Shown here: in pieces, positions 1 through 64,000 of the stretch | Layout of the letters: every line of letters begins with the position of its first letter | Numbering within the stretch: position 1 is the first letter of the stretch | IMG/VR virus record: IMGVR_UViG_2926661365_000002 | Source of the DNA: a virus | Lineage: Duplodnaviria; Heunggongvirae; Uroviricota; Caudoviricetes | Length of the DNA: 64,000 nucleotides | Strand: one strand, 5' to 3' | Translations under genes and position numbers: made by a program | The notes under the pieces: model-generated | The model's database searches: none | The model's input: the letters and a program-made list of their open reading frames with translations, nothing else | What the model was told of the DNA's origin: nothing

Positions 1-140
1 TTGGCCGGCCCCAGCCGGTGAAGGGTCGGCAGAGCGCCAATCACCGGCTGGGCTTCAACGCGGGGCTGCACTGAGCGGCGCAGCGTCTCGACCGAGTAAG
101 TCGGTACCGTGAACCGGAACGGTCCAAAGGCCATGAGCAT
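1..140 (-). CDS. Partial tail protein, P2 gpU-like; N-terminus only, the gene continues beyond the window start
   Basis: Minus-strand ORF starting at ATG 138-140 reads MLMAFGPFRFTVPTYSVETLRRSVQPRVEAQPVIGALPTLHRLGP. This resembles the gpU N-terminus (LGxFxF..TxPYQ..R). It lies directly downstream of the tape measure gene, as in P2 (T-U-D order). Confidence 0.5.
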   Translation of the reverse strand, partial: MLMAFGPFRFTVPTYSVETLRRSVQPRVEAQPVIGALPTLHRLGPA

Positions 141-142
141 GA

Positions 143-2656
143 TCAATCTCCGTAAGGTTTCACTCCTCCAAAGTTCGTCTGGGAGGAGCGACTAAGCTGC
201 TGCGACAGGGCGCCCTGCAGCTTCCCAGCCATCTCGCTGAATGCCTGGGATGTGGTCGTCCGGATGATCTGGATCATCTGGTCCATGCCGACCCCGTGGA
301 GCTGGATGCTCACCGGGGACTCGACCTGGGTGTTGACCTGTGTGTCGCCACCGCTTTTCAGGCTGGTGTATTCGCCATAGGGGCTGGCCTGCCCCGGCGC
401 TGGCGCAGCACCCAGACCGACACGGTGCCGCCCGCCCTCGAAGGCAATGCCTCCGAACTGGCGCTGGTAGTTGGCCCGGTTCTGAGCCTCGCCCTGGTCG
501 TACTGTCTGGGCGCACCCTGCTTCTCATCGTTCGCGTAGCCCGCTGAGAGTTGGGTGATCGCCTCTTTCCAGAGGAGGGCCTGAGCAGCGACAGATCCAG
601 TCAGAAGGTTCCTCGTGAGGAAACCGCCGGCCACGCCTTTCACCGTCGCCCCAGCTGCACCCGCCACCCCGCCAGCAGCAGCGCCGGCAGCGCCGCCGCC
701 GAACATGCCGGCAAGCCCGCGGATAGCCGCGAAGCCTGCGAAGGTGGCAGCCGCCGCCCCGAAGGCGACGATGAGCTGACGAGTGGACTGCTCGAGCTCC
801 AGGAACCCGTCCAGCATGTCGTTGGTGAAGTTGATCACCGGACGAGTCATGCTCTCGAAGTCCTGCCCGATGCGGGTCAGGGTGGTTTCGAAGGTACCGA
901 CAAGCTTGGTCCAGTCACCGTAGAGTTCGGAGTTGGCATCCGTGCCGATCTGCTTCGCAATACCGCCTGGGGTATTGTTCATCAGACCCACCATCTCCTG
1001 ATAGAGGCCGTACTGCTGGGCGATCATGTTGGCGCGACCGCCCTGCCTCTCGGTGAAGAAGGCGTTGAGCTGGGCGAGCGACGGGTTCGATTTCATGATC
1101 GCGTCGAACAGGCCGAGGGTATCGACGCTGTCGACCGAGTTCTTCCAGAAGTCCCCGAGGGATTTTGACAGCGCCTTCCGATCGAGACCGGAGACCTTGC
1201 CGTCCTTCTCGAGGAGCGGGACGAGCAAGCTGCTCAGCGCCTCGTTGAACTGCCCGCTGTCAGAAGCGACGGAATATTCTTCGCCGTCCTGGCCGACGAA
1301 CGTCCCGTTATCGAGGACGTCTTGGATCTGCGCCATGACTTCCGCAGGGATCGATTTACCGAACTCGTTCTGGAACATCTTGCCGATGCCCGTCGTGTTC
1401 ATGGCATCGTCCTGGGAGACGAAGTCATTGTAGTCGAGGCCCATGGCATAGAGCGCGTTGCGCCCCTTGTTGGTGGGAGCAACCAGCTTGCCCGACATCG
1501 AGCGCGCGAAAACACCCGCCTCGTCACCCCGGACGCCGGAGCGCCGGAGGATCATGCCGATCGCTGCGGCGTTCGCATCCGGCAGGCCTGCGCCCGTGGT
1601 GGACGCGCCGCCGAACTTCATGAACTGACGAACGTCTTCGTCCGACATGCCGCCGTTCTTCGCCATCCAGACCAGGTTGTCGACGAACTTCCCGATCGCG
1701 TCCGCATCACTGAGATTGACGCGCTTGGATAGAGCGGAGCCCTTCACGGTTTCCGCCGCCTCCTCCAGCGTCACGCCCATGGCGAGGGCGTAGTCGGTGA
1801 CCTTGCCCGTCAGATCCATGATGGTCTTCGGGTCGCGGATACCGCCCTGGAGGATGGAGGTCTGCGCGCGGACGACATCGACGTTCGAGAACCGGGTGTC
1901 GCCACCGATCTCTTCGGCCTGTCGGTTGAGCGTGGCGCGATCGGTCTTGTTGAACTTGCCAAGAGCGGCCTGATAGGCAGCCGCCTCGTTGAAGTTGACC
2001 GCCTCGAAGAACGACCGCTGAGCGAGGTTCTTTCCCTCGTTGGCAACATACCCGCCGCCGATCGCCGTGCCCACTCCTGGGCCAGCGCTGACGGAACCAG
2101 ACGGCGTTGCGGGGCTGGCGGGCCTGCGCGGGTTCACCACCTTCTGCTCTTGATTGAGCTTCCGGATTTCGCGGATGGTCTGAGCCACCTGCTGGCGGAT
2201 CTTCTGCTGCGAGCTGGCGATGTTCGCCGCGCCGTTGACACTGTAGGACCGGAGCGCCCGCTCGGCAGCCGATACCGACTGCTTCTGCATGTTGAAGGCG
2301 TCGTTCGCGTTCTTGACCGCCGCCTTCGCCTTGAGAAGATCCTGCTGCATCTTCTTCGTAGGGTTGGTGGTGGCTTTGAGCGCCGCCTCCAGCCTCGACA
2401 CCTCGGACCTTGCCGCTTTCAGCGCGAGGCCGACTTCCTTGAGCCCTTTGCTGGTACCGGTGAAGTCGTCGATCGCGCCGGACTTCTTCTTGAGATACTC
2501 GAGCTGTTTGACGAGGCGCTTGACCTCGGGCGATGCGCCCTTCCCCAGCTTGCTGATGACGGCGTCGAGACCCTTGAGCGCCCCGGCGGCATTCTTCGAC
2601 GGCGCACTTACGGAGTCGATGAGCTGCAGGCGCAGCGAGGCAACGCGCGACGTCAT
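143..2656 (-). CDS. Tail tape measure protein
   Basis: 837-aa ORF with a coiled-coil-rich N-terminus and Gly/Ala-rich C-terminal segments. It follows the sheath-tube-chaperone order. Its start ATG overlaps the stop of the frameshift chaperone extension (ATGA). Confidence 0.85.
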   Translation of the reverse strand: MTSRVASLRLQLIDSVSAPSKNAAGALKGLDAVISKLGKGASPEVKRLVKQLEYLKKKSGAIDDFTGTSKGLKEVGLALKAARSEVSRLEAALKATTNPTKKMQQDLLKAKAAVKNANDAFNMQKQSVSAAERALRSYSVNGAANIASSQQKIRQQVAQTIREIRKLNQEQKVVNPRRPASPATPSGSVSAGPGVGTAIGGGYVANEGKNLAQRSFFEAVNFNEAAAYQAALGKFNKTDRATLNRQAEEIGGDTRFSNVDVVRAQTSILQGGIRDPKTIMDLTGKVTDYALAMGVTLEEAAETVKGSALSKRVNLSDADAIGKFVDNLVWMAKNGGMSDEDVRQFMKFGGASTTGAGLPDANAAAIGMILRRSGVRGDEAGVFARSMSGKLVAPTNKGRNALYAMGLDYNDFVSQDDAMNTTGIGKMFQNEFGKSIPAEVMAQIQDVLDNGTFVGQDGEEYSVASDSGQFNEALSSLLVPLLEKDGKVSGLDRKALSKSLGDFWKNSVDSVDTLGLFDAIMKSNPSLAQLNAFFTERQGGRANMIAQQYGLYQEMVGLMNNTPGGIAKQIGTDANSELYGDWTKLVGTFETTLTRIGQDFESMTRPVINFTNDMLDGFLELEQSTRQLIVAFGAAAATFAGFAAIRGLAGMFGGGAAGAAAGGVAGAAGATVKGVAGGFLTRNLLTGSVAAQALLWKEAITQLSAGYANDEKQGAPRQYDQGEAQNRANYQRQFGGIAFEGGRHRVGLGAAPAPGQASPYGEYTSLKSGGDTQVNTQVESPVSIQLHGVGMDQMIQIIRTTTSQAFSEMAGKLQGALSQQLSRSSQTNFGGVKPYGD

Positions 2657-3215
2657 TGATTCATCCTTTGGAATTGCTGGGCTTCAAGCCACCAGGCGAC
2701 CAGCTCGTGGAAGGTCATGTCGTCGATGTCGGCGAGAGTGATCCCGCCCTGCGTGGCTCTCATGACTACGAAGGCGACGGTTCGCCAGTCGTTGACGTAG
2801 AGGAATTTGTCTCGTCCTCGGCCTCCTCCTCTGGAGACGAGGACGCGCCGAAAAAACCGTCGACCGTTGCGTCGACAATCGTGCCGTCAGAGAAGTCGAG
2901 GCTGTTGTAGACGACTGCCGGCATGTCGAGATACGGCGGGTCGACGAGATCCGCGCCATCCTCACCGTGCTCAAGCGCCGCCTTTGCGCATTCGCGCATA
3001 TACTTCCGCCACTGGCGGATGGTGGGCCGGGTGATGGTCACATCGGCGTATGTCTTCCCGTCGTAGGTGACCGGGAAGCTGAGCGGGATGGTGACGCTCC
3101 GTTCGTTGTCGACGAACTGCGGAGGAACCATGGCCGCAAGCCGCGCCTCCTCCGCTTTCTTCCGCTCGAATGCCTCGAGCTGCTCTTTGGGTACCGCCTG
3201 AACGACGTGATCCAT
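2653..3215 (-). CDS. Tail assembly chaperone -1 frameshift fusion product (E+E' / G-T analog), about 187 aa
   Basis: Slippery heptamer GGT TTT TTC on the minus strand (plus coordinates 2850-2856). The -1 frame runs 65 more codons (RRVLVSRGGGRGRDKFLYVNDWRTVAFVVMRATQGGITLADIDDMTFHELVAWWLEAQQFQRMNQ) and ends at a TGA that overlaps the tape measure ATG. No M-initiated ORF explains this protein-like frame. Confidence 0.5.
2766..3215 (-). CDS. Tail assembly chaperone (P2 gpE / lambda gpG analog), zero-frame product
   Basis: 149-aa acidic protein sitting between the tube and tape measure genes. It has an acidic Ser/Thr-rich C-terminus and contains the slippery heptamer T TTT TTC near its 3' end. 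Confidence 0.6.
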   Translation of the reverse strand: MDHVVQAVPKEQLEAFERKKAEEARLAAMVPPQFVDNERSVTIPLSFPVTYDGKTYADVTITRPTIRQWRKYMRECAKAALEHGEDGADLVDPPYLDMPAVVYNSLDFSDGTIVDATVDGFFGASSSPEEEAEDETNSSTSTTGEPSPS

Positions 3216-3249
3216 TTTCTATCCCCTGCGTTTTTGGTTGACGCCCGGC

Positions 3250-3759
3250 TTAGTAGCCGAGCGCTGCGTTCAGAGTGGCGAGCTGGTCGATGCCGTTGAC
3301 GATGCGCTTGGGGGGCCAAGCCTGCAGCTCGTGGATGATGCGAGCGTCGGCCTCGTAGCGCATGTAGATGATGCCGTTGATCGAGAAGTCGAAGCCGGCC
3401 TTTTCACCACGCGACCAGGTATCGCGCGAGTTGCCGTTGATCCGGCCCTCGGCAACGCAGAGGTGGGAAGCGATCGACCCGGTGGCCTCGGTCAGAACAC
3501 CGGCCCGGAAGGTCAGGCGGTTAACCTGACCCGGGGCGAGCGCCATGCGCGCCATGATGTCCGGGTTGAGGCCCGCCATCTTGACGTTGATGGCGAGCGC
3601 CTCGATGGCCGACATCGGCTGGCTGACCGCGAGGTCCATGCCGCCGCCGCGATATTCCTGCATCACGGGGACGGGGAACGGCAGCTCGATCGTTTCCGTA
3701 TCGATGCCGAAGTCGAGCCCATCCAAATACATGGTGAAGCCCTGCAGAATGTGCCGCAT
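3250..3759 (-). CDS. Tail tube protein (P2 FII-like)
   Basis: 169 aa, immediately downstream of the sheath gene. Size and position fit the sheath-tube pair of contractile tails. Confidence 0.6.
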   Translation of the reverse strand: MRHILQGFTMYLDGLDFGIDTETIELPFPVPVMQEYRGGGMDLAVSQPMSAIEALAINVKMAGLNPDIMARMALAPGQVNRLTFRAGVLTEATGSIASHLCVAEGRINGNSRDTWSRGEKAGFDFSINGIIYMRYEADARIIHELQAWPPKRIVNGIDQLATLNAALGY

Positions 3760-3790
3760 TGGAGTTTTCTCCCTTTCGTTCGGGTGTGGT

Positions 3791-5257
3791 TTAGGCGGTC
3801 AGAGCGGTGCTCTGGAGCCGAGCGATTTCGCGGACAGCGTTCTGCGCCAGGGTTTCGTAGTAGCCCGTGTTGCGGTTGAACATGAACGTGATGTGCTCGA
3901 TCGGGGCCGGCGCCTCTGCATCGTAGTGGATGTAGAGATGGCCGCTGGCCCAGGTCTCTTTCGTGTTCAGCGAAGCATCGAGCCAGACCTTGCCGCCAAG
4001 GGTGGCGCCGAGGGTCTGCCAGCGGCGCAGGGCCGAGTTCACGGTCTCGGCGATGTCGACGAGAACCTGCAAGCTGAACGGCTTGTCGATGAAGGGCTCG
4101 GCCGCGATCTCGATCGAGTCGATCATCGTGTCGTGGGCACGGCGCACCGACCAGAACTGCTTGAGGCTGTCGGACGACGGGACGCGAGATCCCCAGAGCT
4201 TATAGCCCCCGCTCGAGGCGCGGACGATGCAGGCGATAGCGTTGCGGTTGAGCAACTGCGACTCGGCTGCCGGGTCGTTGAACGAATGCTCGATGATGCG
4301 CGACGCGCCGATGACGCCCTCGATCACATGGTTCGAGGCCGAGACCCAGAAGCCCTCCTCGTAGTCAACACGCGCCTGGAGACCAGCAACGCGGGCCGAG
4401 GCCGGCTGGCTGACCGGGACCGCATTCTTGAACACCTTGACCATCGGCTCGACGATGAACAGGCGGTCGGTGTCGTAGTCGCCGCGATCGGAAATCGCCA
4501 GCGAGGTGGTCGAAGCCAGCGCGTCCTTGACGACCGTGCCGCGGAATCGACGTGCCAGCGTGAGCAGCTCTGCGACAACCGGGTTCGAAACCGTGCCGAG
4601 GGTTGCTGTCGCCGTCGCACCGGTACCGCCGCCACCGGTCAGGGCGACCGTCGGGGCCGAGGTGTAGCCTACGCCGCCCTTGGTCACGAGGATCGAGATG
4701 ACCTTGCCCGTGACGCTGTCGATGATTGCCACCGCTTCTGCGCCGGTACCGCCGCCGCCAGTGATCTCCACCGTCGGGGCCTCGGTGTAGTTGCTGCCAC
4801 CCGCACCACCGACAGCAATGCTGACGACGCCGTCGGTCGGACGCTGCGAGGTGAAGCCGGGGGCGATGAGCAGCTTGGGCGTGAGGCCGTGCAGACCGGG
4901 AGCGTTCCGGAAGGCATGCATGCCGGTGCGCATGGTCGCGCTGCCCAGGATGTTCTGCATGGTCTGGTTGATGTTGGCGCCGGGAGCGACGCGGACCACA
5001 AGCACGGTCTGCGAGACGCGGCCGGCCTGGTCGAAGATGCCTTCGAGGCAGTCCGCCAGAGTGCCGTTGACCCCGAGGCCGGAGTAGTCGGCGTTGGCGC
5101 CGTAGATCGGCACAACGGTGTCCAGCGGAAAGAGCGTTGCGTTCGCATCCGGGGCCGTGCCGATCAGGCCGATGATGCCAGTGTCAACCGTCTGGACCGG
5201 GCGCGGGCCGTTGGTCTGCTCGATGGTTTCGAGGCCGTGAAGATAGATGTCTGCCAT
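3791..5257 (-). CDS. Tail sheath protein (P2 FI-like) with Ig-like Gly/Thr-rich insertion
   Basis: 488 aa with a sheath-like N-terminus and a conserved C-terminal region. It carries internal repeats (TGGGGTGAEAVAII... / TGGGGTGATATATL...) typical of sheath insertion domains. A RBS is present. Confidence 0.85.
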   Translation of the reverse strand: MADIYLHGLETIEQTNGPRPVQTVDTGIIGLIGTAPDANATLFPLDTVVPIYGANADYSGLGVNGTLADCLEGIFDQAGRVSQTVLVVRVAPGANINQTMQNILGSATMRTGMHAFRNAPGLHGLTPKLLIAPGFTSQRPTDGVVSIAVGGAGGSNYTEAPTVEITGGGGTGAEAVAIIDSVTGKVISILVTKGGVGYTSAPTVALTGGGGTGATATATLGTVSNPVVAELLTLARRFRGTVVKDALASTTSLAISDRGDYDTDRLFIVEPMVKVFKNAVPVSQPASARVAGLQARVDYEEGFWVSASNHVIEGVIGASRIIEHSFNDPAAESQLLNRNAIACIVRASSGGYKLWGSRVPSSDSLKQFWSVRRAHDTMIDSIEIAAEPFIDKPFSLQVLVDIAETVNSALRRWQTLGATLGGKVWLDASLNTKETWASGHLYIHYDAEAPAPIEHITFMFNRNTGYYETLAQNAVREIARLQSTALTA

Positions 5258-5295
5258 GGGGGTCTCCCGAGTTCCGGTCGCGCCGGGATGGTTGA

Positions 5296-5330
5296 AAAAG
5301 AAAAACCCGCCTCGAGGGCGGGTCTGGTTT
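5296..5330 (-). terminator. Rho-independent terminator after the stand-alone RBD gene
   Basis: On the minus strand: ACCCGCC ctcgag GGCGGGT stem followed by TTTTTCTTTTTC. Confidence 0.5.
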
Positions 5331-5346
5331 GGCTATGTGGCTGGGG

Positions 5347-6294
5347 TCAGGTCAGTTCGGCGTCGGCTGTCGACGTCCCGGCGAACGATGGAACGGCGCC
5401 TCCTGTGTGCTGCAGCTCGACACCATCAGCACGGGCGAACGAAGCGGTGAAGGATGACCCGCCGCCCGCAACGAAGATCGGCGTCGCGCGCTTCTGCGCC
5501 TTAAACAGCCAGTTGACGAAACCGTTCGCGCCGCTTGCCGCCTGGGATCCACGGATCTGCCCGCACGTTTCGAAGTACCGCTGACACAACCAGAGCTCCT
5601 GCGCCTGGTGGCGGGGGTTGAACGGGTCGAACTCTCCCGTTGCATCCCCTTCCACGAAGGACATCCAGGTGACGTCGTAGTTGCCCACCGACCTCGGCGC
5701 CATGACGATCGCCGGAGCGGCGTAGTCGTTGTTGCCCGTGCCCAGGAGCTTGGCCGTCAGCGCCGGCACCTGCACCAACCAAGAGCGCCGGTTGGTCGTG
5801 GCGGACTTGATTGTCGTCGGGCTATCCCCTGCGGCTGTCATGGCCGTGGTGACGGCTGCAGACGGAGAGCCGCCGGTACCGAAGTTCTGGACGAACTCGG
5901 CCGCAACCGTCTCCAGATCCGCCGGCCCCGTCATCCATGCGATGAAGGTCCAGAGATCCGGACGGATGGTGTCGACGCCCTCGATGCGCTGCTCGATCCG
6001 GAGCGTCCCCGTGGTGGGAGCCGTCGCGAAGGCAAGCCGCATTGCATGGCGACCGCCCGGGGCGAAGCCACTGGCCAGCCCCAGGTTATGCTGCGACACC
6101 GTCACCGGCTGGTTGGTGTCGTTGGTCACGAGGAAGCGGTCGAGGACATAGCCGGATGCGCCAGCCGCGATGGTCCGGGAGCCGCGCTGGATCAGGGAGC
6201 AAGCCCCGTTGAGCAGCTTGTTTCTCAGTCCGTCCAGCAGACCGCCTGAATTGTAGAGGCTCGCCAGTCTGGCAGCCTGCCTTGGGATACCCAT
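5347..6294 (-). CDS. Stand-alone tail-fiber receptor-binding-domain paralog
   Basis: 315 aa. It shares motifs with the C-terminal half of the 641-aa fiber: GLRNKLLNG, QRG, IEGV(E/D)T, Q(Y/N)FGTGGSPSAAV, (M/F)VEGDA(S/T), C(R/Q)RY(Y/F)ET and GT(F/S)TADAEL. Confidence 0.55.
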   Translation of the reverse strand: MGIPRQAARLASLYNSGGLLDGLRNKLLNGACSLIQRGSRTIAAGASGYVLDRFLVTNDTNQPVTVSQHNLGLASGFAPGGRHAMRLAFATAPTTGTLRIEQRIEGVDTIRPDLWTFIAWMTGPADLETVAAEFVQNFGTGGSPSAAVTTAMTAAGDSPTTIKSATTNRRSWLVQVPALTAKLLGTGNNDYAAPAIVMAPRSVGNYDVTWMSFVEGDATGEFDPFNPRHQAQELWLCQRYFETCGQIRGSQAASGANGFVNWLFKAQKRATPIFVAGGGSSFTASFARADGVELQHTGGAVPSFAGTSTADAELT

Positions 6295-6306
6295 GGGTTG
6301 CCTTTC

Positions 6307-6756
6307 TTAAAGCGCTTTAGCGCGCCGCCAGAGTTCGTCGATCGCGGCGGAATCAATCCCGAAGATCTGGCCGATGGTGGCAGTGATCGGGTGGGCTCGC
6401 TCGAACGTGGTCGCCCCCTTGAGCAGCATGCGGGCGCCAAACCGCTGACCCTCCGGGAGTTGATCAACCAGAGCCAGCATCGCTGCCGGCACCGTGCCCG
6501 AGGCGACGGCGTCTTCCGCCTCCTCCTCGGTGATCAGGTCCATGTTCGCCAGCTCCTGGAAGAACTGGCGATCCGAGATCTCTTGAGGCACTGGCGGCGG
6601 GGGAGGCTGGTAGGGAGGGATGGTGTTCCCCTCCCCCTCCCATTCTGCAATCATCCGACGGTGGCCGTTGGCCATGTCGTCTGGGATGAAATAGAGGGAG
6701 CCGTCGATCGCAGCGACGATCTCTCCTGTTTCATTGAAACCATGGACAATAATCAT
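6307..6756 (-). CDS. Tail fiber assembly chaperone (P2 gpG-like)
   Basis: 149 aa directly downstream of the fiber gene, with stop and start overlapping. Its N-terminus (MIIVHGFNETGEIVAAIDGSLYFIPDD) resembles fiber assembly proteins. Confidence 0.55.
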   Translation of the reverse strand: MIIVHGFNETGEIVAAIDGSLYFIPDDMANGHRRMIAEWEGEGNTIPPYQPPPPPVPQEISDRQFFQELANMDLITEEEAEDAVASGTVPAAMLALVDQLPEGQRFGARMLLKGATTFERAHPITATIGQIFGIDSAAIDELWRRAKAL

Positions 6757-8678
6757 GGGAAGAGCTCCGCATCTGCAGTGAATGTCCCCAGGCTGCTGCG
6801 GTTTGCCACAACGTTCGATCGGCCGGCGGTCATTCCGTCAACGGTGATGTTGGTCGCCGCGAATGTCCCAAGGGTCTCGGTCCCTATAACGGAAGGGACG
6901 ATTCGCTTGGTCGTCTGGAAGTAGACGTAGGACGAGACGCTACCGGCGATCGATGCGTTGGCAACGCCGTTGACATGGCCAAAGGCGCCAGTCTCGTAGT
7001 ACCGACGGCACAGGATCCTTTCAAAGATCTCGCCGCGCGTCCCACCCGGGTCCGCCTCATTCGAAGCGTCACCCTCAACCATCGAGACGTGCGCAAGGAC
7101 AATCCTGACCAGCGGGTTCGGAGAGTCCGTAGGCCGGCCAAGTCGAAGGCGAAGGCAGTCGTTGCCGTTGGTGCCGACTGTCTTGCCAACAATGCTCGGG
7201 ACGTCGAGCACTGCGGTGAACTTGGTGAGGACGCTAGTGGCCGTTATGGTGACCGGCGTCGAGATCACTGCGGCCGACGGGCTGCCCCCAGTGCCGAAAT
7301 ACTGCTCGACATCGATGGTCAGCTGCGTGTCGGATGCCGCCCGAGCCCAAAGGGTCACCGTGACCTTTTTCCCGGCGAGGGTTTCAACGCCCTCGATGGG
7401 CTGCATCAGGTGAGTAGGAAGTGAGCCTGCAACTGTTCGAGCCCAGAAGAGGCCGAACACTGACGCACCGCCAATGGCTTCGACATCCTCGGCCGTGAGG
7501 ACTTCTCGCCCGACCTGGCTTCCGCTGCCCGAGCCGCCCTTGAGCCACCACCGGTCGGCTGTGTACTGGGAGCCAGTGTCCCCGATGGTGAACGTGCCAA
7601 CGCCGCGCTGCCAGATGTGAAAGTCGCCGTTGAGAAGCTTGTTCCTGAGACCGGCGACCGGGTTTGAGCTTTTGATGAAGCCGGAGTTGGTTTCACTTTT
7701 GGTGTAGATGTCAGTCGCATCGTTCGCGAGGAAGCCTCGGAAGGACACGATGTCTCCAGCTGCCAGCCCTTCAACAAACGTGAACGTTCCTGTCGGGCCT
7801 GGGGCAAGGGTCACTTCTGCCGGCGCCCGCAGCATCACGCCGTTGACGTAGATGTCACCGGTCGAGTAGCCACCATCCACGGTGAAGGGGCCTTTCAGCC
7901 CCGTGGTTGCTGCGACATAGTCCTGCGTTCTGCGACCGCCGACCGAAACAGTAACCGTCGGCGCCCATCCCGTTGTCGTCAGCACCTTCTCGACATTCGG
8001 CGTGACCGAAGTGTCAAGGAACTTGGCTCCAAGTGGAATAACCGCAGGCGGGGTCGCTACCGGTGGCGCAGCCAATGGACCGTAGTAGAGGCTACCGATG
8101 GCGACGACGGCGGCATGCTTCGTGTCAACCACCGCCTTGTTCGCCGCGACGTCGGTCTGCGCTGCGAGAACCTGGGTGCGGAGAGTTTCGAGATCTGCGG
8201 TGGTGGCGATGGGGCCGATCGTCCAGTCGTCGAATGTCCCGGTGCCAATGCTGGACACCACGGCGACGACCAGCTCACCCGTTTCCGAGTCGTAGCTGGA
8301 GACGGTGCCGACCACAGACTGACCATACTCGCCGCCGGCATAGGCCATGACGAAAGGCGTCGGCGCGAAGTTGCGCCGCTGGGTCTCTCGGATGAGGAAT
8401 GTCCGGGAGCCGAGGCCGATATCTACGCTCGAGTCCGAGTTTGCGGAGAACAGAGCGCCAAGGTTCGAAGCCTCGATGAGCTGCTCATAGGCCGGAAGAA
8501 TGGCATCGTTAATGCGCTCCAAACCGACAGCGCGCAAAGCCTCAACCTGAGCCTCCCAGCTCGGAGCGAACGCGCGCAATTCCTCGATGGCATCGGCGAT
8601 GATCTTGGCTCGCTTGTTGAGCTCTTCCTGACTGAGTTTGGTGCTGCGGCCCCAGGCGGTGTCGGTATAGAGAGACAT
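6753..8678 (-). CDS. Tail fiber protein
   Basis: 641 aa. The N-terminal anchor/shaft is followed by the RBD-type domain bearing the LRNKLLNGDFxxWQRG motif. The position matches P2 gene H. Confidence 0.65.
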   Translation of the reverse strand: MSLYTDTAWGRSTKLSQEELNKRAKIIADAIEELRAFAPSWEAQVEALRAVGLERINDAILPAYEQLIEASNLGALFSANSDSSVDIGLGSRTFLIRETQRRNFAPTPFVMAYAGGEYGQSVVGTVSSYDSETGELVVAVVSSIGTGTFDDWTIGPIATTADLETLRTQVLAAQTDVAANKAVVDTKHAAVVAIGSLYYGPLAAPPVATPPAVIPLGAKFLDTSVTPNVEKVLTTTGWAPTVTVSVGGRRTQDYVAATTGLKGPFTVDGGYSTGDIYVNGVMLRAPAEVTLAPGPTGTFTFVEGLAAGDIVSFRGFLANDATDIYTKSETNSGFIKSSNPVAGLRNKLLNGDFHIWQRGVGTFTIGDTGSQYTADRWWLKGGSGSGSQVGREVLTAEDVEAIGGASVFGLFWARTVAGSLPTHLMQPIEGVETLAGKKVTVTLWARAASDTQLTIDVEQYFGTGGSPSAAVISTPVTITATSVLTKFTAVLDVPSIVGKTVGTNGNDCLRLRLGRPTDSPNPLVRIVLAHVSMVEGDASNEADPGGTRGEIFERILCRRYYETGAFGHVNGVANASIAGSVSSYVYFQTTKRIVPSVIGTETLGTFAATNITVDGMTAGRSNVVANRSSLGTFTADAELFP

Positions 8679-8864
8679 TTAGATGGCCTCGTATTCGTCC
8701 AGGTGGTCTTTGATCAGCTCGAGCATCGCGCCGCTGACCTTGTGGCTGGAGCCCGTGCGGGGGATGAACTTCTCCCCTTCGTATTCGAAGGACTTGGAGA
8801 AGGTGATGCGGTAGAGGCGATCGGGGTCGATCGCAGGAGCGGCTTCGCGCTTGCTCATGTGCAT
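8679..8864 (-). CDS. Small hypothetical protein (about 61 aa from MHMSKRE)
   Basis: ORF between the 782-aa protein and the fiber gene. The internal ATG at 8864 has a GGAAA RBS; the listed upstream start leaves no room for a RBS. Confidence 0.3.
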   Translation of the reverse strand: MHMSKREAAPAIDPDRLYRITFSKSFEYEGEKFIPRTGSSHKVSGAMLELIKDHLDEYEAI

Positions 8865-8918
8865 TTTCCGTCTGTGAGGATTGAGGGCTGGAGGGGGCGG
8901 TTCGCCGCCCACCCCAAA

Positions 8919-11267
8919 TTAGAACGACAGGAACGTCATCCGCTCGACGTGGAAGACCTCGGTTGCAGCCAGAGCCGCCCCCGTGCTGCGAATGCGCACG
9001 GCGCTGGTGTTCACGGGCAGGCTGGTCGCGTTGAAGGTGAACGTCCTGCGGATGTGCCGGAGGTCATCCCCACGGTCATCGAGCAGCTCGTCGACCACAG
9101 TCGCCGCGGTGCGGACAGCGTTCGCGTTCGTGACGTCGATCAGCGCAACGGTGAAGTCATGGTTTGCCTCCTTGAAATAATCGAGGATGGCAATGACCTG
9201 GATGCTCCGCGTGGGCGCCGGCATCGTCAGAGTGCCGGAGAAGTGCAGCATGTTCGTCGCGGGTCGGCTGACGAGGACAGAGCTGCCGGTCAGCTTGAAG
9301 CCCGGCATCAGATCCTTGGTGCCGACGAAGACAGCCCGGAAGCTGCAGAGCGCAGGCAGTCCGTTGAACGCCGCCGTGTCCAGCTCCGAGATCGTGCGCC
9401 ACGTCGGGCTACCCTGCGGCCGAACCTCGAATGCGAGGGTGCAACCGTCAGGAACGATCCCCTCGTATGCGATGTCGATATCGGTGATACCGCCCGACAG
9501 GTTGATCGAGCCAAGGTCGACCTCGAGCCGTGGGTTTTCGAACGACGCGAAGTTGGCGCGGAACATCATGTCGAGGGTGAGGTCGCCCTGGAAGAAGGCA
9601 CCGTCCGTCGAATAGAAGAGCGTTCCGGCCGCGTAAGCCACGCCGCTGGCGAGACCAACGAAGTGGTTGCCGCCCGTGACCAGGACGATCGCATAGCGCT
9701 CGCCGGCAGCCAGAGCCGTCGGCACGAAGGACACTCGAGTCCACTGTGCCGCGACGCTCGGGGAAGAACCCTTGATGATGTTCGCCGGCTGCAGCGTGGT
9801 TTCCGCAACCACCTGAGTGAGATCCGGTCGACCGGCATCCGTCTTGGTCAGCAGGACCGTCACGTTGCCGCTGGCGTCCTTGTCAGTGAAGAACAGATCC
9901 AGCGAGGTGAGCCAGCCGCCCTGAGTGTTCAGGAAGGTCTGCGCCACCATGGAGCCGTTGACCGAGAAGTCGGTGGCAACGCGCTTCTCGTAGTAAACGG
10001 TCTCGGTGTCGTACCAGAAGCGCTTGAGACGGACCCACTGGTGGTTCTTGTTCGGGTTGCCGGACTCGAACTGGTAGGTGCGGCCGAGGCGATCGGTAAA
10101 GACGCCCGAAGCGGAGTCATACCGACCGGTGCGCCAGAACTCGCTGTTCGTGCAGACACTGAACGAGCTGCCGTAGCGAATACGCGAGACGGACATAGCC
10201 ATCTGCTTATAGGCGACCGTCTGGAACTGATACTGCGAGATCGAGAGCGGCTGCCGGTAGGAGTCGACAGAGATGCGGCGGACCTGCGAATACTTCGGCA
10301 GGCACAGGCCGTTCGAAGCGACGGAGACCGACGGGTCGATCGGGTTGAACAGGGTGATCGCCGTGTTCAGCGCGTTTGCGTCGGCGAAGCGGATGCCCTC
10401 TTCAACCTTTGCGTAGTAGCCCACCTGCGAATTGTCCGACCAGCTGAGATCGTAGTTCAGGAACGAGTCCGCGCCGTAGCCGGAATAGTTATCCTTGAGC
10501 TCGAGCAGCTCCTTGATGCGGGCGACGTCCTCGAAGACGCGGGTCAGCTGACTCGTGTCAGCCGACTGCGCCAGGCGCGATGCCAGACCGGTGATGTCGG
10601 TACCGAGCGTGGTGATCTGCTCACCGGCCTGCCCCTTCCACTCTTCCAGCTCGGTTGCACGAGCATCGAGCTTCTTGATCGACATGAACTCGTTGTCGGT
10701 CGCCATCTCGATGGACTCGACGCCGGTCGTGTTGAGCGTCACCCAGCCGATGACCAGGACGTCGGTCGAAACCGTCGGCTTCTGGGGCGATGCGTTCTCG
10801 ATGCCGAACTGCGTCTGGAACTGGGCATAGCGAAGCTTCTGCATCGCAACCGACTGCGGTTCCGTCGCGCCGGTCTCGACGTCGATCAGGAAGTCGCGAG
10901 GCTCGACCTCGGTATCGACGTCAGCATTGACGACGAGGACCGCCGCAATACGCTTGGTCAGCAGCGGGAGGTTGGACAGGAAGTCCTGGTTGGTCGCCTC
11001 TTCCCGGATGTAGCGCTTGCCACCGGTCCAGTAGGTGCCGGCGTCAATGGTGATCTGCGTTGCCCCGGTCTTGGCGATCGAGAAGCCCGTATATTTCTTC
11101 TCGTCGGTCAGGCCCTCGCCGACAATGCGGTCAAGAGCCTCCTGGGCGTAAACGCCGATGTTCGAGAGGTCTCCAGACTGGAGCTCCTGCCGGTCGCGAA
11201 ACTGTACCTGCTTTTCCATGTGTTCCTCACAAGTCCGACACCCAGGTGTCGACGTTGATTGTGCCAA
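8919..11267 (-). CDS. Large tail/baseplate-distal structural protein (putative fiber or host-specificity protein)
   Basis: 782 aa located between the gpI-like gene and the fiber gene. It has an internal coiled-coil segment. No family was recognised. Confidence 0.4.
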   Translation of the reverse strand: MAQSTSTPGCRTCEEHMEKQVQFRDRQELQSGDLSNIGVYAQEALDRIVGEGLTDEKKYTGFSIAKTGATQITIDAGTYWTGGKRYIREEATNQDFLSNLPLLTKRIAAVLVVNADVDTEVEPRDFLIDVETGATEPQSVAMQKLRYAQFQTQFGIENASPQKPTVSTDVLVIGWVTLNTTGVESIEMATDNEFMSIKKLDARATELEEWKGQAGEQITTLGTDITGLASRLAQSADTSQLTRVFEDVARIKELLELKDNYSGYGADSFLNYDLSWSDNSQVGYYAKVEEGIRFADANALNTAITLFNPIDPSVSVASNGLCLPKYSQVRRISVDSYRQPLSISQYQFQTVAYKQMAMSVSRIRYGSSFSVCTNSEFWRTGRYDSASGVFTDRLGRTYQFESGNPNKNHQWVRLKRFWYDTETVYYEKRVATDFSVNGSMVAQTFLNTQGGWLTSLDLFFTDKDASGNVTVLLTKTDAGRPDLTQVVAETTLQPANIIKGSSPSVAAQWTRVSFVPTALAAGERYAIVLVTGGNHFVGLASGVAYAAGTLFYSTDGAFFQGDLTLDMMFRANFASFENPRLEVDLGSINLSGGITDIDIAYEGIVPDGCTLAFEVRPQGSPTWRTISELDTAAFNGLPALCSFRAVFVGTKDLMPGFKLTGSSVLVSRPATNMLHFSGTLTMPAPTRSIQVIAILDYFKEANHDFTVALIDVTNANAVRTAATVVDELLDDRGDDLRHIRRTFTFNATSLPVNTSAVRIRSTGAALAATEVFHVERMTFLSF

Positions 11268-12522
11268 TCGAGATGCGGTCAGCGACGGTGGCTGGCCTCA
11301 TGGTCTTGGCGGTGACGTTGATTTTGTCGCGCAGCGACTTCGAGAGCCGCACCGCTTCAATCGTGTTGGTTAGCTTCGCCTTGCTGGTCTTCACGAAGAA
11401 CCCGTTGACGAACTGCTGGACGGCGAAGCGGGAGATCCTCCCTTGCGACTGGATTTTCAGGCTCGCGTGGAAAGGCGGCATGCCGAGCCGGACAGCGCCG
11501 ATGAAGGTTCGAGCCCCGCGCTTGTCGACCTGCCGGTCCCTGTCGTGCAGGAAGATCTGATCGAAGATGCGCAGCCCTGCGGACGTGGCCGGCAGGAATG
11601 TCCGCTTGATCCCGTCGTCGGGTCGGTTGATCGACTGGGGCCTAACAGATCTCGCCGCCGGGAAGAGCTGGCCGATGTTGCGCTGCCCCCGGACATACTG
11701 CTTGCGGGGGCGGACAGAGACGGGATCCTCGGTCGGCAGAACAGAGGTCAGGTGGTATTCGCTGATCTGCTCGAGATAGGTCGTGTCCATCTCGACCGAG
11801 TAGCGCCGCCCACTGGCCCCTGTATCGACCGTGTAGGTCTTAGCCTTGGGCGGTGCCCCCACGAATGCAGCGACCCCTGCCGAGCCGGGGAGATCCACTT
11901 CGTCGAAGACGACAGCGCCTCTCTCCTCCAGCTCCACCGTGCGCTGGACACGGCGCACCGGGATCTCTCGGCCCACCTCCGGGTCAAAGACAAAGACTCG
12001 AGGTCCAACTCGAGTTGCTGCATCCGAGACGAAGGGGAAAGCCTTGCCGCCCGGGAATAGCCGGGGAAGCCGGTAGCCGCTGCAGAGGTAGGCGCCGAAC
12101 TGGGCAATCCCCCTCTCCCGGTAGGAATAGAAGCGGAGCTGCTTGAACCGAGCGAGGTAGTTTTCACGCTCGACCTTGGTCAGTGTCGGGTCTGGGTAGG
12201 CTGCATCCGGTGGCCGGCGAACGCCGACGACAAGGGAGTCGAAGTAGCGGACCGCTTCCCGGATGCCGGCCAGGGTTCCCTTCTTCGAGTGCAGGCGGAA
12301 CCATGCCTTGGCCACCGCGCGCTTGCGCTCCAGGGGCCAGTTGCGATCCCAGAGATCCGTGGACACGCCCCATGCAATGAAGGGAACGAAGTCGGGGGGA
12401 GTGACTTCCGGATCGTCGATCGATCGAAGGTCGAACTGGACTTCGAACGCCCGGACCATCGCCTCTTCCACCGTCTTGCGCAGCGGCGAAACGTTGCTCG
12501 GGTGGAGAGGCTTGAACGTCAT
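11227..12522 (-). CDS. Baseplate protein, P2 gpI-like
   Basis: 431 aa. N-terminal motifs FIAWGVSTDLWDRNWPLERKRAVAKAWFRLHSKKGT match the tail-protein-I family pattern (W..S.D.WD..W....KR.....H..KGT). It sits downstream of the gpJ-like gene. Confidence 0.65.
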   Translation of the reverse strand: MTFKPLHPSNVSPLRKTVEEAMVRAFEVQFDLRSIDDPEVTPPDFVPFIAWGVSTDLWDRNWPLERKRAVAKAWFRLHSKKGTLAGIREAVRYFDSLVVGVRRPPDAAYPDPTLTKVERENYLARFKQLRFYSYRERGIAQFGAYLCSGYRLPRLFPGGKAFPFVSDAATRVGPRVFVFDPEVGREIPVRRVQRTVELEERGAVVFDEVDLPGSAGVAAFVGAPPKAKTYTVDTGASGRRYSVEMDTTYLEQISEYHLTSVLPTEDPVSVRPRKQYVRGQRNIGQLFPAARSVRPQSINRPDDGIKRTFLPATSAGLRIFDQIFLHDRDRQVDKRGARTFIGAVRLGMPPFHASLKIQSQGRISRFAVQQFVNGFFVKTSKAKLTNTIEAVRLSKSLRDKINVTAKTMRPATVADRISIGTINVDTWVSDL

Positions 12523-13439
12523 GTGTCAACTCCTGTGACGGTCACGCTGACCGACGAGATCTGGATTGCCTGACGCTGGTCGATGACGATGTCCTGTGCC
12601 GGCGAAATGAGCCGAGCACCCATGACCCCCTCGACGTGAAGCTTGGAGAACAGGGCCGAGCGCGACAGGTTGCGGCCGAGATAGGCGTTGGCGAGGAGGA
12701 AGGCGTTGAGCTGGTCGACCGCCTTCTGCCGGACCACGTTGCCGTCCGGGCCCGGGTAGATCGTCAGCTCTGCCACGATGGGGGTTGAGACCACCTGCGG
12801 GGCATTCACCGAGACCATGTCGGTGAGCGGGCGGGCATCCTCCTCGCTCAGCGCGAGGGCAACCGCCGCGATCTGGGCGTTGCTGGGGATCGGGTCGGCA
12901 TAGGACTTCAACAGCGTGACCGTCACCTTGCCAGGGCTCTGCGTGATGGCAGAGGCGTCCCGCAAGGTCGGGTCCGCTGTCAGAGCGTAATAGACATAGG
13001 CACCTGCCGGCCCGGCGCTGGAGAAGGCCTCCATGCGCAAGAGGATGCGGCGGCGGAACCGCTCGTCCGCCTCCATGACGGCAGCCGTGTTGGCTGTCGC
13101 AGCCTGCACCACGAGGCGCACGACGCCGTAGTTGGCCGCGATGTGGTCAAGGTCGGAACCGGTGGCGAACGCGAGCAGGCGGGCCACTGCCGCGTCGTTG
13201 ATGCGCGCTCTGATCTTCAACTCACGGGCCGCAGCCACCTCGAAGGCGACGGCGACCGGGTCGGACTCGAGGTTGAGCGTCGTGATCTCGGGGAGCGTGG
13301 GCCGGGCCACCCGCTTCTCTGCCCACTTGACGAGGAAGTCGGAGACCATCTCGTCATAGATGGTTTCGACGTTCAACTCCTGCACGAGCTTCGGGGGAGC
13401 GAGCTGGGACAGGTCGACGTTGGTGCTGGTGGTGCTCAT
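12519..13439 (-). CDS. Baseplate J-like protein (P2 gpJ / Mu gp47)
   Basis: 306 aa (P2 J is 302 aa). The conserved baseplate order is W-J-I, and the gene overlaps its neighbours (ATGA). Confidence 0.7.
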   Translation of the reverse strand: MSTTSTNVDLSQLAPPKLVQELNVETIYDEMVSDFLVKWAEKRVARPTLPEITTLNLESDPVAVAFEVAAARELKIRARINDAAVARLLAFATGSDLDHIAANYGVVRLVVQAATANTAAVMEADERFRRRILLRMEAFSSAGPAGAYVYYALTADPTLRDASAITQSPGKVTVTLLKSYADPIPSNAQIAAVALALSEEDARPLTDMVSVNAPQVVSTPIVAELTIYPGPDGNVVRQKAVDQLNAFLLANAYLGRNLSRSALFSKLHVEGVMGARLISPAQDIVIDQRQAIQISSVSVTVTGVDT

Positions 13440-13861
13440 TGCATGACCTCGACTGTGATGCCGGACCCCGTGTCGGTGATCGCGAACGAGAGCGTCTGCT
13501 CAGTGGGGTTGCTGTAGTCGCCGAGGTGGCCGTTCTCGAAGAAGACGCCGCCGAGGGACAGGATGACGTGCCCCGGCTCGCTGGCGTCCAGGCTGGTCCG
13601 GAGAAGGACGAAGCCCGGCTCGCCATACTGGCGCCCTTCCACCACTCGCGGCTCGAGGGCCTCGGCGACGGCCGAGTAGATGTCGATGATCGTCTCGATG
13701 TTCTGAGGGCGATCGATCATTCTGGTCAGCTCTGACCCGAAGGTGCGCCGCTGGACCCTCAAGCCGATCTCGGTCTCGAGGATCTCCCGCATCGACTGAA
13801 CGCAATGGCTCCAGCCGTAGATGAGCTGGCCGGTCTCCGCATTCACGCCGACACGGGCCAT
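13436..13861 (-). CDS. Baseplate wedge protein gpW / gp25-like
   Basis: 141 aa immediately upstream of the J-like gene. Size and position fit the GPW_gp25 family. Confidence 0.55.
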   Translation of the reverse strand: MARVGVNAETGQLIYGWSHCVQSMREILETEIGLRVQRRTFGSELTRMIDRPQNIETIIDIYSAVAEALEPRVVEGRQYGEPGFVLLRTSLDASEPGHVILSLGGVFFENGHLGDYSNPTEQTLSFAITDTGSGITVEVMQ

Positions 13862-13863
13862 GC

Positions 13864-14028
13864 TTACTTGTCCTTCTTCTCGTCCTTGGCGGCGGGGGCG
13901 ACGTCGGTGACGTGCCCGGCCATCACGAGATACTTGGCCTGGTCATCGGTCATCTTGCCGACGGACTCGCCGACCTTGCGGTAGGCGCCTTCGATGAAGC
14001 CTTCGACGGCTGCGTAATAAGTCTTCAC
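13864..14028 (-). CDS. Unlisted small ORF (54 aa, GTG start)
   Basis: Lies in the 180-nt gap between the Cys-rich gene and the gpW-like gene. It has an AGGAG RBS 7-12 nt upstream of GTG, reads VKTYYAAVEGFIEGAYRKVGESVGKMTDDQAKYLVMAGHVTDVAPAAKDEKKDK, and ends in TAA. Confidence 0.35.
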   Translation of the reverse strand: MKTYYAAVEGFIEGAYRKVGESVGKMTDDQAKYLVMAGHVTDVAPAAKDEKKDK

Positions 14029-14040
14029 GGGATGCTCCTG

Positions 14041-14373
14041 TCAGTTGGGGAGGTCGGGCAGCGCGACTGTCTGGCCCGAGAGGTGGTGGGTGCAGTCGGG
14101 CAGGAACTGGATCTGCCCGCTGCGGACGAAGGAGTGGCAGCAGTGCGCGACGTCCTTCGACTCGTCGTCGAACTCTTCCGGCACATTGCTTGGCTCTTTC
14201 CAGGTGACGTGGATGGACGGCTCGAACGTCGGGGACTCCGCGTTCCCGTCGAACCGCCACCGGGGACCAGGTCCGGCCCCGATGGTGATCTGATGGATCT
14301 CCCGGCACCCCGGGCAGTAGAAGGCCAGCCGGCCACCTTGCAGGCTTCGCAGCTTGCTCGAGATCTGTGCCAT
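14041..14373 (-). CDS. Cys/His-rich putative zinc-binding protein embedded in the baseplate operon
   Basis: 110 aa. Ligand-like spacing: CPGC...H...H...HCCH...C.HH. It sits between the gpV spike and gpW. Confidence 0.5.
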   Translation of the reverse strand: MAQISSKLRSLQGGRLAFYCPGCREIHQITIGAGPGPRWRFDGNAESPTFEPSIHVTWKEPSNVPEEFDDESKDVAHCCHSFVRSGQIQFLPDCTHHLSGQTVALPDLPN

Positions 14374-14385
14374 GGAGGGCTCCGC

Positions 14386-14925
14386 TTAGCTGGGGACGCC
14401 CGGAGGTCCAGGCGGCGCAGTGACGTGCGTGTGGGTGGAACCGACGTTCTTGTCGTTGTGCCGCAGGCTCGAGCCGTTGATCTGGACGTCGCCATCGATG
14501 AGGACGTTGCCCTTGATCGTGAAGGTGGGCGTCTCGACCATGTAGCCAGAGGCGCTACCGGTGAGCTTGGTGTTGCCGATCACCCGGCCGAACATGGCCC
14601 CTTCCGCGAAGGGCTGCCCCACCTGCTCGGTGTAGCCACCGGGGAGGAGGAAGCCGCGCCCCATGTCGCCGTTCGGCGAGAACATCATCATGCGCTGGTT
14701 AACCGCGGGCGGCTCCCAGTCGACGACGTCCCCTGCCTGCTGCAGCCATGGGATCGGGGGAGACACGACACCGTGGGCGTCCACGATCGCCATGCCGGTG
14801 GCTGGGTCCACTTCCAGAACCTTGGCCTCACGGATCATATTGTTGATCCGCATTTGCTGGCGCTGGACGACACGCTCGAGGTGGACAAGGCGCTTGATCA
14901 GCTGAGCGAAAAGCGCCTCCGACAT
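14386..14925 (-). CDS. Baseplate spike protein gpV-like (Mu gp45-like)
   Basis: 179 aa. The C-terminus GNVLIDGDVQINGSSLRHNDKNVGSTHTHVTAPPGPPGVP matches the gpV family apex pattern. Confidence 0.75.
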   Translation of the reverse strand: MSEALFAQLIKRLVHLERVVQRQQMRINNMIREAKVLEVDPATGMAIVDAHGVVSPPIPWLQQAGDVVDWEPPAVNQRMMMFSPNGDMGRGFLLPGGYTEQVGQPFAEGAMFGRVIGNTKLTGSASGYMVETPTFTIKGNVLIDGDVQINGSSLRHNDKNVGSTHTHVTAPPGPPGVPS

Positions 14926-15695
14926 CAGGGTGTCCCTCCCGTCGGGGTCAGGAACACGATGTTCGGGGGCAGGACGCCGCCGGGGCTCCTGGGGGTGCCG
15001 AGGATGTCGAGCACCCTGTTGGTGTAGCCGAAGGTCCGGGAATAGACCTCGCCGTCCGGGCCGTTCGTGATGTAGTCCATCATGCCCCGGAGATCGTCGA
15101 CCGTCTGGGAGTAGTCGCTGAACGTCTCCATCCTCTGGAGGAAGGTCTCAACGGTGGGATGAACCAGGCCCGTCACCTGCTCTCGCAGGCACTTCATTTC
15201 CAGGGTGATCTGGCGCGCTGCCAAGCGCTGCCCTCCCTCGATCGACGCGCCACGGCGGGAGATGACGTTGGTGCAGGTCACGTTCAGATGGTTGAAGAGC
15301 TGCGCGGCCGGGTTGTCAGCCTGCAGCGCCCTCAAGGCCTGATGCTCGAAGGCGTCGAGCGTGATCTCGATCTCTGGGTCAGTGACCGGGCAGTCGAGCG
15401 AATAGGACGCCATCTCCCCGGAGCTCTCGACCTTGGCGGCTTGCACCACCAGCAGCTCGAGCGTGACCGTCAGCATGCGGTCCTTGAAGGTGCCGCCACC
15501 CTTGTTCCAGTGCTGGCTGTCGTAGTCGGTGTAGACCACGCAACAGGGGAACGCGCGATCGGCTGCCATGTCTTCGACCGGCTCGATCTTGGAATCGAAG
15601 ATGTTCGGCCCGGCCAGTGTCGGCCACGGGGCCTGCATGAAATTGTTCAGGGCGCAGACGGCTGCCAGCCGCGTCAGAACACGATTGATGGTCAT
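14925..15695 (-). CDS. Hypothetical structural protein (neck/tail completion candidate)
   Basis: 256 aa between the head genes and the baseplate genes. Assignment is by position only. Confidence 0.35.
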   Translation of the reverse strand: MTINRVLTRLAAVCALNNFMQAPWPTLAGPNIFDSKIEPVEDMAADRAFPCCVVYTDYDSQHWNKGGGTFKDRMLTVTLELLVVQAAKVESSGEMASYSLDCPVTDPEIEITLDAFEHQALRALQADNPAAQLFNHLNVTCTNVISRRGASIEGGQRLAARQITLEMKCLREQVTGLVHPTVETFLQRMETFSDYSQTVDDLRGMMDYITNGPDGEVYSRTFGYTNRVLDILGTPRSPGGVLPPNIVFLTPTGGTP

Positions 15696-16114
15696 CCCTG
15701 CGCTCCTCTTTGTGCCAGCATCAGAACCAACCTCGACATGCCGTCACGCTGGGCGGAGGTCACGTCGAACTCGGGAAGCTCCGGGCGGTCAGGGAACGAC
15801 ACGATGTCGCCCTGCTTGGGCTCCTGGACGCCGATGGGGAAATAGATGCGGTCGACGGATAGCTGCGGGTCTCTGCCTGCATGCAGAGAGCGAAGGTCGT
15901 TCGCCTCTCGGTAGGACTTACGGACGCCGAGCTGAATGCCGAACTCGGTGGAGAAGTAGTCGAAGATCCCCTTGCCCCGGATCACCTGTCGGTTCGGGTC
16001 AGGCATGGGCCGACCATTCGGGGTCGACACATACGGGGTGAGTTCGAAGGAGATCGCGTTGGTTCTGTCGACCGTCCTGCTCAGCATGCGGTCAAGACGG
16101 TCGAAGATGGCCAT
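15692..16114 (-). CDS. Hypothetical structural protein (head-tail adaptor candidate)
   Basis: 140 aa. Assignment is by position only. Confidence 0.35.
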   Translation of the reverse strand: MAIFDRLDRMLSRTVDRTNAISFELTPYVSTPNGRPMPDPNRQVIRGKGIFDYFSTEFGIQLGVRKSYREANDLRSLHAGRDPQLSVDRIYFPIGVQEPKQGDIVSFPDRPELPEFDVTSAQRDGMSRLVLMLAQRGAQG

Positions 16115-16130
16115 CGCGATCTCCCTATGA

Positions 16131-16460
16131 TCAGAAGTTGTCGTTCAGGCGAACCTGGGCGTTCACATCGCCGGCAGCGGCGACCGCGGTGGTTGCGCCG
16201 ACCTTGGTGTTGCCGGAGGCAACGGAGGTCATGAGACCGGCCGGAGTGGCGTAGACGTCAGCGCCTTCCGCGAAGGTGTTGCCGGCCACCTTTTCGAGGC
16301 CATAGACACCACCGCACTCGAGGTCGAACTTGGCGCCTGCGACTGCCGACTGATGGGCCACGCCGAAGAACGCGCCGATCTTGTAGAACTTGCCGGACAC
16401 GACGCCACCCGCCGGAGCGGTCAGGGTGAGGGTCTTCCCGGGCTGGACAAAAGTCTTCAT
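16131..16460 (-). CDS. DUF2190-like capsid-associated protein (head decoration/scaffold candidate)
   Basis: 109 aa. The N-terminus MKTFVQPGKTLTLTAP...SGKFYKIGAFFGVA is characteristic. It lies directly downstream of the capsid gene. Confidence 0.55.
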   Translation of the reverse strand: MKTFVQPGKTLTLTAPAGGVVSGKFYKIGAFFGVAHQSAVAGAKFDLECGGVYGLEKVAGNTFAEGADVYATPAGLMTSVASGNTKVGATTAVAAAGDVNAQVRLNDNF

Positions 16461-16477
16461 GGGGGTTTCTCCCGTTT

Positions 16478-16516
16478 CAAGAAAAAGAAAACGCCGGCCT
16501 GGTGAGAGCCGGCGTC
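16478..16516 (-). terminator. Rho-independent terminator after the capsid gene
   Basis: On the minus strand: CGCCGGC tctcaccag GCCGGCG stem followed by TTTTCTTTTTCTT. Confidence 0.5.
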
Positions 16517-16541
16517 GTGGTCAGGTCCGATCGCTAGGCGA

Positions 16542-18746
16542 TCAGTTGCCCGGGTTGCTGTAGCCGAAGCGGTAGTCCGTCAGACCAGCACCGAAGTAGT
16601 GGTCGAGGCGGTACTCGACGCCGTCGTATTCGAAGCCGTAGCGCTCCATGGTGCGCGGCGCTTCGTAGCCCGAGAGGTACGAATACTGCAGGCCGCGGCC
16701 GAGGGTCTGCTGCGGGGTCGCGAACAGGTACCAGGCCTTGGAGGACTTCCGGTCGATGCGGGACTCGTAGACCGGCTGCAGCGACTTGACCGCCTGGGGG
16801 ACGACCTGGTCGGGAGTGGTCGGCGAGGTGATGCCCTGGATGAGCTTCTGCGCCGGCACTTCGTTGTCCGTACCCACGAAGAGGTAGGTCGGAGCAATCG
16901 AGATCTGCTGGCCGTCGATGTCCTTCATCTTGCGGAAGGCCACGCGGCCGGCGACAAGAGCGGCTTCGGTCAGAGCGGTACCGGCGACCAGGTTGCCGCG
17001 GCTGGCGTGGAACAGTTCCAGCTGGTCGCTCTTGAGCTTCATGTTGTCGAGAACGACCGACCACACGATGTTGCCCTCGAGGCGAGCAACGACACGGCCC
17101 CAGTTGGCGATGACGTTCGCGAACGCGCCGAGCTGGTCGTTGATGATCATGGCCTCGGTGAGACCGATGATCTTACCGAAGTGGCGGATCGAGAAGCCTT
17201 CCTGGCTTTCCTTGATCGTGCCACGGCGGTACTCGCCCTTCTCGGTCAGTTCCTCGAGCTCGGGGCCGTTACCCATCTCGAGCACCTTCACCTCACGCAG
17301 GTCCGGCATGACGTTCCGGCTTGCGATGAGCTGGAACGTGTTCTGCTCCTGCTCGAGGGTGTAGGCGTTCATCATCGTCTGGCGGGTGATTTCGCCGAGG
17401 ATGATCGGGAAGTCCGAGGTCGAGTGCAGCGAACGCTTCACGATGTCGACCGGAGCACCGCGCCAGTTTTCGCCGCGCTGCATCAGCAGCTCACGGCCGA
17501 TGTCAACCAGCGACATCGAGCGATAAAGCTCAGCGCCGGCAATCAGCGTCTGGGTCAGGGCGGAGCGGTGCATGATGGCGTTCACCATCAGGCCACGGGT
17601 CGTTTCCTGCGCATCGCGCATGCCGCGAGTGCTGGAGATCGGGAAGGTCGGCGCGGTGTTCTCACGCTTGATCAGGTGATCGAGCAGAGCGGCACGGAAG
17701 GCGTCGGTGTCCTGGCCGGTGGAGATGGCCGTGCGGACGAAGTCTTCCGTTTCGGAAACGCCGGCTTCACGAGCGAGGCTGGAGATCTCGGAGGCGCGCT
17801 TGCGCTCCCGCTCCTGTGCAGCGCGGACGGCAGTGTCGACGTCGGCAGTGGTCAGGCCGTTGACCGGCTGAGTCTGCTCGTTGCGGGACTGCGTCTGCTG
17901 GGTCTGCTGAGCCTGCTGGGTGAGTTCCGCAGCGCGCTGAGCTGCAGCCTCGCCCTCGGCCCGGACGCGGTCTTCCTCGTCGTAGGCCTCGAGGAGGCGC
18001 TTGCTCAGCGCGTCGTCGGTTTCGTTCTCGTTGCGGACCAGTCCTGCGCCCAGGGCGAGGACTTCGAGTTCCTTGCCCTTGAGGGTCTTGGCGGCTGCGC
18101 GCTTGTTCATGGGGGTCTCCTTTGTGGGTGCCGCTTCGCGGACGGGTTCTTGGACTTCGTCATCGGCCTGACGGATCAGGACGACCTCGTAGCTGTCTTC
18201 TCGCCTGCGCTCGTCGTCGGAACGAGTGTAGGCATTCGGGTCCGCCGGGATGGGGACAGCGGAAATCTCAAGCGGCTCCCAGTCCGTTGCTCGCAACGTC
18301 GGGAGAGCTTTGTCGCTGCCCTCGGCTTTCTCGAATTTGTGGATCCGGTAGCCCACCGAAATTGGGATCGGGTGGCCATCCAGAAGGTCTTGGAAAAGGG
18401 TGTCGCCCAGGCCGCTCCGGGAGAACTTCACCGTTGCGTAGCCCTTCTTCCCTTCGATGCGGACGGATTCGGGGACGATGGTTCCGAGCCGGTTCGCCAT
18501 AGACCAGTTGTCGTGGGAATCGAGGAGGGACATGCCACCCCGGAACCGATCCATCCGGATCGCCTTCGGGTCGCATGCGAGGACTTCCATGTAGTCCCCC
18601 TCGTTCCAGGTGCGGCGGCGAACAGGGTGCTCAGTCGTCCAAACGACCTCGACCGTGCGCTCCGCTTCGTTGACCGTATCCTTGCGAACTTCGACGTCAG
18701 CGAAGCTCCGCGGAATACGGATCGTTTCCTCAAGAGCTTTCGGCAT
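16542..18746 (-). CDS. Fused prohead protease (HK97/U35-like) - scaffold-like coiled coil - major capsid protein
   Basis: 734 aa. An N-terminal approximately 180-aa protease-like domain is followed by an Ala/Glu/Gln-rich coiled coil and a C-terminal approximately 400-aa HK97-fold capsid-like region. Confidence 0.7.
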   Translation of the reverse strand: MPKALEETIRIPRSFADVEVRKDTVNEAERTVEVVWTTEHPVRRRTWNEGDYMEVLACDPKAIRMDRFRGGMSLLDSHDNWSMANRLGTIVPESVRIEGKKGYATVKFSRSGLGDTLFQDLLDGHPIPISVGYRIHKFEKAEGSDKALPTLRATDWEPLEISAVPIPADPNAYTRSDDERRREDSYEVVLIRQADDEVQEPVREAAPTKETPMNKRAAAKTLKGKELEVLALGAGLVRNENETDDALSKRLLEAYDEEDRVRAEGEAAAQRAAELTQQAQQTQQTQSRNEQTQPVNGLTTADVDTAVRAAQERERKRASEISSLAREAGVSETEDFVRTAISTGQDTDAFRAALLDHLIKRENTAPTFPISSTRGMRDAQETTRGLMVNAIMHRSALTQTLIAGAELYRSMSLVDIGRELLMQRGENWRGAPVDIVKRSLHSTSDFPIILGEITRQTMMNAYTLEQEQNTFQLIASRNVMPDLREVKVLEMGNGPELEELTEKGEYRRGTIKESQEGFSIRHFGKIIGLTEAMIINDQLGAFANVIANWGRVVARLEGNIVWSVVLDNMKLKSDQLELFHASRGNLVAGTALTEAALVAGRVAFRKMKDIDGQQISIAPTYLFVGTDNEVPAQKLIQGITSPTTPDQVVPQAVKSLQPVYESRIDRKSSKAWYLFATPQQTLGRGLQYSYLSGYEAPRTMERYGFEYDGVEYRLDHYFGAGLTDYRFGYSNPGN

Positions 18747-20292
18747 CGCCGTCTCCTGTGCTCTGCGTTGTGATTTGGGCTTGGCCTTGCGCTGAGACCT
18801 TCCGAGGATCGGAGTCGAAGACGAGGCCCGAGGTGGTCTTGTCCACCTCCGCGAACCACTCGTTGAACTCCTTGAGAACCTCCTTTGGGTTGCGACCGGT
18901 TTTGCCGATCACTTCCTGCGGCGAGCGCTTGCCCATGCGCATTTCGAGGAGATCAGCCCGTGCCTCGTCGAGGCGGTTGATCTCGTCGAACTCCGGCGGT
19001 TCCCACTCGACATTGACGACCAGGTCGAACGGGATCTTCCCGGCTTCCTTGGCTGCCTGAATGAACCAGCCCCAGATTTTCTCCATCACCTGCGGGATGA
19101 TGAAGTGCCACTGCATGTCGGTGACGAAGCGCCGGTATGCGAGCAGCCCCAGCTTGCCGGATGCGAAGTTGGCCTGGCTGAAATCCCCGGTCATCAGCTC
19201 GTATGGAAGGCGAGCGCCTGCCGCGATGCTGCGATGCCGGGTGCGGATGTAAGCCTCGATGCCCGCCGAGATGGCAGGCGTGTTGAACTTCACATCCCGG
19301 CCACCATGGGCGACCAGGAACATGCCCGGCTCCATCCGCTCATAGGGATTGCCGTAGATGTCCCGCATCTGGACGGCGTCACCGTCTCCGGTCTGGGTCT
19401 CGTCGAGGCCGATGTTGGGATCCTCGCCGAGGTCGTCGTCATCGCCGGGGATGACTACGCCGACGTTGCAGGCCTCTGCGCGCTTGCGCACGTTTTCAGC
19501 CAGCTCGTAGTCCTTGAGTTCCTGGATCTCGTTGAGAACCGGAGAAGTCCAAGGAGCGCCACGGCTCTGCGCCGTCTGAGGCTCGAACATATGGGCGATG
19601 TCGGCAGCGTCCACGAAGGAGCTGACGAGTGACTGCCCGTAGGTCATGCGACCGCCTTCCGGGTTCGCTGGGAACATCCAGTATCCCCGGCGCCGGCCGA
19701 TGCGGTCGTATTCGATGCCATCGACGATCGCGTTGGTATCGTTGCTCGGCAGCTGGTTTTTGTTCCAGTCGCAGAACTCGGTCTCGAGCACCTGGATCTG
19801 CAGGGGGACCGGCAGCCCATCGGTGAGGCGACGACGGCGGCGGCGCAGGTAGCCTTCGCCGTCCTGCACCATCATTCGAGCGAGGGTGTAGACCGAGCCG
19901 TTGGCTCCGGTGGTGCCCTCAACGTGCGCCACCTTTTCCCACTCGGCATAGAGCTGGTCGATGAACTGGTCCCAGGTCGGGTTCCCCGTCTTGGCCCGAG
20001 GCATGATGCCGGGGCCGACGAGGTTGTCGGCGTGGGTGGTTACGATCTTTGCCGCGAGCGGATTATTGCGGACAGCATCGCGCGATCGAGCACGAAGCGT
20101 CGCCCCGTCACGGGCAACGTGGCTATCCGCTGTACCGCGCGAATTGCCCCAGTTCTTGCTGAGCCTTCCGTTCTTGGCCGCTTCGTACCCACGGGTGCCA
20201 CCCAGCAACTCCATCTTCCGACGGCTCGCCATGCGCTTTGCGCCGGCCTCCGGGTTGAACCAACCGATCAGCTTATCAAGGGGATTCCCCAT
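18730..20292 (-). CDS. Portal protein, lambda gpB family
   Basis: 520 aa. The N-terminus ...GYEAAKNGRLSKNW...TLRARSRDAVRNNPLAAKIVTTHADNLVGPG matches lambda-family portals. It follows gpW and terL as in lambda. Confidence 0.8.
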   Translation of the reverse strand: MGNPLDKLIGWFNPEAGAKRMASRRKMELLGGTRGYEAAKNGRLSKNWGNSRGTADSHVARDGATLRARSRDAVRNNPLAAKIVTTHADNLVGPGIMPRAKTGNPTWDQFIDQLYAEWEKVAHVEGTTGANGSVYTLARMMVQDGEGYLRRRRRRLTDGLPVPLQIQVLETEFCDWNKNQLPSNDTNAIVDGIEYDRIGRRRGYWMFPANPEGGRMTYGQSLVSSFVDAADIAHMFEPQTAQSRGAPWTSPVLNEIQELKDYELAENVRKRAEACNVGVVIPGDDDDLGEDPNIGLDETQTGDGDAVQMRDIYGNPYERMEPGMFLVAHGGRDVKFNTPAISAGIEAYIRTRHRSIAAGARLPYELMTGDFSQANFASGKLGLLAYRRFVTDMQWHFIIPQVMEKIWGWFIQAAKEAGKIPFDLVVNVEWEPPEFDEINRLDEARADLLEMRMGKRSPQEVIGKTGRNPKEVLKEFNEWFAEVDKTTSGLVFDSDPRKVSAQGQAQITTQSTGDGDAESS

Positions 20293-20519
20293 CAGCGCCC
20301 CCTTGAAAATGTGGTGAAGATGACGTGCTTGCGGCGTTTCCCGCGAACGGCTGTGGTCAGCTCGTCCAGCACGGCTTTCATTTCGTCCATCGACCGATAC
20401 GTGACGTCACGCTCTCGGAAGCGGACACGAGACGCGCCGGAGTAGTAGGCCTCGGCAAGATCCCGGAGGAACGCCTGCTTCTCTTCCGGCGACAGTTCGT
20501 CGAGGAAAGGATTGCTCAT
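20292..20519 (-). CDS. Head-tail joining protein gpW-like
   Basis: 75 aa between the terminase large subunit and the portal, as in the lambda A-W-B order. Confidence 0.5.
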   Translation of the reverse strand: MSNPFLDELSPEEKQAFLRDLAEAYYSGASRVRFRERDVTYRSMDEMKAVLDELTTAVRGKRRKHVIFTTFSRGR

Positions 20520-22579
20520 CCCCAGATACTCCCGCTGCCCTGCATCCAGCCCCCACCAGGCTTTCGCTTGGCGGGAGGCGGAGTGGACTGTTGCTGTTGC
20601 TGTGGCTCGGGCTCCGGCGCGCGGCGTCTAGCCGGCCCGTCTCGAAGCTTGCCGAGGTTGAGGATCATTTGGGCTGCGCCCTGCATGGCCTCGCAGTCGA
20701 GGTAGTGGTTGTCCCTCGCCTTCTGGACCCACTTGACCTTGCCCCCAGGGGCACGGGTCCGGGCTTCCGAGACGATCTGCCGGCAGTAGTCCTCGGTGAT
20801 GTCCTCCGGCAGGTGCCAAGCTCCGGGCTGATCGTCGAGCCACCTCACCCGCTGCTGGACCCACGACTTGAAATAGTCGGTGTCCAGGCGGAGTAGCTCG
20901 AGTCCCTGCTTGAACTCCTTGCCGTCGATTTTCACGTCGATCTTGCTGCTGACGATCGGCTTCCGCATCGTGGTCGACGAACCCTTCGTCGCTCGGACGA
21001 GGTTCGGGAACCGACGGGCGAAGGCGTAGACGCGGTGTTCCGGTACCAGGAACTTCTTGCCGGGGCGGAAGCCGGAGTCGACGAGGGCGAGCCGGATGGG
21101 CAGGCCGTCGTATGTGCCGGTGACCACCTGGGCCAGATCGTTCCAGACATCGAGCTCCTCGGTCGGGCCGTACAGCTGATCAGCGTCGATCAGCCAGGAC
21201 GTGCCGAATGCTCCCCACCCTCGAACCGTGTAATAGATCCGGTCCTTCTGGACGTCGGCGGTGAGCGTCAGGAGGCGGACACCTTCTGGCACTTCCCGCA
21301 TGCGGTAGTCCGGCAGCGCGCGGTCCATGACCTCGCCCCACTCGGGAACCGCTCCACCGCCGGGTGAGTAAAGCTCGCCAAAGCCCTGATTTTTAACGGA
21401 CTGGATAGCGTTCGGATCACCCGATCGGACGGCCTCAACGTAGCGTGAGGCGCGCTCACCCCACGAGACAAAGGGAGAGCAGAGACCTGAAACCCAGAAG
21501 CTTATGGTGGTGCTCTCAGGCGGCAGGCCGTCGACAATCCCACCGGGCAGGATCTTCTGACCGGGCGCGACGTAGACGCCGTGCTCGTTCATCCATTCCT
21601 TGGCGAGGTAGTTCGAGTTGGTCACGGTGACCGGGTCGTTCTCCTTGATCACGCACCCGTTGGTGCAGACAAGGTGAGCCGTGCGCTTGGCCAACGAGGC
21701 GCTGGAGGGCATCTCTCTGCCGTGCTCGTCGACCGGCTTATCCCACCCCAGGCACTGAAACCTCGGGATGAAGAACTCGCCGCAGTGAGGGCACGGCCAT
21801 GCCCAATGGTACTTCGTGCCGGTCAGCCAGAGACGCCAGATAACCGACTGGATTTCCTCCGGGTCGCTGTCGGCCCAGAACTCAAGACCGCTCTCGGGAT
21901 CGCGCTCCACATCGGTGCTCCCCAAGCTCGGGGTTGAGGTGATGGCATGGACGAAGTCGGCGTAGCTATCGCCGCGGGCGTCGATCAGGCCGATCGGGTT
22001 ACCCTGACCGTTGAGCTGCGCCATCATCTCGTCGGCTTCGTCCGTCAGCGCCAGGCCGAACGGGTCGGACTTGAGGGCCGTCGAGGATCGACCGTGGGCC
22101 AGACGAACCGGCACACCGTTGATCAGCTTGCGGGTTACCTTCTGCCTGCTCTTCGGAGCGCACCGGTCGACCAGGCAGGTGTTCTGCATCAGGTCTTCCA
22201 TGCGCGGAGCCCACTGCTCCACCAGGAACTGGCGGGACGGGCCGGCATAGATCATCGGTACCGGCGAGGTGTCGAGGCGCTCACCCATGATGTCGAGCAG
22301 GGTTTCAGACTTGCCCGACTGGGCCGACACAACCATGACGGCGCGCTTGTGCGTCTTGGCATGAACCGCCATGGCGAACGGGATCATGTAGGGCGTGACC
22401 TTCGGCTCTCTCGGGCCGGGCTTGCCGGATGTCGAAGGATAGGTCCGGTTCTCTCTCGCCCACTGGACCGGGTTAGTCCTCGGTCTCGGCCTCAGAAGCC
22501 TCGCTGCCGACTCGAAGAGTTTGGAGACGTTTGATTTGGCGATCTGCCAATCGGAGCCGTCCTCGATCGATGATTTCAT
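20516..22579 (-). CDS. Terminase large subunit (lambda GpA family)
   Basis: 687 aa. It has a P-loop-like VVSAQSGKSETLLD and the size and context of GpA. Confidence 0.85.
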   Translation of the reverse strand: MKSSIEDGSDWQIAKSNVSKLFESAARLLRPRPRTNPVQWARENRTYPSTSGKPGPREPKVTPYMIPFAMAVHAKTHKRAVMVVSAQSGKSETLLDIMGERLDTSPVPMIYAGPSRQFLVEQWAPRMEDLMQNTCLVDRCAPKSRQKVTRKLINGVPVRLAHGRSSTALKSDPFGLALTDEADEMMAQLNGQGNPIGLIDARGDSYADFVHAITSTPSLGSTDVERDPESGLEFWADSDPEEIQSVIWRLWLTGTKYHWAWPCPHCGEFFIPRFQCLGWDKPVDEHGREMPSSASLAKRTAHLVCTNGCVIKENDPVTVTNSNYLAKEWMNEHGVYVAPGQKILPGGIVDGLPPESTTISFWVSGLCSPFVSWGERASRYVEAVRSGDPNAIQSVKNQGFGELYSPGGGAVPEWGEVMDRALPDYRMREVPEGVRLLTLTADVQKDRIYYTVRGWGAFGTSWLIDADQLYGPTEELDVWNDLAQVVTGTYDGLPIRLALVDSGFRPGKKFLVPEHRVYAFARRFPNLVRATKGSSTTMRKPIVSSKIDVKIDGKEFKQGLELLRLDTDYFKSWVQQRVRWLDDQPGAWHLPEDITEDYCRQIVSEARTRAPGGKVKWVQKARDNHYLDCEAMQGAAQMILNLGKLRDGPARRRAPEPEPQQQQQSTPPPAKRKPGGGWMQGSGSIWG

Positions 22580-23018
22580 TGAGCCTATGCCGCTCTGTCG
22601 GCACCCCTGTTATCTCGGCAGGCAAGCCCGACAGGTAGGCGTTGAAGTCACCCACGATCTCCTGGAGGACGCCGTCAGCCTCCTCGAGCGGGATCAGCTC
22701 CCTCTCTTTGCGGGCACGGGCCATCCGGATCTCGAGGGTCTTCTCGTCCCTGAGTTTGTCGATGCTGGCGCTACCGGTTTTCTTTTCGCTGCCGTCCTTC
22801 AAAAAATCGCAGTAGGCCCGGACGGTGTTGGCCACATGGAACTTGCCCTTCTCGGCGGTGATCACCCCGTCGCTCTGCAGCTTTCGAAGGAAGCGCGACG
22901 AGATCTTGAGGACCGCCGCCATGTCGATCTGAGAGAGCATCTGCTCTGCAACCGGGATGGCCTTCGCCGCCTTGGCCTTCGGCTTCGGCTTCGTCTTGGG
23001 GGCTGGCGCCTTCGCCAT
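22473..23018 (-). CDS. Terminase small subunit (start reassigned to the internal ATG, MAKAPAPK...)
   Basis: It is immediately upstream of terL. It has a Lys/Ala/Pro-rich N-terminus and an HTH-like segment. The ATG at 23016-23018 abuts the stop of the upstream gene. Confidence 0.55.
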   Translation of the reverse strand: MAKAPAPKTKPKPKAKAAKAIPVAEQMLSQIDMAAVLKISSRFLRKLQSDGVITAEKGKFHVANTVRAYCDFLKDGSEKKTGSASIDKLRDEKTLEIRMARARKERELIPLEEADGVLQEIVGDFNAYLSGLPAEITGVPTERHRLNEIIDRGRLRLADRQIKRLQTLRVGSEASEAETED

Positions 23019-23704
23019 CAGAACCTCATCAGCTTGGTGATGCGCTTCGTCACGGCCTCCTCGAGCACGGCCGGAGCCTGCGCCATGAAGATCGAGGCGG
23101 AGTCGCCATCTGGGATTTCTTCTCGGAGAGCCGGACCAAACAGCCGGCGGATCTTGCCCCACTTCGGCCCGGTGCCCGTCGATGCGAACCGGCCTCTTGC
23201 CGATCGAGGCTGCCAGGATCGGCTGTCATGGGTCCAAAGGACTCGAGGGGCTTTCACCCCCGCCTCCCTGGAGCGCATCATGTAGAAGCCGCCCTTGGTT
23301 GCGAACGATCGCTTGAAGATGCGTGGGTTGTTCCAGACGTCCGACCTGACCGAGCCTCGATCGCTGATCTGGATCTTGCTGTTTAGCCTGGACTTAACAG
23401 CGACCGACCGGAGGCCCTTGTAGTTCTCGGCCCGGATACCGCCCTTCACCGAGAAGATGTCGTAAGCCAGGATGCCCTGCCGACCGACGCCCCGGGTGTT
23501 GGCCACCACATAGGACTGGTACTGACCGGCCTTGAGGTTCATCTGCTTGGTGACCGTCTTCTGGACCACCGTCTTCATTTTTCGGCCGGCGTCGACAACG
23601 CCCCGGTACATCTCTCGCTGCGCTCTGGGGGATGCCAACTGCTCTGCAGCTCGAGCCATCCTGGTGACCAGCAAAAGGTTGGAGCCGCTCCGTACAACGT
23701 ACAC
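23018..23704 (-). CDS. Basic hypothetical protein, first gene of the late operon
   Basis: 228 aa rich in K/R/S. No catalytic motif was recognised. The real start may be the internal MARAAEQL. Confidence 0.4.
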   Translation of the reverse strand: MYVVRSGSNLLLVTRMARAAEQLASPRAQREMYRGVVDAGRKMKTVVQKTVTKQMNLKAGQYQSYVVANTRGVGRQGILAYDIFSVKGGIRAENYKGLRSVAVKSRLNSKIQISDRGSVRSDVWNNPRIFKRSFATKGGFYMMRSREAGVKAPRVLWTHDSRSWQPRSARGRFASTGTGPKWGKIRRLFGPALREEIPDGDSASIFMAQAPAVLEEAVTKRITKLMRF

Positions 23705-23989
23705 GTTTCAGCCCTCCATCGGCATGCAACCGGCCACCCACCAAACGACCGGTTTGTTCTACAGATCGCCCCGGTACCGGTGGCCTATTGGAATTTCGTT
23801 TCTATCCGCCCGGTGGCATCACCCCATTTCGTTGCGCGATCTGAGCAAATCCATTCCTCGCCCGGCCGGCCCCGGATCCAGGAATCGGAAGCCTGAAATT
23901 GAAAACACCGAAATCGCTCAAATGCTGCGCTGCCGCTCGCCCGCGGTCGGGGGGTCTGGGGGGCGAAGAACCTAAGGCCGCCGGGGGGT

Positions 23990-24500
23990 AGGCAGGGGCG
24001 GCGGGCCATGGGCGGCAGGGGTGGCGGGGGCTGGCTGGCAGGCTAGGCAGGCGGCAGGCGTGGCCATGGCGGCAGGCGGCGGCAGGGGGTGACCGGCGGC
24101 AGGCTGGCAGGGGTGGACGGCAGGCAGGCAGGCGGTAGGCTGGCAGGCTGGCAGGACGTGGCCACGCTAGACCGACGGCAGGCAGGCAGGCAGGCGGCAG
24201 GACATGGCCGGGGGTACGCTTCCCCCCTTCCCTGCCTATCGGCACGGCTTCCCCCTTCCTTCCCCCCGTGGGGGGCGGAGACAAGCGGCGGACTGTGAAG
24301 GGCTGGCAGGTGCTGGCCAGCTGTCACCGGCTGGCAGATATTGGCGACGCTATGCGGGTTATTGCCTGCCTCTTCTGGGCACCCCCGCCGGGGCTTTGTC
24401 GGCTGGCAGGATCTGGCCACGGCTTCCCCCTTCCCCCGCCGGGGTTACCGACAGGGGCTGGATATGGTGCGCCGTGGCCACGCTATGCGGCGGCAGGCTT
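23990..24500. repeat. GC-rich iteron-like repeat array (GGCTGGCAGG units, GTGGCCACGCTATGCGG units, GGCTTCCCCCTTCC units)
   Basis: Direct reading finds GGCTGGCAGG at least 6 times and the palindromic core GTGGCCAC in acGTGGCCACgcta twice. A longer unit ggctgg(cag)atat..gg..acgctatgcgg occurs twice. GGCAGGC runs are also present. Confidence 0.6.
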
Positions 24501-24539
24501 GGCAATGTCGGGGGAGAATCGGCGGCGGTTTCTAGTCGA

Positions 24540-25790
24540 GATTCGCCGTTATTGATTCGCTTTTAGACTCGCGGCGGTTGAAACGTCAACGGCGCTAAAT
24601 CCGGCGGGTTTAGACCTGCTAATGCGGGGTGATTTGGGTGATTTGCCGAATAGGGTAATTCAATCTGAATAGAGGCCGGTTAGCGTACCTGGCGATTGCC
24701 TGCCTGTTTTCATTGGCTTTTCTGGCTTGGCTTGGCTGGCTTTCAGGTGTAGCAAGCATGCAGATTTATTTCAATCAAATCAGGTGCTTAGGTTCTCGGT
24801 CAATTCGTTACGTATGTTTTTCAAGCGAAACGTATTGACGGCAATGCATACCGCATTTATGAAGGGGGCAAGCCAAACGAAATTTTGGTGACTGACAAAC
24901 CGGTTCCGGGGTTTCGGCCTTGCGGTTTGGGTTCTTTGACAAGCAGGTATCAGGGTCTCAGATCCGCCATGTAGTGACGGGGGTTTGCCGTAAGGTTTTC
25001 CTCTTGAGTGAAAAGGCGGGTTAGATACTTGGGTATCAATGCACCGGTCATTGGCAAAGTTAGCTTTGCGGTCCCTATGTAGCGGGATGACTTAATAATA
25101 GCACATTATCAAATGTTCCGGATCTGAGATCTATATGGAAGACACGATAAGGCCGGTTCATTAACCGGCTGAACGGCGGTGACTGTATAGGCAACCTTAC
25201 CTGTGAAGAGATACAGGGTATTGACGTTCGCTCTAAATGCGAACTACAAGCGAGATGATTGACGGAAAGATAGATAACCACGGTTGGCAATACAGGGCAG
25301 GCAATAGCCTTTTGAAGTTTCGAAAAAACGCCTTTCAACATAGGGAAGTCCCTAGCCGCGGCTAGATAGTTCTGTGAACAATTCGTTAGCACGTATCGAA
25401 TTGAGCAGAACGGAAACCAATCGGCAAAACGTGCAACAAGTTTCTAAGACCGGCTAGAGCAATCTGGCCGGTCTTTCACGTTTCAAGACCTAAGCCGGTT
25501 AGGCGGTTTAGGCGTTGAAACGAAGGGAAACGGAAATGATCGGTTATCTAAACAAGACCAAAAGCGGCTTTGTTCTCACTATCTGCGATGCACCTTGCAC
25601 CGGGGAAGCGTTCAACAATGCGGAAAAGGTCGCGGTTAGCGGCAAGCGGGAAGCGAACCGGATTTGCAATGAAAGGGGGGTGAAGCCTCATAACTGGTGA
25701 CCTTGACAGTCTTAAGCCCACGGTTAGCGCCGTGGGCTTAGGGAAGCCAAGGGCTTCAACCGGCAATCATGCCACATAGGAAACAACGAC
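24540..25790. other. AT-rich non-coding island (about 45% GC versus about 65% flanks); candidate cos/pac, origin or regulatory RNA region
   Basis: No ORF of 60 aa or more with native codon usage. GGCTT direct repeats at 24700-24745. Hairpins at 25458-25484 and 25715-25740. It lies between the late-operon start and the plus-strand block. Confidence 0.5.
25536..25700 (+). CDS. Small ORF (54 aa) inside the AT-rich island
   Basis: Start is GGAAATG. The ORF is flanked by two hairpins. Its composition is atypical for this genome. Confidence 0.2.
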   Translation: MIGYLNKTKSGFVLTICDAPCTGEAFNNAEKVAVSGKREANRICNERGVKPHNW

Positions 25791-25791
25791 A

Positions 25792-26388
25792 ATGACGAAA
25801 TTCACCATCATCACCGGCAAGGCTCTTGCATCGGCTATCAAGGGCCGCGCGGCTCAGGTCGAAACGTTCAAGGAACGTGAACATCAGCTTGCGACTTCCT
25901 GCCTTCACCATGTCGAGCAGCATTCGGACGTCGTCCACCTGAACGGCCTTCTGTCCGTCACCCCGGCCAACTATCGGCGCGGTCTGGTCTTGTGGGCCGT
26001 GGCCTACGGCAAGGTGACCTATGACGCAAAGGAACGGGTTTTCGCCTTTGCCAAGGGCAAGAAGTCGGATCTTCCGGGGGCGGAGTCCGTCGCACCTGCC
26101 GACTATGAAAAGGCGGCGAAGACCGGCGGCGACAAGACGGCGAAGACCCTCATGGAACGGCTGGAAAACGCGGCGGCGAAGACGATCAAGGATGAAGCCG
26201 CCACGCCGGAAGATCTCGCCCTTGCCAAGGCGCTGGCTGCCTTCTTGCAGCACCACAAGCGCGCCGTCGTGGTCGACATGGTCAAGGCCAAGGCCACGGC
26301 GAAGACCCCGGCCAAGGCCAAGGCCCCGGCCAAGCCTGCCCCGGTCGCAACGCAGGAAGCCCCGCAGCTCGATCTGGTCGCAGCCTGA
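25792..26388 (+). CDS. Hypothetical protein with a histone-H1-like AKAK/PAKP C-terminal tail
   Basis: 198 aa. The C-terminus reads KAKATAKTPAKAKAPAKPAPVATQEAP. It is the first gene of the plus-strand block. Confidence 0.5.
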   Translation: MTKFTIITGKALASAIKGRAAQVETFKEREHQLATSCLHHVEQHSDVVHLNGLLSVTPANYRRGLVLWAVAYGKVTYDAKERVFAFAKGKKSDLPGAESVAPADYEKAAKTGGDKTAKTLMERLENAAAKTIKDEAATPEDLALAKALAAFLQHHKRAVVVDMVKAKATAKTPAKAKAPAKPAPVATQEAPQLDLVAA

Positions 26389-26530
26389 AAGGGGGACCGG
26401 TTCACGGTAATACAGGGGGGGCGGCGCTAGTCGCCCCCTTTCGTGCGCCTATGCAAGGGCGGGTTCTGCCCCGCCTTTCCATGGCCGCACGGCCACCCCG
26501 GCAATTATGCCCCAACGGAGATCCACCCCC

Positions 26531-26689
26531 ATGCGTATCCGCCCCCTCGCGCCCCGACGCTGGCTTGTCGAGAACCGCCGCCAGTCCGGCATCGTGTGCG
26601 GTTCCTTCGCCCGTGCGTACCTGATCGGTCGCATTGCGCCCCTGCTTGGTCGCCGGATGCTTCCGGCCCTCGCCGCCGCGACGTGGTGA
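26531..26689 (+). CDS. Small basic ORF (52 aa)
   Basis: A GGAG sequence precedes the ATG. The region is high-GC with many overlapping ORFs. Confidence 0.2.
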   Translation: MRIRPLAPRRWLVENRRQSGIVCGSFARAYLIGRIAPLLGRRMLPALAAATW

Positions 26690-26691
26690 CC

Positions 26692-26826
26692 AATGGCCCC
26701 GCATCCGTCCGTCTCGCTCGCCCTCGCCTGCCTGCCGATCATGGCCCTCGTCCTGCTCATGGACACGCCCGTCGGCACCATTGCCGAAGGCCTGGCCCGT
26801 ATCGTCTACGCGCTCGCCGCCCGCTA
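26692..26826 (+). CDS. Small hydrophobic ORF (44 aa)
   Basis: MAPHPSVSLALACLPIMALVLLMDTP... The ATG is close to the upstream stop. It ends immediately before the first TAACCCGCAACCATGC motif. Confidence 0.2.
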
Positions 26827-26859
26827 ACCCGCAACCATGCGAAAAAGGAGATCCGCCCC

Positions 26860-27069
26860 ATGCCACGGGTGAAGTCCGCCTATGCCCCCGACGACCGTCA
26901 CCGTCAGGTCGCGCCCCTGCTCGATCCGCACTATGACGACGGCCTCGACCTCGACCTCGACGCCTTCGTCTCGCTCGCCCTCCCGCGCGCATCCGACCGG
27001 CTGGCCTATGCCGCCACGCTTCTGGCCGAGGACGGCACCCCCTGCCTCCGCCTGTCCTCGATCGGTTGA
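26860..27069 (+). CDS. Small hypothetical protein (69 aa)
   Basis: An AAAAAGGAG RBS and the start-associated motif lie upstream. The ORF is in frame with the listed 26443 ORF. Confidence 0.35.
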   Translation: MPRVKSAYAPDDRHRQVAPLLDPHYDDGLDLDLDAFVSLALPRASDRLAYAATLLAEDGTPCLRLSSIG

Positions 27070-27077
27070 GGTGCGCC

Positions 27078-27320
27078 ATGGTCCGCCTCGACCCGCAATC
27101 CCCCGCCGTGCGCACCATCTCCCAGTGGCAAGCCGCCGCCCCCGCCCTCGGTGTCCGCACATGGCAAGGCGCAATGCGCCGCTCCGCCCTCGCCAATGGC
27201 CAAGCCATCGCGATGCTGTCCACCGACGGCGCAATCATCATGGATCGCGACGAGTCCTCCGCCACGCGCACCAGCACCCGCGTCCTGGCCCCGTCAGAAG
27301 TCCGGTGGATGCGCCCGTGA
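27078..27320 (+). CDS. Small hypothetical protein
   Basis: GAGGTG RBS. Stop-start overlap with the next gene. Confidence 0.3.
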   Translation: MVRLDPQSPAVRTISQWQAAAPALGVRTWQGAMRRSALANGQAIAMLSTDGAIIMDRDESSATRTSTRVLAPSEVRWMRP

Positions 27321-27631
27321 TCCGCCCCGCCCCGATCACGACCATGGCGCTGATTATCTTCGCCATCGTCCGCCTCGCGCCCGCCCCGACGGTCGCTGAC
27401 ACGGGCAAGCCCTTCGGCGCCCCGCACCCCGTCAAATCCGCGCCCGTGGCCTCTGCGCCTGCGCCCGTGGTCGACGAGTGGGCCGCATACATCCCAAAGC
27501 TCGCCCCCGTGCCGCCTCGCCGCCCCAAACCGGCCAAGCCGCGCACCCGTCGCAAGCCCACGCCCCGCCCCCTGCCGATCGGCCGCGTGGCGGAGCCCGT
27601 CGCCTTCACGTTCTCGATTTCGATCCGGTGA
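27317..27631 (+). CDS. Hypothetical protein with N-terminal hydrophobic segment and Pro/Lys/Arg-rich C-terminus
   Basis: GTGA overlap start. ALIIFAIVRLAPAP is followed by PKPAKPRTRRKPTPRP. Confidence 0.3.
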   Translation: MIRPAPITTMALIIFAIVRLAPAPTVADTGKPFGAPHPVKSAPVASAPAPVVDEWAAYIPKLAPVPPRRPKPAKPRTRRKPTPRPLPIGRVAEPVAFTFSISIR

Positions 27632-27634
27632 CCC

Positions 27635-27877
27635 ATGGCCTTCACCGCCATCGAAAACATGAGGGTCGGCTATCTCGTCGGGTTCGAAGACCGAGAGAGC
27701 AACAGATACATCATCTTTGACCCCCGGGATCGCGGCTTCACCCTCTACACGGGCCGATACGGGCACGGATGCAATCCCATCACAGGACCGCGCGCCCGCC
27801 CCTACATCGACAAGCTCACCCCCGAACAAATCGCCCTCTGCACCGCCGCATCACTCTTGCGAAAGGACTCCCCATGA
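27635..27877 (+). CDS. Small paralog-family protein (member 1)
   Basis: 80 aa. Core DRGFTLYT and C-terminus LTPEQIALCTAASLL match the family consensus. Confidence 0.45.
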   Translation: MAFTAIENMRVGYLVGFEDRESNRYIIFDPRDRGFTLYTGRYGHGCNPITGPRARPYIDKLTPEQIALCTAASLLRKDSP

Positions 27878-28107
27878 CCTTCAACGACGCCCACGCCGCC
27901 CACGCCGCCGCTGACGAGCGCTGGATGGCCGAGATCCGCGCCGCCTACCCTCGCGAGTGGGCCGGTGACGTCCGTTACACCGACCGCGCCCAGGGTGAAG
28001 AGGGCAGCCCGTTGCGCGCCGCCTATGAGGAGTATCAGCGCACCCGCCTGACCTTCGAGGCCGCGCTCGCCGTCGCCTACCCGTCCGCCTGCCAGCCCGC
28101 CGCATGA
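27874..28107 (+). CDS. Small hypothetical protein
   Basis: ATGA overlap with the upstream gene. Confidence 0.35.
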   Translation: MTFNDAHAAHAAADERWMAEIRAAYPREWAGDVRYTDRAQGEEGSPLRAAYEEYQRTRLTFEAALAVAYPSACQPAA

Positions 28108-28364
28108 TCATGGCCAAGACCCGCGCAAAGAGCCCCACATCCCTGGCCTCGAAGCTCGCCGCTCTGCGCCCCGGAGAGACCATGTATCTCGACGACCCGC
28201 GCGAACACAGCACCCCCTTGGATCGCCAAGTTCAGGCGATGGCCGTCAAATCGGGCAGCGGTGACCGCTTCATCACCGCGCGCATGGTCGCCGTGCAGGC
28301 ATCGCCCGCCGCAGCCGTCCCGATCCTCGCAATCACCAAGGTCGGCCTGCCCGACCCAGACTGA
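28104..28364 (+). CDS. Small hypothetical protein (possible degenerate family member)
   Basis: 86 aa. A cccgccgcATGATCATGG motif precedes it. It has DRFITARM and a C-terminus AAAVPILAITKVGL. Confidence 0.4.
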   Translation: MIMAKTRAKSPTSLASKLAALRPGETMYLDDPREHSTPLDRQVQAMAVKSGSGDRFITARMVAVQASPAAAVPILAITKVGLPDPD

Positions 28365-28374
28365 CCCGCCACCT

Positions 28375-29340
28375 ATGGCACCCATGGAGACCGACATGAT
28401 CGACACCTCGCCCGCCGCGCCCCGCCTCGACGTGCGCCTGCCCTTCTCCGGGTTCTACGAGACCGTCTGGTCGCACGAGCTGGACCACGAGGAGAGTTCC
28501 TTCGTCGAGTACCGCACCGAAAACCATGACAAGAGCGACAAGGAGCAGGAGGCATGGTGGCCCGAGCGCCTGCGCCTCGACGCGGAAAAGCTCCACGAGA
28601 TCCTGTCGAAGGTCACCGACCAGCATGCCGCCCGCGAGGCCATCGCCAAGGATTTCGTGCCGACGTTCGACGCGATCCTCGGCGAGGCCATGGGCCTGTC
28701 CGTCCCGACCGAGGGCACCCGCTACTGCTACAAGACGCAAACCATGGTGCCGCATACCTACGACCGCGACACCGTGGGGCTGGAGCTCAAGACCTTCACC
28801 TCCGCGCGTGGCAACTACACCACCCAGACCGACTGGATACACGCGACCATCCCCCTGCCCGTGGTCGAGCTGCTCTTCATCCGGTCCCGCATCGACTGGC
28901 ACAAGCGCCTGCGCGAGCTGATCGACGACGACGGCCACGACCCCGACGAAGAGCTGGCCTCCCCGCTGACCGACTGGTGCCAAAACAGTTGCTGGCGCCT
29001 GCTCACCGCCTGCCTGCCCCTCTACGGCGTCGAGGAGATCGAGAACCAGTGCGCCACCGCCATGGCCGAAGAGTCAGAGTTTCACCGCGCCTGGAGCAAC
29101 GCCGTCGACTGGAAAAAGTTTGAGGCTGAGCGCACCGAGGCCCGCGCCGAGCCGCTTGCAGACTGGATCGAGGATGACCTTGAGGCCGTCGCACACTGGC
29201 GCGTCAACCACCCCGACGAGTTCGCCGAGATCGTCGCCTCTGTCCCGCATGCCTTCTACCCGTTCGCAGAGGCTCTGTCCCTCGGCACCCTCTCCTACCA
29301 CTGCCCGGAGACACCCGACCTGTTCGAGTGCGCCGCCTAA
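28375..29340 (+). CDS. Hypothetical protein (about 321 aa)
   Basis: Starts at ATG 28375, after the motif cccgccacctATGG. Acidic, with no family recognised. Confidence 0.5.
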   Translation: MAPMETDMIDTSPAAPRLDVRLPFSGFYETVWSHELDHEESSFVEYRTENHDKSDKEQEAWWPERLRLDAEKLHEILSKVTDQHAAREAIAKDFVPTFDAILGEAMGLSVPTEGTRYCYKTQTMVPHTYDRDTVGLELKTFTSARGNYTTQTDWIHATIPLPVVELLFIRSRIDWHKRLRELIDDDGHDPDEELASPLTDWCQNSCWRLLTACLPLYGVEEIENQCATAMAEESEFHRAWSNAVDWKKFEAERTEARAEPLADWIEDDLEAVAHWRVNHPDEFAEIVASVPHAFYPFAEALSLGTLSYHCPETPDLFECAA

Positions 29341-29371
29341 CCCGCCACCCATGGCAAACGAGGAAACACCC

Positions 29372-29587
29372 ATGCCTGTTGAGATCCTGCCCGCCCGCCT
29401 TCAAGTCGAGGGACGCCCGACCGTCGTCCGGCTCGAGCCCATGACCAAGGCACCGCCCGCCGCCCCGCTTCGCACCCTCGTCCTGATGGTGGCGATCCTC
29501 GTCCTCGTCCTGGCCGCAGCCCTCGCCGCCTGCGCCGGCTACATCATCGAGTGGGCCGAGCGCTCCGCCTATTCGGAGCAGGCATGA
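29372..29587 (+). CDS. Small membrane protein (a start at motif ATG 29351 is also possible, in frame)
   Basis: Contains the TM segment LRTLVLMVAILVLVLAAALAACAGYII. Preceded by taacccgccacccATGG. Confidence 0.4.
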   Translation: MPVEILPARLQVEGRPTVVRLEPMTKAPPAAPLRTLVLMVAILVLVLAAALAACAGYIIEWAERSAYSEQA

Positions 29588-31149
29588 CCATGAACGCTAT
29601 CGTCACCCGCCAAACCGTCGAGCAGATCTGCGCCTTCCGCGACCAAGCAATCAAGCAATTCAGCAACGCATTCGAGAAGATCGAGGAGGCGTCCGACGCC
29701 ATCCGCCAAGCCCATAAGCTCTGGGAAGGGGCCGCTCCGGGCAAGCCCGGCTATTACTCGAACCTCAATCAGGAGGTGGAGTCGTTCTCGAATGCGGTGA
29801 GCCTGCCCGATCGCGACATCTACCTGCGCACAGCCAAGCGCCTGATCGACGTTACCGTGTGGACCCATGTGATCCAGCACACCGGCATTGAAAACCTGAT
29901 GGACAAGGAAGCGAAGGATCAGCTTCGATCGCAGATGCGGTATGTCCCCGAGCGCCGCGGCCGAGATGGCGAGATCATCAATCAGGATGAGATCGACCGC
30001 ATGCTTCCCGAGGTCACCCCCGAGAATGTCTATGCCACGCTCGAACGTTTTCAGGCGGACGCGGAGATGATCTTCCGGCGCGGCATCGTCAACGTCTTCT
30101 CGAAGCTCGACCGCCGCTTCCGCTCACACGACGGGTTCAAGGTCGGCTCACGCATGATCCTCGACTACCTCTGCAACAGCGACGGTTACTTCAGTACAAC
30201 GAGCGACCGCGCCGACCGTCTGAGTGACGTCGAGCGGGCGTTCCGAGTGCTGGAGGGGAACGCCGATCACGCCGGGTTCTACGGCATTGCCAATAAGATC
30301 TATCGCGAGCGGCGGAACTTCGAACGCGCCCGGTCTGAGCATGAGAACGCATACTTCAAGGTGCGCATCTTCATGAACGGCAACGCCCACCTCTGGTTTA
30401 CTCGCAAGGATCTGGTGGAAAGGATCAACAAGATCCTCGCCGAGCACTACGGGGAAACGCTGGGCGATGGCATGACCAAGGAAGCCGATCCGCTCAAGGA
30501 TGTGAAGACCACACCCGCCAAGCGTTATGGCTTCTTCCCCACGCCGGACGCGGCAGCCGAAGAAGTCTTCCGCAAGCTCAACACTTGGCAGTCCGCAACC
30601 AACGATCGCCTGCGCATCCTCGAACCGTCCGCCGGCACCGGCCAACTGGCCCGCCGCGCAGCCACCGTCGGCAACGATCTGGCAGAGTGGCAGCGCGAGA
30701 AGTTCAAGGACCACCGCTTCGACCACGCCGTCGACTGCATCGAGATCCAGCCGCACCTGGCCCACCAGCTGGAGGCGGAAGGCATCTACAATAGGGTGAC
30801 CTGCGCTGACTTCCTCACCGTCAAGCCCGACCCGTCCCGCCTTTACGACCGAGTGGTGATGAACCCGCCGTTCGACCGCGAGCGTGACATAGACCATGTG
30901 ATGCACGCTTTCGAGTTCCTGAAACCTGAGGGCCAGCTCGTCGCCATCATGTCGGCGGGCACCGAGTTTCGCGAGACGAAGAAGTCGATCGCCTTCCGCG
31001 ACCTGATGGAAAAGCTCGGCGCAGAATGGTCAGACCTACCCGCTGGCTCGTTCGCAGAGTCCGGCACCTACTGCAACACCGGCATCCTTGTGGTCTGGAA
31101 GAGCGGCAAGCCGCGTCGTTACGGTCGCCCCACCTGGGAAAAGCTCTAA
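29584..31149 (+). CDS. N6-adenine DNA methyltransferase (gamma-type motif order) fused to an approximately 340-aa N-terminal domain of unknown function
   Basis: FFPTP (motif X-like), EPSAGTGQL (motif I, FxGxG) and MNPPF (motif IV, NPPF) lie in the C-terminal approximately 180 aa. The N-terminal approximately 340 aa is unassigned. Start overlaps the previous stop (ATGA). Confidence 0.8.
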   Translation: MTMNAIVTRQTVEQICAFRDQAIKQFSNAFEKIEEASDAIRQAHKLWEGAAPGKPGYYSNLNQEVESFSNAVSLPDRDIYLRTAKRLIDVTVWTHVIQHTGIENLMDKEAKDQLRSQMRYVPERRGRDGEIINQDEIDRMLPEVTPENVYATLERFQADAEMIFRRGIVNVFSKLDRRFRSHDGFKVGSRMILDYLCNSDGYFSTTSDRADRLSDVERAFRVLEGNADHAGFYGIANKIYRERRNFERARSEHENAYFKVRIFMNGNAHLWFTRKDLVERINKILAEHYGETLGDGMTKEADPLKDVKTTPAKRYGFFPTPDAAAEEVFRKLNTWQSATNDRLRILEPSAGTGQLARRAATVGNDLAEWQREKFKDHRFDHAVDCIEIQPHLAHQLEAEGIYNRVTCADFLTVKPDPSRLYDRVVMNPPFDRERDIDHVMHAFEFLKPEGQLVAIMSAGTEFRETKKSIAFRDLMEKLGAEWSDLPAGSFAESGTYCNTGILVVWKSGKPRRYGRPTWEKL

Positions 31150-31321
31150 CCCTTTCAGCCGCAGCCGTGCCCCCACACGGTTGCCCCATGCGGCTGTCTA
31201 TCGTCCCACTAAACAGGAGGTGAACCATGTAGCCCACCGGCAGGAACAACGCGCTTCCCTGCCTGCCCTCGCAAGGGGAAGCGCCCCCCACTACCCGCAA
31301 ACATGCACAAGAGAGACACCC

Positions 31322-32080
31322 ATGGCCCAGTTCATCGGCGAAGTTATCGTCCGCGCCAAGATCACCACCGCCACCCATGACATCGCCACCCAGATCACCA
31401 AGGATCTCGCCGCCGACGTTGCCGCTGAGGTCGACCTGATCGGCCTCGTCCATGAGGTGAAGCCCGGCGACGTCTACCCAGACAAGGGTGAGAAGGCCCG
31501 CTTCGCCGACACCCAGAGCTTCGACTATGCCCAGGTTGAGGGCGCCCTCTGCGTGTTCGAGCACATCATCGAGAGCCGCGACGAGGAACCCTACAAGGAA
31601 CTGCTCGAAGGGTTCGGATGGTCAGCCATGCGAATGGTCGCGGTCCAAGCCGGCGACATCTGCGACCGCGCCTTCAAGCACATGGAGTCTCTCGGCTACG
31701 AGTTCACCGGCGCTTACGACTGGGAGTTCGTGCCCGATGTTTGCCGCCACCTCGACTGGAACGCGCTGTTCAATGACAACCAGTACAACAATGGCCGCTA
31801 CGACCCGAACATCGACGAGCTGGTCAACGTCCTGATCACGGCTGAGATGGCCACGGTCGAGCCGGGCAAGCGCCTCTTCCACAAGGAGGAGATGACGGCC
31901 GACGACTACATCAAGGCCTGCCGCGCCGAGGCCGAGCGCCAGTGGGGATACGGCGACCTCGTGTCCGACCACCCCGAGCACATCACCGCCGCAATGGAGG
32001 CAGGCCAGACCCCGACCGAGATCACCTATGAACTCGGCAAGCAGTTCGACCTCACCCCGCGCGACGCCTACCTCGGCTGA
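31322..32080 (+). CDS. Hypothetical protein (252 aa)
   Basis: Preceded by the motif ctacccgcaaacatgc and an AGAGAGA RBS. Confidence 0.5.
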   Translation: MAQFIGEVIVRAKITTATHDIATQITKDLAADVAAEVDLIGLVHEVKPGDVYPDKGEKARFADTQSFDYAQVEGALCVFEHIIESRDEEPYKELLEGFGWSAMRMVAVQAGDICDRAFKHMESLGYEFTGAYDWEFVPDVCRHLDWNALFNDNQYNNGRYDPNIDELVNVLITAEMATVEPGKRLFHKEEMTADDYIKACRAEAERQWGYGDLVSDHPEHITAAMEAGQTPTEITYELGKQFDLTPRDAYLG

Positions 32081-32110
32081 CCCCGCAACCATGCGCCCCC
32101 GGAGACCACC

Positions 32111-32851
32111 ATGAACATCGCAGTATCGATCGCCATCCCGGACGACGAGGAAAAGCAGACCGAGCTCAGCTTCGACGAACTGTCCGACCGGGCCAAGGAG
32201 AAGGCCCGCGACAACTACCGCCAGAACTACCCCGACGATGGCTGGTGGGACTCGAGCTACGAGGACTTCGACAAGATCGCCGACATGATGGGGATCTGCA
32301 TCGCCACCAAGCAGGTGCCCCTCATGAACGGCAAGAACAAGAGCGTCCCTGCCATCTACTTCTCCGGCTTCTGGTGTCAGGGTGACGGCGCCTGTTTCGA
32401 GGGCAACTGGTACCCCGAGAAAGATCCGCTCGCCTCGCTCACCAAGGTGATGGGCCACGCCCCCAACGACGCCGATCTGCACGAGATCGCCTTCGGCCTG
32501 GCCCACCTGTCCGAGCGGTGCAACCAGCTCATCCCCGAAGCTCGCGTGAAGGTCGAGCACAATAGCCGGTACTATCACTCCAACAGCGTGAGCTACGACA
32601 TCGACCTGCCGATGCCCATCCATATCCAGGAAGGCAACGAGCTGCAGCACATGGTCTTCGATGGCCTCCGCACCAAGCTCGACCTCGACGACGAGGCATT
32701 CGAGACCGAGGTCAGCGACCTCCTCCGCCGCTTCATGGACTGGATGTATGGCCTGCTCGAGGAGGAACACGAGCACCTCACCTCCGACGAGGTCATCGAC
32801 CAGTATCTCGAAGAGATGAAGTTCGATGAGGACGGGGAGGCAATCTATTGA
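32111..32851 (+). CDS. Highly acidic hypothetical protein (DNA-mimic / anti-restriction candidate)
   Basis: 246 aa, strongly enriched in D/E with aromatic residues (DDGWWDSSYEDFDKIADMMG, FSGFWCQGDGACFEGNWYPE). Preceded by tgaccccgcaaccatgc. Confidence 0.5.
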   Translation: MNIAVSIAIPDDEEKQTELSFDELSDRAKEKARDNYRQNYPDDGWWDSSYEDFDKIADMMGICIATKQVPLMNGKNKSVPAIYFSGFWCQGDGACFEGNWYPEKDPLASLTKVMGHAPNDADLHEIAFGLAHLSERCNQLIPEARVKVEHNSRYYHSNSVSYDIDLPMPIHIQEGNELQHMVFDGLRTKLDLDDEAFETEVSDLLRRFMDWMYGLLEEEHEHLTSDEVIDQYLEEMKFDEDGEAIY

Positions 32852-33162
32852 GAGACGAGCGCCTGAAACAACTGCTCGTCTACAATAAGGAGCTGTCGAC
32901 GAGAGCCCGCCTCGTGCCCGGCGCGGATGACATGCAGCAGTGGGTGTTCCGCCCGGCTGGGCGTTACCGCAACCGCTTGTTCTTCGTCTGGATCAGCGAC
33001 ACGCGGGAGGTCGGCGGCACTCGATGCCGCGATGATCACACCGACCCCACCGAGCCATGGAAGTGGCATGCCTACCTTCCGAAGAAATTCCTGCGGGTCA
33101 TGCTCGACCTAGCCCCGCAGGAAGAGGTGGCCGAGGCCATCGCCAAGACCCTCATCAACTGA
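32848..33162 (+). CDS. Hypothetical protein (TTG start)
   Basis: 104 aa. TTGA overlap with the upstream gene. Confidence 0.35.
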   Translation: MRDERLKQLLVYNKELSTRARLVPGADDMQQWVFRPAGRYRNRLFFVWISDTREVGGTRCRDDHTDPTEPWKWHAYLPKKFLRVMLDLAPQEEVAEAIAKTLIN

Positions 33163-33199
33163 CCCCGCCAACCATGGCACAACACAGGAGACTGCACCC

Positions 33200-34105
33200 A
33201 TGAACGCAATGACCAAGATCGTTTCGACCTCCGCCACCCTCTCGACCCGCGCGCTCCTCGTCTCGCTGAGCATCAGCCAGTGGTCCGGACGGCGGCTCGA
33301 TCGGGCGATCACCAAGGAAGTCAACGACAAGCACAGCGCTGCGGCCGACGCCTCCCGCGTCAACAAGCTGCTGCTGCCACCCGACGCCCTCGCCGGCATC
33401 ACCAAGGTGGTCAGCGCCACGCGCTCCGGCTTCCTGGAACGCACCCTGCCGTGGCTCGACGACGGGCAGCGTGTCATGTCCTCCGATGCCTACCTCAACC
33501 ACACCAGCTGGATCCGCAAGCAGCGGGCGCAGTTCGAGGACAAGGTCGAAGAGTTCCTCGCCGACTACGACAAGCATGTGAACGATGCGAAGAAGCGGCT
33601 GGGCTCGATGTTCGATCAGAACGACTACCCCACCAAGGCTGAGCTGCGCGCCAAGTTCTCGATGTCGACCAACGTCCTGCCGGTACCGACCTCGAACGAC
33701 TTCCGCGCTGAGATGACCGAGGCCCAGGCTGACCTGATCCGCCGCCAGATCGAGGACACCGTGACCGAGGCCACCTCGATCGCAATCAAGGACATCTACC
33801 GCCGGGTGCATGACGTGGCCGAGCGCATGGTCGACAGGCTCAACGCTTACAAGCCCGCCGCCAAGCCGGGCGACAAGACCGAGGGCCAGTTCCGCGACTC
33901 CCTCGTCGGCAACGTCCGGGATCTCATCGGCATCCTGCCCTCGCTCAACATCCTTGGCGACCCGCAGCTCGCAGCCATGGCCGACAAGCTCAAGCCGCTG
34001 GCCGAGCACGACGCCGACGATCTCCGCAGCAGCGCCGACCTCCGCCGCAGCGTGGCAGCCGAGGCCAAGGCCATCCTCGATCAGGTCGCCGACTTCCTCG
34101 CGTGA
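33200..34105 (+). CDS. DUF3150-like hypothetical protein
   Basis: 301 aa. The N-terminus ...LSTRALLVSLSISQWSGRRLDRAITKEV resembles DUF3150 from memory. Confidence 0.45.
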   Translation: MNAMTKIVSTSATLSTRALLVSLSISQWSGRRLDRAITKEVNDKHSAAADASRVNKLLLPPDALAGITKVVSATRSGFLERTLPWLDDGQRVMSSDAYLNHTSWIRKQRAQFEDKVEEFLADYDKHVNDAKKRLGSMFDQNDYPTKAELRAKFSMSTNVLPVPTSNDFRAEMTEAQADLIRRQIEDTVTEATSIAIKDIYRRVHDVAERMVDRLNAYKPAAKPGDKTEGQFRDSLVGNVRDLIGILPSLNILGDPQLAAMADKLKPLAEHDADDLRSSADLRRSVAAEAKAILDQVADFLA

Positions 34106-34350
34106 CCGATCGCTTCCTGTATCAGCACATCGCCTCTCGGTTCTCGAACAGAATCGAGTGGGCCTTCTACGACAGGCTACGGACGGAGCGGGTGTTCCTG
34201 GTCTTTGACCTGCGCACCCGCACCCTCGAAGCGAAGAGGTCCGGCAACGGCCCGATGATCCCGGCCCCCGCATGGACTGACGAGATGGAAGCCGCGCTCC
34301 CACCCGAAGCCATGGCCGAGGCCATCGGCATAGCGATCACCATGAAATGA
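34102..34350 (+). CDS. Small hypothetical protein (GTG start)
   Basis: GTGA overlap with the upstream gene. Confidence 0.3.
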   Translation: MTDRFLYQHIASRFSNRIEWAFYDRLRTERVFLVFDLRTRTLEAKRSGNGPMIPAPAWTDEMEAALPPEAMAEAIGIAITMK

Positions 34351-34362
34351 AAGGACACAACC

Positions 34363-34848
34363 ATGGGCGACAGAGTGTCTGTCTACCTGAGACTAGGCGG
34401 CTGCCTGCAGTCGATCGAAGAGGCGGAGGAATTGATCGAAGCGCTGGCGCTCGACACCAACCTCGACACCAACGAGGAGGCGATGGCCCTGTTCAAGGAG
34501 GCGATCGCCACCGAAGACCCGATCGAAGCGGAAGCATATGAGGTTGACAGCGGCCAGCTAGAAAACATCGAGCCCTTCGTCCGAGACCGCAAGCACCTGT
34601 CCTGCGAGATCAGCTTCGGCAGAGGCGGCGGCTTCGACGCCGGCACCACCGTCATCCACGAGGGCGAGACGCACACCTTCCCCGATGGCAACACCGTCCC
34701 GCGCGATGCGGTCATCAAAGCACTGGACGAAGGCGGCGAGCAGGCTGTCCGCGATCTCATCAAGCGGACGCACTTCCTCCAGCACGAATGCGTCCCTCCC
34801 CTCACCGGTTCCGATGAGGTCCGGGGCTGGCTCTCCATCCTCGGCTGA
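34363..34848 (+). CDS. Acidic hypothetical protein
   Basis: 161 aa. Confidence 0.45.
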   Translation: MGDRVSVYLRLGGCLQSIEEAEELIEALALDTNLDTNEEAMALFKEAIATEDPIEAEAYEVDSGQLENIEPFVRDRKHLSCEISFGRGGGFDAGTTVIHEGETHTFPDGNTVPRDAVIKALDEGGEQAVRDLIKRTHFLQHECVPPLTGSDEVRGWLSILG

Positions 34849-34851
34849 GCC

Positions 34852-35211
34852 ATGGCAACCGGCATTCTCTATGGGCCGTATGCCCATCAGTTTACCGGGG
34901 ACAGGCTGAAATTCTGGGTACCAATGCGGAAGGACGACGACGCCAACATCAAGCGTTACGAAGTCCTCATCCTTCCCAATGGCCAGATGTCGACACGACA
35001 GCGCCCGATATTCGACGGCCCAGCGCCGTCACATCAGGCCCAGTTCTTCGACTTCCTGCCACCCGATGACCTCTCCCACCTTCGAAGCGATTGCTACCCT
35101 CGCTTCCCCCGGGACCGCATCCACGATGCGATCCTGCCCCTCCTCACGGACGAGCAAGCCGCCGTCCTTCTCTGCTATCGGCTCATCGGTGTGCCGAAGA
35201 AGTTCAAGTAA
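34852..35211 (+). CDS. Hypothetical protein
   Basis: 119 aa. Confidence 0.45.
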   Translation: MATGILYGPYAHQFTGDRLKFWVPMRKDDDANIKRYEVLILPNGQMSTRQRPIFDGPAPSHQAQFFDFLPPDDLSHLRSDCYPRFPRDRIHDAILPLLTDEQAAVLLCYRLIGVPKKFK

Positions 35212-35244
35212 CCCCGCAATCATGCGAACCAACAGGAGACCAGC

Positions 35245-36234
35245 ATGAACCTCAAGTCCGCAGCCATCGTCGCATCCACCTACCTCACGCACGACATCCC
35301 CTTCATGCTCTGGGGTGCGCCCGGCGTCGGCAAGTCCTCGCTTGTCGAGCAGCTCGCTGCCAACCGCAATCAGAAGGTCATCGACTTCCGCGCCTCGACC
35401 CGCGATGCCGTCGCCCTCATGGGCCTGCCGGATCTGCACGGTGAGACGACCAAGTGGAAGGTGCCCGACGAGTTCCCGCAGGTTGAACGTGATGGCCCCG
35501 AGGGCATCCTCTTCCTCGACGAGATCAACGCAGCCGCCCCCTCCATGCAGGCTGCGATGTTCGGCCTGGTCCTCGATCGCCGCGTCGGCGATTACACCCT
35601 GCCGCCCGGCTGGCGCGTCATCGCCGCCGGCAACCGCCAGTCTGACAAGGCTGCCGCCCAGCGCATGCCGTCGGCCCTCGCCAACCGCTTCGCTCACATC
35701 GACATCGAGCCCGATCTCGACACCTCGGTCGACCACTTCTACTCGATCGGCATTGACCCTCGCCTGATCGCCTTCCTCCGCTTCCGCCCCGGGCTGCTGC
35801 ACATGATGGACGGTCAGGATCTCCGGGCATTCCCCACGCCCCGCTCCTGGGAGCAGGTGTCCAAGGTGCTGAACATCGACGATCACCTCCGGCTGCAGGC
35901 CGTGTCCGGCATCGTCGGCCCCGGCCCCGCGGCTGAGCTGGAAGGATTCCTCCGGGTCTACCTGACGCTGCCGTCGATCGACCGCATTCTCCGCTCGCCG
36001 GAGTCGACCGAGGTTCCCACCGAAACCAGCGCCCGCTTCGCCCTCTCGGCAGCCTTGGCCCGCAAGGTGGACGCCTCCACCATCGAGCCGGCCTACACCT
36101 ACATGAAGCGCCTGCCCCGCGAGTATCAGATCATGTTCATGGTCGACGCCGTCCGGCACGACAACTCGCTCACCTCGACCATGACCTTCATCAACTGGTG
36201 CGCCGCCAACCGCGACGTCACGATCGGGGCCTGA
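35245..36234 (+). CDS. MoxR-like AAA+ ATPase
   Basis: Walker A GAPGVGKS, Walker B ILFLDEIN, sensor AAGN, about 330 aa. Preceded by taaccccgcaatcatgc. Confidence 0.8.
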   Translation: MNLKSAAIVASTYLTHDIPFMLWGAPGVGKSSLVEQLAANRNQKVIDFRASTRDAVALMGLPDLHGETTKWKVPDEFPQVERDGPEGILFLDEINAAAPSMQAAMFGLVLDRRVGDYTLPPGWRVIAAGNRQSDKAAAQRMPSALANRFAHIDIEPDLDTSVDHFYSIGIDPRLIAFLRFRPGLLHMMDGQDLRAFPTPRSWEQVSKVLNIDDHLRLQAVSGIVGPGPAAELEGFLRVYLTLPSIDRILRSPESTEVPTETSARFALSAALARKVDASTIEPAYTYMKRLPREYQIMFMVDAVRHDNSLTSTMTFINWCAANRDVTIGA

Positions 36235-36237
36235 GCC

Positions 36238-36591
36238 ATGGCCGTCGTCTGGATCACCGGCCCCATTGGCTACCAAAAGTCCTGGCGCCTCCTCGAGGAC
36301 GGGCGCCGCATCGTCGACGCCTGCCGCTGGGAGTTCGTTGGGATGGAGGACGACGGCACCTTCCGCCGCTGGAGCCTGCGTTTCAGCACTGAAACACGGG
36401 CCTTCACCGCCAACTCCCTCGCCGTCAAAGACTGGGAGAAGACGAAAGCCAAGGAGCTGGGCGAGATCTATCGCCCGGCTGCCGTCCTCCGATCGATGCT
36501 GCCCAAAGGCTCCACAGCCAAGGCGCTCGAGGCCATGCTTGGTGATGCCGGCGTGGCCGAGGCGATCGGTATCTCCCTCACCCAGAGGTGA
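36238..36591 (+). CDS. Small paralog-family protein (member 2)
   Basis: TRAFTANS core; C-terminus GVAEAIGISLTQR. Confidence 0.5.
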   Translation: MAVVWITGPIGYQKSWRLLEDGRRIVDACRWEFVGMEDDGTFRRWSLRFSTETRAFTANSLAVKDWEKTKAKELGEIYRPAAVLRSMLPKGSTAKALEAMLGDAGVAEAIGISLTQR

Positions 36592-36594
36592 CCC

Positions 36595-36939
36595 ATGCTG
36601 ATCGCCACCATCAAACACATGCTCGGCCCGTTCCGTAATGGCTTCGGGCTGGGCGGGCAGTCATGGCTGTTCATCGGGACGGATGAGGCTGGCAGACACC
36701 ACGTCTGGAAGCTCCACTTCGACTACAAGACCAGGCGCTTCGTCGCCCGGACGGTCCAGCACAATGACGCTCAGCGCTACGCCGAGCAGATGGCAACCGG
36801 CGACCTGTTCAAGTCGGACCATGTCCACCCGGAGTTCATCGTGGATCTCCGCAAGACCACCGCGCAAAACCTCAAAGCCCTCCTCACTGACGAGGACGTG
36901 GCCGACGCCCTGGGGAAAGCGCTCACCTACAAGGGATGA
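36595..36939 (+). CDS. Small paralog-family protein (member 3)
   Basis: N-terminus MLGPF; TRRFVART core; C-terminus LTDEDVADALGKALTYKG. Confidence 0.5.
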   Translation: MLIATIKHMLGPFRNGFGLGGQSWLFIGTDEAGRHHVWKLHFDYKTRRFVARTVQHNDAQRYAEQMATGDLFKSDHVHPEFIVDLRKTTAQNLKALLTDEDVADALGKALTYKG

Positions 36940-37346
36940 CCATGCCAATTTTCAGGAAGGTGCTCGGCCCCTTCAAGCCGATGTTCGAGACCAGCAACGG
37001 TCGCGTCGACAAGTTGCAGTGGCACTTCATCGTCATCCGCGATGACTACACCACCTGCCACTACACCCTCCAGTGCTACCCGCAGACCAACAAATACACG
37101 GCGGTCAACGGTGACCAGAACGAGGACAGCCTCGGCCGCAAGGTCAGGGCGATGGGCTCTGTCATCTACGGCAGCAGGAAGCCGACCGTCGTCCACGAGC
37201 GGATGTTCATCGAGCACGACACGACACCCGTCTCCTCCGGCGACACCATCTCGAACATCCTCAAGCAGCACCTGCGAACGGAAGACATCGCCAACATCAA
37301 CGCGGCCCGGCTGACCGGCAAGCTCGCCATCGCACTGAAAGGATAA
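36936..37346 (+). CDS. Small paralog-family protein (member 4)
   Basis: N-terminus VLGPFKPMF; C-terminus RTEDIANINAARLTGKLAIALKG. Confidence 0.45.
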   Translation: MTMPIFRKVLGPFKPMFETSNGRVDKLQWHFIVIRDDYTTCHYTLQCYPQTNKYTAVNGDQNEDSLGRKVRAMGSVIYGSRKPTVVHERMFIEHDTTPVSSGDTISNILKQHLRTEDIANINAARLTGKLAIALKG

Positions 37347-37349
37347 CCC

Positions 37350-38549
37350 ATGACCTCCGCGTCCAACCACATTCTCCAGGCTCGCACCGCGCTGCTCTGG
37401 GACTCGCCCTTCTTCGGCGTCCTCTCCATGCACCTGCTCGAGGTCGACGCCACCGACGACCCAACGGTCGACACCATGGCGACCGACGGCAAGCATCTGT
37501 TCTACGACAGCAAGTTCGTCCTCTCCCTGAGCAAGGCTGAGATGATCTTCGTCCTGGCTCACGAGATCATGCACAACGCCCTCGAGCACCACCTCCGCCG
37601 GCAGAACCGCAACCCCGGCCTTTGGAATGTGGCCTGCGACTTCGCCATCAACCTCGAACTCACCAAGGCCTTCGAGGAAGCCAAGGGCGTGAAGCCCAAG
37701 ATGCCAGCCGGTGGCCTGATCGATGCGCAGTTCGAGGGGATGAGCGCGGAGGAGATCTACCGCCACCTGCAACAGGAGATCGAGCAGAACGGCCACGCCA
37801 TGGCCGGCGGCGTCAAGATCGAGCCCGAACCCGGCCCGGATCTCGGCGGTTGCGGCGGCATCAAGGATGCCTGTGACCCCAGCGACGAGGCTGCCGTCAA
37901 CCACGCTCGAGCCGAGCTGCAGGCCCAGGTTCGCGGCGCTGCCATGGCGGCGGAGGGTGCGCAGGCTGGCTCCCTGCCCGGTTCCATTCAGCGTCTCATC
38001 GATCGCCTTCTCCAGCCCAAGGTTGACTGGCGCGCGATCCTTCGCAAGTTCATCGACGGCGTCGCCACCCGTGACTATGCCTGGTCGACGCCCAACCGCC
38101 GGCTGATCCCCCATCGCATCATCACGCCGAGCCTCGTGTCCGACTCCATCAGCCATCTGGTTGTGGCGGTCGACACCTCCGGCTCCATCAACGGCGAGAT
38201 CCTCAACGCCTTCGCTGCCGAGATCCGGGCAGCCTTTGGCGACGGCGCTGTCGATCGGATGTCGGTGCTCTATGCCGACGCCAAGGTGCAGCACGTCGAG
38301 GAGTTCGAGGCCGGCGACGAACTCGACCTTCACCCCAAGGGTGGCGGCGGCACTGCCTTCTCCGACACCTTCCGGATGATCCGCGATCGGTACCAGACCG
38401 GCGTCGCGACGATCTATCTCACCGACCTTTTCGTCTGCGACTACGGCGACGAACCCGACATGCCTGTCCTCTGGGCCGTGCATGGCCGGACCAAGGACTT
38501 CGACAATCTCTCCGTTCCCTTCGGCGAGCTCGTCAACATTTCCGACTAA
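37350..38549 (+). CDS. VWA-domain protein with N-terminal HExxH (HEIMH) zincin-like domain, DUF2201-type MoxR partner
   Basis: 399 aa. LAHEIMHNALEHH sits in the N-terminal half. A VWA-like block VVAVDTSGSINGEIL (MIDAS-like DxSxS) sits in the C-terminal half. The MoxR gene is upstream. Confidence 0.6.
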   Translation: MTSASNHILQARTALLWDSPFFGVLSMHLLEVDATDDPTVDTMATDGKHLFYDSKFVLSLSKAEMIFVLAHEIMHNALEHHLRRQNRNPGLWNVACDFAINLELTKAFEEAKGVKPKMPAGGLIDAQFEGMSAEEIYRHLQQEIEQNGHAMAGGVKIEPEPGPDLGGCGGIKDACDPSDEAAVNHARAELQAQVRGAAMAAEGAQAGSLPGSIQRLIDRLLQPKVDWRAILRKFIDGVATRDYAWSTPNRRLIPHRIITPSLVSDSISHLVVAVDTSGSINGEILNAFAAEIRAAFGDGAVDRMSVLYADAKVQHVEEFEAGDELDLHPKGGGGTAFSDTFRMIRDRYQTGVATIYLTDLFVCDYGDEPDMPVLWAVHGRTKDFDNLSVPFGELVNISD

Positions 38550-38588
38550 CCCTCTGCAACCCGCCACTGATGGCAACAGGAGACCACC

Positions 38589-38954
38589 TTGTCCTACCAA
38601 CTAAAGATCGACGAAATGCTCGACGCTCTCTGCAACGCCGGCCACCCCCTTGCATTGCAGTTCACCCAGCTGGTCGAGGCCACGGCCGACATCCTCGCCT
38701 CCGCCATCTGCCTGCAACTCGACATCGAATGCGAGTCCGCCACCTTCCAGGGCGCTGCCTTCGCTGGCACCTGCGTACCCTTCCGCGCAAAGCATGCAGG
38801 TCAGGCGCTGCCGGACGAGATCGCCCACTACGACGACCCGGCGGAATGGGAGTCCCCCTGCCCTGACTGCAAGGGTCTGGGCGCCTTCGCTGACACGGGT
38901 TTTCACTGCCCGGCTTGCCTCGGCGGCGGCACCATCACGGCAAAGGAGGAGTGA
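38589..38954 (+). CDS. Hypothetical protein with C-terminal zinc-ribbon (CPDCKG...FHCPACLGGG)
   Basis: 121 aa, TTG start. Preceded by the motif caacccgccactgatgg and an AGGAGA RBS. Confidence 0.45.
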   Translation: MSYQLKIDEMLDALCNAGHPLALQFTQLVEATADILASAICLQLDIECESATFQGAAFAGTCVPFRAKHAGQALPDEIAHYDDPAEWESPCPDCKGLGAFADTGFHCPACLGGGTITAKEE

Positions 38955-38955
38955 C

Positions 38956-39135
38956 ATGCCCCGCAAGAAGCGCGTGACTATGCTGGTCACAGTTTCAGTC
39001 CCGGAGCATCTGAGCGCAGCGGAAGCAAGGCGTGAAGTCCGGACCCTCATCAACGAACAATGCTTGTATTCGTCCGAACTCGACGACGGGGACATCAAGG
39101 CCGTGCGCGTGACGCCGGCACCAAGGGAGGCTTGA
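38956..39135 (+). CDS. Small hypothetical protein (59 aa)
   Basis: GGAG RBS. Start abuts the upstream stop. Confidence 0.3.
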   Translation: MPRKKRVTMLVTVSVPEHLSAAEARREVRTLINEQCLYSSELDDGDIKAVRVTPAPREA

Positions 39136-39372
39136 ATGCCCAGTTACTTCGTCAACTGGGAGATCGACATCTTCGACGTCGCCAACCCTCGCGAAGCTGC
39201 ACAGCAAGCCTTCGCCCACATGCAGAGACGCGGCACTTTGGCCACTGCGTTCAAGGTCATCGAGCACGATAGCAATGGCGAAGCCGTCACCATCGACCTC
39301 CTCGAGGAGAGCATGGATGACCTGACGGTGACCGCAATCGAGGAGGCGATCGCCGATGATGTCCATCGGTGA
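39136..39372 (+). CDS. Small acidic hypothetical protein
   Basis: 78 aa. Confidence 0.4.
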   Translation: MPSYFVNWEIDIFDVANPREAAQQAFAHMQRRGTLATAFKVIEHDSNGEAVTIDLLEESMDDLTVTAIEEAIADDVHR

Positions 39373-39592
39373 AGCGCTCCTCGCCGAAACCCTCAAACCG
39401 AAGATCGAGGCCATCGTCCAGAAGTACATGGGCAAGCCCGTCACCTTCGGCCTGATCAAGGAACTGTCGGCGGAACTCTCCGTCCTTTCCAAACCGCCTC
39501 TTTACGAGATCTCGGTAGAGGCGACCGACAAGAACGAACTCAAAGTGAACCTCCGCATCCACCTCCCCTCGCTTGAAGGAGAACAGACATGA
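39356..39592 (+). CDS. Small hypothetical protein
   Basis: 78 aa. Confidence 0.4.
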   Translation: MMSIGEALLAETLKPKIEAIVQKYMGKPVTFGLIKELSAELSVLSKPPLYEISVEATDKNELKVNLRIHLPSLEGEQT

Positions 39593-40245
39593 CCACCCCC
39601 CGCACCGATGAGCAGATCATCGAAGAGACCAACGAGCTGGCGCGCTACATCCTCGCCGAGCTGGTCGGCACCGGGTACCAAGTACCCGGCGACCACAAAT
39701 TCTATGAGGCGGAAGATCCCCGCAGCCAGAAGGCCTGGCAGCATGCCGTCAAGATCATGGAGGTAACGACGAAGACCGAGATGGCGGACGTCTTACTGGC
39801 CTTCAACATCCCGCTCCCACCTGAAAATGAGATTGAAGAACTTGAGCCCGAGCCCATCCTCCGCAAGTATGGCGTCCGCCTCTGGGCCACCTTCCGCGGA
39901 GAGTGCGAGGTCACAGTCGAGGCCACGAGCTACGACGAGGCGATCGAGAAGGCAAAGCAGCTCGACCACAACGACTTCAACTACACGTTCGACGATAGCG
40001 TCGAGGGTGACCAGACACTCCACGTCTACGGCCCCGACGACGACAACCAGGATGACGATGACGAATGGGCCGGAGACGGCGTCGAGATCGACATGCGCAA
40101 GCCGGGGAACCCGTTCAGCTGGGACGCATGCAGGCTGGTCGTTGGCCTGGCCAAGCTGGACGGGCTGCCCCGAGACCCGCAGTGCATGGAAGCGATCGAG
40201 GGCTTCATCTCTCTGGCCAAGAGCATCTGCACCAAGGAAGGCTGA
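39589..40245 (+). CDS. Acidic hypothetical protein
   Basis: 218 aa with an Asp-rich tract DDDNQDDDDEW. Confidence 0.5.
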   Translation: MTTPRTDEQIIEETNELARYILAELVGTGYQVPGDHKFYEAEDPRSQKAWQHAVKIMEVTTKTEMADVLLAFNIPLPPENEIEELEPEPILRKYGVRLWATFRGECEVTVEATSYDEAIEKAKQLDHNDFNYTFDDSVEGDQTLHVYGPDDDNQDDDDEWAGDGVEIDMRKPGNPFSWDACRLVVGLAKLDGLPRDPQCMEAIEGFISLAKSICTKEG

Positions 40246-40246
40246 C

Positions 40247-40561
40247 GTGAGCTACGAGGAGATTATCGCCCGAGAGCTGGAGTTCCACAGCTTCGACGTG
40301 GACTCCGGCCCCGACTATCTGGACTTCGACTTCTACTGGGCAGGAGACGGGGAAAAGTTGCGCCGTGTCTCCCTCCGGTTCAAGTCGGAGGGCGCACGGT
40401 TTTTGGTCGGCATCCGCGATATTGGCGGCGGTGATGGCCTTGGGGGCTGGGACTTCTTCGAGCAGTCTTATCAGCAGCACCTGCCCCGCCTGATCGACCT
40501 CCTCCCTCCGGAGGAGCTGGCCCGCCTCACCGTCGCAAGGATGGGGTTGCCCAGTGTATGA
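40247..40561 (+). CDS. Small protein, possible degenerate family member (GTG start)
   Basis: AAGGAAGG RBS. GARFLVGI core. C-terminus EELARLTVARMGLPSV. Confidence 0.4.
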   Translation: MSYEEIIARELEFHSFDVDSGPDYLDFDFYWAGDGEKLRRVSLRFKSEGARFLVGIRDIGGGDGLGGWDFFEQSYQQHLPRLIDLLPPEELARLTVARMGLPSV

Positions 40562-40868
40562 CCCCCTCCAAGGCCTCCGCCTGATGGGGCCGGCGCAGAT
40601 CCTCTTCGACCTCAACCTCGTGTGGTTTTTCACAAGGGACGGGGAGGAACTCTCGACAAACCAGCTGACATACTGGGCGGATACGCGCGCTTTCACAGCC
40701 ACCAACAAGGCCAAGGCCGGCTCGTATGGAGAGATAACCTACCAGATGTGGCCGGAAGTCAGCGCCAGCAGACTGGTCACCCTCCTCTCCGACGAGGAGA
40801 AAGCCAAGGCGGTTGCCGCCTCATTGGGAGTTAATCCATGCAAAGACGAGACAGGCTGGAAGGCCTGA
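40554..40868 (+). CDS. Small paralog-family protein (member 5)
   Basis: TRAFTATN core; C-terminus LSDEEKAKAVAASLGV. Confidence 0.45.
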   Translation: MYDPLQGLRLMGPAQILFDLNLVWFFTRDGEELSTNQLTYWADTRAFTATNKAKAGSYGEITYQMWPEVSASRLVTLLSDEEKAKAVAASLGVNPCKDETGWKA

Positions 40869-41134
40869 TATTCTGCAGCCTCGACAAATACGATCCTGAT
40901 GACCGCGTGCTCTGGATCAACATGATGATCCGCGAACGTGCAGGCATTCAGATGTTCATTCGATACGGAGCGGATACCCGTCTCCTGATGCCTCGACGCT
41001 CGCATGCCGGGCGGAACATAAAGCCATACTTCACAAACAAGCGCTTCATCGATGCGGTGATCGCCAAGATCCCAGACCGCATCATCGCCGAGCTGATCGC
41101 TCACTCGATCTCCTTGAGTACGAGGGAAAGTTGA
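40838..41134 (+). CDS. Small paralog-family protein (member 6)
   Basis: C-terminus IAELIAHSISLSTRES. The start is uncertain because of a 30-nt overlap with the upstream gene. Confidence 0.4.
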   Translation: MQRRDRLEGLIFCSLDKYDPDDRVLWINMMIRERAGIQMFIRYGADTRLLMPRRSHAGRNIKPYFTNKRFIDAVIAKIPDRIIAELIAHSISLSTRES

Positions 41135-41400
41135 TGGGTCTCGGTCCTGCCCCTCCGCCTCCGCCATCTGATGGCCCCTCGCGCCCCTTCAAGGTGAAGG
41201 ACATCCAACTCGGCCGCTTGCGCCGGAATGCTGCTGTCTTCTTCTACCCGTCCAGAAGAGCGTTCGTCTTGTACTGGGAAAACTGGGTTTCAACTAGGAT
41301 GCAGAGGCCCCTCACCGCCGAGGAGCTTCCCGAATACCTCACGAATGAGGAGATCGCACGATGCCTCGCCGCAGCTATTACGGCGAGCGCCACCCCTTAA
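41134..41400 (+). CDS. Small paralog-family protein (member 7)
   Basis: Poly-Pro N-terminus; SRRAFVLYW core; C-terminus LTNEEIARCLAAAITA. Confidence 0.45.
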   Translation: MGLGPAPPPPPSDGPSRPFKVKDIQLGRLRRNAAVFFYPSRRAFVLYWENWVSTRMQRPLTAEELPEYLTNEEIARCLAAAITASATP

Positions 41401-41425
41401 CCCGCAACCATGCACAGGAGAGACC

Positions 41426-41605
41426 ATGCCCACCTTTGTCGTGGAGCTGACCTACCGCGTCGAGGTCACCAGCCCTGACGCCGGCACCGCCACCACCACC
41501 GTGCGAAACCAGGCCGAGTATCTGAAAGGCACGGCCGAGCAGATCAAATACCTTGGCTACAAGAAGCCGGAGGTCACCCTCAGATCCTGGGAGAAGACGA
41601 CATGA
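41426..41605 (+). CDS. Small hypothetical protein (59 aa)
   Basis: Preceded by taacccgcaaccatgc and AGGAGAGACC. Confidence 0.35.
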   Translation: MPTFVVELTYRVEVTSPDAGTATTTVRNQAEYLKGTAEQIKYLGYKKPEVTLRSWEKTT

Positions 41606-41832
41606 GCATGCCCCGCATAAAGCGGTCGCCCATGGAGAGGGATGTCCTGCTCATCCTCACCGCCGAGACGAACAAGCTGATCATCGCCTACCACGTTCCA
41701 TCCCGCGCCTTCGGCTTCACGGCGGGCAAGGAGTTCCACCAGGTCGAGAAGGCAGAGGTGGCGCTGCCGGAAGAGGTGGTCGCCAAGTGCCTGGCCTACA
41801 GCATCGCTGGCATTCTGGCAGAGCAGCCATGA
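41602..41832 (+). CDS. Small paralog-family protein (member 8)
   Basis: SRAFGFTAGK core; C-terminus LPEEVVAKCLAYSIAGIL. Confidence 0.45.
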   Translation: MSMPRIKRSPMERDVLLILTAETNKLIIAYHVPSRAFGFTAGKEFHQVEKAEVALPEEVVAKCLAYSIAGILAEQP

Positions 41833-42068
41833 AGCGCGGTGACCCACTCGAACACTGGACATGGGGCGGCGACCCCAAAGGCCCGCCTCTCCTGCACCTG
41901 AAAGCCGGAAGGAAGCCGCTCGGCCTCTTCGTTGCCTACTATGTGCAAAGCCGCCGCTTCTACCTGCCCCGCAACCTGCGCCGGACTGAGATCAGCGCCG
42001 ACCGGATCGAGGAGAGCGCGGTGGCCGAAGCCCTCGGCGTCTCCCTCACCTACGAGGACAGCTCATGA
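41829..42068 (+). CDS. Small paralog-family protein (member 9)
   Basis: SRRFYLPRN core; C-terminus IEESAVAEALGVSLTYED. ATGA overlap with the upstream gene. Confidence 0.45.
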   Translation: MKRGDPLEHWTWGGDPKGPPLLHLKAGRKPLGLFVAYYVQSRRFYLPRNLRRTEISADRIEESAVAEALGVSLTYEDSS

Positions 42069-42271
42069 GCTGGGGACTCAGCAAGAAAACCCGACACGTC
42101 GCGGTCACAGCAGATGGGGTCATCATCTTCCACCGCCTCGATCGCACCTATCGGTGGGGCACCACCCCCGACTCCACACCGCTGACAGAGCAGGAGGTGA
42201 AGCGCTTCGTCTCGGACAACAACCACGCCGCCTGCATAGGCTGGGCACTCACATTCAAGGGAGGGGAATGA
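42065..42271 (+). CDS. Small paralog-family protein (member 10)
   Basis: DRTYRWGT core; C-terminus LTEQEVKRFVSDNNHAACIGWALTFKG. Confidence 0.45.
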   Translation: MSWGLSKKTRHVAVTADGVIIFHRLDRTYRWGTTPDSTPLTEQEVKRFVSDNNHAACIGWALTFKGGE

Positions 42272-42555
42272 CCAGCAACAATGTGAAACTGACCATCCAC
42301 AAAGGGGAGAAGCCCGTGCGCATCCATCCGAAAGGCCCCGAGCTTCCGTTTCACCAGATCAGCTACGACCCGATCGGCCGCACGTTCTCTTGGGAAGTCA
42401 AGGTGAAGGGCAGGCCACCGTCCCTTAACAACCCAACATCGAACGAAGGCCCGTTCCACCTCTACAAGCAGCTGACCCCGGAGGAGATCACCCGCTACAT
42501 CGACGACGAAACCATGGCCGAATGTTTGGCCATGTCCCTGACCCAGGCCCGCTAA
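42268..42555 (+). CDS. Small paralog-family protein (member 11)
   Basis: GRTFSWEV core; C-terminus LTPEEITRYIDDETMAECLAMSLTQAR. Confidence 0.45.
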   Translation: MTSNNVKLTIHKGEKPVRIHPKGPELPFHQISYDPIGRTFSWEVKVKGRPPSLNNPTSNEGPFHLYKQLTPEEITRYIDDETMAECLAMSLTQAR

Positions 42556-42573
42556 CCCAGCGGGCCTTTTTCT
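42538..42573 (+). terminator. Rho-independent terminator closing the paralog cluster
   Basis: GGCCCGCT aaccc AGCGGGCC stem followed by TTTTTCTTTTTC. Confidence 0.55.
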
Positions 42574-42592
42574 TTTTCAACCAGAGGAGAGC

Positions 42593-43105
42593 ATGACCCT
42601 TGAAGAACGAATAGCCAGCATCCTCGCCTACGACCCCGAGACCGGAGAGTTCACCTGGAAGGTGACGATCCATAGCCACGCGGTCAAAGGCCAGAAGGCG
42701 GGAAGCCAGCCGGCGCGTGGTGCCAAGCGGATACAGATTGACCGCAAGGTTCTCCTCTGCACCCGCCTCGCCTTCCTGCTCCATACCGGCAAATGGCCGG
42801 ACGGCGTCGTCATCCTCGCCGACAAGGACGACACAAACCTCCGCTTCAACAACCTGATCGACACAACCAAGTCGGCCCGGATGCGGAGACAGGACAAGCC
42901 GCACAAGCGCACCAAGAGCGGGCTCATCGGTGCTCACTTCCATAAAAAATCCGGGAAGTGGGCGGCGCGGATCTCATGGAAGACCGTGAAGAAGAAACAC
43001 ATCGGCCTCTTCGACACCCCCGAAGAGGCGAGTGCCGCCTATTGGGCAAGACGAAACCAACTGCAACAGGAGAACGACAATGAAAGACACACCGCATCCG
43101 ACTGA
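42593..43105 (+). CDS. HNH homing-type endonuclease with AP2 DNA-binding domain
   Basis: 170 aa. The N-terminus YDPETGEFTWK... is typical of the HNH_3 family. The C-terminus KSGKWAARISWKTVKKKHIGLFDTPEEASAAYWARR is AP2-like. Confidence 0.65.
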   Translation: MTLEERIASILAYDPETGEFTWKVTIHSHAVKGQKAGSQPARGAKRIQIDRKVLLCTRLAFLLHTGKWPDGVVILADKDDTNLRFNNLIDTTKSARMRRQDKPHKRTKSGLIGAHFHKKSGKWAARISWKTVKKKHIGLFDTPEEASAAYWARRNQLQQENDNERHTASD

Positions 43106-43502
43106 CGTCATCATCGGCAACAATCTGGCTCGCCTGCGCAAGGCCAAAGGCCTGTCGCTTGAAGCGCTGGGCGAGAGGGTCGGAGTAAGTTTCCAACAGC
43201 TCCAGAAATACTCATCCGGGGCGAACAGGATCTCCGCGAGCATGGCCGACATGCTGTGCCAAGCCCTCGGTTGCCATATTTCTGACCTCTTCGCCGGCAC
43301 CGCCGCCACAGGCTGCGCGCCCTTATCGCTGCCGCAGGCCTCTCCCCAGGCGATGAAGCTGGCCACTGCGTTCGACCGCATCAAGGGCGCCCAGACCAGG
43401 CAATCCATCTCCCGCATCGTCACCGCCATCATCGCCGAGCAGGCGCAGGACGAACCCGAGCAGGCTGACGACCTCGAGCCCGACCAGGACATCGCGGCGT
43501 GA
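43080..43502 (+). CDS. XRE-family HTH transcriptional regulator
   Basis: HTH LSLEALGERVGVSFQQLQKYSSGANRIS; acidic C-terminus. Confidence 0.6.
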   Translation: MKDTPHPTDVIIGNNLARLRKAKGLSLEALGERVGVSFQQLQKYSSGANRISASMADMLCQALGCHISDLFAGTAATGCAPLSLPQASPQAMKLATAFDRIKGAQTRQSISRIVTAIIAEQAQDEPEQADDLEPDQDIAA

Positions 43503-43693
43503 AGCGCTTCGCACAATTCAAGCCACTCGCCATCGCAGTCTATGCGGTGGCCGCTGTCGTCACATTTGGCGCAGCATACAGGGACCAGCCCGCCGACGCC
43601 TATGCTGACACAAGGCTGTCAGGCGCGCTCCTGACGTCCATTGCTTGGCCCCTCTACGTCTCCGCCAAGCTCTGGTCCCTGGACCGGCCCTGA
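43499..43693 (+). CDS. Small membrane protein (GTG start)
   Basis: 64 aa with two hydrophobic segments. Confidence 0.3.
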   Translation: MKRFAQFKPLAIAVYAVAAVVTFGAAYRDQPADAYADTRLSGALLTSIAWPLYVSAKLWSLDRP

Positions 43694-43818
43694 CGCCCCC
43701 GCCTGCCCCATCCACGGGGCAGGCACCCCCACCCCTGACATCGCTGAAAGCCGCCCGGTGAGGAGCATCCCGCTCCTGACCCGGCCGCTGTTGGCCGTTA
43801 ACCCCCAAGAGGTAAATC

Positions 43819-44394
43819 ATGAATCGAAACTCCATCCTTCTCTCCGCCTTCCTTGCTCTCTCCGCTACCACCGCCATTGCCGGACCCGATGCACCCGTGT
43901 GCCAGGAACCCGGCTGGTCGGTAGGCAAGGTCTTTGCCGGATGCTTCGGCCGCGCCGAGGTTGGTGGCGGCGGAAGCGTCCTTCCCGTCTCCGCTACCCC
44001 CGCTCCGGTGACCCCCGTCCCGGTCGATCCCACGCCGACCGACCCGACCGATCCGGGCGATGGCGAAACCCCTGTTGACCCCACCGATCCGGGCGACGGT
44101 GACGGCGACAACGGTGACGGCGATGGCGACGGCGAAACCCCGACCGACCCGACGGACCCGGGCGATGGCGACGGTGACAACGGCGGTGAGCCGACTGACC
44201 CCGGCGCAGGCGACGGCGATGGCGACGGCGGTACCGGCGGCGACGGTGACACTGGCGGCGATGCCGGCGACGGCGATACCGGCTCCGACACGGGCGACAC
44301 GGGCGGTTCCGACGGCGATGATGCCGGCGGCGACACGGGTGGCGATACCGGCGGCGACGCTGGCGGCGACACGGGTTCCGACACCACCGAGTAA
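43819..44394 (+). CDS. Secreted Asp/Gly/Thr/Pro-rich repetitive acidic protein
   Basis: Sec signal MNRNSILLSAFLALSATTAIA-GP. Repeats TDPTDPGDGDGDNGDGDGDGETP and GGDTGGDAGGDTG. Good RBS AAGAGG. Confidence 0.6.
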   Translation: MNRNSILLSAFLALSATTAIAGPDAPVCQEPGWSVGKVFAGCFGRAEVGGGGSVLPVSATPAPVTPVPVDPTPTDPTDPGDGETPVDPTDPGDGDGDNGDGDGDGETPTDPTDPGDGDGDNGGEPTDPGAGDGDGDGGTGGDGDTGGDAGDGDTGSDTGDTGGSDGDDAGGDTGGDTGGDAGGDTGSDTTE

Positions 44395-44454
44395 TTGACA
44401 AGTTGCGGCTCGTCCCTGCAATAGCGGGGGCGAGCACAACCAGAAAGGATTACC

Positions 44455-44904
44455 GTGGAACACAAACCCTCTTCCCGACCGATCGCTAACCCGATCCCTA
44501 CTCATGGCGGCTTCCAGGCGCAGTTCTCACTACCCGGCCTTGTCCCTGCCCTCGTTCGAGAAGGCGGCAAGCCGCAGGTATTCCCGACTGAACACGAAGC
44601 TGAGTATGCTGCGCTCAAAGCGCTCTTCCGCCTGCATGAAAGCAGGACACGGGACACGAGGAAGGCCGGCGGGTATCGCCGACTGACCGGCGCCGAGCTG
44701 GCATTGCTGATCGACGAAGCAAACCTGACCGTCACCTACTTCGCCGAGATCGCGGGCGTTCCCCAACACCGCGTCATGAAGTGGATCGACGGCGAGCAGG
44801 ACATCCCGCACTCCATCCACATCCTCATCAAGATGATCGCGGCCAACGAGCCGAACTTTAAAATGGCAGAGCGGATCACCGAGGATTACCGAGAGGAACC
44901 ATGA
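44455..44904 (+). CDS. HTH-domain protein (C-terminal helix-turn-helix)
   Basis: 149 aa. LTGAELALLIDEANLTVTYFAEIAGVPQHRVMKWIDGEQ. Confidence 0.45.
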   Translation: MEHKPSSRPIANPIPTHGGFQAQFSLPGLVPALVREGGKPQVFPTEHEAEYAALKALFRLHESRTRDTRKAGGYRRLTGAELALLIDEANLTVTYFAEIAGVPQHRVMKWIDGEQDIPHSIHILIKMIAANEPNFKMAERITEDYREEP

Positions 44905-45188
44905 TCTCTACGAATGACTTCCGCACATGGATAGCCCGCATGGGCTTCAACGAAAAAAAGCAGCTCTCCGTCGCTGGAGGGCTGCTTGATATGAAGAGGT
45001 TTACCGCTTCCGAAACCGCGAACGGACGCCGGGAACTTACCCAGGTGGAGCGCCTGGCTATGAGCGCAATTCGAGCGGGCCTGCATCCCTGGACACCAGC
45101 CTACGACGCTTCATTAGTGGCGGCATCCGCGGGCACCCCCTCGGCCACCGTGAAATCAGATCTTCCGGCGGAAGGTACCCAAGGATAA
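44901..45188 (+). CDS. Small ORF, doubtful (130-nt overlap with the convergent minus-strand gene)
   Basis: ATGA-coupled to the upstream HTH gene, but it overlaps the 3' end of 45058-45813 on the other strand. Confidence 0.25.
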   Translation: MISTNDFRTWIARMGFNEKKQLSVAGGLLDMKRFTASETANGRRELTQVERLAMSAIRAGLHPWTPAYDASLVAASAGTPSATVKSDLPAEGTQG

Positions 45189-45813
45189 CGGCGGCATTGT
45201 CGAGGGCGAAATGCAGCGCCTCAATGGTGCCGCTCCGCTCCGCCGCCTGCCTCGGGGTGAGCTTCTTCACCCCGACCCTGATATCCATCCAGTCGTCACT
45301 CCAGACGACCAGCTCGATCACCGTCCACAACCACGGCTTTTCGAGAGACTTCTTCAAGAGATCCATCAGCTTCATGCAGTCGAGCTGATAGCCCCTGATG
45401 TCGCCGGCAGAGGTGCTCGCCCCGCCCCCTCCGGCGCCCTCCAGTGAGGGAGAGCGCAGCACCTTGACCTGCGCCCCATCGATGAGCTCGCGGATCTTGA
45501 GCGCCGTGTGGAAGCGCACCCCTGCCATGCCCTCCTCGTCCCGGCTCGAGTCCATCTCGCCTTTAGCGACGAGGTATTCGACCGGGCTCGAGTTGGCATC
45601 CACCATGGCGATACCTCGAGTCCCCATAAAGAACGTGATGTCGCGGGCCTCCGCTTGATTCATCACCGTCTCGATCTGCCGATACATGGTGTTCCGCGCG
45701 ATCTCCTGCTTTGGCTCTCGCCCGTAGAAGGCGACCAGCGGCAGGACACCCCGCCGCTCATCGTCCAGCTTGCGACCTTTGAGCCGATCGCGAAGGCTTT
45801 GTCCCGTTGCCAT
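45058..45813 (-). CDS. Hypothetical protein, last gene of the replication/early operon
   Basis: 251 aa; no family recognised. Confidence 0.45.
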   Translation of the reverse strand: MATGQSLRDRLKGRKLDDERRGVLPLVAFYGREPKQEIARNTMYRQIETVMNQAEARDITFFMGTRGIAMVDANSSPVEYLVAKGEMDSSRDEEGMAGVRFHTALKIRELIDGAQVKVLRSPSLEGAGGGGASTSAGDIRGYQLDCMKLMDLLKKSLEKPWLWTVIELVVWSDDWMDIRVGVKKLTPRQAAERSGTIEALHFALDNAAVILGYLPPEDLISRWPRGCPRMPPLMKRRRLVSRDAGPLELRS

Positions 45814-45815
45814 TG

Positions 45816-46136
45816 TCAGCCCCTCTTAACCTGGCTGCCCCGAAGGGCGATGATCTTGTGCGGCACCCTGTCCAGGACGCCGCCGTCTATCGGCTTCCCA
45901 TCGTCCCCTATCCGGATCAGCAGCAGCTCATCGAGCGCCGCCTGTCTCTCCGCCGTGGTCATGCTCGACCTGTTCGGATAGGGGGAACGATTGACGATTC
46001 CCGAGATCTGTTTCTTCCGCTTGCCTGTCACCTCGGCGATGCTGATCTCCGACATGCCGATGACCCACAGAACCCACACCACATAATTGGTCCGATCGCT
46101 GTGCCGAACCAAGCGTTTCTCAAGATTTGGGGCCAC
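45816..46136 (-). CDS. Hypothetical protein with HTH-like segment
   Basis: 106 aa. MSEISIAEVTGKRKKQISGIVNRS. Confidence 0.4.
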   Translation of the reverse strand: MAPNLEKRLVRHSDRTNYVVWVLWVIGMSEISIAEVTGKRKKQISGIVNRSPYPNRSSMTTAERQAALDELLLIRIGDDGKPIDGGVLDRVPHKIIALRGSQVKRG

Positions 46137-46443
46137 GGGCTTTGCCCCTCTTGTAGACGACGCTGATCACTCTGGTCTTGGCCCGCTGCGGGGCCACCTT
46201 GAACATGGCGTTGACCTCGGCTGCCGTCCTGCCTGCCACCTCGCCGTCGCGCACATAGTTGCCGCGCATGTAGCTGAGAAGCTGCTCAGTGAGCGCCTCG
46301 TAGGCCGCGCCCTTGGTCGGGAAGAACCTCGGGTTGCCACCCTTCCCCTTGATGGGGGTGGCCTCTGCCTCGTGAGCGAGCCGCAGCATGGCGAGATACT
46401 GTCCGCCCGGTACCGGATGGGGGAATGCCTGGATGTCGTTCAT
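46120..46443 (-). CDS. Hypothetical protein
   Basis: 107 aa. Confidence 0.4.
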   Translation of the reverse strand: MNDIQAFPHPVPGGQYLAMLRLAHEAEATPIKGKGGNPRFFPTKGAAYEALTEQLLSYMRGNYVRDGEVAGRTAAEVNAMFKVAPQRAKTRVISVVYKRGKARGPKS

Positions 46444-46445
46444 GG

Positions 46446-47849
46446 TCAGACCCCGTGATCCAGATCAGGCATCTCATCGAATGCCATGGTTGCCTGATAG
46501 CCGCCGATGTCGGCGTAGCGGGTGGTTGCCCCATCCCAGTGGAACACGCGCCTGTCGCGCGGCGTCCCAAAGCGGTCCTTCAATTTATACACTTCGATTC
46601 TCCCCTCGTGCATTCGGAGTTGTGCTTGGTGGTCTTCCTTCGCCTTCGCTTGGTTGGTGCGGGGCGGGTTCTTTTTCAGCCATTCGTGGCGGTTGAAATT
46701 CGCGAGCATCAGGTCGGCGTGTTCTTCGAGAGAGCCGCCATAGAAGTCTTCCATCTCCGGCTCCGGCGTCTCCTTCTGACGGGCTGCCTTGGTGAACTGG
46801 CAGAGCGCGATGACGACGCACCCGAGATCCTTGGCCAGCGACTTGAGGTCTCGAGCGTTCTCATAGGCGCGCTCGACTGGGTCCATGCGGTTCTTGGTGT
46901 GGCGCTCGATGAGCTTGAGGTGGTCGACGGCCAGCATGCGGAGGCCGAACTTCCGCTTGTGCGCATAGGCGCGGCTGCGGATCTGGTTGATATCCATCTT
47001 CGACGGGGCAACGATGCGCAGCTTGCGATCGGAGAACTTTGCCTGCGCTGCGATGAGGGCCTCGAACTGCTCGTCTCTGAGCCCGCGCATGATGTCCCTG
47101 GACTTGACCCCTGTGTCCCCCGCCACTGAGCGCGCGACCAGCGAGGTGTTTTCCATTTCGAGTTCGAAGAGGGTGGAAGGGTCGGCGGTGCTGGTGAAGA
47201 GGAGCTGCTGCATGGCGAAGGCGGTCTTGCCGGAGCCCGGGCCCCCACCCCAGAGGACGAGCGACCCCGGCGGGAAGAACCCGATCATCTCCTCCAGCCC
47301 CCGCAGGCAGGGTGCCAGGGCGATTCCCTTGCCCGCGCTATTCGATGCCGTGTGAACGATCTGAGCCAGCGTTGAGGACACCGTGCTCTCGTGCTCGATC
47401 TTCGCCTCGCGCGAGATGTCGGCCAGTCTCTCGGATGCGCGATCGACAATCTGGTCAGCGTCGGCTTTGGGATTGTTGGCGGTCTTGATCATGTTCTCCG
47501 CCAGCGCAATCACCCGGCGGCGCGTGGCTGCAGAGCGCAGCTCGAACGCATAGTCCCGAAGCGGGAGGTTCTCCTCGCGCGCTGCCACATGCAGCAGCAT
47601 CGAGAGGTAGGCCTCCGGGTCTTTCCCCTCAGAGAGAGAACCGATTCTGCCGGCGACGATGTGCGGGCGGATGGCGCGAGCGTCCTGGGCCAGCTCGTTG
47701 ATCACGACGTAGATCTTCTGGTGATCCTCGGACGCGAAGAGATCCATGTTGAGGATGTCGATCACATCCCAGAAGGAGTCCTCGTTGAACAGGATCGCGC
47801 CTAGGACGATCTTCTCGATCTCGATGTTCTTGGTGATGTCGATGGTCAT
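46446..47849 (-). CDS. dnaB: Replicative DNA helicase, DnaB family
   Basis: 467 aa. DnaB N-terminal domain (IEIEKIVLGAILFNEDSF) plus Walker A GGGPGSGKT and the RecA-like C-terminal domain. Confidence 0.85.
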   Translation of the reverse strand: MTIDITKNIEIEKIVLGAILFNEDSFWDVIDILNMDLFASEDHQKIYVVINELAQDARAIRPHIVAGRIGSLSEGKDPEAYLSMLLHVAAREENLPLRDYAFELRSAATRRRVIALAENMIKTANNPKADADQIVDRASERLADISREAKIEHESTVSSTLAQIVHTASNSAGKGIALAPCLRGLEEMIGFFPPGSLVLWGGGPGSGKTAFAMQQLLFTSTADPSTLFELEMENTSLVARSVAGDTGVKSRDIMRGLRDEQFEALIAAQAKFSDRKLRIVAPSKMDINQIRSRAYAHKRKFGLRMLAVDHLKLIERHTKNRMDPVERAYENARDLKSLAKDLGCVVIALCQFTKAARQKETPEPEMEDFYGGSLEEHADLMLANFNRHEWLKKNPPRTNQAKAKEDHQAQLRMHEGRIEVYKLKDRFGTPRDRRVFHWDGATTRYADIGGYQATMAFDEMPDLDHGV

Positions 47850-47869
47850 GTGTCAGCCTGTCTGTGTTC

Positions 47870-48979
47870 TTATTCGCCGTATCGTCTCTGCATCAGGCGT
47901 TGGTGCCTCACCTTCGCTTGGTAGACGTCGAGCCAGTCGTCCGGCTCTGGTGATGGGAAAATGACGGTCTCAATTCCCTGCCTCTGCGCCCGCTCCCTGA
48001 GCGAGTTCGCCGCCCTGATCCCCGGTGGGTCTTCCACCTCCCCGGTTCTCCGGTTGAGGCGGTGTCGATCGCCATCCGCGTAGATCTCGAGCCGCTTGAC
48101 CCCCGGCGGGATGTCGAGGCCGACCATCCCTGACGTCGACAGGGTGGCCCACACAGAGAAGGTGTTGCGGGTGAGCCTCTGGACTGCCAGCGCAGTCTCC
48201 ATCCCCTCTGCAAGGCGCAGGGTGGGCGCTGCAGGGCCGAACCGAACGGCAGCCCCGGACGCATTCCCGAAGCCGAGCTTGATTTTCTTCCCGTCCTCGT
48301 CGACCAGTGCCTTGCCGTCAGGTCCGAGGAAGATCCGCCAGATGGCGACCAGCTCGCGCCGCACATTCTGGACCCCACCGATGAGGGCCGGGTGGCGCCC
48401 GCCCTTGAACGGCAGGGATGGGTGGAAGCGCAGGCTTGGAGGCCATTCGCCCAGACCGGGCAGCTCCGGCATCAGCTCGAGGTCGCGCCCGACGAGGTAG
48501 CCCTCGCCCAGTGTGCCGGCGATCGGTGTGGCCGAGGCCCAGACGCCCTTGACCGTGTCGTCCTTCCATTTGTTTTCCCGGGCCTGCTCGCGCTCCCGCT
48601 TGGCTTTGCTCGCCTCCCTCGCCCGCTCCCTCTTGAGGCGCTCCTCGCGCTCCGCCTGGGTTTCGATTCCGCCGCCCGGCAAGGCGATGCCCGCCATGTT
48701 GGCGATGACTTCGACGGCGCGCGGGAAGGACAGGCCGTCGAGCTGATGCAGGAACTTGAAGTGATCGCCTGACGCACCGCAGCCGAAGCAATGGTACCGG
48801 CCTTTCTTGTCCTCGCAGTGGAAGGAGGGTTTCTTCTCCCCGTGGATCGGGCAGCATGCCCAATAGTCACCCTTGGCTGGTCTGGTCTTGGCGCGATCCC
48901 AGGTGACGCGCTTGCCGACAACTTCTGAGATCGGTACCCGCTCGCGGATCTCGTCGAGGAACTGCTCTGTGAAGCGCAT
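47870..48979 (-). CDS. DNA primase (CHC2 zinc finger + Toprim)
   Basis: Zn finger WACCPIHGEKKPSFHC...YHCFGCGASGD; Toprim EIYADGD. Start reassigned to MRFTEQ (ATG overlapping the upstream stop, TAATG). Confidence 0.8.
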   Translation of the reverse strand: MRFTEQFLDEIRERVPISEVVGKRVTWDRAKTRPAKGDYWACCPIHGEKKPSFHCEDKKGRYHCFGCGASGDHFKFLHQLDGLSFPRAVEVIANMAGIALPGGGIETQAEREERLKRERAREASKAKREREQARENKWKDDTVKGVWASATPIAGTLGEGYLVGRDLELMPELPGLGEWPPSLRFHPSLPFKGGRHPALIGGVQNVRRELVAIWRIFLGPDGKALVDEDGKKIKLGFGNASGAAVRFGPAAPTLRLAEGMETALAVQRLTRNTFSVWATLSTSGMVGLDIPPGVKRLEIYADGDRHRLNRRTGEVEDPPGIRAANSLRERAQRQGIETVIFPSPEPDDWLDVYQAKVRHQRLMQRRYGE

Positions 48980-49560
48980 TAGAACAGGCTTTCCTGCTGG
49001 TATGCCCGACCGCGATCGAAGGCATAGCCCGGCTCGTGAACGATGCGGGTGTAGTCGAGAATGCAGAGGGCCTCGGCCTCGTCCGCTGAGCCGTAGCTCC
49101 AGCCTCGAGCGTCGCAATATTCCTTCGCCCGCTCCTTGAACCACTTGGACCGCTCAACCTGACTGGCACCCTTCATGCTGTCCGGGGTGCGCGTCTTGGT
49201 GTGGGTCTTCGCGCGCCAAGACTGGATGGCCACAAAGTCAGGCTGCCGCAGCGCCATGATATGGCAGAGGGTCTGAGCGTGGGTCGGCCAGCCCGACGAG
49301 AACATGACCTGCTCGGCGTCAATCCGGTCGTCATCGCCATGGGTGACGATCGTCATCAGCTCGATGCAGACCAGCGGGTCCGGCATGCTTTCCAAGGTGC
49401 GCCGCATGAACTGGGTGAATGTGAAATAGGCCTCGCCTGGGGTCTCCTGGTTGAACCTCCAGGTTCCGTGCTTGAGCTTCTCTCCGCCTGCGAGGCACGA
49501 AGCCCAGCCCATATTTCTGCCGGGGTCGAGGACGAGGTAACTGCCGGGTGCGCGTGCCAT
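48979..49560 (-). CDS. RuvC-like Holliday junction resolvase
   Basis: YLVLDPGRNMGWA (RuvC motif I DPG) and SADEAEALCI (D.ADALA motif). Confidence 0.55.
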   Translation of the reverse strand: MARAPGSYLVLDPGRNMGWASCLAGGEKLKHGTWRFNQETPGEAYFTFTQFMRRTLESMPDPLVCIELMTIVTHGDDDRIDAEQVMFSSGWPTHAQTLCHIMALRQPDFVAIQSWRAKTHTKTRTPDSMKGASQVERSKWFKERAKEYCDARGWSYGSADEAEALCILDYTRIVHEPGYAFDRGRAYQQESLF

Positions 49561-50213
49561 TAAGCTCTCCGGTATTTGGCTGGTGCGTTGGACATGAAGG
49601 TTGCGATCGAGAAGCCGAGAGGCGTCCGGCTCCGCAGATCCCCGCGGAATGCGCCCTCCCCCATCTTCGCGATGCGATCGTCTGGCTTGACGTCAGCCAG
49701 ATGCGCGGCCGGTCTCTTCGCCGGCATGACAAACCCGCCGCCGGTCCAGAGGCAGGTCTCTTTGGTGTAGTGGTCTTCCTCGTGCCAGCCGGCATACTCC
49801 CACGGGTGGAAGCGGTGATCCGGTGCGCCGACATGAGGGATGGTGCTGAGCACCCCCTTGGGGTTCTCGATCAGGTACGGTGCGCCTGACCACTCGCAGG
49901 CGTGACGGCAGATCTCGAAGATCTCCAGCGCGTCCCGCAGCAGGGCCGTGCCCTTGCGCTTGAAATGAAGAGCGCCGCTCGAGGCGACGTCAGTGCAGGG
50001 CGGGAAGGCTGCAACGAACAGGATCTCGACCCCTGCCGGCGGCGTCCAGGAGCGCACGTCGCCCCAGACTTTCTCCACCCCAGCATGGTACCGGCGCGCG
50101 GTCGCGCTGTTCTGCAGGTCGACACAGATGCAGCGGATACCGGCCTCGGCCCACGGCTGGGCCATGATCCCGCTGGCGTCGCAAAGGAAGATGGCGACAG
50201 GCTCGCGCTTCAT
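49560..50213 (-). CDS. C5-cytosine methyltransferase-like protein (short; motifs IV and VI recognisable)
   Basis: AAFPPCTDVASSG (PC motif IV) and IENPKG (ENV motif VI). Only about 217 aa from MKREPVAIF, so it is possibly incomplete or atypical. Confidence 0.4.
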   Translation of the reverse strand: MKREPVAIFLCDASGIMAQPWAEAGIRCICVDLQNSATARRYHAGVEKVWGDVRSWTPPAGVEILFVAAFPPCTDVASSGALHFKRKGTALLRDALEIFEICRHACEWSGAPYLIENPKGVLSTIPHVGAPDHRFHPWEYAGWHEEDHYTKETCLWTGGGFVMPAKRPAAHLADVKPDDRIAKMGEGAFRGDLRSRTPLGFSIATFMSNAPAKYRRA

Positions 50214-50779
50214 GCCGCGGCCTCGTCGAACTTCTGAGCCTCGTTGCCGAAGCCGTACCAGCCCGGACGGGTCTGACGGGAGAAGATGTCGCAGCGACGG
50301 GCATGGGGCATGACCCGATCGCACAGATGATAGAACTCTTCCGGCTTGCGGGAGTGCTCTCGGGCCACCCCGTCGAAGACCCCCGGCGGTACCCAATCTT
50401 GCTTCGGGTTGCCGAGGGTCGCGACGATGACCAGCTCGCCCATGGTCCTGGCCCGGTACCCGGTACCCATCCGGACCTTTCCATTGCGAGTGGTCTTCCG
50501 CCAGACGAGGAAGGTCTTGTAGGTGAAGCCCCAGTTCTCGACGCACTGGATGGCGAACGGCAGCTTCGGAGCGATGGTCCAGCAGTAGAGCAGGGTGTTC
50601 ATCGATGCGAGCTGGCCGACCGGCATGGCGAGGATGTCCTCGTCCTTCATCAGGTCGTACTGGGCGAGCGCCGATTTCTTGGCGCCCTCCTCACTGTAAA
50701 GGTCGAAGCCCCACGGCGGGTCGATCACAATCAGCTCGTGATACAGCGGTCGCAGCGGGTCGAAAAACCAAGTCGTCAC
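50210..50779 (-). CDS. MT-A70 family N6-adenine DNA methyltransferase
   Basis: LIVIDPPWGF (DPPW motif IV); ...EHSRKPEEFY; 189 aa. Confidence 0.75.
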   Translation of the reverse strand: MTTWFFDPLRPLYHELIVIDPPWGFDLYSEEGAKKSALAQYDLMKDEDILAMPVGQLASMNTLLYCWTIAPKLPFAIQCVENWGFTYKTFLVWRKTTRNGKVRMGTGYRARTMGELVIVATLGNPKQDWVPPGVFDGVAREHSRKPEEFYHLCDRVMPHARRCDIFSRQTRPGWYGFGNEAQKFDEAAA

Positions 50780-51150
50780 TTCTTGCCCCTAACCCTCATC
50801 ATGATCCTGCGCTCCAGCTCGATGAGCGCGAGGTTCAACTTCCATTTCACCCAGATGAGCCGGAACTTGATCGGCTCGCCCGGCCTGGGGGCATGGATCA
50901 TTCGGACGAACCGCTTCACATCCATGTCGCCCTTGGTCTCGTTGCATTCGGCGCAGGCAGCGACCGTGTTTTCCTTCTGGTTGCTGCCGCCCTTGGCCCT
51001 CGGGATCACATGGTCCCGAGTGGCCTACTTGAGGGAGAGAGGCTCGAGGCAGTATTTGCACCGCCCACCCTGCGCCCGTAGGGCTGCCTCTCTCTCGGCC
51101 CGTTCGAAGGCCCGCTCCAGTCGGAGGCGCTGGTAATCGCGCCGCCTCAT
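50776..51150 (-). pseudogene. HNH endonuclease interrupted by an in-frame amber codon
   Basis: A single minus-strand frame reads MRRRDYQRLRLERAFERAEREAALRAQGGRCKYCLEPLSLK-TAG-ATRDHVIPRAKGGSNQKENTVAACAECNETKG. The HNH halves (C.YC ... H.IP...GG...N...AC..CN..KG) are intact and separated only by a TAG at 51024-51026. Confidence 0.5.
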
Positions 51151-51153
51151 GGA

Positions 51154-51642
51154 TCAGTTGCCCGGGCCTTCCGTGGCGATCGCCGCCTTGAGATCCTGGT
51201 TGATGAAGGCGTAGCCATCGTTGTTGCCACGCTGCCAGGCATCGTAGCCCTCGGAGCCGGCGGCATAGGGGTTGAGGTTTGCTTTGCGCAGCATCCCGGC
51301 GAGGCGCCCCTCTTCATAGGCACGGTCGGCTTCGGTGGCGCCGTCGCCATTGATGAGGCTCATCTGCCGTCCGATGCGGTGGCCGAAGAGTTTCGCGATG
51401 CGGATCTTCCTCTCGAAGTCGGCGATGACCTGCCCGACGTCCTTCTCCTCGAGGGACATCGCGAACTCGATGTCCTTCTTGGACCAGCCGAGATCCTTGA
51501 GGCGCTTGTAGATGGCGTTCATCCCACCCTTCGTGCCGGCCATCTCGGACTGAGCCTTCTTGATGTCGGCGTAGCCCTTGAGGAACTGCTGGTCCTCGTA
51601 GTTCTCCTGCTGGGTCTTCTCGTTATGCGTACTCGTCATCAT
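51154..51642 (-). CDS. Hypothetical protein
   Basis: 162 aa. Confidence 0.45.
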   Translation of the reverse strand: MMTSTHNEKTQQENYEDQQFLKGYADIKKAQSEMAGTKGGMNAIYKRLKDLGWSKKDIEFAMSLEEKDVGQVIADFERKIRIAKLFGHRIGRQMSLINGDGATEADRAYEEGRLAGMLRKANLNPYAAGSEGYDAWQRGNNDGYAFINQDLKAAIATEGPGN

Positions 51643-51662
51643 GTTGCCCCTCCTGGGTGCGG

Positions 51663-52016
51663 TTAGAGGCCGAGGCGATTGCGCGCTTCGGCGATGGCGA
51701 GCCCTCCTTTGAGGAGCTCGAAATACTCGGGCTGGAGATGCGCGGGGATGGAAAAGCCGCGGCGGATGTCCTGCTGGTGAGACACCTGGGACTTGCGAAC
51801 GTCGTCGACGCGACGTTCCCGTTGCTGGCCCCTGAGGTTCTTGTGAACGCGCTTGGCAAAGGCCGGCGGGATGCCAAGGTCGGACATCCGCTTTTGGACC
51901 GCGCTGCCACTCACGCCCAATTCAACGGCGATCTTGCGCATGGTGAGGCCGGAGGCATTCAGCCCGCGAAGCTTGCGATCGAGCTCCGAAGTCCAGTTCC
52001 ACTTGTGAGCGCCCAT
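51663..52016 (-). CDS. GcrA-like regulator (N-terminal DNA-binding domain)
   Basis: KWNWTSELDRKLRGLNASGLTMRKIAVELGVSGSAVQKRMSDLGI aligns with the GcrA N-terminal pattern WTDE..L..L...GLS...IA..LG...AV..K...LG. Confidence 0.5.
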   Translation of the reverse strand: MGAHKWNWTSELDRKLRGLNASGLTMRKIAVELGVSGSAVQKRMSDLGIPPAFAKRVHKNLRGQQRERRVDDVRKSQVSHQQDIRRGFSIPAHLQPEYFELLKGGLAIAEARNRLGL

Positions 52017-52018
52017 GA

Positions 52019-52390
52019 TCAGGCGCCCTCGACTGCGTATTCCCCGACCGGCTGCCCGGCCTCCGCCTCCGCGAGCGTGGCGTCATCAGGGATGATGATG
52101 CAGTGCTGGATTGCAGTCAGCGCGATCAAGATCACGTCGGGGCCGGTGTTGGACCGCTCCGGCGCGTTCTCCAGGCGGAAGATGGCCGTCTGGCTAACCC
52201 CCATCCGACGACCAAACGCCGTCTGAGTTTCGCCGAGGCAGGCGCGAACATGTCGGACCTGTCGCCCCGTAAGCGAGACGGCGAGCCCGTCAATTGGCAG
52301 CTGCAATTCAGAGAGCATGCCCTTAACTCGCTGCAGGATAGGGGTGAGGCCTTCGATCTCTTGATTCTCTTGGGTTGTGTCGTTCTTCAT
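52019..52390 (-). CDS. Cro/XRE-like HTH regulator, first gene of the early minus-strand operon
   Basis: HTH LTGRQVRHVRACLGETQTAFGRRMGVSQTAIFRLE. Divergent from the CI-like gene. Start taken at MKNDTT. Confidence 0.55.
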   Translation of the reverse strand: MKNDTTQENQEIEGLTPILQRVKGMLSELQLPIDGLAVSLTGRQVRHVRACLGETQTAFGRRMGVSQTAIFRLENAPERSNTGPDVILIALTAIQHCIIIPDDATLAEAEAGQPVGEYAVEGA

Positions 52391-52521
52391 GGTTCCTCTC
52401 AGGAATGCGGAATGTATCGTTTCAGAACGCACTACATCTACGTTACGCATCGCTCAACGTCAACAAAAATGCACAACGAATAGCAACAACAGGGTATAAA
52501 TGCAGAGTAAGGAGTCACCCT
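52391..52521. promoter_or_regulatory. Divergent promoter/operator switch region between Cro-like and CI-like genes
   Basis: 131-nt AT-rich spacer containing the inverted repeat ACGTTacgcatcgctcAACGT and a TATAAAT box. Confidence 0.4.
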
Positions 52522-53223
52522 ATGAAACAAGCCAAACCAGCAGACCGCCTTAGAGAGGCGAGGAAATCCGCGGGCTTTGCCAGCGCAGCCGAGGCCGCGC
52601 GCCGCATCGGCGTGAGCCCAATAACCTATACGGCTCATGAGAATGGCACCCGCGAGTACGACCGCGAGGCCTGCCTCAATTACGCGCGCCGGTTCCATGT
52701 CAGCCCAGCCTGGCTGATGTTCGGCGCGGACGCTTCCGGCCCGGCCCCCACCGAAGAGAATAACATTCCGCTCGTGGACTTTACGCCGGGTGTCGCAGAC
52801 CGCACGCCGCGAATGCTCAATGAGTATGCTGTTCTCGACAGCAACATGATCGCTGACTTCACCGTCGACACGCTGCGACTGCCGTCCGCGTTCCTCGATC
52901 GGCAGATCTATTCGAAGCCGACATCCCTATTCGCAATGGAGTGGAAGCCCAGTTCCCGCGAATCATCGCGCGGTTCGGAATTTCGTGCCGGCGAAATCCT
53001 GCTGGTCAGATCGCAGAACCACGGCCCTCCGCGAGGAGAACGCTACCTGGTTGCAGACGGCATTTTTCCGGATGTGTTCGCTATTGAGTTGCACTCAAGG
53101 ACGGATGAGGGCGCTTTTGTCGTGCGCGCTTTTTCCTCAACCGGGGGTGATAAGGAAATAATCAAACCGCTCAGTGAGATTAAGATCTTGGGACAGGTGG
53201 TAGCCACCATCAAACCCCTCTGA
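52522..53223 (+). CDS. CI-like repressor (HTH + S24/LexA-like C-terminal domain)
   Basis: AAGGAG RBS. N-terminal HTH REARKSAGFASAAEAARRIGVSPITYTAHENG. The C-terminal segment ...SEIKILGQVVATI resembles the S24 fold. Confidence 0.65.
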   Translation: MKQAKPADRLREARKSAGFASAAEAARRIGVSPITYTAHENGTREYDREACLNYARRFHVSPAWLMFGADASGPAPTEENNIPLVDFTPGVADRTPRMLNEYAVLDSNMIADFTVDTLRLPSAFLDRQIYSKPTSLFAMEWKPSSRESSRGSEFRAGEILLVRSQNHGPPRGERYLVADGIFPDVFAIELHSRTDEGAFVVRAFSSTGGDKEIIKPLSEIKILGQVVATIKPL

Positions 53224-53565
53224 GACCTTACTAAGTCTAAGTTATATTTATTCCTTTTAACCCTTTATGACTGTTGGAAAGCCCGGAGCCCGAACATAGG
53301 AGGACTAAGCCCCGTGCTCAGAGAGCATCCGGAGTTAGCCCCTATGCCGAATGACATGACTGCCGGAGCCGCCCATCACCCATCCTCGACAGTCGAAATC
53401 AGCGCTGTCGATTGTCCACACTTTTTCGTCGCCCCTGATAAGGCCACGGCAGGCACCCCTTTGGACTTACGGAGTGGGGCTTCTATTTGCCTGCGCCCAG
53501 TGGTATAGAAAAACTCGTGTCAGACGAGAGAGAGCGCCACTGTCTTCAACCGACCGCTCTCTTTG

Positions 53566-53601
53566 TTGAGGCCCCGCTTTAAGCCAGCGGGGCCTTTTTT
53601 T
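53566..53601 (+). terminator. Strong rho-independent terminator
   Basis: GGCCCCGCT ttaagcc AGCGGGGCC stem followed by TTTTTTTTATT. Confidence 0.65.
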
Positions 53602-53639
53602 TATTCCCACATCGATACGTCTTGTGTCAATCGCTTCGT

Positions 53640-53690
53640 TGCGCATTTTTTGCGTTGACTTTTTTGCATTCGCAGCGAATATACACCCCG
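53640..53690 (+). promoter_or_regulatory. Candidate sigma70-like promoter for the rightward operon
   Basis: TTGACT-N17/18-AATATA/ATATAC. Flanking T6GC direct repeats TTTTTTGCGTT and TTTTTTGCATT may be operator-like. Confidence 0.3.
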
Positions 53691-53787
53691 ATCCGCATTG
53701 ACGGGAACGCACGCCCAAAAGCGATGCCGAACGTAGTGACGGACATTCACGGCGCATCGATGTGATGCGCACACCAGGGGATAGACC

Positions 53788-55041
53788 ATGCGAATTTTGT
53801 CGCTGAAAGCAGAGCAAATCAAAAGACTTGAAGCCGTTCACATCAAGCCGGATGGGAGCCTCATCGAGATCACCGGCCGCAATGCCCAGGGGAAGACCTC
53901 GGTCCTCGATAGCATCTGGATGGCTCTTGGTGGCGACAAGGCCATCCCGGAGAAACCCATCCGCGACGGCGCTGACAAGGGCGTCATCGAAGTCGACCTC
54001 GGCGCATACAAGGTGACCCGCACCTTCAAGGCCAAGGAAGACGGCAGCTTCACCAAGGCTGTCACGATCACCACTGCCGACGGCATCAAGGCCAGCAACC
54101 CGACCGAGATCCTCAAGGGCATCGTGGGCGAGCTGACCTTCGATCCCCTCGCCTTCGCCCACATGAAGGCAGACGCACAGGTCAAGGCGCTCCGCTCCCT
54201 CGTCCCGGGCTTCGACTTCGCCGCCAATGACAAGGCTATCAAGGACGCCTTCGAAGCGCGCACTGCCGTCAACCGCCGCGTCGGCGAACTGGAGGTGCAG
54301 GTATCTGCGATCGAGGTTCCCGAAGACGCGCCGCTTGAGGCCGTCTCGTTCTCGGACCTGACCGACGAACTGCAGGCTGCCCTTGACCACAACTCCAGCG
54401 TCGACCGCATGGAGCGCCAGGTGCAGCAGCATGAGGCGTCGATCACCGCCACCGAGGACACGGTCAACCAGCTCAAGCTCCGCCTCAAGGAGGCCGAGCT
54501 GCGACTCGAGGAGCTGCGCGACGTCGAACTCGGCGAGATCCCCGAGCGCAAGGACATCGACGCCATCCGCGAACGCATCGGCGACGTCGAGCGACTGAAC
54601 GCCCTCTATGCCAAGCGCGCCCGCAAGGAGCAGCTGCAGACCGAGCTGGACCAGAAGACCGCCGAGTCCGAGGCGCTGACCCAAAAGGTGGACGATGGTC
54701 GCAAGGCCGCAGCCGACGCCGTCAGGGCCGCACAGCTGCCCGTGGACGGGCTTGAGCTGACCGAGGACTCGATCCTCCTCAATGGTCAGCCGTTCTCGCA
54801 GGCGAGCGACGCTGAGCAGCTGCGGGCCTCTGTCGCCATTGCCGGCGCTATGAACCCCAAGCTTCGCGTGATGCTGGTTCGGGACGGGTCTCTTCTGGAC
54901 CGCGACTCCATGGCTCTTCTCGCCGGTTACGCCGAGCTGCATGATCTCCAGGTCTGGTGCGAGGTTGTGGAGTCCGGCCGTCCCGGCGCGATCGTCATCG
55001 AGGACGGCCACATCGTCGAGCGCGCGGAGGCTGCCGAATGA
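53788..55041 (+). CDS. ABC/SMC-like AAA ATPase with coiled-coil insert
   Basis: N-terminal P-loop [16 protein letters not shown]. Long Glu/Leu/Arg-rich coiled-coil middle. C-terminal signature-like SDAEQL and Walker B-like [13 protein letters not shown]. Confidence 0.7.
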
Positions 55042-55592
55042 CCGCCTTCCGAAACCTCACCGGCCAGCGCTTTGGTCGCCTGATCGCCGTTTCCCATCGG
55101 GTGAAAGCTGGCCCCACGCAGGCCTATACCATGTGGATGTGCGACTGCGACTGCGGCGCGCAGAAGGAAATCCGCGCAAGCTCCCTCCATTCAGGCGACA
55201 CCACTTCCTGCGGGTGCCTGCAGAAGGAAGGCGTTGCCGAGCGAAGCGCCAAGCATGGTGCCGCCCCTCGCGGGGAGCACTGGCCAGAGTATGCCGTCCA
55301 TCGGTCGATGCTCCAGCGCTGCTTCAACCCCAACAGAGAGAACTACCCGTCCTACGGTGGGCGCGGCATCACGGTCTGCGATCGCTGGCGCTTTGGCCAG
55401 GACGGCAAGACCGGCTTCGAGTGCTTCATGGAGGATGTCGGTCGGCGCCCGTCGCCGGACCTCTCGATCGAGCGGGATGACAACGACGGACACTATGAGC
55501 CCGGCAATTGCCGCTGGGCCACGGCCAAGGAGCAAGCGAACAACCGCCGGTCTCGGATCGCTGCCATCGCCGATAAAGGAGTAGCAGCATGA
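55038..55592 (+). CDS. HNH-like nuclease with zinc-finger (CDCDCG...CGC) N-terminus
   Basis: ATGA-coupled to the ATPase gene. [27 protein letters not shown] resembles the HNH family tail (...ID..D..Y...N.RW.T..EQ.NN). Confidence 0.5.
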
Positions 55593-55897
55593 CCCTGCTC
55601 ACCGCAAAGGAAGCGCTTGAGATCTCGCGCAAGAACGACCCCGAACAGACCCTCCGCAACATCCTCGAGCTGGTGAAGCTCGCCGCAGCAAAAGGCGAGT
55701 ACAGCATCAAGGTTCGCGAGTGGGGCTTTGGCTCCGCCGCATACTACTGCCCCCCGCAGGAGTGGCCGACCATCGGCAAGACGGTCATCGGCCAGCTGCG
55801 CGAGATTGGCTACTCCGCCGATATCGGCAGCGAGGAACGTCAGTTCGTCGCCGTCTGGCTCGAGGTCTCCTGGGGAGACAAGGCAGGTGCCGCATGA
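55589..55897 (+). CDS. Hypothetical protein
   Basis: 102 aa; ATGA coupled. Confidence 0.4.
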
Positions 55898-56220
55898 CCC
55901 GGCTCTTCCGCAAAGGCGACGTCATCAGCCTCACCGGCGTCATCGAGACGGACCAGCGCACGCCCTCTGGCCACGAGGCCGGCCCGCTGATGACCCATGT
56001 CAGGGTCGATGGCCATCACAGCCCGTTCTACGTCGAGGCGGATCTGGTCACGCTCCTCGTCCCTCACTTCAACCCGAACGATAAGGTGGTGAGCACGGAG
56101 TTCGTAGGCACCGGGACCGTGCGCGCGATCTTCGGGCCGAAGGCATGGGTCGAGATTGACGGCAGGATGCAGACCCTCATGGCGGCAGACCTGCGCCTCG
56201 AGTCGGAGGGCAAGAACTGA
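55894..56220 (+). CDS. Hypothetical protein
   Basis: 108 aa; ATGA coupled. Confidence 0.4.
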   Translation: MTRLFRKGDVISLTGVIETDQRTPSGHEAGPLMTHVRVDGHHSPFYVEADLVTLLVPHFNPNDKVVSTEFVGTGTVRAIFGPKAWVEIDGRMQTLMAADLRLESEGKN

Positions 56221-57356
56221 TGTCGCTCGTCTACGATATGTTCAAGCAAACCGACGGCACCTATCAGCTGCCCGACGGCGTCTACATCGAGCTGCCGGAG
56301 GATATCTATCACTCCGACACGGCACTCGGCTCCACCTCGATCAAGCAACTGGCGAAGAACCCGCCCAAGTGGCAGTACGACCGGCTCCGCCCCCGCAAGG
56401 AGGTCACGCCCGAGCACTTCATCTGGGGCCGCGCCTTCCACTGCCGGATCCTGGAGGGCAAGGAAGAGTTCGAGCGTCGCTATGCCAAGCCGCCGGTACC
56501 GGGTGACTACCCGAAGGCGCTCAACACGACCGACCAGATCAAGGACTTCTTGAAGGAGAACGGGCAGAAGCTCACCGGCAACAAGGGCGAGCTGATCGCC
56601 CGCGCCCGGGATGTCGACGGCTGCCCGCCCTTCTTCGACGACATCCTGCGCGACTGGTATGCCGAGCATCAGGGCCACGAGGATCTGACCGATCGCCAGA
56701 TGCAGGAAATTGAGGACGCGGTGACCATCATGGCCCGCGACCCCATCCTCTCCAGCGTCATGCAGGCTGGCACCCTGATGTCGGGTGCGTCCGAGCTGTC
56801 GATCTTCTCGACGGATGAGAACGGCATCCGCCGCAAGGGCCGCATCGACTACGCCCTGCCCCCGGCCGGCAGCCGCACGAAGTCCCTGTCGATCGACCTG
56901 AAACATTTCACGACGTTTCGGGAGGGCGACAACGAGGCGGCTGCCACGCACAAGATCTATGGCGAATGCTACGACGTCCAGGGCGCCTACTACCTGGACC
57001 AGATCAAGTCCGCCCGCCAGCTCGCGGACGCCGGCTGCATCTATGGCGGCGACGACGCTGCCATCGAGACGGTCAAGGCCTTCCTCGAGGCCCAGGACAT
57101 GGACTGGGTCTGGATCTTCATCCGCCGCGACGCCGGCATGATCCCCGTAATCATCTCGGTCGATACCCTCGACCCGATGTTCGACCACGGTCGCACGATC
57201 GTGGTCGATGCCTTGGACCGCTATCGCGAGTTCGTCTCGCGGTGCGGCCCCACTGAATTGTGGTCGGACCCACCCAAGGTGCCCCTCCGCCTCAATCAGT
57301 CTGCCTTGCCATCCTACAACCGAGGAGTTCTCTGTGAGCAACCAGCTAACCGTTAA
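56220..57356 (+). CDS. PD-(D/E)xK family exonuclease (YqaJ / lambda-Exo functional analog candidate)
   Basis: ...GRIDYAL...SIDLKHF supplies the D ... (D/E)xK core. It lies upstream of RecT. Confidence 0.55.
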   Translation: MSLVYDMFKQTDGTYQLPDGVYIELPEDIYHSDTALGSTSIKQLAKNPPKWQYDRLRPRKEVTPEHFIWGRAFHCRILEGKEEFERRYAKPPVPGDYPKALNTTDQIKDFLKENGQKLTGNKGELIARARDVDGCPPFFDDILRDWYAEHQGHEDLTDRQMQEIEDAVTIMARDPILSSVMQAGTLMSGASELSIFSTDENGIRRKGRIDYALPPAGSRTKSLSIDLKHFTTFREGDNEAAATHKIYGECYDVQGAYYLDQIKSARQLADAGCIYGGDDAAIETVKAFLEAQDMDWVWIFIRRDAGMIPVIISVDTLDPMFDHGRTIVVDALDRYREFVSRCGPTELWSDPPKVPLRLNQSALPSYNRGVLCEQPANR

Positions 57357-58497
57357 CGCCGCCACGATGTTCGAGCAGTTCCGACCGGACCTGCTCCCCA
57401 TCATGGCCGAGACTGGGCAGTCCTTCGACCGCCTCAAGTCGACCTTCTCCATCGCGGTTCAGCAGAACCCGGACATCCTCAAATGCACACCGGAATCGCT
57501 GCGCCGCGAGATCTCCAAGTGCGCCGTTGACGGCCTTGTGCCGGACAGCAAGGAAGCCGTGCTCCTGCCGTACCTCGACAACAAGTCGAAGGAATACATC
57601 GCGAACTACCAGCCGATGGTCTACGGCATCATCAAGCGGATGAAGGAACTGGGCGGCGTCTTCCAGATCGTCTGCAACCTCGTCTACAAGACCGACCTCT
57701 TCTCCATGAACGAGGCCGACCCGGACAGCCTCGCGCACAAGCAGGCCGACCCCTTCGGTACCGATCGCGGTGACGTCGTCGGCGGCTACGTCATCTTCCG
57801 CGACGAGCACAAGCGCCTGATGCACTTCGAGAAGATGTCCCGCGAGGACTTCGACCGGGTGCGCGCAGCCTCCAAGGCCCCGGACAGCCCCGCCTGGAAG
57901 CATTGGTTCGAGGAGATGTGCAAGAAAGCCGTGCTCCGGCGCGGTGCGAAATACATCTCGATCAACAACGACAAGATCCGCGCGCTGATCGAGCGCCAGG
58001 ACACCATGTTCGACTTCCAGGAGAAGCCGAAGGCCGAGCGCGTAGACCCGTTCTCTGGCGCGACGATCGACGGGACGGTGGTTGATGCCGCCCCGGCCTC
58101 GCGAACGCAGCAGGCGGGCTCCGGTGCCTCGGAGAAGACCGCTCCTGCCAAGAAGGAACTGGCGGAGAAGCCGCCGGAGTTCCCCTCAGACCTCGACCTT
58201 CTCCCCGGCGACATCGACTCCCTCAAGGAGGCAACCGAGAAGGTTCTCAAGATCGCCCTCGACAAGAAGCTCGACGCTCCTGGTCGCCGTGGCGTCCTCA
58301 AGGGAATGCCGGAAACCTGGAAGCCTGTGCTTCCGGAATACCTGCATCCCTTGTTGAAAACGATGATCGACGTGACCGACTGGGCAATCCTTCGGGATGC
58401 TGCAGGCCTGCCGTGGGCAGGTGAACACGCGATGTTCGTTCACAAGATGAAAGAGCTGCTCGGTGTCGAGAAGCTCAACATCGGCAAGTACCCCTGA
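57334..58497 (+). CDS. recT: RecT-family single-strand annealing protein
   Basis: ESLRREISKCAVDGLVPDSKEAVLLPYLDNKSKEYIANYQPMVYGIIKRMKELGG matches the RecT core. GTG start with a GAGGAG RBS. Confidence 0.7.
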   Translation: MSNQLTVNAATMFEQFRPDLLPIMAETGQSFDRLKSTFSIAVQQNPDILKCTPESLRREISKCAVDGLVPDSKEAVLLPYLDNKSKEYIANYQPMVYGIIKRMKELGGVFQIVCNLVYKTDLFSMNEADPDSLAHKQADPFGTDRGDVVGGYVIFRDEHKRLMHFEKMSREDFDRVRAASKAPDSPAWKHWFEEMCKKAVLRRGAKYISINNDKIRALIERQDTMFDFQEKPKAERVDPFSGATIDGTVVDAAPASRTQQAGSGASEKTAPAKKELAEKPPEFPSDLDLLPGDIDSLKEATEKVLKIALDKKLDAPGRRGVLKGMPETWKPVLPEYLHPLLKTMIDVTDWAILRDAAGLPWAGEHAMFVHKMKELLGVEKLNIGKYP

Positions 58498-58513
58498 AAC
58501 CAACCCTCCAACT

Positions 58514-59416
58514 ATGGAACCTAACATGCGCATTCTTTCTATCCTCGCAGGCCCGTTCTTGACCGTGACCGGTGTCGCCCTCGTCGTCCTCTGGTGGTTC
58601 GGCACCTACACGATTGACGAAGGCGAGCGCGGCGTCCTGCTCTACAACGGTGCAGTCGTCGGCGTGGCCGAGCCCGGCCGCGGCTTCCAGAACCCGTTCT
58701 TCGGGGCCGTCCGCCGCATCTCGCTGCAGGATGTTACCCGCCGCTACGAGAAGGTTCCCGTCTACTCGCGAGACCAGCAGACAGCGGAACTGACCATATC
58801 GGTCACATACGTGGTCCCGGCCGGGGGCGTCACCGACCTCTATTCGACTTACAAGTCAGTCGAGAACATGGAGGCCCGCCTCATCGACCGTAACATCAGC
58901 GAGCCTGCCGAGATCGTCTTCGGCCAGTTCAATGCCATCGCTGCCGTGCAAGAACGCGCCCGCCTCTCCGCCGAGGTTTCGGCAGCGATCACCAAGGCCA
59001 TCAAGGGACCGGTCAACATCAAGTCGGTCCAGGTCGAGAACATCGATTTCTCGGCGACCTATGAGACGTCGATCGAGCAGCGTATGCAGGCCGAGGTGGA
59101 GGTGCAGAGGCTCCAGCAGAACGCCGCGCGTGAAAAGGTGCAAGCCGAAATCACCGTGACCAAAGCCAAGGCAGATGCCGACAGCGCGAAAGCCAAGGCA
59201 GATGCGGAATCCTATGCAACCTTGGTCAACGCCCAGGCGCAGGCCAAGGCCGTTGGGCTCGCCGGCCAGGCGGAAGCCGATGCCATGGCGGCGAAAGGTA
59301 AGGCCCTGCGCGAAAACGCCGGACTTATCGAGCTGACCACCGTCCAGCGTTGGAACGGCCAGTTGCCGGCCACCATGGTCCCCAACGCGACGCTCCCCTT
59401 CCTGCCCATCAAGTGA
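58514..59416 (+). CDS. SPFH/band-7 (prohibitin/HflC-like) domain membrane protein
   Basis: N-terminal TM segment, SPFH core GERGVLLYNGAVVGVAEPGRGFQNPFF, and an Ala/Lys/Gln-rich coiled-coil tail. Confidence 0.7.
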   Translation: MEPNMRILSILAGPFLTVTGVALVVLWWFGTYTIDEGERGVLLYNGAVVGVAEPGRGFQNPFFGAVRRISLQDVTRRYEKVPVYSRDQQTAELTISVTYVVPAGGVTDLYSTYKSVENMEARLIDRNISEPAEIVFGQFNAIAAVQERARLSAEVSAAITKAIKGPVNIKSVQVENIDFSATYETSIEQRMQAEVEVQRLQQNAAREKVQAEITVTKAKADADSAKAKADAESYATLVNAQAQAKAVGLAGQAEADAMAAKGKALRENAGLIELTTVQRWNGQLPATMVPNATLPFLPIK

Positions 59417-59483
59417 TTAACCCGGGGCGCCCTCACCGGGGCGCTCCACCCACCCGCCGCAATCATGCAGCCAAGGATACCCA

Positions 59484-59801
59484 ATGACTTCGATAGTTCA
59501 GGAGATGCAGGAACTCCTCAATGACCTGCAAAAAGCCGAGCAGCGCGTCGAGATCCTCAAGAAGTTCGAGAGCGAAGGCGGACAATACCGGATGGGCATC
59601 ACGATCGAGCACCCAGACTGGCACATCCGCGAGTCCGTTGAGGCCGCTTGGCACGAGTTCGTTTCCAAGCCCGCCGTCCTGCGCTGGCTGGTCGAACACG
59701 CCACCAATGCACTGGAAAAGCGCAAGGAGGAGTTCCTCGCCACCGCCATGTCCCACGGGATCTCGCAAGCGGCCCAGACCCAGCCGGAGCTACGCACATG
59801 A
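59484..59801 (+). CDS. Hypothetical protein
   Basis: 105 aa. Preceded by the motif cacccgccgcaatcatgc. Confidence 0.4.
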   Translation: MTSIVQEMQELLNDLQKAEQRVEILKKFESEGGQYRMGITIEHPDWHIRESVEAAWHEFVSKPAVLRWLVEHATNALEKRKEEFLATAMSHGISQAAQTQPELRT

Positions 59802-59962
59802 TGGTGATGCTCGCAATCATTCTGCAGATCTTGGGCATGTGCCTCTTCGCCAAGAGCACCTGGGAGGAGACGCCGAGGCGGGGAGTGCCCTTGATGGTGG
59901 CAGCGATCATCGTCTACACCATAGGGGCAATGCTCATCTTCAAGGCAGGAGCCCCACCGTGA
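59798..59962 (+). CDS. Tiny two-TM membrane protein (54 aa)
   Basis: MMVMLAIILQILGMCLF...LMVAAIIVYTIGAMLIF. Confidence 0.3.
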   Translation: MMVMLAIILQILGMCLFAKSTWEETPRRGVPLMVAAIIVYTIGAMLIFKAGAPP

Positions 59963-60057
59963 AAAAGATCTACCGCGTCGCAGACATCGGAATGAAAATC
60001 GCATTCGCAGTCATGGTCGTAATCGGCCTGCTGCTCATCAGGGACTTATCAGGATGA
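59959..60057 (+). CDS. Tiny single-TM peptide (32 aa, GTG start)
   Basis: GTGA coupled. IAFAVMVVIGLLLI. Confidence 0.25.
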   Translation: MKKIYRVADIGMKIAFAVMVVIGLLLIRDLSG

Positions 60058-60776
60058 AACTCAGGGTCATTGACCTCGAAACCACCGACCGCGTCGAAGC
60101 AAAGGAAAGTGGTGAGCGGGTCGGAGTCGTCGAATACGGATACACCGACGTCACCGACCAGCTCGTAATTGGCGACACCCATGCCGCCTTCGTCAACCCG
60201 GGCTTCCCGATCCCTCCGCAGGGTCGGGCAGTCCACCACATCAGCGACGCCGACGTTGCCACTGGTGTGAACTACATGCAGGCATGCCAGGCCCTCATGA
60301 AGGGTATGGAGACCGGGGACGTCTTCGTCGCGCACAACGCCCCGTTCGAGCAGGCCTTCTTCGGTGGCGGCAACTTCCCCTGGATCTGCACCATGCGGTG
60401 CGCTCAGCACGTCTTCCCCGACGCTCCCGCCTACGGCAATCAGTTCCTCCGCTACTGGCTCGGCGTGGACGAGGAGATCGCCGAGCCGCACCGCGCCATG
60501 CCTCCGCACCGCGCCGGCCCCGACACCTACGTCACCTCCTACATCCTGACCCGATTGCTACTTGAGCGTTCACCGCAGGATCTCATTGCGCTGACGAAGG
60601 AGATGCCGCTGCTCAAGACCCTGACCTTCACCAAGGAACATAAGGGAAAGCTTTACAGCGACTTAGATGAGGGTTTGCTTGAATGGATACTTGGTAAAGA
60701 CTTCGCTCCGGAAGTTCACCATACCTGCAGATATTGGCTCAGAATTAAACGCCAGAGTCGCAATGGCATATTCTAA
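60054..60776 (+). CDS. DEDDh-family 3'-5' exonuclease (DnaQ-like)
   Basis: Exo I IDLETTD, Exo II VAHNAPFEQAF, Exo III HRAGPDTYVTSY. Confidence 0.7.
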   Translation: MKLRVIDLETTDRVEAKESGERVGVVEYGYTDVTDQLVIGDTHAAFVNPGFPIPPQGRAVHHISDADVATGVNYMQACQALMKGMETGDVFVAHNAPFEQAFFGGGNFPWICTMRCAQHVFPDAPAYGNQFLRYWLGVDEEIAEPHRAMPPHRAGPDTYVTSYILTRLLLERSPQDLIALTKEMPLLKTLTFTKEHKGKLYSDLDEGLLEWILGKDFAPEVHHTCRYWLRIKRQSRNGIF

Positions 60777-60899
60777 TGGGGATATTTGATCGCTAGACGG
60801 GAGATGCCACCGTGGCGATAGCAAGTGAGGTGCGCCGACCAGAAGACATCGAAGAGTTTTGGGGAAATCACTTTTCAAAGGGACTAGGGACAATTCAAA

Positions 60900-61091
60900 A
60901 TGAAGACCAGCTACAAAAAGATCATCATGAAATTCGAAGATGATGACAATGCGACCCAGATCTATATCGCAGAGGACTGGGTCGATGCAGAGCGTATCCG
61001 AGGCGGCGATGACGAAGGGGTTATGTGCCTCTGCATCACCGACGAGGCTGGTGACAAAATCCTCGAGGCGCTGAATGGCGGACAAGCCTGA
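60900..61091 (+). CDS. Small acidic ORF in a low-GC patch
   Basis: 63 aa. Atypical composition. Confidence 0.3.
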   Translation: MKTSYKKIIMKFEDDDNATQIYIAEDWVDAERIRGGDDEGVMCLCITDEAGDKILEALNGGQA

Positions 61092-61524
61092 CAGGCGGAA
61101 GGCTATCCCCCTTTCGGTCAAGCTCGAGGTTGCACTGCGCAAGCTCGGGCTGACCATCGAGCAGATCCACTGGGATCACTCGCCACCCTTAGCACTCCGC
61201 GAGTGGGATCCGGTCAAGCAAGACACAATCCCACCCGCGAACGACCCGAGGCATATCGAGCTCCTCCTCATCACCGACCACAAGACGAAGACATTCGGCA
61301 GAGGCGGAGAGAAGAGGATCACGACAGCCGGGTCCGACATCCACGCCATCGCAAAGGTCAGGCGCCTGACCAAGGCGCAGGAAGAGGCAAGGCGCAGAAT
61401 GCTGGCGAAAACCGAGCCAGGCGAAAGCGAACCGGTGAACCCGCGCAAGAAAACGAAGTGGCCTAGCCGCCCGTTTCAGCAGCGCAAAAAGGAGACCAAG
61501 TCCAATGGGGACGATCACTCGTAA
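61075..61524 (+). CDS. HNH-like nuclease candidate
   Basis: HWDHSPPLALRE...DPRHIELLLITDHKTKTFG gives an H-N-H-like spacing. Basic C-terminus. Confidence 0.4.
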   Translation: MADKPDRRKAIPLSVKLEVALRKLGLTIEQIHWDHSPPLALREWDPVKQDTIPPANDPRHIELLLITDHKTKTFGRGGEKRITTAGSDIHAIAKVRRLTKAQEEARRRMLAKTEPGESEPVNPRKKTKWPSRPFQQRKKETKSNGDDHS

Positions 61525-61882
61525 AATCTACAAGAACTCGGACGAGCACTACAAAGTTGGCGCTCCGCTCATGACCCCGCAGCAGGGGGTCACCTTCCCG
61601 TTCGACGGCCACAACTGGCGCTTTGGCCACACCGCGTTTGATGACCAGGGCGACTACTTCGTCATCTACCGACCCGACGGCGACGGCCTGCCGATCGCGG
61701 CCGACAACATGAGCCTCTTCGACGCCCTCCTCTGCAGCGCGCTGTCCGGCCTCTGCGCAAACCCTTCACTGCTTGATGAGATCCTCGATGATGGGCGCAA
61801 GGCGGAAGCCCCCGCCCTCCTCGCTGGGACTGCTCGCGACATAGCCATGGAAGCCTACGATCTGGCGAGGAGGACGCGATGA
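61505..61882 (+). CDS. Hypothetical protein
   Basis: 125 aa. Confidence 0.4.
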   Translation: MGTITRKIYKNSDEHYKVGAPLMTPQQGVTFPFDGHNWRFGHTAFDDQGDYFVIYRPDGDGLPIAADNMSLFDALLCSALSGLCANPSLLDEILDDGRKAEAPALLAGTARDIAMEAYDLARRTR

Positions 61883-62352
61883 ACTTGCCAAAAGCACAAC
61901 CTGACAAGCCGGGTCCGTCGATCTCCGGCCAGTGGACCGAGGTTAGCCCGAACACCCTTTGCATGACGCAGCACATCGGCACACTGACGGTCGCCGAGGG
62001 CCGTGAGTGGGAGATATCTGTCTCGCTCAACGGGATGGTGGTCTTTGTCGAAACGGACCTGTCGTATTCAGCCGACGTGAGGCCCCACCACGGGGGCGCG
62101 ACCGACAACAGGCGGTTCATGATGAATGCCCTGCCTCTTGTCAAAGAGCTTGCGGCTTGCCTTCTTTCCCCGCCAGAGGCCACCCCCGCACCCCAACCGA
62201 ATGTGGCGGGCTATGGCCTATTTGATGAGATGGGCAAGATGCTCGCATGGACCGATGAGAAGGGCTTTGCGCAAGCGAAGTGGGATCCGGATCGCGTACG
62301 TCCTCTGTTTGCTGGCTCACCCGCACCCCAACCGAGGGAGGCAGGGGAATGA
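61879..62352 (+). CDS. Hypothetical protein
   Basis: 157 aa. Confidence 0.4.
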   Translation: MNLPKAQPDKPGPSISGQWTEVSPNTLCMTQHIGTLTVAEGREWEISVSLNGMVVFVETDLSYSADVRPHHGGATDNRRFMMNALPLVKELAACLLSPPEATPAPQPNVAGYGLFDEMGKMLAWTDEKGFAQAKWDPDRVRPLFAGSPAPQPREAGE

Positions 62353-62798
62353 CGAACCCGCGCCAGGAACCCACCACCCGCGTCAATGCCGGCGGCATCA
62401 TTCACGAACTGGAACCCTTCCTCCTCCGGTACCGATCGAGGAAGCACGAGATTGAAGCACTGCAGAAGGAGGTGAGCCGTGGCCTGCGCTTTGGCTACCT
62501 CCACCCCGTTATGGGCTCGATCCGCTTCGCCGTGGATCTGGACAGGCTGGCTCGAGTCTCGGCCGACGGCCTCGTCTCCATGACGGTCGACGACGTGCGC
62601 AGATACACCGGCCTCACGCCCATGATGATCGACGACCTGATCCGAGACATGCGTCGTGGACTCGAGAAGACCGAGGCGAGACCCACCCCGCCGCCGCCGC
62701 AAAAAGACAACACGCCGATCATTGCCCGGTGGGCCGTTGTCGCCGTCTGCCTCGCCGTCTGGCTTGGGGTCAGCATCTACTTTGGGTTCAAGAGATGA
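62349..62798 (+). CDS. Hypothetical protein with C-terminal TM helix
   Basis: 150 aa. Confidence 0.4.
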   Translation: MTNPRQEPTTRVNAGGIIHELEPFLLRYRSRKHEIEALQKEVSRGLRFGYLHPVMGSIRFAVDLDRLARVSADGLVSMTVDDVRRYTGLTPMMIDDLIRDMRRGLEKTEARPTPPPPQKDNTPIIARWAVVAVCLAVWLGVSIYFGFKR

Positions 62799-62983
62799 GA
62801 GAGCTGTCCCCCGAAGAGAAGCTCGTGCTCTCGCACCTAGTCGGCGCGTGGAACGCTTTCGTCGCTCTCCCCATCCAACATGGGGACGACATATCCGAGT
62901 TCCGCCATGGCATCCATCGGCTGCAGGAAAAGGTCATGGCTCGCCCGGCTCGCAAGATGGATGGCGAAGGGAGGTTCGCATGA
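62795..62983 (+). CDS. Small hypothetical protein
   Basis: 62 aa; ATGA coupled. Confidence 0.3.
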   Translation: MRELSPEEKLVLSHLVGAWNAFVALPIQHGDDISEFRHGIHRLQEKVMARPARKMDGEGRFA

Positions 62984-63423
62984 ATTACTGCCCCCTCGGC
63001 CACGTCATGACCATCTCCGATGGGGCGAACTGCGGCTGCCATCCGGACGCCGCCTGTTCGATCCCGGTCTATTCCTGCCGGGACTGCGGCCACACCGACT
63101 ACGGCGACAACGAACACGCCAAGCTGGTGAAGTATCTCTGCGCCGAGCATCGCGCCTGCAAAGCAAAGGCCCCTCCCATGGAGGGGCTTCTGCTCACCCG
63201 GGAGGAGTTCTTCGCCCTGCCGGAATACAGCGCCTCCTATCCGGACGGGGTCGCCGAGGGCAAGCGCTGGCGCCGGCACGACGGCATCCATGACCCGGCC
63301 TGCAAGGAGCCGAACTGGATCATCGGGGAGTATGTGAAGGCCCAGGAGGGCTGGATACGCCGCTGGTATATCCCGGCCTTGGTCCCCGACGACGTGATGA
63401 AGAACCTGCGGGAGGCGAAATGA
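62980..63423 (+). CDS. Cys/His-rich hypothetical protein
   Basis: CPLGH...CGCH...CS...CRDCGH...C..H.AC. Confidence 0.4.
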   Translation: MNYCPLGHVMTISDGANCGCHPDAACSIPVYSCRDCGHTDYGDNEHAKLVKYLCAEHRACKAKAPPMEGLLLTREEFFALPEYSASYPDGVAEGKRWRRHDGIHDPACKEPNWIIGEYVKAQEGWIRRWYIPALVPDDVMKNLREAK

Positions 63424-63755
63424 CAACGCGCTTTGATAACCTTCCCACCGACGAGCTGGTGGAGCTTGAGCGCCAGGCGCGGGATGATCGCAAGCTGCTC
63501 ATGAGGCTCATCCAGCAGCGTTTCGAGGCGGAGTGCGGTCGCGAGATCGGCCGCATCTACCGCATCCACTCAGGGCGCTACGCTGGCAGGCGTATGCTTC
63601 TGCAATACATCGCCCTTGGCGGGGGCATCCCCATGATCCACACCCAGGAACCGGTCTACCCGGTTGCCCAAGGCCCGCTCGACAAGAGGGGCGGGTTCAA
63701 CAATCGGCATCAGGAGACACGCCTGTCAAACCTCGCGCTGGAGCCGGAGCCATGA
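63420..63755 (+). CDS. Hypothetical protein
   Basis: 111 aa. Confidence 0.4.
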   Translation: MTTRFDNLPTDELVELERQARDDRKLLMRLIQQRFEAECGREIGRIYRIHSGRYAGRRMLLQYIALGGGIPMIHTQEPVYPVAQGPLDKRGGFNNRHQETRLSNLALEPEP

Positions 63756-64000
63756 ACATCGCCGCCTGGACAGAGTTCAAGCCCTGCGAATGCGGCGACG
63801 AGGGCTGCAACAAGCAGACAACCTACCTGATGCAGAACGGGGTCCAGCTCGGCGTCGTCGCCTTCTATGGCAACGCCTACTACTCCATGACCCAGATAAC
63901 CCGCCTGGGTCCGAGCCTCTCCCTCGAGGCAGCCAAGGCCAAGGTCGAGAACCTCGCTGCCTACGAGGCCTACACCTACCCGACGATGGGGAACGCATGA
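63752..64000 (+). CDS. Small Cys-containing hypothetical protein
   Basis: 82 aa. CECGDEGC. Confidence 0.4.
   Translation: MNIAAWTEFKPCECGDEGCNKQTTYLMQNGVQLGVVAFYGNAYYSMTQITRLGPSLSLEAAKAKVENLAAYEAYTYPTMGNA

What the first reader, a model, noticed from the sequence alone, without database searches (positions are those of the whole stretch)
23705..25790. Iteron-like GC-rich repeat array plus 1.2 kb AT-rich ORF-free island at the head of the late operon (candidate cos/pac, ori or regulatory RNA locus)
Between the first late gene and the plus-strand block lies about 2.1 kb with no credible coding capacity. It splits into two parts. The first (about 23990-24500) is extremely GC-rich and is built from reiterated units: GGCTGGCAGG at least 6 times, a palindromic GTGGCCAC core in the 17-mer GTGGCCACGCTATGCGG twice, GGCTTCCCCCTTCC twice, and runs of GGCAGGC. 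The second (24540-25790) is AT-rich, about 20 points below genome GC, with GGCTT direct repeats and two stable hairpins. Its position next to the terminase genes suggests terminase-binding cosB/pac repeats. Iterons of a replication origin or a transcribed regulatory RNA are alternatives.
Basis: seen in the sequence. Interest (0 to 1): 0.65.

Follow-up and report, generated by a model that had tools for sequence, protein, structure and literature searches.

The report
Prophage cos site plus control region
The gene-free 2 kb next to the terminase genes is the cis-acting hub of a Rhizobiales-type temperate phage: it holds a lambda-like cohesive-end (cos) site, a probable late promoter whose long C-rich repeat leader is the "iteron array", and an AT-rich, strongly folded control region for the opposite operon, so it is interesting in detail but of a known kind.

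Summary
Window 23705-25535 has no coding periodicity. It splits into a G-rich repeat array (23985-24510, GC up to 0.78) and an AT-rich part (GC 0.44-0.53).

The cos site is in the interval, but it is not the array. It is a separate 95-bp block (23881-23975) that stays conserved in prophages whose flanking non-coding DNA has diverged. The block resembles the lambda, VP882 and phiHAP-1 end junctions: a cosQ-like TAGGTTCTTC, a hypervariable spacer, then CCGCGGG-N5-GCAGCGCAG.

The array lies on the side of cos away from the terminase genes. Prophages with the same cos core can lack it.

It sits between cos and a promoter-like motif, TTGnnn-N13/14-GAGTC. That motif is present in all 11 non-redundant relatives with this architecture and occurs once in the window (24566-24589, minus strand). 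The array is therefore most likely the C-rich leader of the late operon, enlarged by slippage.

The AT-rich part folds far better than shuffled sequence (z = -6.5). In relatives it carries a covarying 110-nt hairpin absent from Rfam; this phage keeps only a stub.

An iteron origin is not supported. Physical DNA ends and transcripts remain untested.

The parts
23777..23833 (-). Two direct repeats (CCGGTGGC-N8-ATTTCGTT on the + strand), 33 bp apart, between the cos core and the first late gene. They are candidate TerS-binding (cosB R-like) sites.
   Evidence: D1, 71% identity. L034 has related GCGCAACGAAATG / GCGGATAGAAATG repeats at the same place. Their position matches lambda cosB (PMC4856287). 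Binding is inferred.
23881..23924 (-). Conserved downstream part of cos. In late sense it reads ATTTGAGCG, then T-tracts, then TTCCGATTCC. It corresponds by position to lambda I2 and R3. It contains a conserved GANTC site (GAATC, 23882-23886).
   Evidence: It is invariant or nearly so in the five relatives found through TerL alone and in the wider set. MAFFT aligns it with lambda bp 13-70 and with the VP882 left end. The GANTC at +85..+88 from the cos motif is present in 10 of 11 relatives.
23925..23946 (-). cosN-like core, CCGCGGG-N5-GCAGCGCAG in late sense. The predicted nick region gives a cohesive end either at 23931-23942 (GGGCGAGCGGCA) or in the adjacent spacer.
   Evidence: CGCGGG also flanks the cohesive end in lambda and VP882. 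The distance from the cosQ-like motif to CCGC|GGG is 28-31 nt here, against 29-30 nt to the nick in lambda and VP882 (read). Nick positions are inferred, not shown.
23947..23964 (-). Hypervariable G/C-only spacer. It is C-rich in late sense here and G-rich in most relatives.
   Evidence: 15-20 nt, with a different sequence in almost every prophage, between two invariant motifs.
23965..23974 (-). cosQ-like motif TAGGTTCTTC (late sense).
   Evidence: It is invariant in the relatives found through TerL. It aligns with lambda GGGTCCTTTCC (by my recollection, this is lambda's cosQ heptamer GGGTCCT) and with AGGTACTTC of VP882 and phiHAP-1. The same motif paired with CCGCGGG recurs in many unrelated IMG/VR contigs.
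23985..24510 (-). The 'iteron-like' array. It carries GGCAGG/GGCTGGCAGG units (periods 4 and 8), about six GGC(T/G)GGCAGG-N3-TGGCC composites, and three pyrimidine blocks GGCTTCCCCCTTCC. On the late-sense strand it is C-rich (C/G 1.45). Proposed role: transcribed leader of the late operon.
   Evidence: It lies between the promoter-like motif and cos. Both strands fold worse than shuffles (z +2.1 and +2.5). Relatives have a shorter GC-rich, mostly C-skewed stretch with different repeat units. A short-read assembly of the same phage breaks exactly at 23985-24280.
24516..24570 (.). Cluster of four GANTC (CcrM-type) sites within 55 nt.
   Evidence: The window has 88 GANTC against about 219 expected, or 1.4 per kb. 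Four lie at 24516, 24540, 24554 and 24566. L114 has a similar cluster.
24566..24589 (-). Late promoter-like element TTGACG-N13-GAGTC, pointing toward cos and the structural genes.
   Evidence: TTGnnn-N13/14-GAGTC is present in all 11 non-redundant relatives with this architecture, 260-596 nt upstream of cos. It is the only occurrence in the 64-kb window. It is absent upstream of cos in prophages that lack the architecture. Promoter activity is inferred.
24800..24863 (+). AT-rich operator/promoter-like segment. It carries ACGTAT twice (24810, 24830), GTTTTTCAAG (24816-24825) and TTGACG-N17-TATGAA (24835-24863).
   Evidence: Relatives carry GTTTTCAAT and (A)ACGTA(T/C) repeats in a GC 0.20-0.39 spike at the same place. 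The tool's strict sigma-70 scan found nothing, so the promoter is a reading of the sequence.
24920..24983 (+). Conserved GGGTTCTTTGA motif plus a stub of the long hairpin that relatives carry.
   Evidence: Covariance model R1 scores 57-152 bits in the relatives but 11.3 bits here, with 85 interior positions missing.
24870..25535 (+). Strongly folded AT-rich region, a probable 5' leader or non-coding RNA of the plus-strand operon. It includes hairpins at 24878-24916, 25151-25170, 25446-25475 and 25489-25512.
   Evidence: MFE is -238 kcal/mol against -191.5 +/- 7.2 for shuffles, z = -6.5. The minus strand gives z = -5.2 with a weaker MFE. Hairpins are listed. No Rfam family matches.
25536..25700 (+). 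Small 54-aa ORF, followed by a 23-nt-arm hairpin at 25701-25752.
   Evidence: Called in the Logan assembly. Weak periodicity. No homologue in relatives. Hairpin I2.

Best explanation
The interval is the cis-acting hub of a temperate phage with a lambda-type head and packaging module and a P2-type baseplate. The phage belongs to a family widespread as integrated prophages in Hyphomicrobiales.

Cos (inferred from homology). Cos occupies 23881-23975. In the direction of the late genes it reads: a cosQ-like TAGGTTCTTC, an 18-nt hypervariable spacer, a cosN-like CCGCGGG-N5-GCAGCGCAG, a T-tract segment, then TTCCGATTCC. Further short repeats at 23777-23833 probably serve as TerS sites. The GpA-type terminase would nick within 23931-23964 to make cohesive ends.

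The array (inferred). The two flanking operons diverge, so the 23-kb structural operon needs its own promoter. The best candidate is the conserved TTGACG-N13-GAGTC at 24566-24589 (minus strand), which sits in a cluster of GANTC methylation sites. The repeat array is then the roughly 600-nt C-rich, poorly folded leader of the late transcript. That transcript must read across the joined cos, as lambda's late transcript does. The array has been enlarged here by slippage of 4- and 8-nt units. It may load Rho or act only as a spacer.

The AT-rich part (inferred). It holds operator-like repeats and a rightward promoter, followed by a highly structured leader RNA ahead of the plus-strand accessory operon.
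For: Terminase type. TerS, a GpA-type TerL (PF05876, PF20454) and a lambda-type portal lie directly downstream.

Cos block. Five relatives found only through TerL (56-73% identity) keep the gene order. They share no alignable non-coding DNA with the window except the 95-bp block 23881-23975, plus a single 46-nt match of L005 inside the AT-rich part (window 25069-25114). The block aligns with the lambda junction, the VP882 record termini and phiHAP-1. The same core occurs in 13 IMG/VR loci and 25 Hyphomicrobiales genomes, some inside Mb-sized chromosomes.

Late promoter. The promoter-like motif is in 11 of 11 relatives with this architecture, is unique in the window, and is absent from the other group.

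Array. C/G is 1.45 and the fold z-score is +2.1. C/G exceeds 1.2 in 8 of 11 relatives' leaders.

AT-rich part. z = -6.5. In relatives, RNAalifold gives -28 kcal/mol on the window's plus sense against -2 on the other strand. There are 37 pairs, 26 with compensatory changes, and 0 of 500 shuffles reach the observed covariation.
Against: No physical DNA ends and no transcripts were examined; every functional step is inferred.

The register of the nicks is ambiguous between two alignments that differ by about 12 nt.

The invariance of the cos motifs in loci found by pattern search is by construction. Only the five TerL-found relatives are an unbiased sample.

The -10 region of both proposed promoters is poor, and the consensus scan found none.

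Low leader structure is not conserved: z ranges from -3.5 to +1.6 in relatives, and C/G is about 1 in three of them. A Rho-loading role is therefore weak.

The array's composite GGCTGGCAGG-N3-TGGCC sites could still bind a protein. Nothing excludes TerS contacts on both sides of the cut, as at SPP1 pac.

The window's own copy of the structured element is truncated.
Confidence: 0.55

Rival explanations
1. The array is a set of terminase small-subunit binding sites (cosB or pac-type recognition repeats) that recruit terminase to the adjacent cut site.
For: It abuts the cos core, 10 nt from TAGGTTCTTC. It contains about six 18-19-nt composite sites in one orientation (families D3 and D4). Repeat units differ between relatives, as TerS specificity sites might. 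SPP1 TerS is known to bind on both sides of its cut site (my recollection).
Against: The array is on the side of cosN away from the terminase genes; lambda cosB is on the terminase side (PMC4856287). Prophages with the same cos core lack any such array; homologous p228 and TerS genes were confirmed only for L065 and L095, whose upstream DNA is too short to judge. Spacing of the sites is irregular: 46, 109, 28 and 72 nt. Better-placed small repeats exist at 23777-23833.
Confidence: 0.12
2. The GC-rich repeats plus the AT-rich stretch form the lytic replication origin. The repeats would be initiator sites and the AT-rich part the unwinding element, possibly primed by a transcript.
For: The region is large and non-coding and lies between divergent operons. 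In relatives an AT spike of GC 0.20-0.39 lies beside GC-rich repeats. There is a cluster of four GANTC sites; I recall that such sites also cluster at the Caulobacter chromosomal origin. The element is strand-specific and structured. No iteron array lies next to the helicase and primase genes. RNA-based phage origins are known (PMC7157519, abstract).
Against: There are no conserved DnaA or CtrA boxes. The repeat units are 4-10 nt, irregular, and not conserved between relatives. DnaB and primase are 22 kb away, and no initiator gene adjoins the region.
Confidence: 0.13
3. The array has no sequence-specific function. It is a slippage-prone microsatellite-like expansion tolerated in a non-coding leader. 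Only the flanking cos and promoter elements matter.
For: The periods are 4 and 8, with 69-70% matches and many indels. The units differ between relatives, whose leaders are 260-600 nt long. There is no excess secondary structure. A short-read assembly of the identical phage could not cross it.
Against: A GC-rich, mostly C-skewed stretch with purine blocks is kept at this position in every relative with this architecture. That suggests at least a compositional constraint.
Confidence: 0.2

Closest known systems
Bacteriophage lambda cos (cosQ-cosN-I2-cosB), cut by gpNu1/gpA terminase
   Same: The TerL is GpA-type. The order is a cosQ-like motif, about 30 nt, a G/C-rich nick region flanked by CGCGGG, T-tracts, then TTCCG-type repeats, then the terminase genes (PMC4856287). 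The late transcript must cross the joined cos.
   Different: An extra conserved 228-aa gene lies between cos and TerS. There is no IHF consensus in this phage. The spacer is hypervariable. The late promoter is only about 600 nt from cos rather than kilobases away. Ends have not been mapped.
cos of Vibrio phage VP882 and Halomonas phage phiHAP-1 (Hapunavirus)
   Same: Their TerL proteins, at 37% and 33% identity, rank just behind Microcystis phage Mae-JY30 (46%) among named phages. They share AGGT(A/T)CTTC, C(C/T)CGCGGG and downstream TTTG.G.G motifs. The VP882 record termini repeat GGCGGCAAA directly before CCCGCGGG.
   Different: Hapunaviruses are linear-plasmid prophages with a protelomerase. 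The present family is integrated in chromosomes, and no protelomerase was seen among the window proteins I scanned (not every ORF was scanned). Hapunaviruses have no comparable repeat array or 1.3-1.8-kb non-coding region next to cos.
GcrA/CcrM-dependent methylated sigma-70 promoters of Alphaproteobacteria
   Same: The invariant GAGTC is a GANTC site lying between the -35-like TTGACG and the presumed -10. In this phage it reads CGAGTCT, which fits YGAKTCK. Three more GANTC sites follow within about 50 nt. GcrA-regulated promoters carry such sites near -20 and from +2 to +30 (PMC4647560).
   Different: This is a resemblance only. The transcription start, the methylation state and GcrA dependence were not tested. 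The host is unknown. In most relatives the site reads CGAGTCA, which departs from the consensus at the last position.
Structured cis-acting leader RNAs of phage operons (for example HK022 put; recalled from memory)
   Same: In relatives, a conserved, covarying, strand-specific stem-loop sits at the start of a long untranslated leader. In L004, the one relative read through to the first gene, hairpins with U-rich tails follow it. All this lies ahead of a long operon.
   Different: There is no sequence or Rfam relationship. The function is untested. The element is truncated in this phage.

Membership tests
lambda-type cos site (GpA-family terminase) | Lies immediately upstream of the TerS/TerL genes of a GpA-type terminase. 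| tested here: met
   TerS matches phrog_57 and TerL matches phrog_15 with PF05876/PF20454. The cos core lies 180-270 nt upstream of the first late gene.
lambda-type cos site (GpA-family terminase) | Sequence resemblance of the core to experimentally defined ends. | tested here: met
   Alignment A6 with the lambda junction, the VP882 termini and phiHAP-1. They share AGGTxCTT, CGCGGG and T-tract motifs. The register is ambiguous by about 12 nt.
lambda-type cos site (GpA-family terminase) | Conserved across related phages while the flanking non-coding DNA diverges. | tested here: met
   on relatives found by TerL and so unbiased. Searches cover the wider set, which was found by pattern and is biased for the motifs used.
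lambda-type cos site (GpA-family terminase) | Repeated TerS-binding sites between the nick site and the terminase genes. | tested here: inconclusive
   Two 24-nt direct repeats lie 33 bp apart at 23777-23833, and there is a conserved TTCCGATTCC. No binding data.
lambda-type cos site (GpA-family terminase) | Staggered nicks give complementary single-stranded ends in virion DNA. | not testable with these tools
   Needs virion DNA. The only other assembly of this phage reads through the site, as expected for prophage or replicating DNA.
iteron-type replication origin | Several 17-22-bp iterons of one sequence at regular, helically phased spacing. | tested here: not met
   The units are 4-10 nt. 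The composite sites are spaced 46, 109, 28 and 72 nt apart. The units differ between relatives.
iteron-type replication origin | Lies inside or next to the initiator or replication genes. | tested here: not met
   DnaB is at 46446-47849 and the primase at 47870-49144. The neighbouring proteins have no replication-related family.
iteron-type replication origin | Adjacent AT-rich unwinding element and host-factor boxes (DnaA, CtrA, IHF). | tested here: inconclusive
   An AT-rich stretch is present. No DnaA or CtrA box is conserved, and this phage has no IHF consensus.
any described RNA family (Rfam 15) | A covariance-model match at or near the gathering score. | tested here: not met
   The window region gives only chance-level hits (E 0.28-2.3). 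Four relatives give none in the element.
Rho-utilisation (rut) leader | C-rich, G-poor, weakly structured transcript upstream of the regulated genes. | tested here: inconclusive
   In the window C/G is 1.45 and z is +1.6 to +2.1. C/G exceeds 1.2 in 8 of 11 relatives, but structure z-scores are mixed. Rho dependence is not testable here.
GcrA/CcrM-dependent methylated promoter | A GANTC site of the YGAKTCK type near -20 or at +2 to +30 of a sigma-70 promoter (PMC4647560). | tested here: inconclusive
   CGAGTCT lies 13 nt after TTGACG, with three more GANTC sites downstream. The start site, methylation and GcrA dependence are unknown.

The most novel reading that the evidence does not exclude
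The region may be a replication- or methylation-coupled late switch specific to Alphaproteobacteria. In this reading the late promoter fires only when its clustered GANTC sites are in the right CcrM methylation state, through GcrA or a phage factor. Its C-rich repeat leader would gate read-through across cos by Rho. The neighbouring AT-rich island would encode a new class of large structured RNA that controls the accessory (anti-defence-like) operon. The evidence excludes none of this and tests none of it directly.
Probability: 0.12. Interest if true: 0.65.

Novelty: new member of a known kind. Interest (0 to 1): 0.38.

Why it matters
The work locates the packaging site of a prophage family with no isolated representative closer than 46% TerL identity. 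The family is nonetheless present in Agrobacterium, Rhizobium, Ensifer, Shinella, Brucella/Ochrobactrum, Roseibium and Bradyrhizobium genomes.

The 23-base pattern TAGGTTCTT-N12-26-CCGCGGG-N3-8-GCAGCGC is a practical marker. It can be used to orient these prophages and to predict virion ends.

Three elements are now directly testable. The first is a conserved late-promoter candidate carrying a CcrM-type site. The second is a long repeat leader. The third is a covarying structured element not present in Rfam.

For the scan itself, the lesson is that the eye-catching repeats are not the functional core. The small conserved block beside them is.

Tried and rejected
- DNA similarity to 50,697 phage records, in both near and distant modes: no match.
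- tRNA or tmRNA: none.
- Rfam: nothing meaningful in the window or in four relatives.
- Consensus sigma-70 and terminator scan: no promoter. The only terminator-like hits lie at the start of the 198-aa gene.
- Close relatives through the 228-aa protein in IMG/VR: none.
- Exact-protein look-ups of the 228-aa protein and TerL: not on record.
- A window-specific 33-mer in JGI metagenomes: no hit.
- The generic cos pattern in JGI metagenomes: four loci, all without the array architecture.
- Physical-end evidence from the second assembly: rejected. Its contigs stop at 23984 and 24281, bracketing the most GC-rich repeats rather than the cos core. That is an assembly failure, not a terminus.
- Sigma-54 promoter reading of TGGCAGG-N-TGGCC: rejected on reading the sequence, because the GG-to-GC spacing is one base short of the strict GG-N10-GC.
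- P2-type cos: the flanks are different.
- Coding potential of ORFs 23802-24284 and 24043-24420: rejected, with no periodicity and repeat periods that are not multiples of 3.
- DnaA, CtrA and IHF boxes: not conserved.
- Partition site: no par genes were seen, and relatives are integrated.
- Immunity region: more likely near 52 kb, where an HTH_3 protein lies.
- PDB sequence matches for the 228-aa and 198-aa proteins: none.
- Pfam and NCBIfam on the flanking genes, the first small genes of the plus-strand operon and a sample of others: nothing informative.
Full report
**1. What is there**

The window (62.7% GC) carries a phage.
- On the minus strand a tightly packed structural operon runs leftward from 23704. 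Its genes, in order, are:
  - a 228-aa protein of no known family;
  - TerS (22473-23018);
  - a GpA-type TerL (20516-22579);
  - a lambda-type portal;
  - a protease-capsid fusion;
  - a decoration protein;
  - P2-type baseplate genes.
- On the plus strand a block of mostly unknown genes starts with a 54-aa ORF (25536-25700) and a 198-aa protein (25792-26388, phrog_1448).
- Between the two blocks, codon-position GC periodicity collapses.
Minor corrections are given in the observation check.

**2. A second assembly**

A Logan assembly (ERR5321934) contains the same phage at 100% identity, split into two contigs.
- One contig ends at window 23984 and the other starts at 24281.
- The gap is the most GC-rich, most repetitive part of the array. 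This is an assembly failure, not a physical end.
- The first contig reads through the cos core.

**3. Relatives and the conserved block**

- Searching IMG/VR with TerL gave relatives at 50-79% identity; five of them (56-73%) reach far enough upstream to compare.
- All five keep the gene order: the 198-aa homologue, then 1.25-1.8 kb of non-coding DNA, then the 228-aa homologue, TerS and TerL.
- Their non-coding DNA is not alignable with the window except for one block, window 23881-23975, plus a single 46-nt match of L005 inside the AT-rich part.
- In late-operon orientation the block reads: TAGGTTCTTC, an 18-nt G/C-only spacer, CCGCGGG, N5, GCAGCGCAG, then ATTTGAGCG, T-tracts, and TTCCGATTCC.
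- These relatives were found through a protein, so the invariance of these motifs is unbiased.
- A pattern built from the motifs then found 13 IMG/VR loci and 25 loci in Hyphomicrobiales genomes, some inside complete chromosomes of 6-8 Mb. The family therefore consists of integrated prophages.

**4. Why this block is cos**

- After Microcystis phage Mae-JY30 (46% TerL identity), the nearest named phages are VP882 (37%) and phiHAP-1 (33%).
- The VP882 record starts GGCGGCAAAC|CCGCGGG and ends ...AGGTACTTCCCTGAAATCCCGTGCACACGGGCGGCAAA. Its termini thus repeat a 9-nt cohesive end.
- Lambda joins as ...GGGTCCTTTCCGGTGATCCGACAGGTTACG|GGGCGGCGACCT|CGCGGGTTTTCGC.
- An alignment of the junctions gives three correspondences:
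  - TAGGTTCTTC falls on lambda GGGTCCTTTCC (by my recollection, this contains lambda's cosQ heptamer) and on AGGTACTTC of VP882 and phiHAP-1;
  - the conserved CCGCGGG...GCAGCGCAG falls on the nick region;
  - the T-tract/TTCCG segment falls on lambda's I2/R3 region.
- The distance from the cosQ-like motif to CCGC|GGG is 28-31 nt in this family. The distance to the nick is 29-30 nt in lambda and VP882.
- An alternative register equates CCGCGGG with the CGCGGG that follows the overhang. That places the cohesive end in the hypervariable spacer.
- I therefore give the nick region as 23931-23964 and favour 23931-23942.
- The lambda sub-site order cosQ-cosN-I2-cosB, with cosB on the terminase side, is taken from PMC4856287.

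**5. The array is not cosB and not required for cos**

- It lies on the cosQ side of the site. In virion DNA it would be the last roughly 550 bp of the right end.
- Loci carrying the cos core fall into two groups.
  - Group A comprises the window, L004, L005/L009/L061/L120, L006, L007, L034, L052/L070, L086, L114 and L117. These have the divergent 198-aa gene and the non-coding architecture.
  - Group B comprises L019, L098, L100, L103, L105, L106, L115, L116, L121 and L122. These have the same core with ordinary-composition DNA upstream.
- Candidate TerS sites in the proper place are the two direct repeats at 23777-23833 and the conserved TTCCGATTCC.

**6. What the array sits in**

- In late sense, every group-A member has TTGnnn-N13/14-GAGTC 260-596 nt upstream of cos.
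  - In most, a polypurine tract lies just before the TTG.
  - In the window the motif is TTGACGTTTCAACCGCCGCGAGTC (24589 down to 24566).
  - It is the only match in 64 kb.
  - Group B has none.
- The flanking operons diverge, so the structural operon needs a promoter here. This is the only conserved, correctly oriented candidate.
  - It has a good -35 and a weak -10 (TCTAAA). That is compatible with the looser Rhizobiales sigma-70 consensus as I recall it, and with dependence on an activator.
- GAGTC is a GANTC site. GANTC is depleted in the window (88 against about 219 expected), yet four sites lie within 24516-24570. Another is conserved inside the cos block.
  - GcrA-regulated promoters carry YGAKTCK sites near -20 and from +2 to +30 (PMC4647560). 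CGAGTCT fits that consensus.
  - This is a lead, not a result.
- The array is thus the leader between this element and cos.
  - It is C-rich in late sense (C/G 1.45).
  - It folds worse than shuffled sequence on both strands (z +2.1 and +2.5).
- Relatives' leaders are 250-585 nt long, with C/G above 1.2 in 8 of 11. Their repeat units differ (CCTGCC, CATGCC, CCCACGTG) and their structure scores are mixed.
  - So composition, not a binding motif, is what persists.
  - The window's copy looks enlarged by slippage of 4- and 8-nt units.

**7. The AT-rich part**

- In relatives an extreme AT spike (GC 0.20-0.39) carries GTTTTCAAT and ACGTA(T/C) repeats.
- Next to it lies a conserved block that begins, in window-plus sense, GGGTTCTTTGAAAA.
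- The consensus fold of nine relatives gives -28 kcal/mol on that strand and -2 kcal/mol on the other, with invariant G-U pairs.
- On the named structure:
  - 88% of cells pair, against 69% in shuffles and 34-52% when partners are slid;
  - 26 of 37 pairs show double changes;
  - 0 of 500 shuffles reach the observed covariation score.
- A covariance model finds the element in all architecture-sharing relatives except L114 and L117 (57-152 bits). In the window it finds only a stub at 24920-24983, at 11.3 bits, with the interior deleted.
- L114 and L117 score only 12-13 bits.
- Rfam has no such family.
- The window's own 24870-25535 is nevertheless highly structured (z = -6.5), with strong hairpins before the 54-aa ORF.
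- A rightward promoter can be read at TTGACG-N17-TATGAA (24835-24863). It is not proven.
- The likely immunity region is elsewhere: an HTH_3 protein lies at 52375-53223.

**8. Origin hypothesis**

- There are no conserved DnaA or CtrA boxes.
- The replication genes are distant.
- No initiator gene lies nearby.
- On the other hand, no better iteron array exists near the replication genes. The origin therefore remains unlocated, and this reading keeps a modest probability.

**9. Verdict**

The finding resolves into a known kind of system: a lambda/hapunavirus-type cos next to a divergent control region, in an unstudied prophage family. The array itself is probably a leader of loose function. The unexpected items are the GANTC-bearing late-promoter candidate and the undescribed covarying structure in relatives.

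Noticed in passing
L004 5441-5588 (-), L052 5300-5447 (-), L006 5777-5924 (-), L086 4846-4993 (+), and others: A roughly 110-nt rod-like hairpin preceded by GGGTTCTTTGAAAA. It has 37 pairs, 26 with compensatory changes, and is strand-specific. It is absent from Rfam. It lies upstream of the 198-aa gene homologue in Rhizobiales prophages, and the window keeps only a stub.
   Followed up: yes
window, whole; cluster at 24516-24570; 23882: GANTC (CcrM) sites are depleted 2.5-fold in the phage. They cluster at the late promoter-like element, and one is conserved inside the cos block.
   Followed up: partly
window 23947-23964 compared with relatives: The spacer between the two invariant cos motifs is made only of G/C runs. 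It is C-rich in the window, L019, L095, L099, L105 and others, but G-rich in L004, L005, L006, L034 and L052, as if inverted. No explanation so far.
   Followed up: partly
L023, L024, L030, L041, L060, L066, L068, L074, L082, L090, L094 (IMG/VR): Many otherwise unrelated viral contigs carry TAGGTTCTTCC-N14-20-CCGCGGG with different downstream sequence. This suggests a much wider class of cos sites built on the same two motifs.
   Followed up: no
window 23985-24280: A short-read (Logan) assembly of the identical phage breaks exactly across this stretch. The two contigs (35,820 and 41,321 bp) plus the gap add up to about 77.4 kb, within the 72-83 kb range of the three related prophage contigs that appear complete.
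   Followed up: partly
window 44030-44390: A tandem repeat with periods 9, 12 and 24 (GGCGACGGCGAT...) lies inside ORF 43819-44394. It is a coding Gly-Asp-rich repeat, unrelated to the array under study.
   Followed up: no
window 23018-23704 (-): A conserved 228-aa gene lies between cos and TerS in all relatives (41-57% identity). It has no Pfam, NCBIfam or PDB match, only a weak phrog_27 hit. This is an unusual position for an unknown gene.
   Followed up: partly
window 50210-50779 (-), 29584-31149 (+), 52375-53223 (+), 35245-38549 (+): An MT-A70 adenine methyltransferase; a DUF4942 methyltransferase-like protein; an HTH_3 (XRE) protein that may mark the immunity region; and a MoxR-type AAA ATPase followed, three small genes later, by a DUF2201 metallopeptidase/VWA protein.
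   Followed up: no
relatives, 15-45 nt upstream of TAGGTTCTTC (for example L005, L034, L095): An IHF-consensus-like ATCAAnnnnTTR within a conserved ATCAATGGGTTAGACCCC block. The window lacks it, and the array runs up to 10 nt from the cosQ-like motif instead.
   Followed up: partly

Follow-up and report, generated by a model that had tools for sequence, protein, structure and literature searches.

A short hairpin element marks the first genes of translational units in the accessory operon of this alphaproteobacterial phage, and we tentatively interpret it as a portable start-associated RNA operator that acts on the transcript for translation control and also serves as a recombination joint. 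The element forms a structure with a covarying stem, is coupled to the SD and the start codon, is restricted in block and strand, is conserved in relatives and coincides with breakpoints between them. The motif reported in the initial annotation is real, but it is no linear 16-mer, and its description as a leader-peptide device is not supported. The whole stretch of 64,000 nt that was analysed is referred to as the window.

Identification of the element in the window

The core AACCCGCMAYCATG matched six times with up to two mismatches against 1.6 matches expected, and none of 100 shuffled sequences attained six. A structural pattern (CC-NNCA-[AC][ACT][CT]A-TGNN, second pair complementary) gave 11 matches on the plus strand and none on the minus strand, while first-order Markov simulations yielded 0.29 matches for both strands summed, with a maximum of three. 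A covariance model, R1, was applied with filters off and a cut-off of 20 bits. It retrieved 12 matches of 20.1–28.5 bits (E ≤ 0.005), all on the plus strand, the next best match in the window reaching 14.2 bits. The element is a strand-specific, start-associated repeat far above chance. Eleven copies lie in the accessory block at 25.8–42.6 kb and one at 58.5 kb, and a degenerate copy is found at 59.46 kb; R1 copies are absent from the 23.7-kb late block and the replication block of the window. All 12 are on the coding strand of the non-structural plus-strand blocks, and the element does mark a subset of the genes there, as had been proposed.

The anatomy is CC-N1N2CA-AYYA-TGN2'N1'-A: a stem-loop of 12 nt, preceded by CC(C) and followed by A. 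In RNA form this reads 5'-CC(C)-[N1 N2 C A]-[A Y Y A]-[U G N2' N1']-A, followed by a spacer of A and C only, free of G and U (1–7 nt in the window, 1–11 nt in relatives), GGAGA and the start codon.

All copies given below are on the plus strand, with R1 scores in bits. Copy 1 (25756–25775, CC-GGCA-ATCA-TGCC-A, 27.2 bits) is followed after 4 nt by AGGAA and by the ATG at 25792, which opens the first gene of the block. Its hairpin is the MFE structure, and orthologues upstream of the same gene in eight relatives have the stems GGCA/TGCC, CGCA/TGCG and GCCA/TGGC. Block-leader hairpins (25714–25757, plus strand) lie directly 5' of this copy, AAGCCCAC...GTGGGCTT at 25714–25739 and GAAGCC-AAG-GGCTTC at 25743–25757, and counterparts of other sequence precede the first-gene copy in the relatives L016, L025, L023, L007, L001 and L010. 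Copy 2 (26494–26513, CC-GGCA-ATTA-TGCC, 26.4 bits) is separated by 5 nt from GGAGA, with the ATG at 26531. Copy 3 (26824–26843, TAA-CC-CGCA-ACCA-TGCG-A, 26.2 bits), whose hairpin is found in the centroid, precedes AGGAG and the ATG at 26860. MFE hairpins are formed by copy 4 (28362–28381, TGA-CCC-GCCA-CCTA-TGGC-A, GGAGA, ATG at 28396, 20.2 bits), copy 5 (29338–29357, TAA-CCC-GCCA-CCCA-TGGC-A, GAGGA, ATG at 29372, 23.4 bits) and copy 7 (32078–32097, TGA-CCC-CGCA-ACCA-TGCG, GGAGA, ATG at 32111, 25.1 bits). Copy 6 (31290–31309, CC-CGCA-AACA-TGCA with a 3-bp stem, then A, GAGAG and the ATG at 31322, 21.2 bits) sits in a gap of 172 nt, at the end nearest the SD and 3' of a GC-rich hairpin at 31251–31284.

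Copy 8 (33161–33180, TGA-CCCC-GCCA-ACCA-TGGC-A, AGGAG, 24.6 bits) precedes a DUF3150 gene with its ATG at 33200, and its orthologues in ten relatives have the stems GCCA/TGGC, CGCA/TGCG or CTCA/TGAG. The top R1 score in the window (28.5 bits) belongs to copy 9 (35209–35228, TAA-CCC-CGCA-ATCA-TGCG-A, AGGAG), upstream of a MoxR-type AAA gene (ATG at 35245); orthologues of this copy carry GTCA/TGAC and GCCA/TGGC. Copy 10 (38557–38576, CCC-GCCA-CTGA-TGGC-A, AGGAG, 20.1 bits, MFE hairpin) is followed by a TTG start at 38589, and copy 11 (41397–41416, TAA-CC-CGCA-ACCA-TGCA, AGGAG, 24.9 bits) by the ATG at 41426. The motif-bearing block is closed by a strong intrinsic terminator at 42545–42577 (plus strand; 9-bp stem, then TTTTTCTTTTT), the sole plus-strand terminator-like site with a stem of more than five pairs between 23.7 and 43.65 kb. 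Outside the main block, copy 12 (58501–58520, CCC-TCCA-ACTA-TGGA-A, 22.9 bits, MFE hairpin), which was absent from the R1 training set, is separated by 7 nt, without a separate SD, from the ATG at 58526 of an SPFH/band-7 gene (Pfam Band_7 match). The degenerate copy 13 (59452–59471, GC-CGCA-ATCA-TGCA, AGGAT, ATG at 59484) has GC instead of the 5' CC, reaches 11.8 bits in a local R1 match (59458–59469) and has a GC-rich hairpin upstream (59424–59447).

Nine of the 11 positions listed in the initial annotation (26826, 28363, 29337, 31293, 32079, 33160, 35206, 38557 and 41397) correspond to R1 matches of at least 20 bits. The position 59448 represents the degenerate copy 13, which retains hairpin, AGGAT and ATG, while 28094 has neither a hairpin nor a model match and was discarded. 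The initial list lacked three copies, at 25756 (5' of the block's first gene), 26494 and 58501.

Covariation of the hairpin stem

For a scan of 96 sites, complementarity of the two outer stem pairs was not demanded. Stem position 2 is nevertheless paired in 94 of the 96 sites (GC 69, CG 20, UA 5) and stem position 1 in 64 (CG 31, GC 28, UA 5). The outer pairs covary inside the genome as well as at orthologous junctions of related prophages, with double compensatory changes 5' of the DUF3150, gene-1 and AAA orthologues. Paired cells make up 91.9% of the stem columns compared to 73.4% after shuffling (0/500 shuffles attain the observed value), and they drop to 8–42% once the partner is slid. The 4-bp stem is the sole helix predicted by RNAalifold on the leader sequences, and the hairpin is the MFE or centroid structure at 11 of the 13 window sites. 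Its thermodynamic stability is low (about −1.7 to −5 kcal/mol), just three pairs form in about 30% of the copies, and fold z-scores of the hairpin copies are not significant. Among about 100 sites G-U pairs do not occur in the stem, so that covariation cannot separate RNA from single-stranded DNA, nor formally fix the strand.

Coupling to the SD, the start codon and the operon layout

Although R1 was built without SD columns, 100 of 105 non-redundant R1 matches have an SD and a start codon at most 36 nt downstream, which bears out the proposed association with gene starts. The spacing between hairpin and SD is 3–7 nt in 86 of the 96 sites, and in long intergenic gaps the element still adjoins the SD. 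No fixed distance separates the element from the upstream stop codon (2–164 nt across relatives); a location at or just after this stop, as described initially, holds for the compact window but is not a general property. The hairpin occupies about −17 to −28 from the start codon and thus lies at the 5' edge of the mRNA held by an initiating 30S subunit. In the long accessory operon (25.8–42.6 kb), which is divergent from the packaging genes, it is the first cistron of a translational unit that is marked; genes inside a unit show stop/start overlaps and lack the element.

It had been suggested that the ATG of the motif opens a short ORF whose translation is coupled to the downstream start. This ATG joins the final loop base to the two bases that begin the 3' stem arm, lies within the hairpin and is not preceded by an SD. 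The reported peptide strings are correct, but ORFs of 7–9 codons with a TGA overlapping the start exist in just 4 of 13 window copies, and ATGA overlaps in 18 of the 96 copies across relatives, which is no commoner than the frame fraction predicts. Relative to the true start, the frames of the motif ATG are uniform (33/28/35 in the 96 sites, 4/4/5 in the window): about one third of the copies are in the frame of the gene and another third read on beyond its start. The 'RR' shared by the peptides is GGAGA, the SD, read in frame, and stem covariation is unaccounted for by a mini-ORF. Translational coupling through a leader ORF is therefore extremely unlikely.

Occurrence in related phages and cassette exchange

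The element is present in this phage and in at least 15 related phages, so the supposition that it might be absent from relatives does not hold. Each genome carries its copies on one strand, except for L019 with one copy per strand, and they lie in the block-B homologue, not in the terminase/portal genes next to it. Motif-less relatives, a plasmid and a distant phage (about 108 kb in total) gave zero model matches. Roseibium relatives possess the same core genes without the element, which is thus dispensable for these genes. At equivalent junctions the motif-less relatives have other hairpins (intrinsic terminators), and the distant relative Pra-JY27 carries a stereotyped hairpin of another kind, an analogous element formed by the perfect 15-bp palindrome GGTTCAG-N-CTGAACC.

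The block is highly mosaic around few core genes. In comparisons of the close relatives L016, L030 and L025, homology begins or stops exactly at the hairpin at five or more junctions, among them a one-gene indel that lies between two hairpin copies. Because mosaic breakpoints coincide with the motif, the earlier remark on lambdoid gene-boundary sequences was apt.

Comparison with known systems

The nearest analogues are the mycobacteriophage SAS/ESAS and the T4 PeSL cassettes, and the element is a member of neither. Like SAS/ESAS it occurs in about 12 short copies of a single orientation at non-structural genes only, is placed relative to gene starts, is kept across related phages before different gene families and is missing from most other phages. 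The initial annotation had rightly noted the likeness to the Cluster K sequences, which is one of concept, the consensus being different. SAS is a linear sequence of 13 bp, GGGATAGGAGCCC, which includes the SD and lies 3–7 bp from the start (PMC3203893), whereas the present element lies 5' of a separate SD. In ESAS, the inverted repeats measure 17 bp and vary in a way that does not support RNA pairing (PMC3203893), in contrast to the variation observed here. The hosts are Actinobacteria there and Alphaproteobacteria here, and there is no sequence similarity. PeSL of T4-type phages combine a strong sigma-70-like early promoter with a terminator stem-loop (Arbiol et al. 2010, PMC2839356). Both PeSL and the present element are small conserved units that flank accessory genes in plastic regions, with breakpoints of insertions, deletions and replacements inside the units, but the present element has no promoter hexamers, a stem of 3–4 bp and no U-tract, and it is fused to the SD. 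Cluster A stoperators are asymmetric sites of 13–14 nt in short intergenic spaces, their orientation being correlated with transcription (PMC9283540). They are spread genome-wide, are bound as duplex DNA by a monomeric repressor and do not covary internally, while the present element is hairpin-like and confined to one block.

In the MS2/Qbeta coat-protein operator and in T4 RegA control, one protein recognises a small hairpin or a short stretch within the initiation region and controls ribosome loading, and RegA controls many early mRNAs together. The loop rule of the MS2 operator is ANYA, with AUCA as a tight-binding variant. The loop consensus AYYA fits this rule, and the likeness would be one of function only; the present element lacks the bulged A and lies upstream of the SD, not over the start codon, and homologues of coat protein or RegA were not found. 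The RNase III sites of T7 are irregular hairpins with a length of about 50 nt that are cut by the double-strand-specific host enzyme. They resemble the element as about ten stereotyped intergenic hairpins in long polycistronic transcripts, some affecting downstream translation, but a 4-bp stem cannot serve as an RNase III substrate.

Alternative explanations

An action at the level of transcription, as a phage-specific promoter or as a pause or factor-loading hairpin in the single-stranded DNA of the transcription bubble, is unlikely. Precedents are the hairpin promoters of the N4 virion RNA polymerase and the ops hairpin read by RfaH, and the loop centre lies about 11–13 nt from the SD, a geometry similar to that between hairpin and start in N4. 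This explanation implies an own transcription signal for each cassette. Without exception the copies indeed point in the direction of the genes. Terminator-like hairpins lie upstream of the block's first copy, both in the window and in six relatives, GC-rich hairpins lie upstream of copies 6 and 13, and the block is without any other predicted promoter, sigma-70-like promoters included. Every exchanged cassette has its own copy, like PeSL promoter cassettes (PMC2839356). However, a promoter needs no fixed spacing of 3–7 nt to the SD, neither a −35 nor an extended −10 is conserved, the absence of a conserved upstream element out to −60 speaks against a promoter, and internal U-tract terminators, which would call for internal promoters, are missing from the block. 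A Pfam scan of most predicted window ORFs revealed no phage RNA polymerase, sigma factor or NusG-like gene. Improbable as well is a signal for RNA processing or stability, in which a host or phage endoribonuclease would cut at or beside the hairpin, or the hairpin would cap processed 5' ends, so that half-life and translatability would be set per translational unit as by the RNase III sites of T7 early and late mRNAs. The element is stereotyped and intergenic with about a dozen copies per operon, its conserved single-stranded 5' CC, 3' A and A/C spacer could form a cleavage context, and motif-less relatives and Pra-JY27 have their other hairpins at equivalent junctions. Yet RNase III needs a longer stem than 3–4 bp, exonucleases would not be stopped by so weak a hairpin, and the tight link to the SD instead of the upstream stop indicates initiation over 3'-end protection.

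It is quite improbable that the unit is primarily a recombination joint which promotes cassette shuffling between co-infecting relatives, by phage RecT/exonuclease on short homology or by some structure-specific recombinase, with a secondary effect on expression. RecT and a PD-(D/E)XK exonuclease are encoded in the window, and in the mosaic block the L016/L030/L025 breakpoints fall within a few bases of the hairpin in both directions, the single-gene indel lying between two copies. Homology-driven exchange, however, would favour identity, not compensatory changes or several stem types per genome, and it leaves the fixed SD spacing unexplained; selection for intact genes likewise gathers surviving breakpoints at gene boundaries, and a site-specific recombinase was not found in the window. 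A stoperator-type operator in double-stranded DNA, where a phage repressor on each copy would block transcription of the accessory block in lysogens, is very unlikely. Like L5-type stoperators (PMC9283540), the element is asymmetric, occurs in multiple intergenic copies and is oriented according to transcription, the phage is temperate-like with CI-like HTH proteins encoded at 52522–53223 and 43080–43502, and the Pra-JY27 palindrome looks like a putative dimer binding site. But complementarity at two otherwise free positions (94/96, three pair types) is unexpected for a duplex-reading protein, the conserved CA and TG are spaced by just 6 bp, the copies are in one block and not spread over early and late operons, and none overlaps a recognisable promoter.

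A candidate RNA operator

From the structure and position of the element we infer an action at the RNA level, a trans-acting factor and an effect on translation, and we prefer the RNA operator, with reservation, as its explanation. One factor, probably an RNA-binding protein encoded by the phage or the host, would recognise the 5' CC and the 3' A together with the loop and the two pairs next to it. Searches of the block proteins against Pfam, PHROGs, PADLOC and PDB sequences, which were largely uninformative, gave no candidate RNA-binding protein. The factor would tune ribosome loading, by repression or activation, on all marked cistrons jointly, and the outcome would be a hairpin-based translational regulon. 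Because each cassette bears the same unit of about 25 nt (hairpin, spacer and SD) at its 5' edge, this unit may also serve as a joint for the exchange, gain and loss of genes between related phages.

The junction element is a covarying stem-loop

Set side by side, the sites of the window (GGCA-ATCA-TGCC, CGCA-ACCA-TGCG, GCCA-CCCA-TGGC, TCCA-ACTA-TGGA) show that the element is a stem of 4 bp, whose outer two pairs change together, with a loop of 4 nt, and not a linear word. The initial annotation had described a linear motif at eleven sites. Over-representation of its core consensus was confirmed, but the linear view was dropped because several complementary stem types (CGCA/TGCG, GCCA/TGGC, GGCA/TGCC and TCCA/TGGA) coexist in the window. 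Nine of the eleven listed positions are true copies, the one at 59448 is degenerate and 28094 has no copy, while three further copies (25756, 26494 and 58501) had been missed.

The invariant parts plus a complementary second pair, used as a pattern, matched 11 times on the plus strand and never on the minus strand of the window, with 0.29 matches expected for both strands together under a first-order Markov model. A covariance model trained on 89 sites from the window and from relatives, containing no Shine-Dalgarno (SD) columns, was run over the window with filters off and gave 12 matches of 20–28.5 bits, all on the plus strand; the next best reached 14.2 bits.

For the analysis of pairing 96 non-redundant sites were used, retrieved by a scan in which the 5′ CC, both loop-proximal pairs (C-G and A-U) and the A at the last loop position were fixed, while both outer stem positions were free to vary. 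A relaxed scan for variants at the two loop-proximal pairs gave no credible ones. The second stem position is paired at 94 of the 96 sites (G-C 69, C-G 20, U-A 5) and the outermost position at 64. The outermost position is a C.A combination in 28 cases, best read as a 3-bp stem between a conserved CCC and a conserved A; this explains them better than a structure of the antisense strand, where they would appear as U.G, and the latter was rejected. In the ungapped alignment 91.9% of the cells are paired compared to 73.4% in shuffles (0 of 500 as high) and 8–42% in slid registers. The retrieval pattern imposed CGCA...TGC on one site per IMG/VR locus; all GCCA, GGCA, GTCA, TGCA, CTCA and TCCA sites are independent of it.

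Compensatory stem changes are also found at orthologous junctions. Upstream of the DUF3150 orthologues the stem is GCCA/TGGC in eight phages and CGCA/TGCG, CGCA/TGCA and CTCA/TGAG in one each. The junctions of orthologues of the first gene of the plus-strand accessory block carry GGCA/TGCC, CGCA/TGCG or GCCA/TGGC, those of the AAA orthologues CGCA/TGCG, GTCA/TGAC or GCCA/TGGC. RNAalifold predicted this helix alone on the aligned leaders, and the hairpin is the MFE or centroid RNA structure at 11 of 13 sites in the window. It is predicted to be weak (−1.7 to −5 kcal/mol) and mostly leaves the SD unpaired. Sequestration of the SD by the 5′ CC was ruled out, as 2 bp at most could form and the flank lacks U. 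No G-U pairs occur in the stems, so folded RNA and folded single-stranded DNA are indistinguishable from sequence alone.

The loop reads A-Y-Y-A at 74 of 96 sites. The stem is followed by an A and a spacer nearly without G and T, and an SD, mostly GGAGA, begins 3–7 nt past the stem at 86 of 96 sites. Thus the hairpin lies 5′ of the SD, its 3′ end 11–24 nt from the start codon (mode 15–17 nt). No conservation was found in the site alignment upstream of −4, out to −60.

Searches with Rfam yielded no match over the whole window at gathering thresholds and none over 25.6–35.4 kb at E ≤ 1, and searches of a paper library with literal sequences, keywords and DUF3150/DUF4942 found no description of the element and nothing else relevant. 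A pattern scan of metagenomes recovered only about seven true loci, as its matches were dominated by one unrelated coding sequence. This sequence, which bears the pattern CCCGCAACCATGCGACAGAGGGAGA (metagenome contigs L041-L160), is near-invariant and highly abundant in numerous metagenome assemblies, including some from the human gut. Apparent copies in L012 and L113 are false positives within a tandem-repeat protein gene and mark a limit of the 20-nt model; in L012, a contig of 35% G+C, the matches lie at 3570-3950 inside protein-coding tandem repeats (...IAPAIMQLGE...). Pattern matches in L008, L011, L014, L015, L020, L022, L027, L031, L032 and L037 are due to chance or unrelated. The motif core CCCGCAAC(C/T)ATGCG contains the octamer CCCGCAAC, which is presumably also found in bacterial 16S rRNA, where positions ~1090–1100 read GUCCCGCAACGAGCGC and the octamer is part of a small CGC/GCG hairpin. 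This likeness may be chance or rRNA mimicry.

The element precedes the first cistrons of one gene block

The window has a G+C content of about 63% and its tailed-phage gene set looks complete. A late block on the minus strand (143-23704) encodes a gpA-type large terminase, lambda-type portal, capsid, tail sheath, baseplate J/P2-I and tape measure proteins. It is followed by a plus-strand accessory block (block B, 25792-42555) of mostly unknown genes, including those for a DUF4942 methyltransferase, a DUF3150 protein, a MoxR-type AAA ATPase and a DUF2201 VWA/metallopeptidase. An intrinsic terminator at 42545-42577, the sole strong one of that region, closes the block. A minus-strand replication block (DnaB, DnaG-type primase, MT-A70 methylase, GcrA-like protein) with a divergent CI-like HTH gene at 52522, and a plus-strand recombination block (AAA_23, PD-(D/E)XK exonuclease, RecT, SPFH protein) complete the set. 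No close cultured phage was found for the window at the DNA level; its relatives are found among prophages of Hoeflea and Phyllobacteriaceae and among IMG/VR contigs.

All 12–13 copies lie on the plus strand, in the 25.8–41.4 kb block except for two at 58.5–59.5 kb; the late block has none, even in gaps of comparable length. In the relatives the copies of a locus are all on one strand (except in L019, with one per strand) within the homologue of block B, and the adjacent terminase, portal and capsid genes are without copies. Two Roseibium prophages (L004, L005) share the core genes at 37–59% identity and have no copies. At their junctions U-tract intrinsic terminators stand 20–30 nt ahead of many SDs instead, which would imply read-through or antitermination control of the block.

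An SD and a start codon follow within 36 nt at 100 of the 105 non-redundant model matches in the window and its relatives. The five exceptions are two repeat-protein false positives, one match truncated where its locus ends, one orphan, and the window copy at 58501, where the start follows 7 nt past the stem without a separate SD. Seven true gaps of block B are 25–39 nt long and contain little besides CCC, hairpin, spacer and SD. The genes of the block that lack the element overlap the preceding gene. Thus, what the element marks in each translational unit is the first cistron.

The initial annotation had placed the motif at or just after the upstream stop codon. This holds in the window, whose genome is compact, but in relatives the distance between stop and hairpin is 2–164 nt. 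Given this range, and since no more than 3 of the 8 tight junctions in the window keep the reading frame, stop association, termination-reinitiation and read-through were rejected. The initial annotation had further proposed that the motif's ATG opens a leader-peptide mini-ORF. This ATG, made up of the last loop base and the two bases that open the 3′ arm, lies 16–29 nt ahead of the start codon, and its frame relative to the gene start is random (33/28/35 for the 96 sites, 4/4/5 in the window), which argues against such a device. The ATGA overlaps (4 of 13 in the window) are the yield of one frame in three when the second codon starts with A, and the "RR" common to the mini-ORF peptides is the in-frame reading of GGAGA.

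A terminator-like hairpin and a second small hairpin (25714-25757) precede the first copy of the block, as do equivalent hairpins in six relatives (L016, L025, L023, L007, L001, L010). The second one varies by phage with pairing kept (GAAGCC/GGCTTC, GAAGC/GCTTC, CGTTC/GAACG, GGTC/GACC). These hairpins may be a larger leader structure.

Several further features of the phage were observed. The coding strand of block B (26000-46000) has a strong C-over-G and A-over-T skew (GC skew −0.05 to −0.17, AT skew mostly +0.1 to +0.19) exceeding that of the late block, and its transcript is C-rich and G-poor. The first gene of block B (25792-26388) encodes 198 aa with a phrog_1448 N-terminal domain and an AKP-rich, histone-H1-like C-terminal tail. 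Homologues lie near one record end (typically 1.8–8 kb) in T7-like Pseudomonas, Ralstonia and Acinetobacter phages, which may correspond to the early regions of those phages; a plasmid search with this gene gave no match. The MoxR-AAA, DUF3150 and VWA (DUF2201) genes form a triad (33200-38549) that is also present on the alphaproteobacterial Rhodovastum atsumiense plasmid NZ_OW485604.1 (L040), where it adjoins DUF3991-toprim and ParB genes. Plasmid homologues of DUF3150 comprise 62 records, mostly of Burkholderiaceae; an exact-protein look-up of the window's DUF3150 protein returned no record. By large terminase (20516-22579), the nearest cultured phage is Microcystis phage Mae-JY30 (46%), ahead of Vibrio phage VP882 (37%) and Halomonas phage phiHAP-1 (33%). 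The latter two belong to the linear-plasmid "telomere" phages; in the window neither a protelomerase nor an integrase was seen.

Gene cassettes are exchanged at the hairpin

Three closely related IMG/VR phages (L016, L030, L025) are 90–100% identical over long stretches, broken by replaced or missing genes. Base-level alignment showed that identity begins exactly at the CC and hairpin at L016:4371/L030:6370, L016:6029/L030:7816, L016:7668/L025:7846 and L030:6370/L025:5568, and that it stops within or just past the hairpin at L016:5817/L030:7816 and L016:6631/L025:7159. These events include a one-gene indel between two hairpin copies. With breakpoints on the hairpin, the hairpin unit is therefore a joint for cassette exchange. 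This role agrees with the mosaic content of the block around few core genes and with the presence of a RecT/exonuclease pair.

A different junction hairpin in Pra-JY27

Planktothrix phage Pra-JY27 (L161, PP438419.1) is a distant relative with a DUF3150 protein 33% identical to that of the window and with AAA, DUF3150 and VWA-sized genes in the same order. The window's hairpin has no copy in this phage. Instead, about 20 copies of GGTTCA-GNC-TGAACC are present at 600-28300 (0.6 expected), located right after or across stop codons and 5–18 nt before the SD, and often followed by CCCGCAAC-GGAG. Both hairpins have the 5′ CC and the loop-proximal CA...UG pairs in common. Of six variants with a single mismatch, four have a G.T wobble on the coding strand. 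Stereotyped junction hairpins of lineage-specific sequence therefore seem to mark this gene block in several lineages. A second intergenic repeat of Pra-JY27 (565-654, 1003-1093, 1376-1463, 2540-2601 and 5048-5138), lying upstream of the small hairpin, consists of CCCTCGCG(Y)CCGC, a variable GC-rich hairpin and then GCGTGGCGATGGCCAGCC, and looks like a REP-like unit.

Comparison with known systems

We rate the element as a kind of phage start-associated regulatory repeat that belongs to none of the SAS/ESAS, PeSL or stoperator families. The SAS/ESAS pair is the nearest concept, being start-associated, of single orientation and limited to non-structural genes. The SAS of Cluster K mycobacteriophages has a 13-bp consensus, GGGATAGGAGCCC, with up to 2 deviations, and contains the SD core (PMC3203893). 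Its copies (about 11–19, in one orientation, at non-structural genes only) resemble the 12–13 plus-strand copies found here, none of them late. Nevertheless, SAS includes the SD and occupies the RBS position 3–7 bp upstream of the start, whereas CC-NNCA-AYYA-TGNN-A is 11–24 nt away, 5′ of a separate GGAGA. ESAS are imperfect inverted repeats of 17 bp, with deviations that lend no support to RNA pairing; here the arms are 4 nt long and covariation supports it.

PeSL of T4-type phages are promoter-terminator units that share modular shuffling and indel or replacement breakpoints within the unit with the junctions of L016, L030 and L025. PeSL, however, contain a strong sigma-70-like early promoter and a stem-loop that terminates transcription, whereas no hexamer is conserved here out to −60 and the stem has 3–4 bp, no U-tract and only −1.7 to −5 kcal/mol. 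Lambda-type nut sites have a 5-bp stem, a GNRA-like pentaloop and an adjacent boxA and occur once per early operon; the present element has a 4-nt AYYA loop, no boxA-like sequence among the aligned sites and a dozen copies in one operon. Hairpin promoters of the N4 type (5–7-bp stem, 3-nt loop) serve a phage-encoded virion RNA polymerase; here the stem has 3–4 bp and the loop 4 nt, and Pfam revealed no RNA polymerase among the scanned window proteins, all large ones included. Integron attC sites are imperfect palindromes of 57–141 nt with R/L boxes and an IntI integrase, in contrast to a hairpin of 12 nt in a window with no tyrosine recombinase detected by Pfam among the proteins scanned.

Possible functions of the element

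The covariation implies a folded single strand. Strict sense orientation and, above all, fixed SD adjacency, kept even in long gaps, would place its action on the transcript and at initiation, and the conserved loop, closing pairs and flanks in a weak hairpin suggest recognition by a trans factor. Judging from these sequence features, the element could well be a translational operator common to all first cistrons of the block and carried with each cassette, a reading we favour tentatively. No RNA-binding, sigma, NusG or recombinase candidate for a cognate factor emerged when the block proteins were searched against Pfam, PHROGs, PADLOC and PDB sequences. Two proteins considered for this role were set aside as marginal and unsupported. 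One (38589-38954, 121 aa), whose gene is preceded by the motif, has two CxxCxGxG zinc-finger motifs of DnaJ/anti-TRAP type at its C terminus (weak Pfam match). The other (51154-51642, 162 aa) has a weak motif like that of ribosome modulation factor (Pfam RMF, E = 2.8e-5, below cut-off) and adjoins the GcrA-like protein (51663-52016), with the MT-A70 methylase nearby.

A signal acting on transcription and read in single-stranded DNA appears unlikely: in seven phages terminator-like hairpins do stand directly ahead of the first copy, but no polymerase, sigma or NusG gene was found and upstream conservation is lacking. A sigma-70 promoter was rejected, as there are no hexamers and 0 promoter-like sites in the block against 2.8 expected. 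That the folded transcript serves RNA processing or stability we likewise regard as improbable. The breakpoints on the hairpin would also suit an element that is primarily a recombination joint, a primary role we consider quite doubtful. Stoperators, genome-wide duplex sites bound by the immunity repressor, share the orientation rule with the element. Those of Cluster A phages, however, occur in both early and late operons and include one that overlaps the early promoter, compared to 25.8–41.4 kb plus two copies at 58.5–59.5 kb here; as covariation also argues against duplex read-out, a DNA site of this kind is very improbable.

Implications

With its short length, clear compensatory pairing and fixed SD geometry, stem-breaking and stem-restoring variants of the element would separate translation, transcription and processing. 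Natural variants number more than 100 and come from at least 15 phages, and relatives with the same genes and without the element provide natural controls. Start-associated phage repeats (SAS/ESAS) have been known since 2011 with no mechanism found, and the present element offers a cleaner handle. Should a protein that specifically binds the element exist, the two together would form a compact and orthogonal part for controlling expression in Alphaproteobacteria.

The element shows at base resolution where relatives swap accessory genes, and these points bear on the long-standing question of whether conserved boundary sequences contribute to phage mosaicism. As a speculative and rather improbable extension, the hairpin might be the 5′ boundary of promoterless accessory (probably early or anti-host) cassettes in temperate alphaproteobacterial phages. 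On the transcript it would be the operator of a dedicated trans regulator setting translation of the array, and on DNA an exchange site, possibly a structure-aware one; lineage-specific hairpins such as GGTTCA-GNC-TGAACC of Pra-JY27 would play the same role in distant relatives. If true, this cassette system would be a phage counterpart of integron logic with a far smaller signal.

Follow-up and report, generated by a model that had tools for sequence, protein, structure and literature searches.

Why does a prophage keep three small paralogous genes between the gene for a MoxR-type AAA+ ATPase and that for its VWA-domain partner, and do the small proteins act together with this pair? An earlier note on the DNA studied here took MoxR genes to sit normally next to their VWA genes. 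This holds for phage N4 and for some 60 more distant pairs from bacteria (25–30% identity), which are directly adjacent and lack the small family, but phages and plasmids commonly have the two genes split (examples are LIT1, Bacillus phage G, 0305phi8-36 and a Simplicispira plasmid). No established function of the MoxR plus zincin–VWA pair in phages was found in the searchable literature.

A tightly packed gene string on the + strand

The window, by which we mean the whole stretch of 64,000 nucleotides analyzed, is a myovirus-type, sheath-bearing prophage of Peteryoungia aggregata, a soil relative of Rhizobium. Its + strand encodes, in order, a MoxR-type AAA+ ATPase (35245..36234), three small paralogs, p1 (type A, 117 aa, 36238..36591), p2 (type B, 114 aa, 36595..36939) and p3 (type C, 136 aa, 36936..37346), and a protein that joins a zincin-like metallopeptidase domain (HEIMH) to a VWA domain (37350..38549), the VWA gene lying 1.1 kb downstream of the MoxR gene in one gene string. 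The earlier note had described the two large genes as split by the three small ones, and this was confirmed, all five open reading frames being found at the coordinates it gave, with a coding signature matching that of the genome (GC3 0.84–0.90). The tight coupling it reported was likewise observed: the junctions are, in order, TGA, 3 nt and ATG; again TGA, 3 nt and ATG; an ATGA overlap of the p3 start with the p2 stop; and TAA, 3 nt and ATG, with a Shine-Dalgarno-like stretch for each of the four. The notion of a discrete five-gene operon did not hold up, since tight + strand packing extends from at least 33200 to past 38954 and no + strand promoter- or terminator-like sites were seen inside the five genes from MoxR to VWA. 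The same string includes a 161-aa protein (34363..34848, + strand) with no match in Pfam or NCBIfam and homologs in only one of 15 clade loci and, directly 3′ of the VWA gene, a 121-aa protein (38589..38954, + strand) whose CxxCxGxG zinc finger is DnaJ/anti-TRAP-like (sub-threshold matches to Pfam Anti-TRAP, E = 3.2e-4, and to NCBIfam RtpA, E = 7e-5) and which is conserved only in the related loci L016, L017 and L029.

The MoxR-type ATPase and the zincin–VWA protein

The ATPase (329 aa, N4 gp24-like) matches Pfam AAA_5 (E = 1.8e-9, 38.2 bits against a cut-off of 22) and PHROG 1297 (E = 1.4e-86, residues 2–324), and its Walker A (GAPGVGKS, 35314–35337, residues 24–31) and Walker B (ILFLDE, 35506–35523, residues 88–93) motifs are intact. 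The nearest solved sequences are the AAA modules of Midasin. Identity to the L016 and L017 proteins is 94% (dN/dS 0.13–0.14). By profile and motifs the protein is of MoxR type, and ATPase/chaperone activity is predicted.

Its partner (399 aa, N4 gp25-like) contains DUF2201_N (E = 4.3e-47, 161.4 bits, residues 6–262) followed by DUF2201 (E = 2e-20, 73.6 bits, residues 270–397), both above the Pfam cut-off and in the expected N-to-C order, and matches PHROG 1314 (E = 3.1e-94). These Pfam results bear out the domains previously proposed for the pair (MoxR/AAA_5, an HExxH domain of DUF2201_N type and VWA). The HEIMH motif lies at 37560–37574 (residues 71–75) and the pieces of the MIDAS at 38172–38186 (DTSGS), 38340–38354 (GGGGT) and 38415–38426 (YLTD); H71, E72, H75, D275, S277, S279, T335 and D359 are invariant across nine orthologs, down to 50% identity. 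Because the HExxH and MIDAS residues are invariant, both activities are probably live, proteolysis being predicted from sequence. No solved structure or assay for any DUF2201_N plus DUF2201 member was found in the libraries searched.

A family of small proteins

Pairwise, p1 resembles p2 clearly (E = 2e-9) and p3 only marginally (E = 1.6e-3); all three score 84 to 104 bits (p1 103, p3 104) against a family HMM trained mostly on database homologs. Their dN/dS of 0.17–0.46 (p1 0.22–0.46, p3 0.23–0.34) indicates purifying selection and thus that they are real proteins, evolving faster than MoxR and VWA. Family members are about 105 to 135 aa long and mostly basic, with near-invariant columns, in p2 numbering, at G11-P12, W24, F26, L40, R47, L93 and A103 (56 sequences), a C-terminal two-helix motif and a conserved final stretch shared by all, 'L..L.(D/P)E(E/D)(I/V)A.A.A..(I/L)'. 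For p2 a four-strand beta meander followed by three helices is predicted. The family is previously undescribed and absent from Pfam and PHROGs; p1 had no Pfam, PHROG, NCBIfam or PADLOC match, and no structural relative of the family was found. The name 'HNH endonuclease', met in this context, is a propagated mis-annotation.

These properties bear on the idea that the small proteins are DNA- or RNA-binding regulators or nucleoid-like proteins and lie close to MoxR and VWA for reasons of expression timing only. Most members have a pI of 9 to 11 and a net charge of +5 to +13, and in HTH proteins helix 2-turn-helix 3 looks similar to the two-helix motif at the C-terminus; the pattern 'L(T/P)xEE(I/V)AxAxxxS(I/L)' may recall HTH sequences and was counted in favor of this idea. 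Against it, Pfam searches returned nothing at E≤0.01 for 43 family members and no match even at E≤10 for 10 members, HTH included in both, and the small proteins stop directly behind their second helix and so lack a full recognition helix and wing. Copies in the window carry only a weak basic charge (+2 to +5) and those of L017 are neutral, and nucleic-acid binding would leave the conserved placement described below unexplained. We therefore consider it improbable.

The earlier note placed three members of this family between MoxR and VWA; the trio stands, and the window as a whole holds at least nine by an HMM that was not trained on the dispersed copies, and by motif perhaps about 14. The divergent members, all on the + strand, comprise an 82-aa protein at 34102..34350 (E = 9.7e-8; dN/dS 0.35–0.51 against L016 and L017), an 80-aa protein at 27635..27877 (E = 9.5e-6), three consecutive ones at 40554-40868, 40838-41134 and 41131-41400 (E = 8.6e-11, 7.1e-4 and 2.1e-6) and a 95-aa protein at 42268..42555 (E = 2.5e-5 on the enclosing ORF 41932-42555), identical to family representative P0014. 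The three consecutive ones belong to a run of about eight short ORFs at 40247-42555 with a common C-terminal helix motif. Directly 5′ of MoxR, a 119-aa protein (34852..35211, + strand) is a possible divergent member: it has the C-terminal motif only, aligns with the family by eye and in MAFFT and was missed by the independent HMM; it has homologs in 6 of 15 clade loci (dN/dS 0.15–0.19). Given these divergent copies spread over the early region, the family is not restricted to the gap between MoxR and VWA.

The small genes keep their place between MoxR and VWA

Of 19 independent related loci, 18 have two to five family members between MoxR and VWA; the loci are Hyphomicrobiales prophages with a VWA protein at least 50% identical and include the window, L016 and L017. 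Thus, when the genomic context of the related phages was compared, the family was in the gap in all loci but one, a recurrence that by gene order is far beyond chance. It was approached from two sides. The six distant family representatives that were looked up all lie between an AAA_5 gene and a DUF2201_N plus DUF2201 gene, and a scan that was blind to the small family, because the VWA protein was its seed, found two to five members in the gap in 10 of 10 genomes with a VWA of at least 50% identity. MoxR–VWA linkage is kept in all related loci, and start/stop overlaps or spacers of 1 to 3 nt occur in every one. From these comparisons the family appears confined to this prophage clade.

The subtypes A, B and C are orthologous across loci and mostly in that order; type A comes first in the gap in L016, L017, L019, L021, L024, L026, L029, L030, L034 and L035, and type C, the most widespread, has orthologs in nearly all clade loci. 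Content varies (A-B-C, B-C, A-C, C-B or B only), which fits poorly with a complex of fixed stoichiometry.

Such variation would be expected if the small genes were hitch-hikers, members of an abundant and rapidly evolving early-gene family (for instance anti-defense or host-takeover factors) that occupy a permissive recombination slot and are co-expressed with MoxR and VWA but work independently of them. Other pairs do carry unrelated cargo in the gap: ORF34 in LIT1, two small ORFs in PJN101, nine genes in Bacillus phage G and a DUF3150 gene in L006-L011. A further case is the one exception among the 19 loci. L005 and L023 are 91% identical in MoxR and 80% in VWA and differ by a clean swap of the gap content, L005 having two minus-strand membrane-like ORFs and no family remnants, so that MoxR and VWA can be maintained when no family genes adjoin them. 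An otherwise matching pair without the intervening genes is what the earlier note had named as evidence against its proposal, and L005 supplies it in part, by way of a cassette swap. The spread of copies over the early region, the variable copy number and the faster evolution of the small genes point the same way.

Hitch-hiking is harder to reconcile with the retention of orthologous subtypes in the gap down to 50% VWA identity. Among 15 non-redundant loci, MoxR, VWA and in-gap family members are each present in all 15, whereas the window's other flanking genes, the DUF3150 gene (13 of 15) excepted, recur in 0 to 7, the small ones turning over. The in-gap copies are also the best-conserved members (84–116 bits, against 19–38 bits for dispersed copies) and are translationally coupled to both large genes in every locus. 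Shared ancestry may account for part of the conserved order inside one phage clade. We regard hitch-hiking as a possible but rather unlikely explanation; the layout, kept in 18 of 19 prophages, suggests instead that the small proteins probably work with the MoxR–VWA pair. The functional tie proposed in the earlier note thus gains from the ordered subtypes and from a persistence equal to that of MoxR and VWA, and is qualified by L005 and by the dispersed copies.

Early-region placement, DUF3150 and a plasmid-borne triad

The cassette lies within a + strand early/replication block that also holds a DUF4942 methyltransferase-like gene; downstream, on the − strand, is a DnaB gene, and relatives have genes for DnaN and PAPS reductase nearby. 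The structural module is far off on the opposite, − strand.

A constant companion of the pair, overlooked in the earlier note, is a 301-aa DUF3150 protein (33200..34105, + strand; Pfam E = 1.4e-5, at the cut-off). DUF3150 homologs adjoin MoxR/VWA in all phage-type loci, and in L036-37 and plasmid pBMC401, as in L006-L011, the gene lies between MoxR and VWA. Its AF2 model (pLDDT 87) is mostly helical and gave no informative match against the PDB. On pBMC401, a conjugative plasmid of Burkholderia ambifaria and the one plasmid tested, a MoxR–DUF3150–VWA triad sits beside T4SS genes, and its proteins are homologous to those of the window (E = 1.3e-51, 2.5e-36 and 4.6e-64). The two share a tight gene string on a mobile element; unlike the window, the plasmid has the DUF3150 gene in the gap and lacks the small family. 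In PLSDB, the VWA protein has matches in 57 plasmid records, of which 29 are typed as conjugative.

These observations bear on whether MoxR and VWA fold or process structural proteins of the virion, with the paralogs as assembly factors or minor structural subunits. A MoxR/VWA role of this kind has reportedly been demonstrated for the tail of ATV, and multiple small paralogs could co-assemble. Virion assembly has also been proposed for a homologous jumbo-phage pair (PMC7824862). The position of the cassette, remote from the structural module, argues against such a role, as do N4 gp24/gp25, which are middle genes (PMC4193335), and the pBMC401 triad, which belongs to an element that makes no virions and so argues for a function in establishment or host interaction. 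A virion-assembly role appears highly improbable to us.

Comparison with known systems

Midasin/Rea1 binds the small UBL domains of Ytm1 and Rsa4 through its MIDAS, and CbbQ–CbbO, NorQ–NorD and RavA–ViaA likewise pair an AAA_5-type motor with a MIDAS/VWA module. In this scheme a small client or adaptor domain is held by the module through an acidic residue, and the motor remodels the complex. The window pair resembles Midasin in the sequence of its ATPase and in an intact MIDAS. Midasin clients are UBLs, whereas a beta-grasp UBL identity was considered for the small proteins and rejected, and only about 70% of members have an acidic residue at the conserved acidic position (E100/D101 in p2 numbering). 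No known MoxR/VWA client was found to resemble the small proteins in structure or sequence.

N4 gp24/gp25, a core pair of Schitoviridae whose function is not known (PMC4193335), comprises a homologous ATPase and zincin–VWA protein (31–37% identity by tblastn) and, like the window pair, lies in the early/middle region next to replication genes. The N4 genes are adjacent with a 167-nt spacer, whereas three genes separate those of the window, a temperate myovirus-type prophage rather than a schitovirus. We therefore did not assign the pair to an N4-like module of adjacent schitovirus core genes. The small family was not found in the isolated phages of INPHARED.

In jumbo phages, a MoxR and metallopeptidase-vWA 'chaperone–cochaperone' pair has been described (Iyer et al. 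2021, PMC7824862) that shares with the window a zincin fused N-terminally to vWA (about 32% identity in PA5oct-type phages); unlike in the window, no intervening conserved small-protein family is described there. The ternary conflict systems VMAP and iSTAND join a MoxR–vWA couple to a lineage-defining third component (Kaur et al. 2020, PMC7159879) and share with the window associated peptidases and small, fast-evolving proteins with a conserved C-terminus. They reside on chromosomes of multicellular bacteria, whereas the window system is prophage-borne, with a family-less form on plasmids, and its third component would be paralogs of 105–135 aa instead of VMAP or iSTAND. Membership was rejected, as the small proteins have no Pfam or PADLOC match and are too small for such domains. 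PADLOC gave no match for VWA, p1-p3 or DUF3150 and only a generic AAA match for MoxR (E≈4e-3).

Discussion

The reading we prefer, with moderate confidence, makes the small proteins clients or adaptors, specific to this lineage, of an ATPase–VWA–protease machine. The locus is an early-region cassette conserved across a clade of temperate, myovirus-type Hyphomicrobiales prophages, in which the pair brackets two to five co-translated paralogs. As a third component, the small proteins would dock on the VWA/MoxR complex and be remodeled, loaded or clipped by it. The module, including the DUF3150 protein, probably acts soon after the genes of the element are switched on, and its targets may be host or element nucleoprotein, or defense, rather than virion assembly. 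The linkage of family and gap is supported by comparative gene order; from it we infer physical interaction, a direction of action (client, adaptor or regulator) and a target.

More speculatively, and in our view doubtful, A, B and C could be interchangeable specificity adaptors, each for a different host protein (such as a defense or nucleoid factor), which they would deliver via the VWA MIDAS to the MoxR unfoldase and the zincin, making the module a modular, phage- and plasmid-borne host-takeover protease with an arms-race repertoire. The repertoire would then have expanded, to two to five copies in the gap plus dispersed copies, and would turn over under that arms race; if true, this adaptor role would offer a first way into the function of the N4 gp24/gp25 core pair.

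The analysis defines a protein family missing from Pfam and PHROGs, and a clade that keeps dedicated small partners for the pair would provide concrete client or adaptor candidates. Hosts that can be cultured include Peteryoungia aggregata LMG 23059, Brucella tritici LMG 18957 and Pseudochrobactrum asaccharolyticum DSM 25619. The MoxR plus zincin–VWA pair is among the few N4-like core genes and occurs widely among jumbo phages, cyanophages, prophages and conjugative plasmids, and the homologous triad on a conjugative plasmid shifts the hypothesis for its role from virion assembly to establishment in a new host.

Organization of the MoxR–VWA gene cluster

The window (63% G+C) holds a structural module on the minus strand (~143-23700; tape measure, tail sheath, fused protease/major head protein, portal, and large terminase) and a plus-strand string of tightly packed genes (~27.6-44.9 kb) with a coding signature of GC1≈0.62, GC2≈0.42, and GC3≈0.83; no tRNA genes were found within the window. 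The small protein p1 (36238-36591, +) is an exact match to 'hypothetical protein J2045_003372 [Peteryoungia aggregata LMG 23059]', which identifies the window as a prophage of a Rhizobiaceae bacterium. A blastn search with the 3.3-kb region that contains p1 returned no DNA-level relative among 50,697 phage genomes (INPHARED).

The five ORFs of this region were borne out as the earlier note described them. The ORF at 35245-36234 (+), read there as a MoxR ATPase, scores above the AAA_5 cut-off, matches PHROG 1297 (E=1.4e-86), and carries Walker A and Walker B motifs, and the proposed HExxH/DUF2201_N and VWA protein at 37350-38549 (+) matches DUF2201_N (E=4.3e-47) and DUF2201 (E=2e-20) and has both HEIMH and a complete MIDAS motif. 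The zincin motif and MIDAS site are invariant across VWA orthologs, and the AAA+ motor, zincin motif, and MIDAS site are all intact. Between these two genes (hereafter the pair) lie p1, p2 (36595-36939, +), and p3 (36936-37346, +), with junctions that read, in order, TGA-3nt-ATG, TGA-3nt-ATG, ATGA, and TAA-3nt-ATG, and a Shine-Dalgarno-like stretch before each. This tight coupling at all junctions agrees with the operon that had been proposed, but not with its limits: no sigma-70-like promoter was predicted at 32.8-39.2 kb and no plus-strand terminator within the five genes, so the unit extends beyond five genes.

Near-identical copies of a 15-nt motif, 'CAACAGGAGACCA(G/C)C', with a Shine-Dalgarno sequence inside, occur at 35220-35244 and 38564-38588, one ahead of the MoxR start and the other ahead of the gene that follows VWA; no other junction in the string has a spacer >30 nt. 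The gene directly after VWA (38589-38954, +, TTG start) encodes a 121-aa protein, kept only in the closest relatives and at related locus L029, with a DnaJ/anti-TRAP-like CxxCxGxG…CxxCxGxG zinc finger called from sub-threshold Pfam and NCBIfam matches. Early/replication-side neighbors in the window are a DUF4942 methyltransferase-like gene and DnaB, and in relatives DnaN and PAPS reductase are also nearby. The 532-aa protein encoded at 29551-31149 (+) combines a DUF4942 domain with a C-terminal methyltransferase-like region and matches PADLOC mad2-like (E=9e-13) and a PHROG 'DNA methyltransferase'; its homologs turn up repeatedly close to the cassette in relatives.

A family of small proteins

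The paralogy of the three small proteins also held: p1 and p2 are clearly related (E=2e-9), and p3, marginal in pairwise comparison (E=1.6e-3), is unambiguous against the family profile (104 bits). Two close relatives, L016 (GCA_027489295.1) and L017 (Logan assembly), retain the MoxR-117-114-134-VWA layout. Compared with these loci, p1-p3 show 57-87% amino-acid identity and dN/dS of 0.17-0.46, beside MoxR (94% identity, dN/dS 0.13-0.14) and VWA (87% identity, dN/dS 0.18-0.19); judging from these substitution patterns, p1-p3 are real proteins.

An exhaustive search of 1.84 billion representatives with a profile of 14 candidate window members detected just 49 proteins at E<1e-3, of which 47 are 88-129 aa long. 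In an alignment of 43 members, G11-P12, W24, F26, L40, R47, L93, and A103 (p2 numbering) are near-invariant. None of the 43 matches Pfam at E≤0.01 (10 lack a meaningful match even at E≤10), only two have marginal matches in PHROGs (E≈0.006), and NCBIfam and PADLOC gave no match for the family. The AlphaFold2 model of p2 is confident (pLDDT 87, pTM 0.78) and predicts a meander of four antiparallel strands at residues 6-53, followed by one helix at 57-68 and two more at the C-terminus (89-94 and 99-111). Most members are basic (pI 9-11); the window copies are mildly so. A split of the small proteins from a larger MoxR or VWA protein is unsupported, as MoxR and VWA are of similar length whether or not a lineage has the family.

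Nine window members reach E<1e-3 against a family HMM trained without the dispersed copies (starting at 36238, 36595, 36936, 40554, 34102, 41131, 27635, 42268, and 40838), and five or six further window ORFs share the C-terminal motif only. We considered whether this motif is a repeated DNA element and rejected the idea, since the 65-76% DNA identity among copies is what protein-level conservation would give in a high-GC genome; the motif is conserved at the protein, not the DNA, level. About eight consecutive short ORFs at 40247-42555 (+; 68-104 aa) end in an 'L(T/P)xEExA…(L/I)(T/S)' helix like that of the gap paralogs, and four of them (40554, 40838, 41131, and 42268) score significantly against this independent HMM. 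Divergent copies of the family are thus arrayed in tandem here, distant from MoxR and VWA. Directly after it, the ORF at 42593-43105 (+) encodes a homing-endonuclease-like HNH_3 and AP2-domain protein, and a putative ORF at 43816-44394 (+) has a signal-peptide-like N-terminus followed by long Asp/Gly/Thr/Pro low-complexity repeats (PTDPTDPGDGDGDNG…). The in-gap copies are the best conserved of the family (84-116 bits vs 19-38 bits for dispersed copies).

Conserved placement between MoxR and VWA

Loci with family members were reached via divergent representatives and via the VWA protein. All six representatives, ~20-30% identical to p2, sit in gaps of two to five small genes, nearly all of them family members, that are bounded by an AAA_5 gene and a DUF2201_N+DUF2201 gene. 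A scan seeded with the VWA alignment and thus blind to the small family, with one genome per species, gave 80 loci. At a VWA identity of at least 50% there are 10 loci, all from the Hyphomicrobiales (Ancylobacter, Pseudochrobactrum, Brucella pecoris, B. tritici, Roseibium, Mesorhizobium, Ensifer, Aurantimonas, and two Rhizobium), and each has two to five in-gap family members. In two loci at 37-38% VWA identity (Bryobacteraceae) the gap is occupied by a DUF3150 gene in place of the family, and in ~60 loci at 25-30% identity MoxR and VWA abut or overlap, with no family members. All-against-all comparison and subtype HMMs resolved three orthologous types, A resembling p1, B resembling p2, and C resembling p3, which most often run A-B-C; B-C, A-C, C-B, and B only also occur, with extra divergent copies in some loci. 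Of 15 non-redundant loci of this Hyphomicrobiales prophage clade, all carry MoxR, VWA, and in-gap family members and 13 carry DUF3150; the window's other flanking genes occur in 0-7. The small proteins are co-translated, under selection, and conserved in position. Their linkage to the pair, suggested in the earlier note, is supported by this comparison of genomic context, which lends partial support to a putative partnership in function.

A locus search of viral contigs seeded with p1 alone found none. Searches of INPHARED by tblastn with a type-C protein and with p3 gave no match, so none of the isolated phages in this set of 50,697 genomes has the family.

Other cargo in the gap

One related pair lacks the intervening paralogs, which corresponds in part to the outcome that the earlier note held would refute its proposal. 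The IMG/VR locus L005 and the related L023 are 91% identical in MoxR and 80% in VWA, and their DNA homology ends exactly at the MoxR end and restarts just before VWA. The L023 gap (7678-8360, +) holds type B and C genes, which are replaced in L005 by two minus-strand membrane- or secreted-like ORFs (6974-7887, −) with no family remnant. The difference has the form of a clean cassette swap, so the pair can persist without adjacent family genes, with the gap as the site of exchange. This would suit independent accessory genes occupying a permissive slot, as would unrelated gap cargo in other lineages: ORF34 in LIT1, two small ORFs directly 3' of the ATPase gene in PJN101, and the nine genes that separate MoxR and VWA in Bacillus phage G. 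Comparison of the family with LIT1 ORF34 and with a small gap ORF of related locus L006 by hhalign gave probabilities <1%, which indicates no relationship between the family and what other phage lineages carry in the gap. We regard the accessory-gene explanation as rather unlikely, the paralogs being kept in the gap at all 10 scanned loci with VWA identity of 50% or more.

Nor are MoxR and VWA genes as regularly adjacent as had been assumed: they adjoin in phage N4 and the ~60 distant loci, but are separated in LIT1, Bacillus phage G, 0305phi8-36 (orf63 and orf66, non-essential; PMC3357382), and a Simplicispira conjugative plasmid (4.5 kb apart).

The DUF3150 companion and conjugative plasmids

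DUF3150 is a regular companion of the phage-type pair, noted at 33200-34105 (+) in the window and at related loci L006-L011, L036-37, and L107; its gene lies upstream of MoxR in the window's clade and between the pair in L006-L011 and L036-37. Its AlphaFold2 model is confident and mostly helical, and a structure/fold search gave no informative PDB match. In the conjugative plasmid pBMC401, a MoxR–DUF3150–VWA triad, with DUF3150 between the pair, adjoins PRTRC and T4SS genes. Plasmid records matching the VWA protein number 57, of which 29 are typed conjugative. A virion-assembly role was proposed for MoxR and metallopeptidase-vWA pairs of jumbo phages (Iyer et al. 2021; PMC7824862); we consider virion morphogenesis unlikely because the module is common to phages and a conjugative plasmid and sits among early/replication genes.

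Relation to known systems and possible function

The pair is homologous to N4 gp24/gp25, which are adjacent in N4, whereas in the window the genes are split by small genes. N4 gp24/gp25 are listed in the 14-gene core of N4-like phages, with middle expression and unknown function (PMC4193335), and no functional study of DUF2201, DUF3150, PRTRC, or N4 gp24/gp25 was found in the literature searched. PHROGs and many RefSeq/GenBank phage records (e.g. PHROG 1314; RefSeq NC_008720 gp25, NC_023719 gp576, others) give proteins of the gp25-like DUF2201 zincin–VWA type the name 'HNH endonuclease' or 'homing endonuclease'. Their Pfam architecture is instead metallopeptidase plus VWA, and the names seem to be a mis-annotation that has spread between records. 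Membership of a known defence system, or of a ternary system of VMAP type, was rejected, with no PADLOC or Pfam matches.

In MoxR–VWA systems (Midasin–UBL, CbbQO, NorQD) the MIDAS site binds a client or adaptor through an acidic residue. By analogy, the small proteins may be clients or adaptors that dock on the VWA/MoxR complex and would then be remodelled, loaded, or clipped. Exchangeable adaptors or clients fit better than a fixed heteromeric structure, given the variable subtype content, faster evolution, and dispersed extra copies. Only ~70% of members have an acidic residue at the conserved position of the last helix, which makes this position a weak candidate for the MIDAS ligand. We hold with moderate confidence that the small proteins are functional partners of the pair; what probability this reading and the accessory-gene explanation leave is shared by a DNA-binding role and a virion-assembly role.

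The two large proteins are of known kinds; what is new is the small-protein family, not described before, whose conserved insertion would make a lineage-specific ternary MoxR–VWA cassette. The cassette is confined to one clade, and its small proteins are candidates that can be tested as partners of a module widespread in phages and plasmids.
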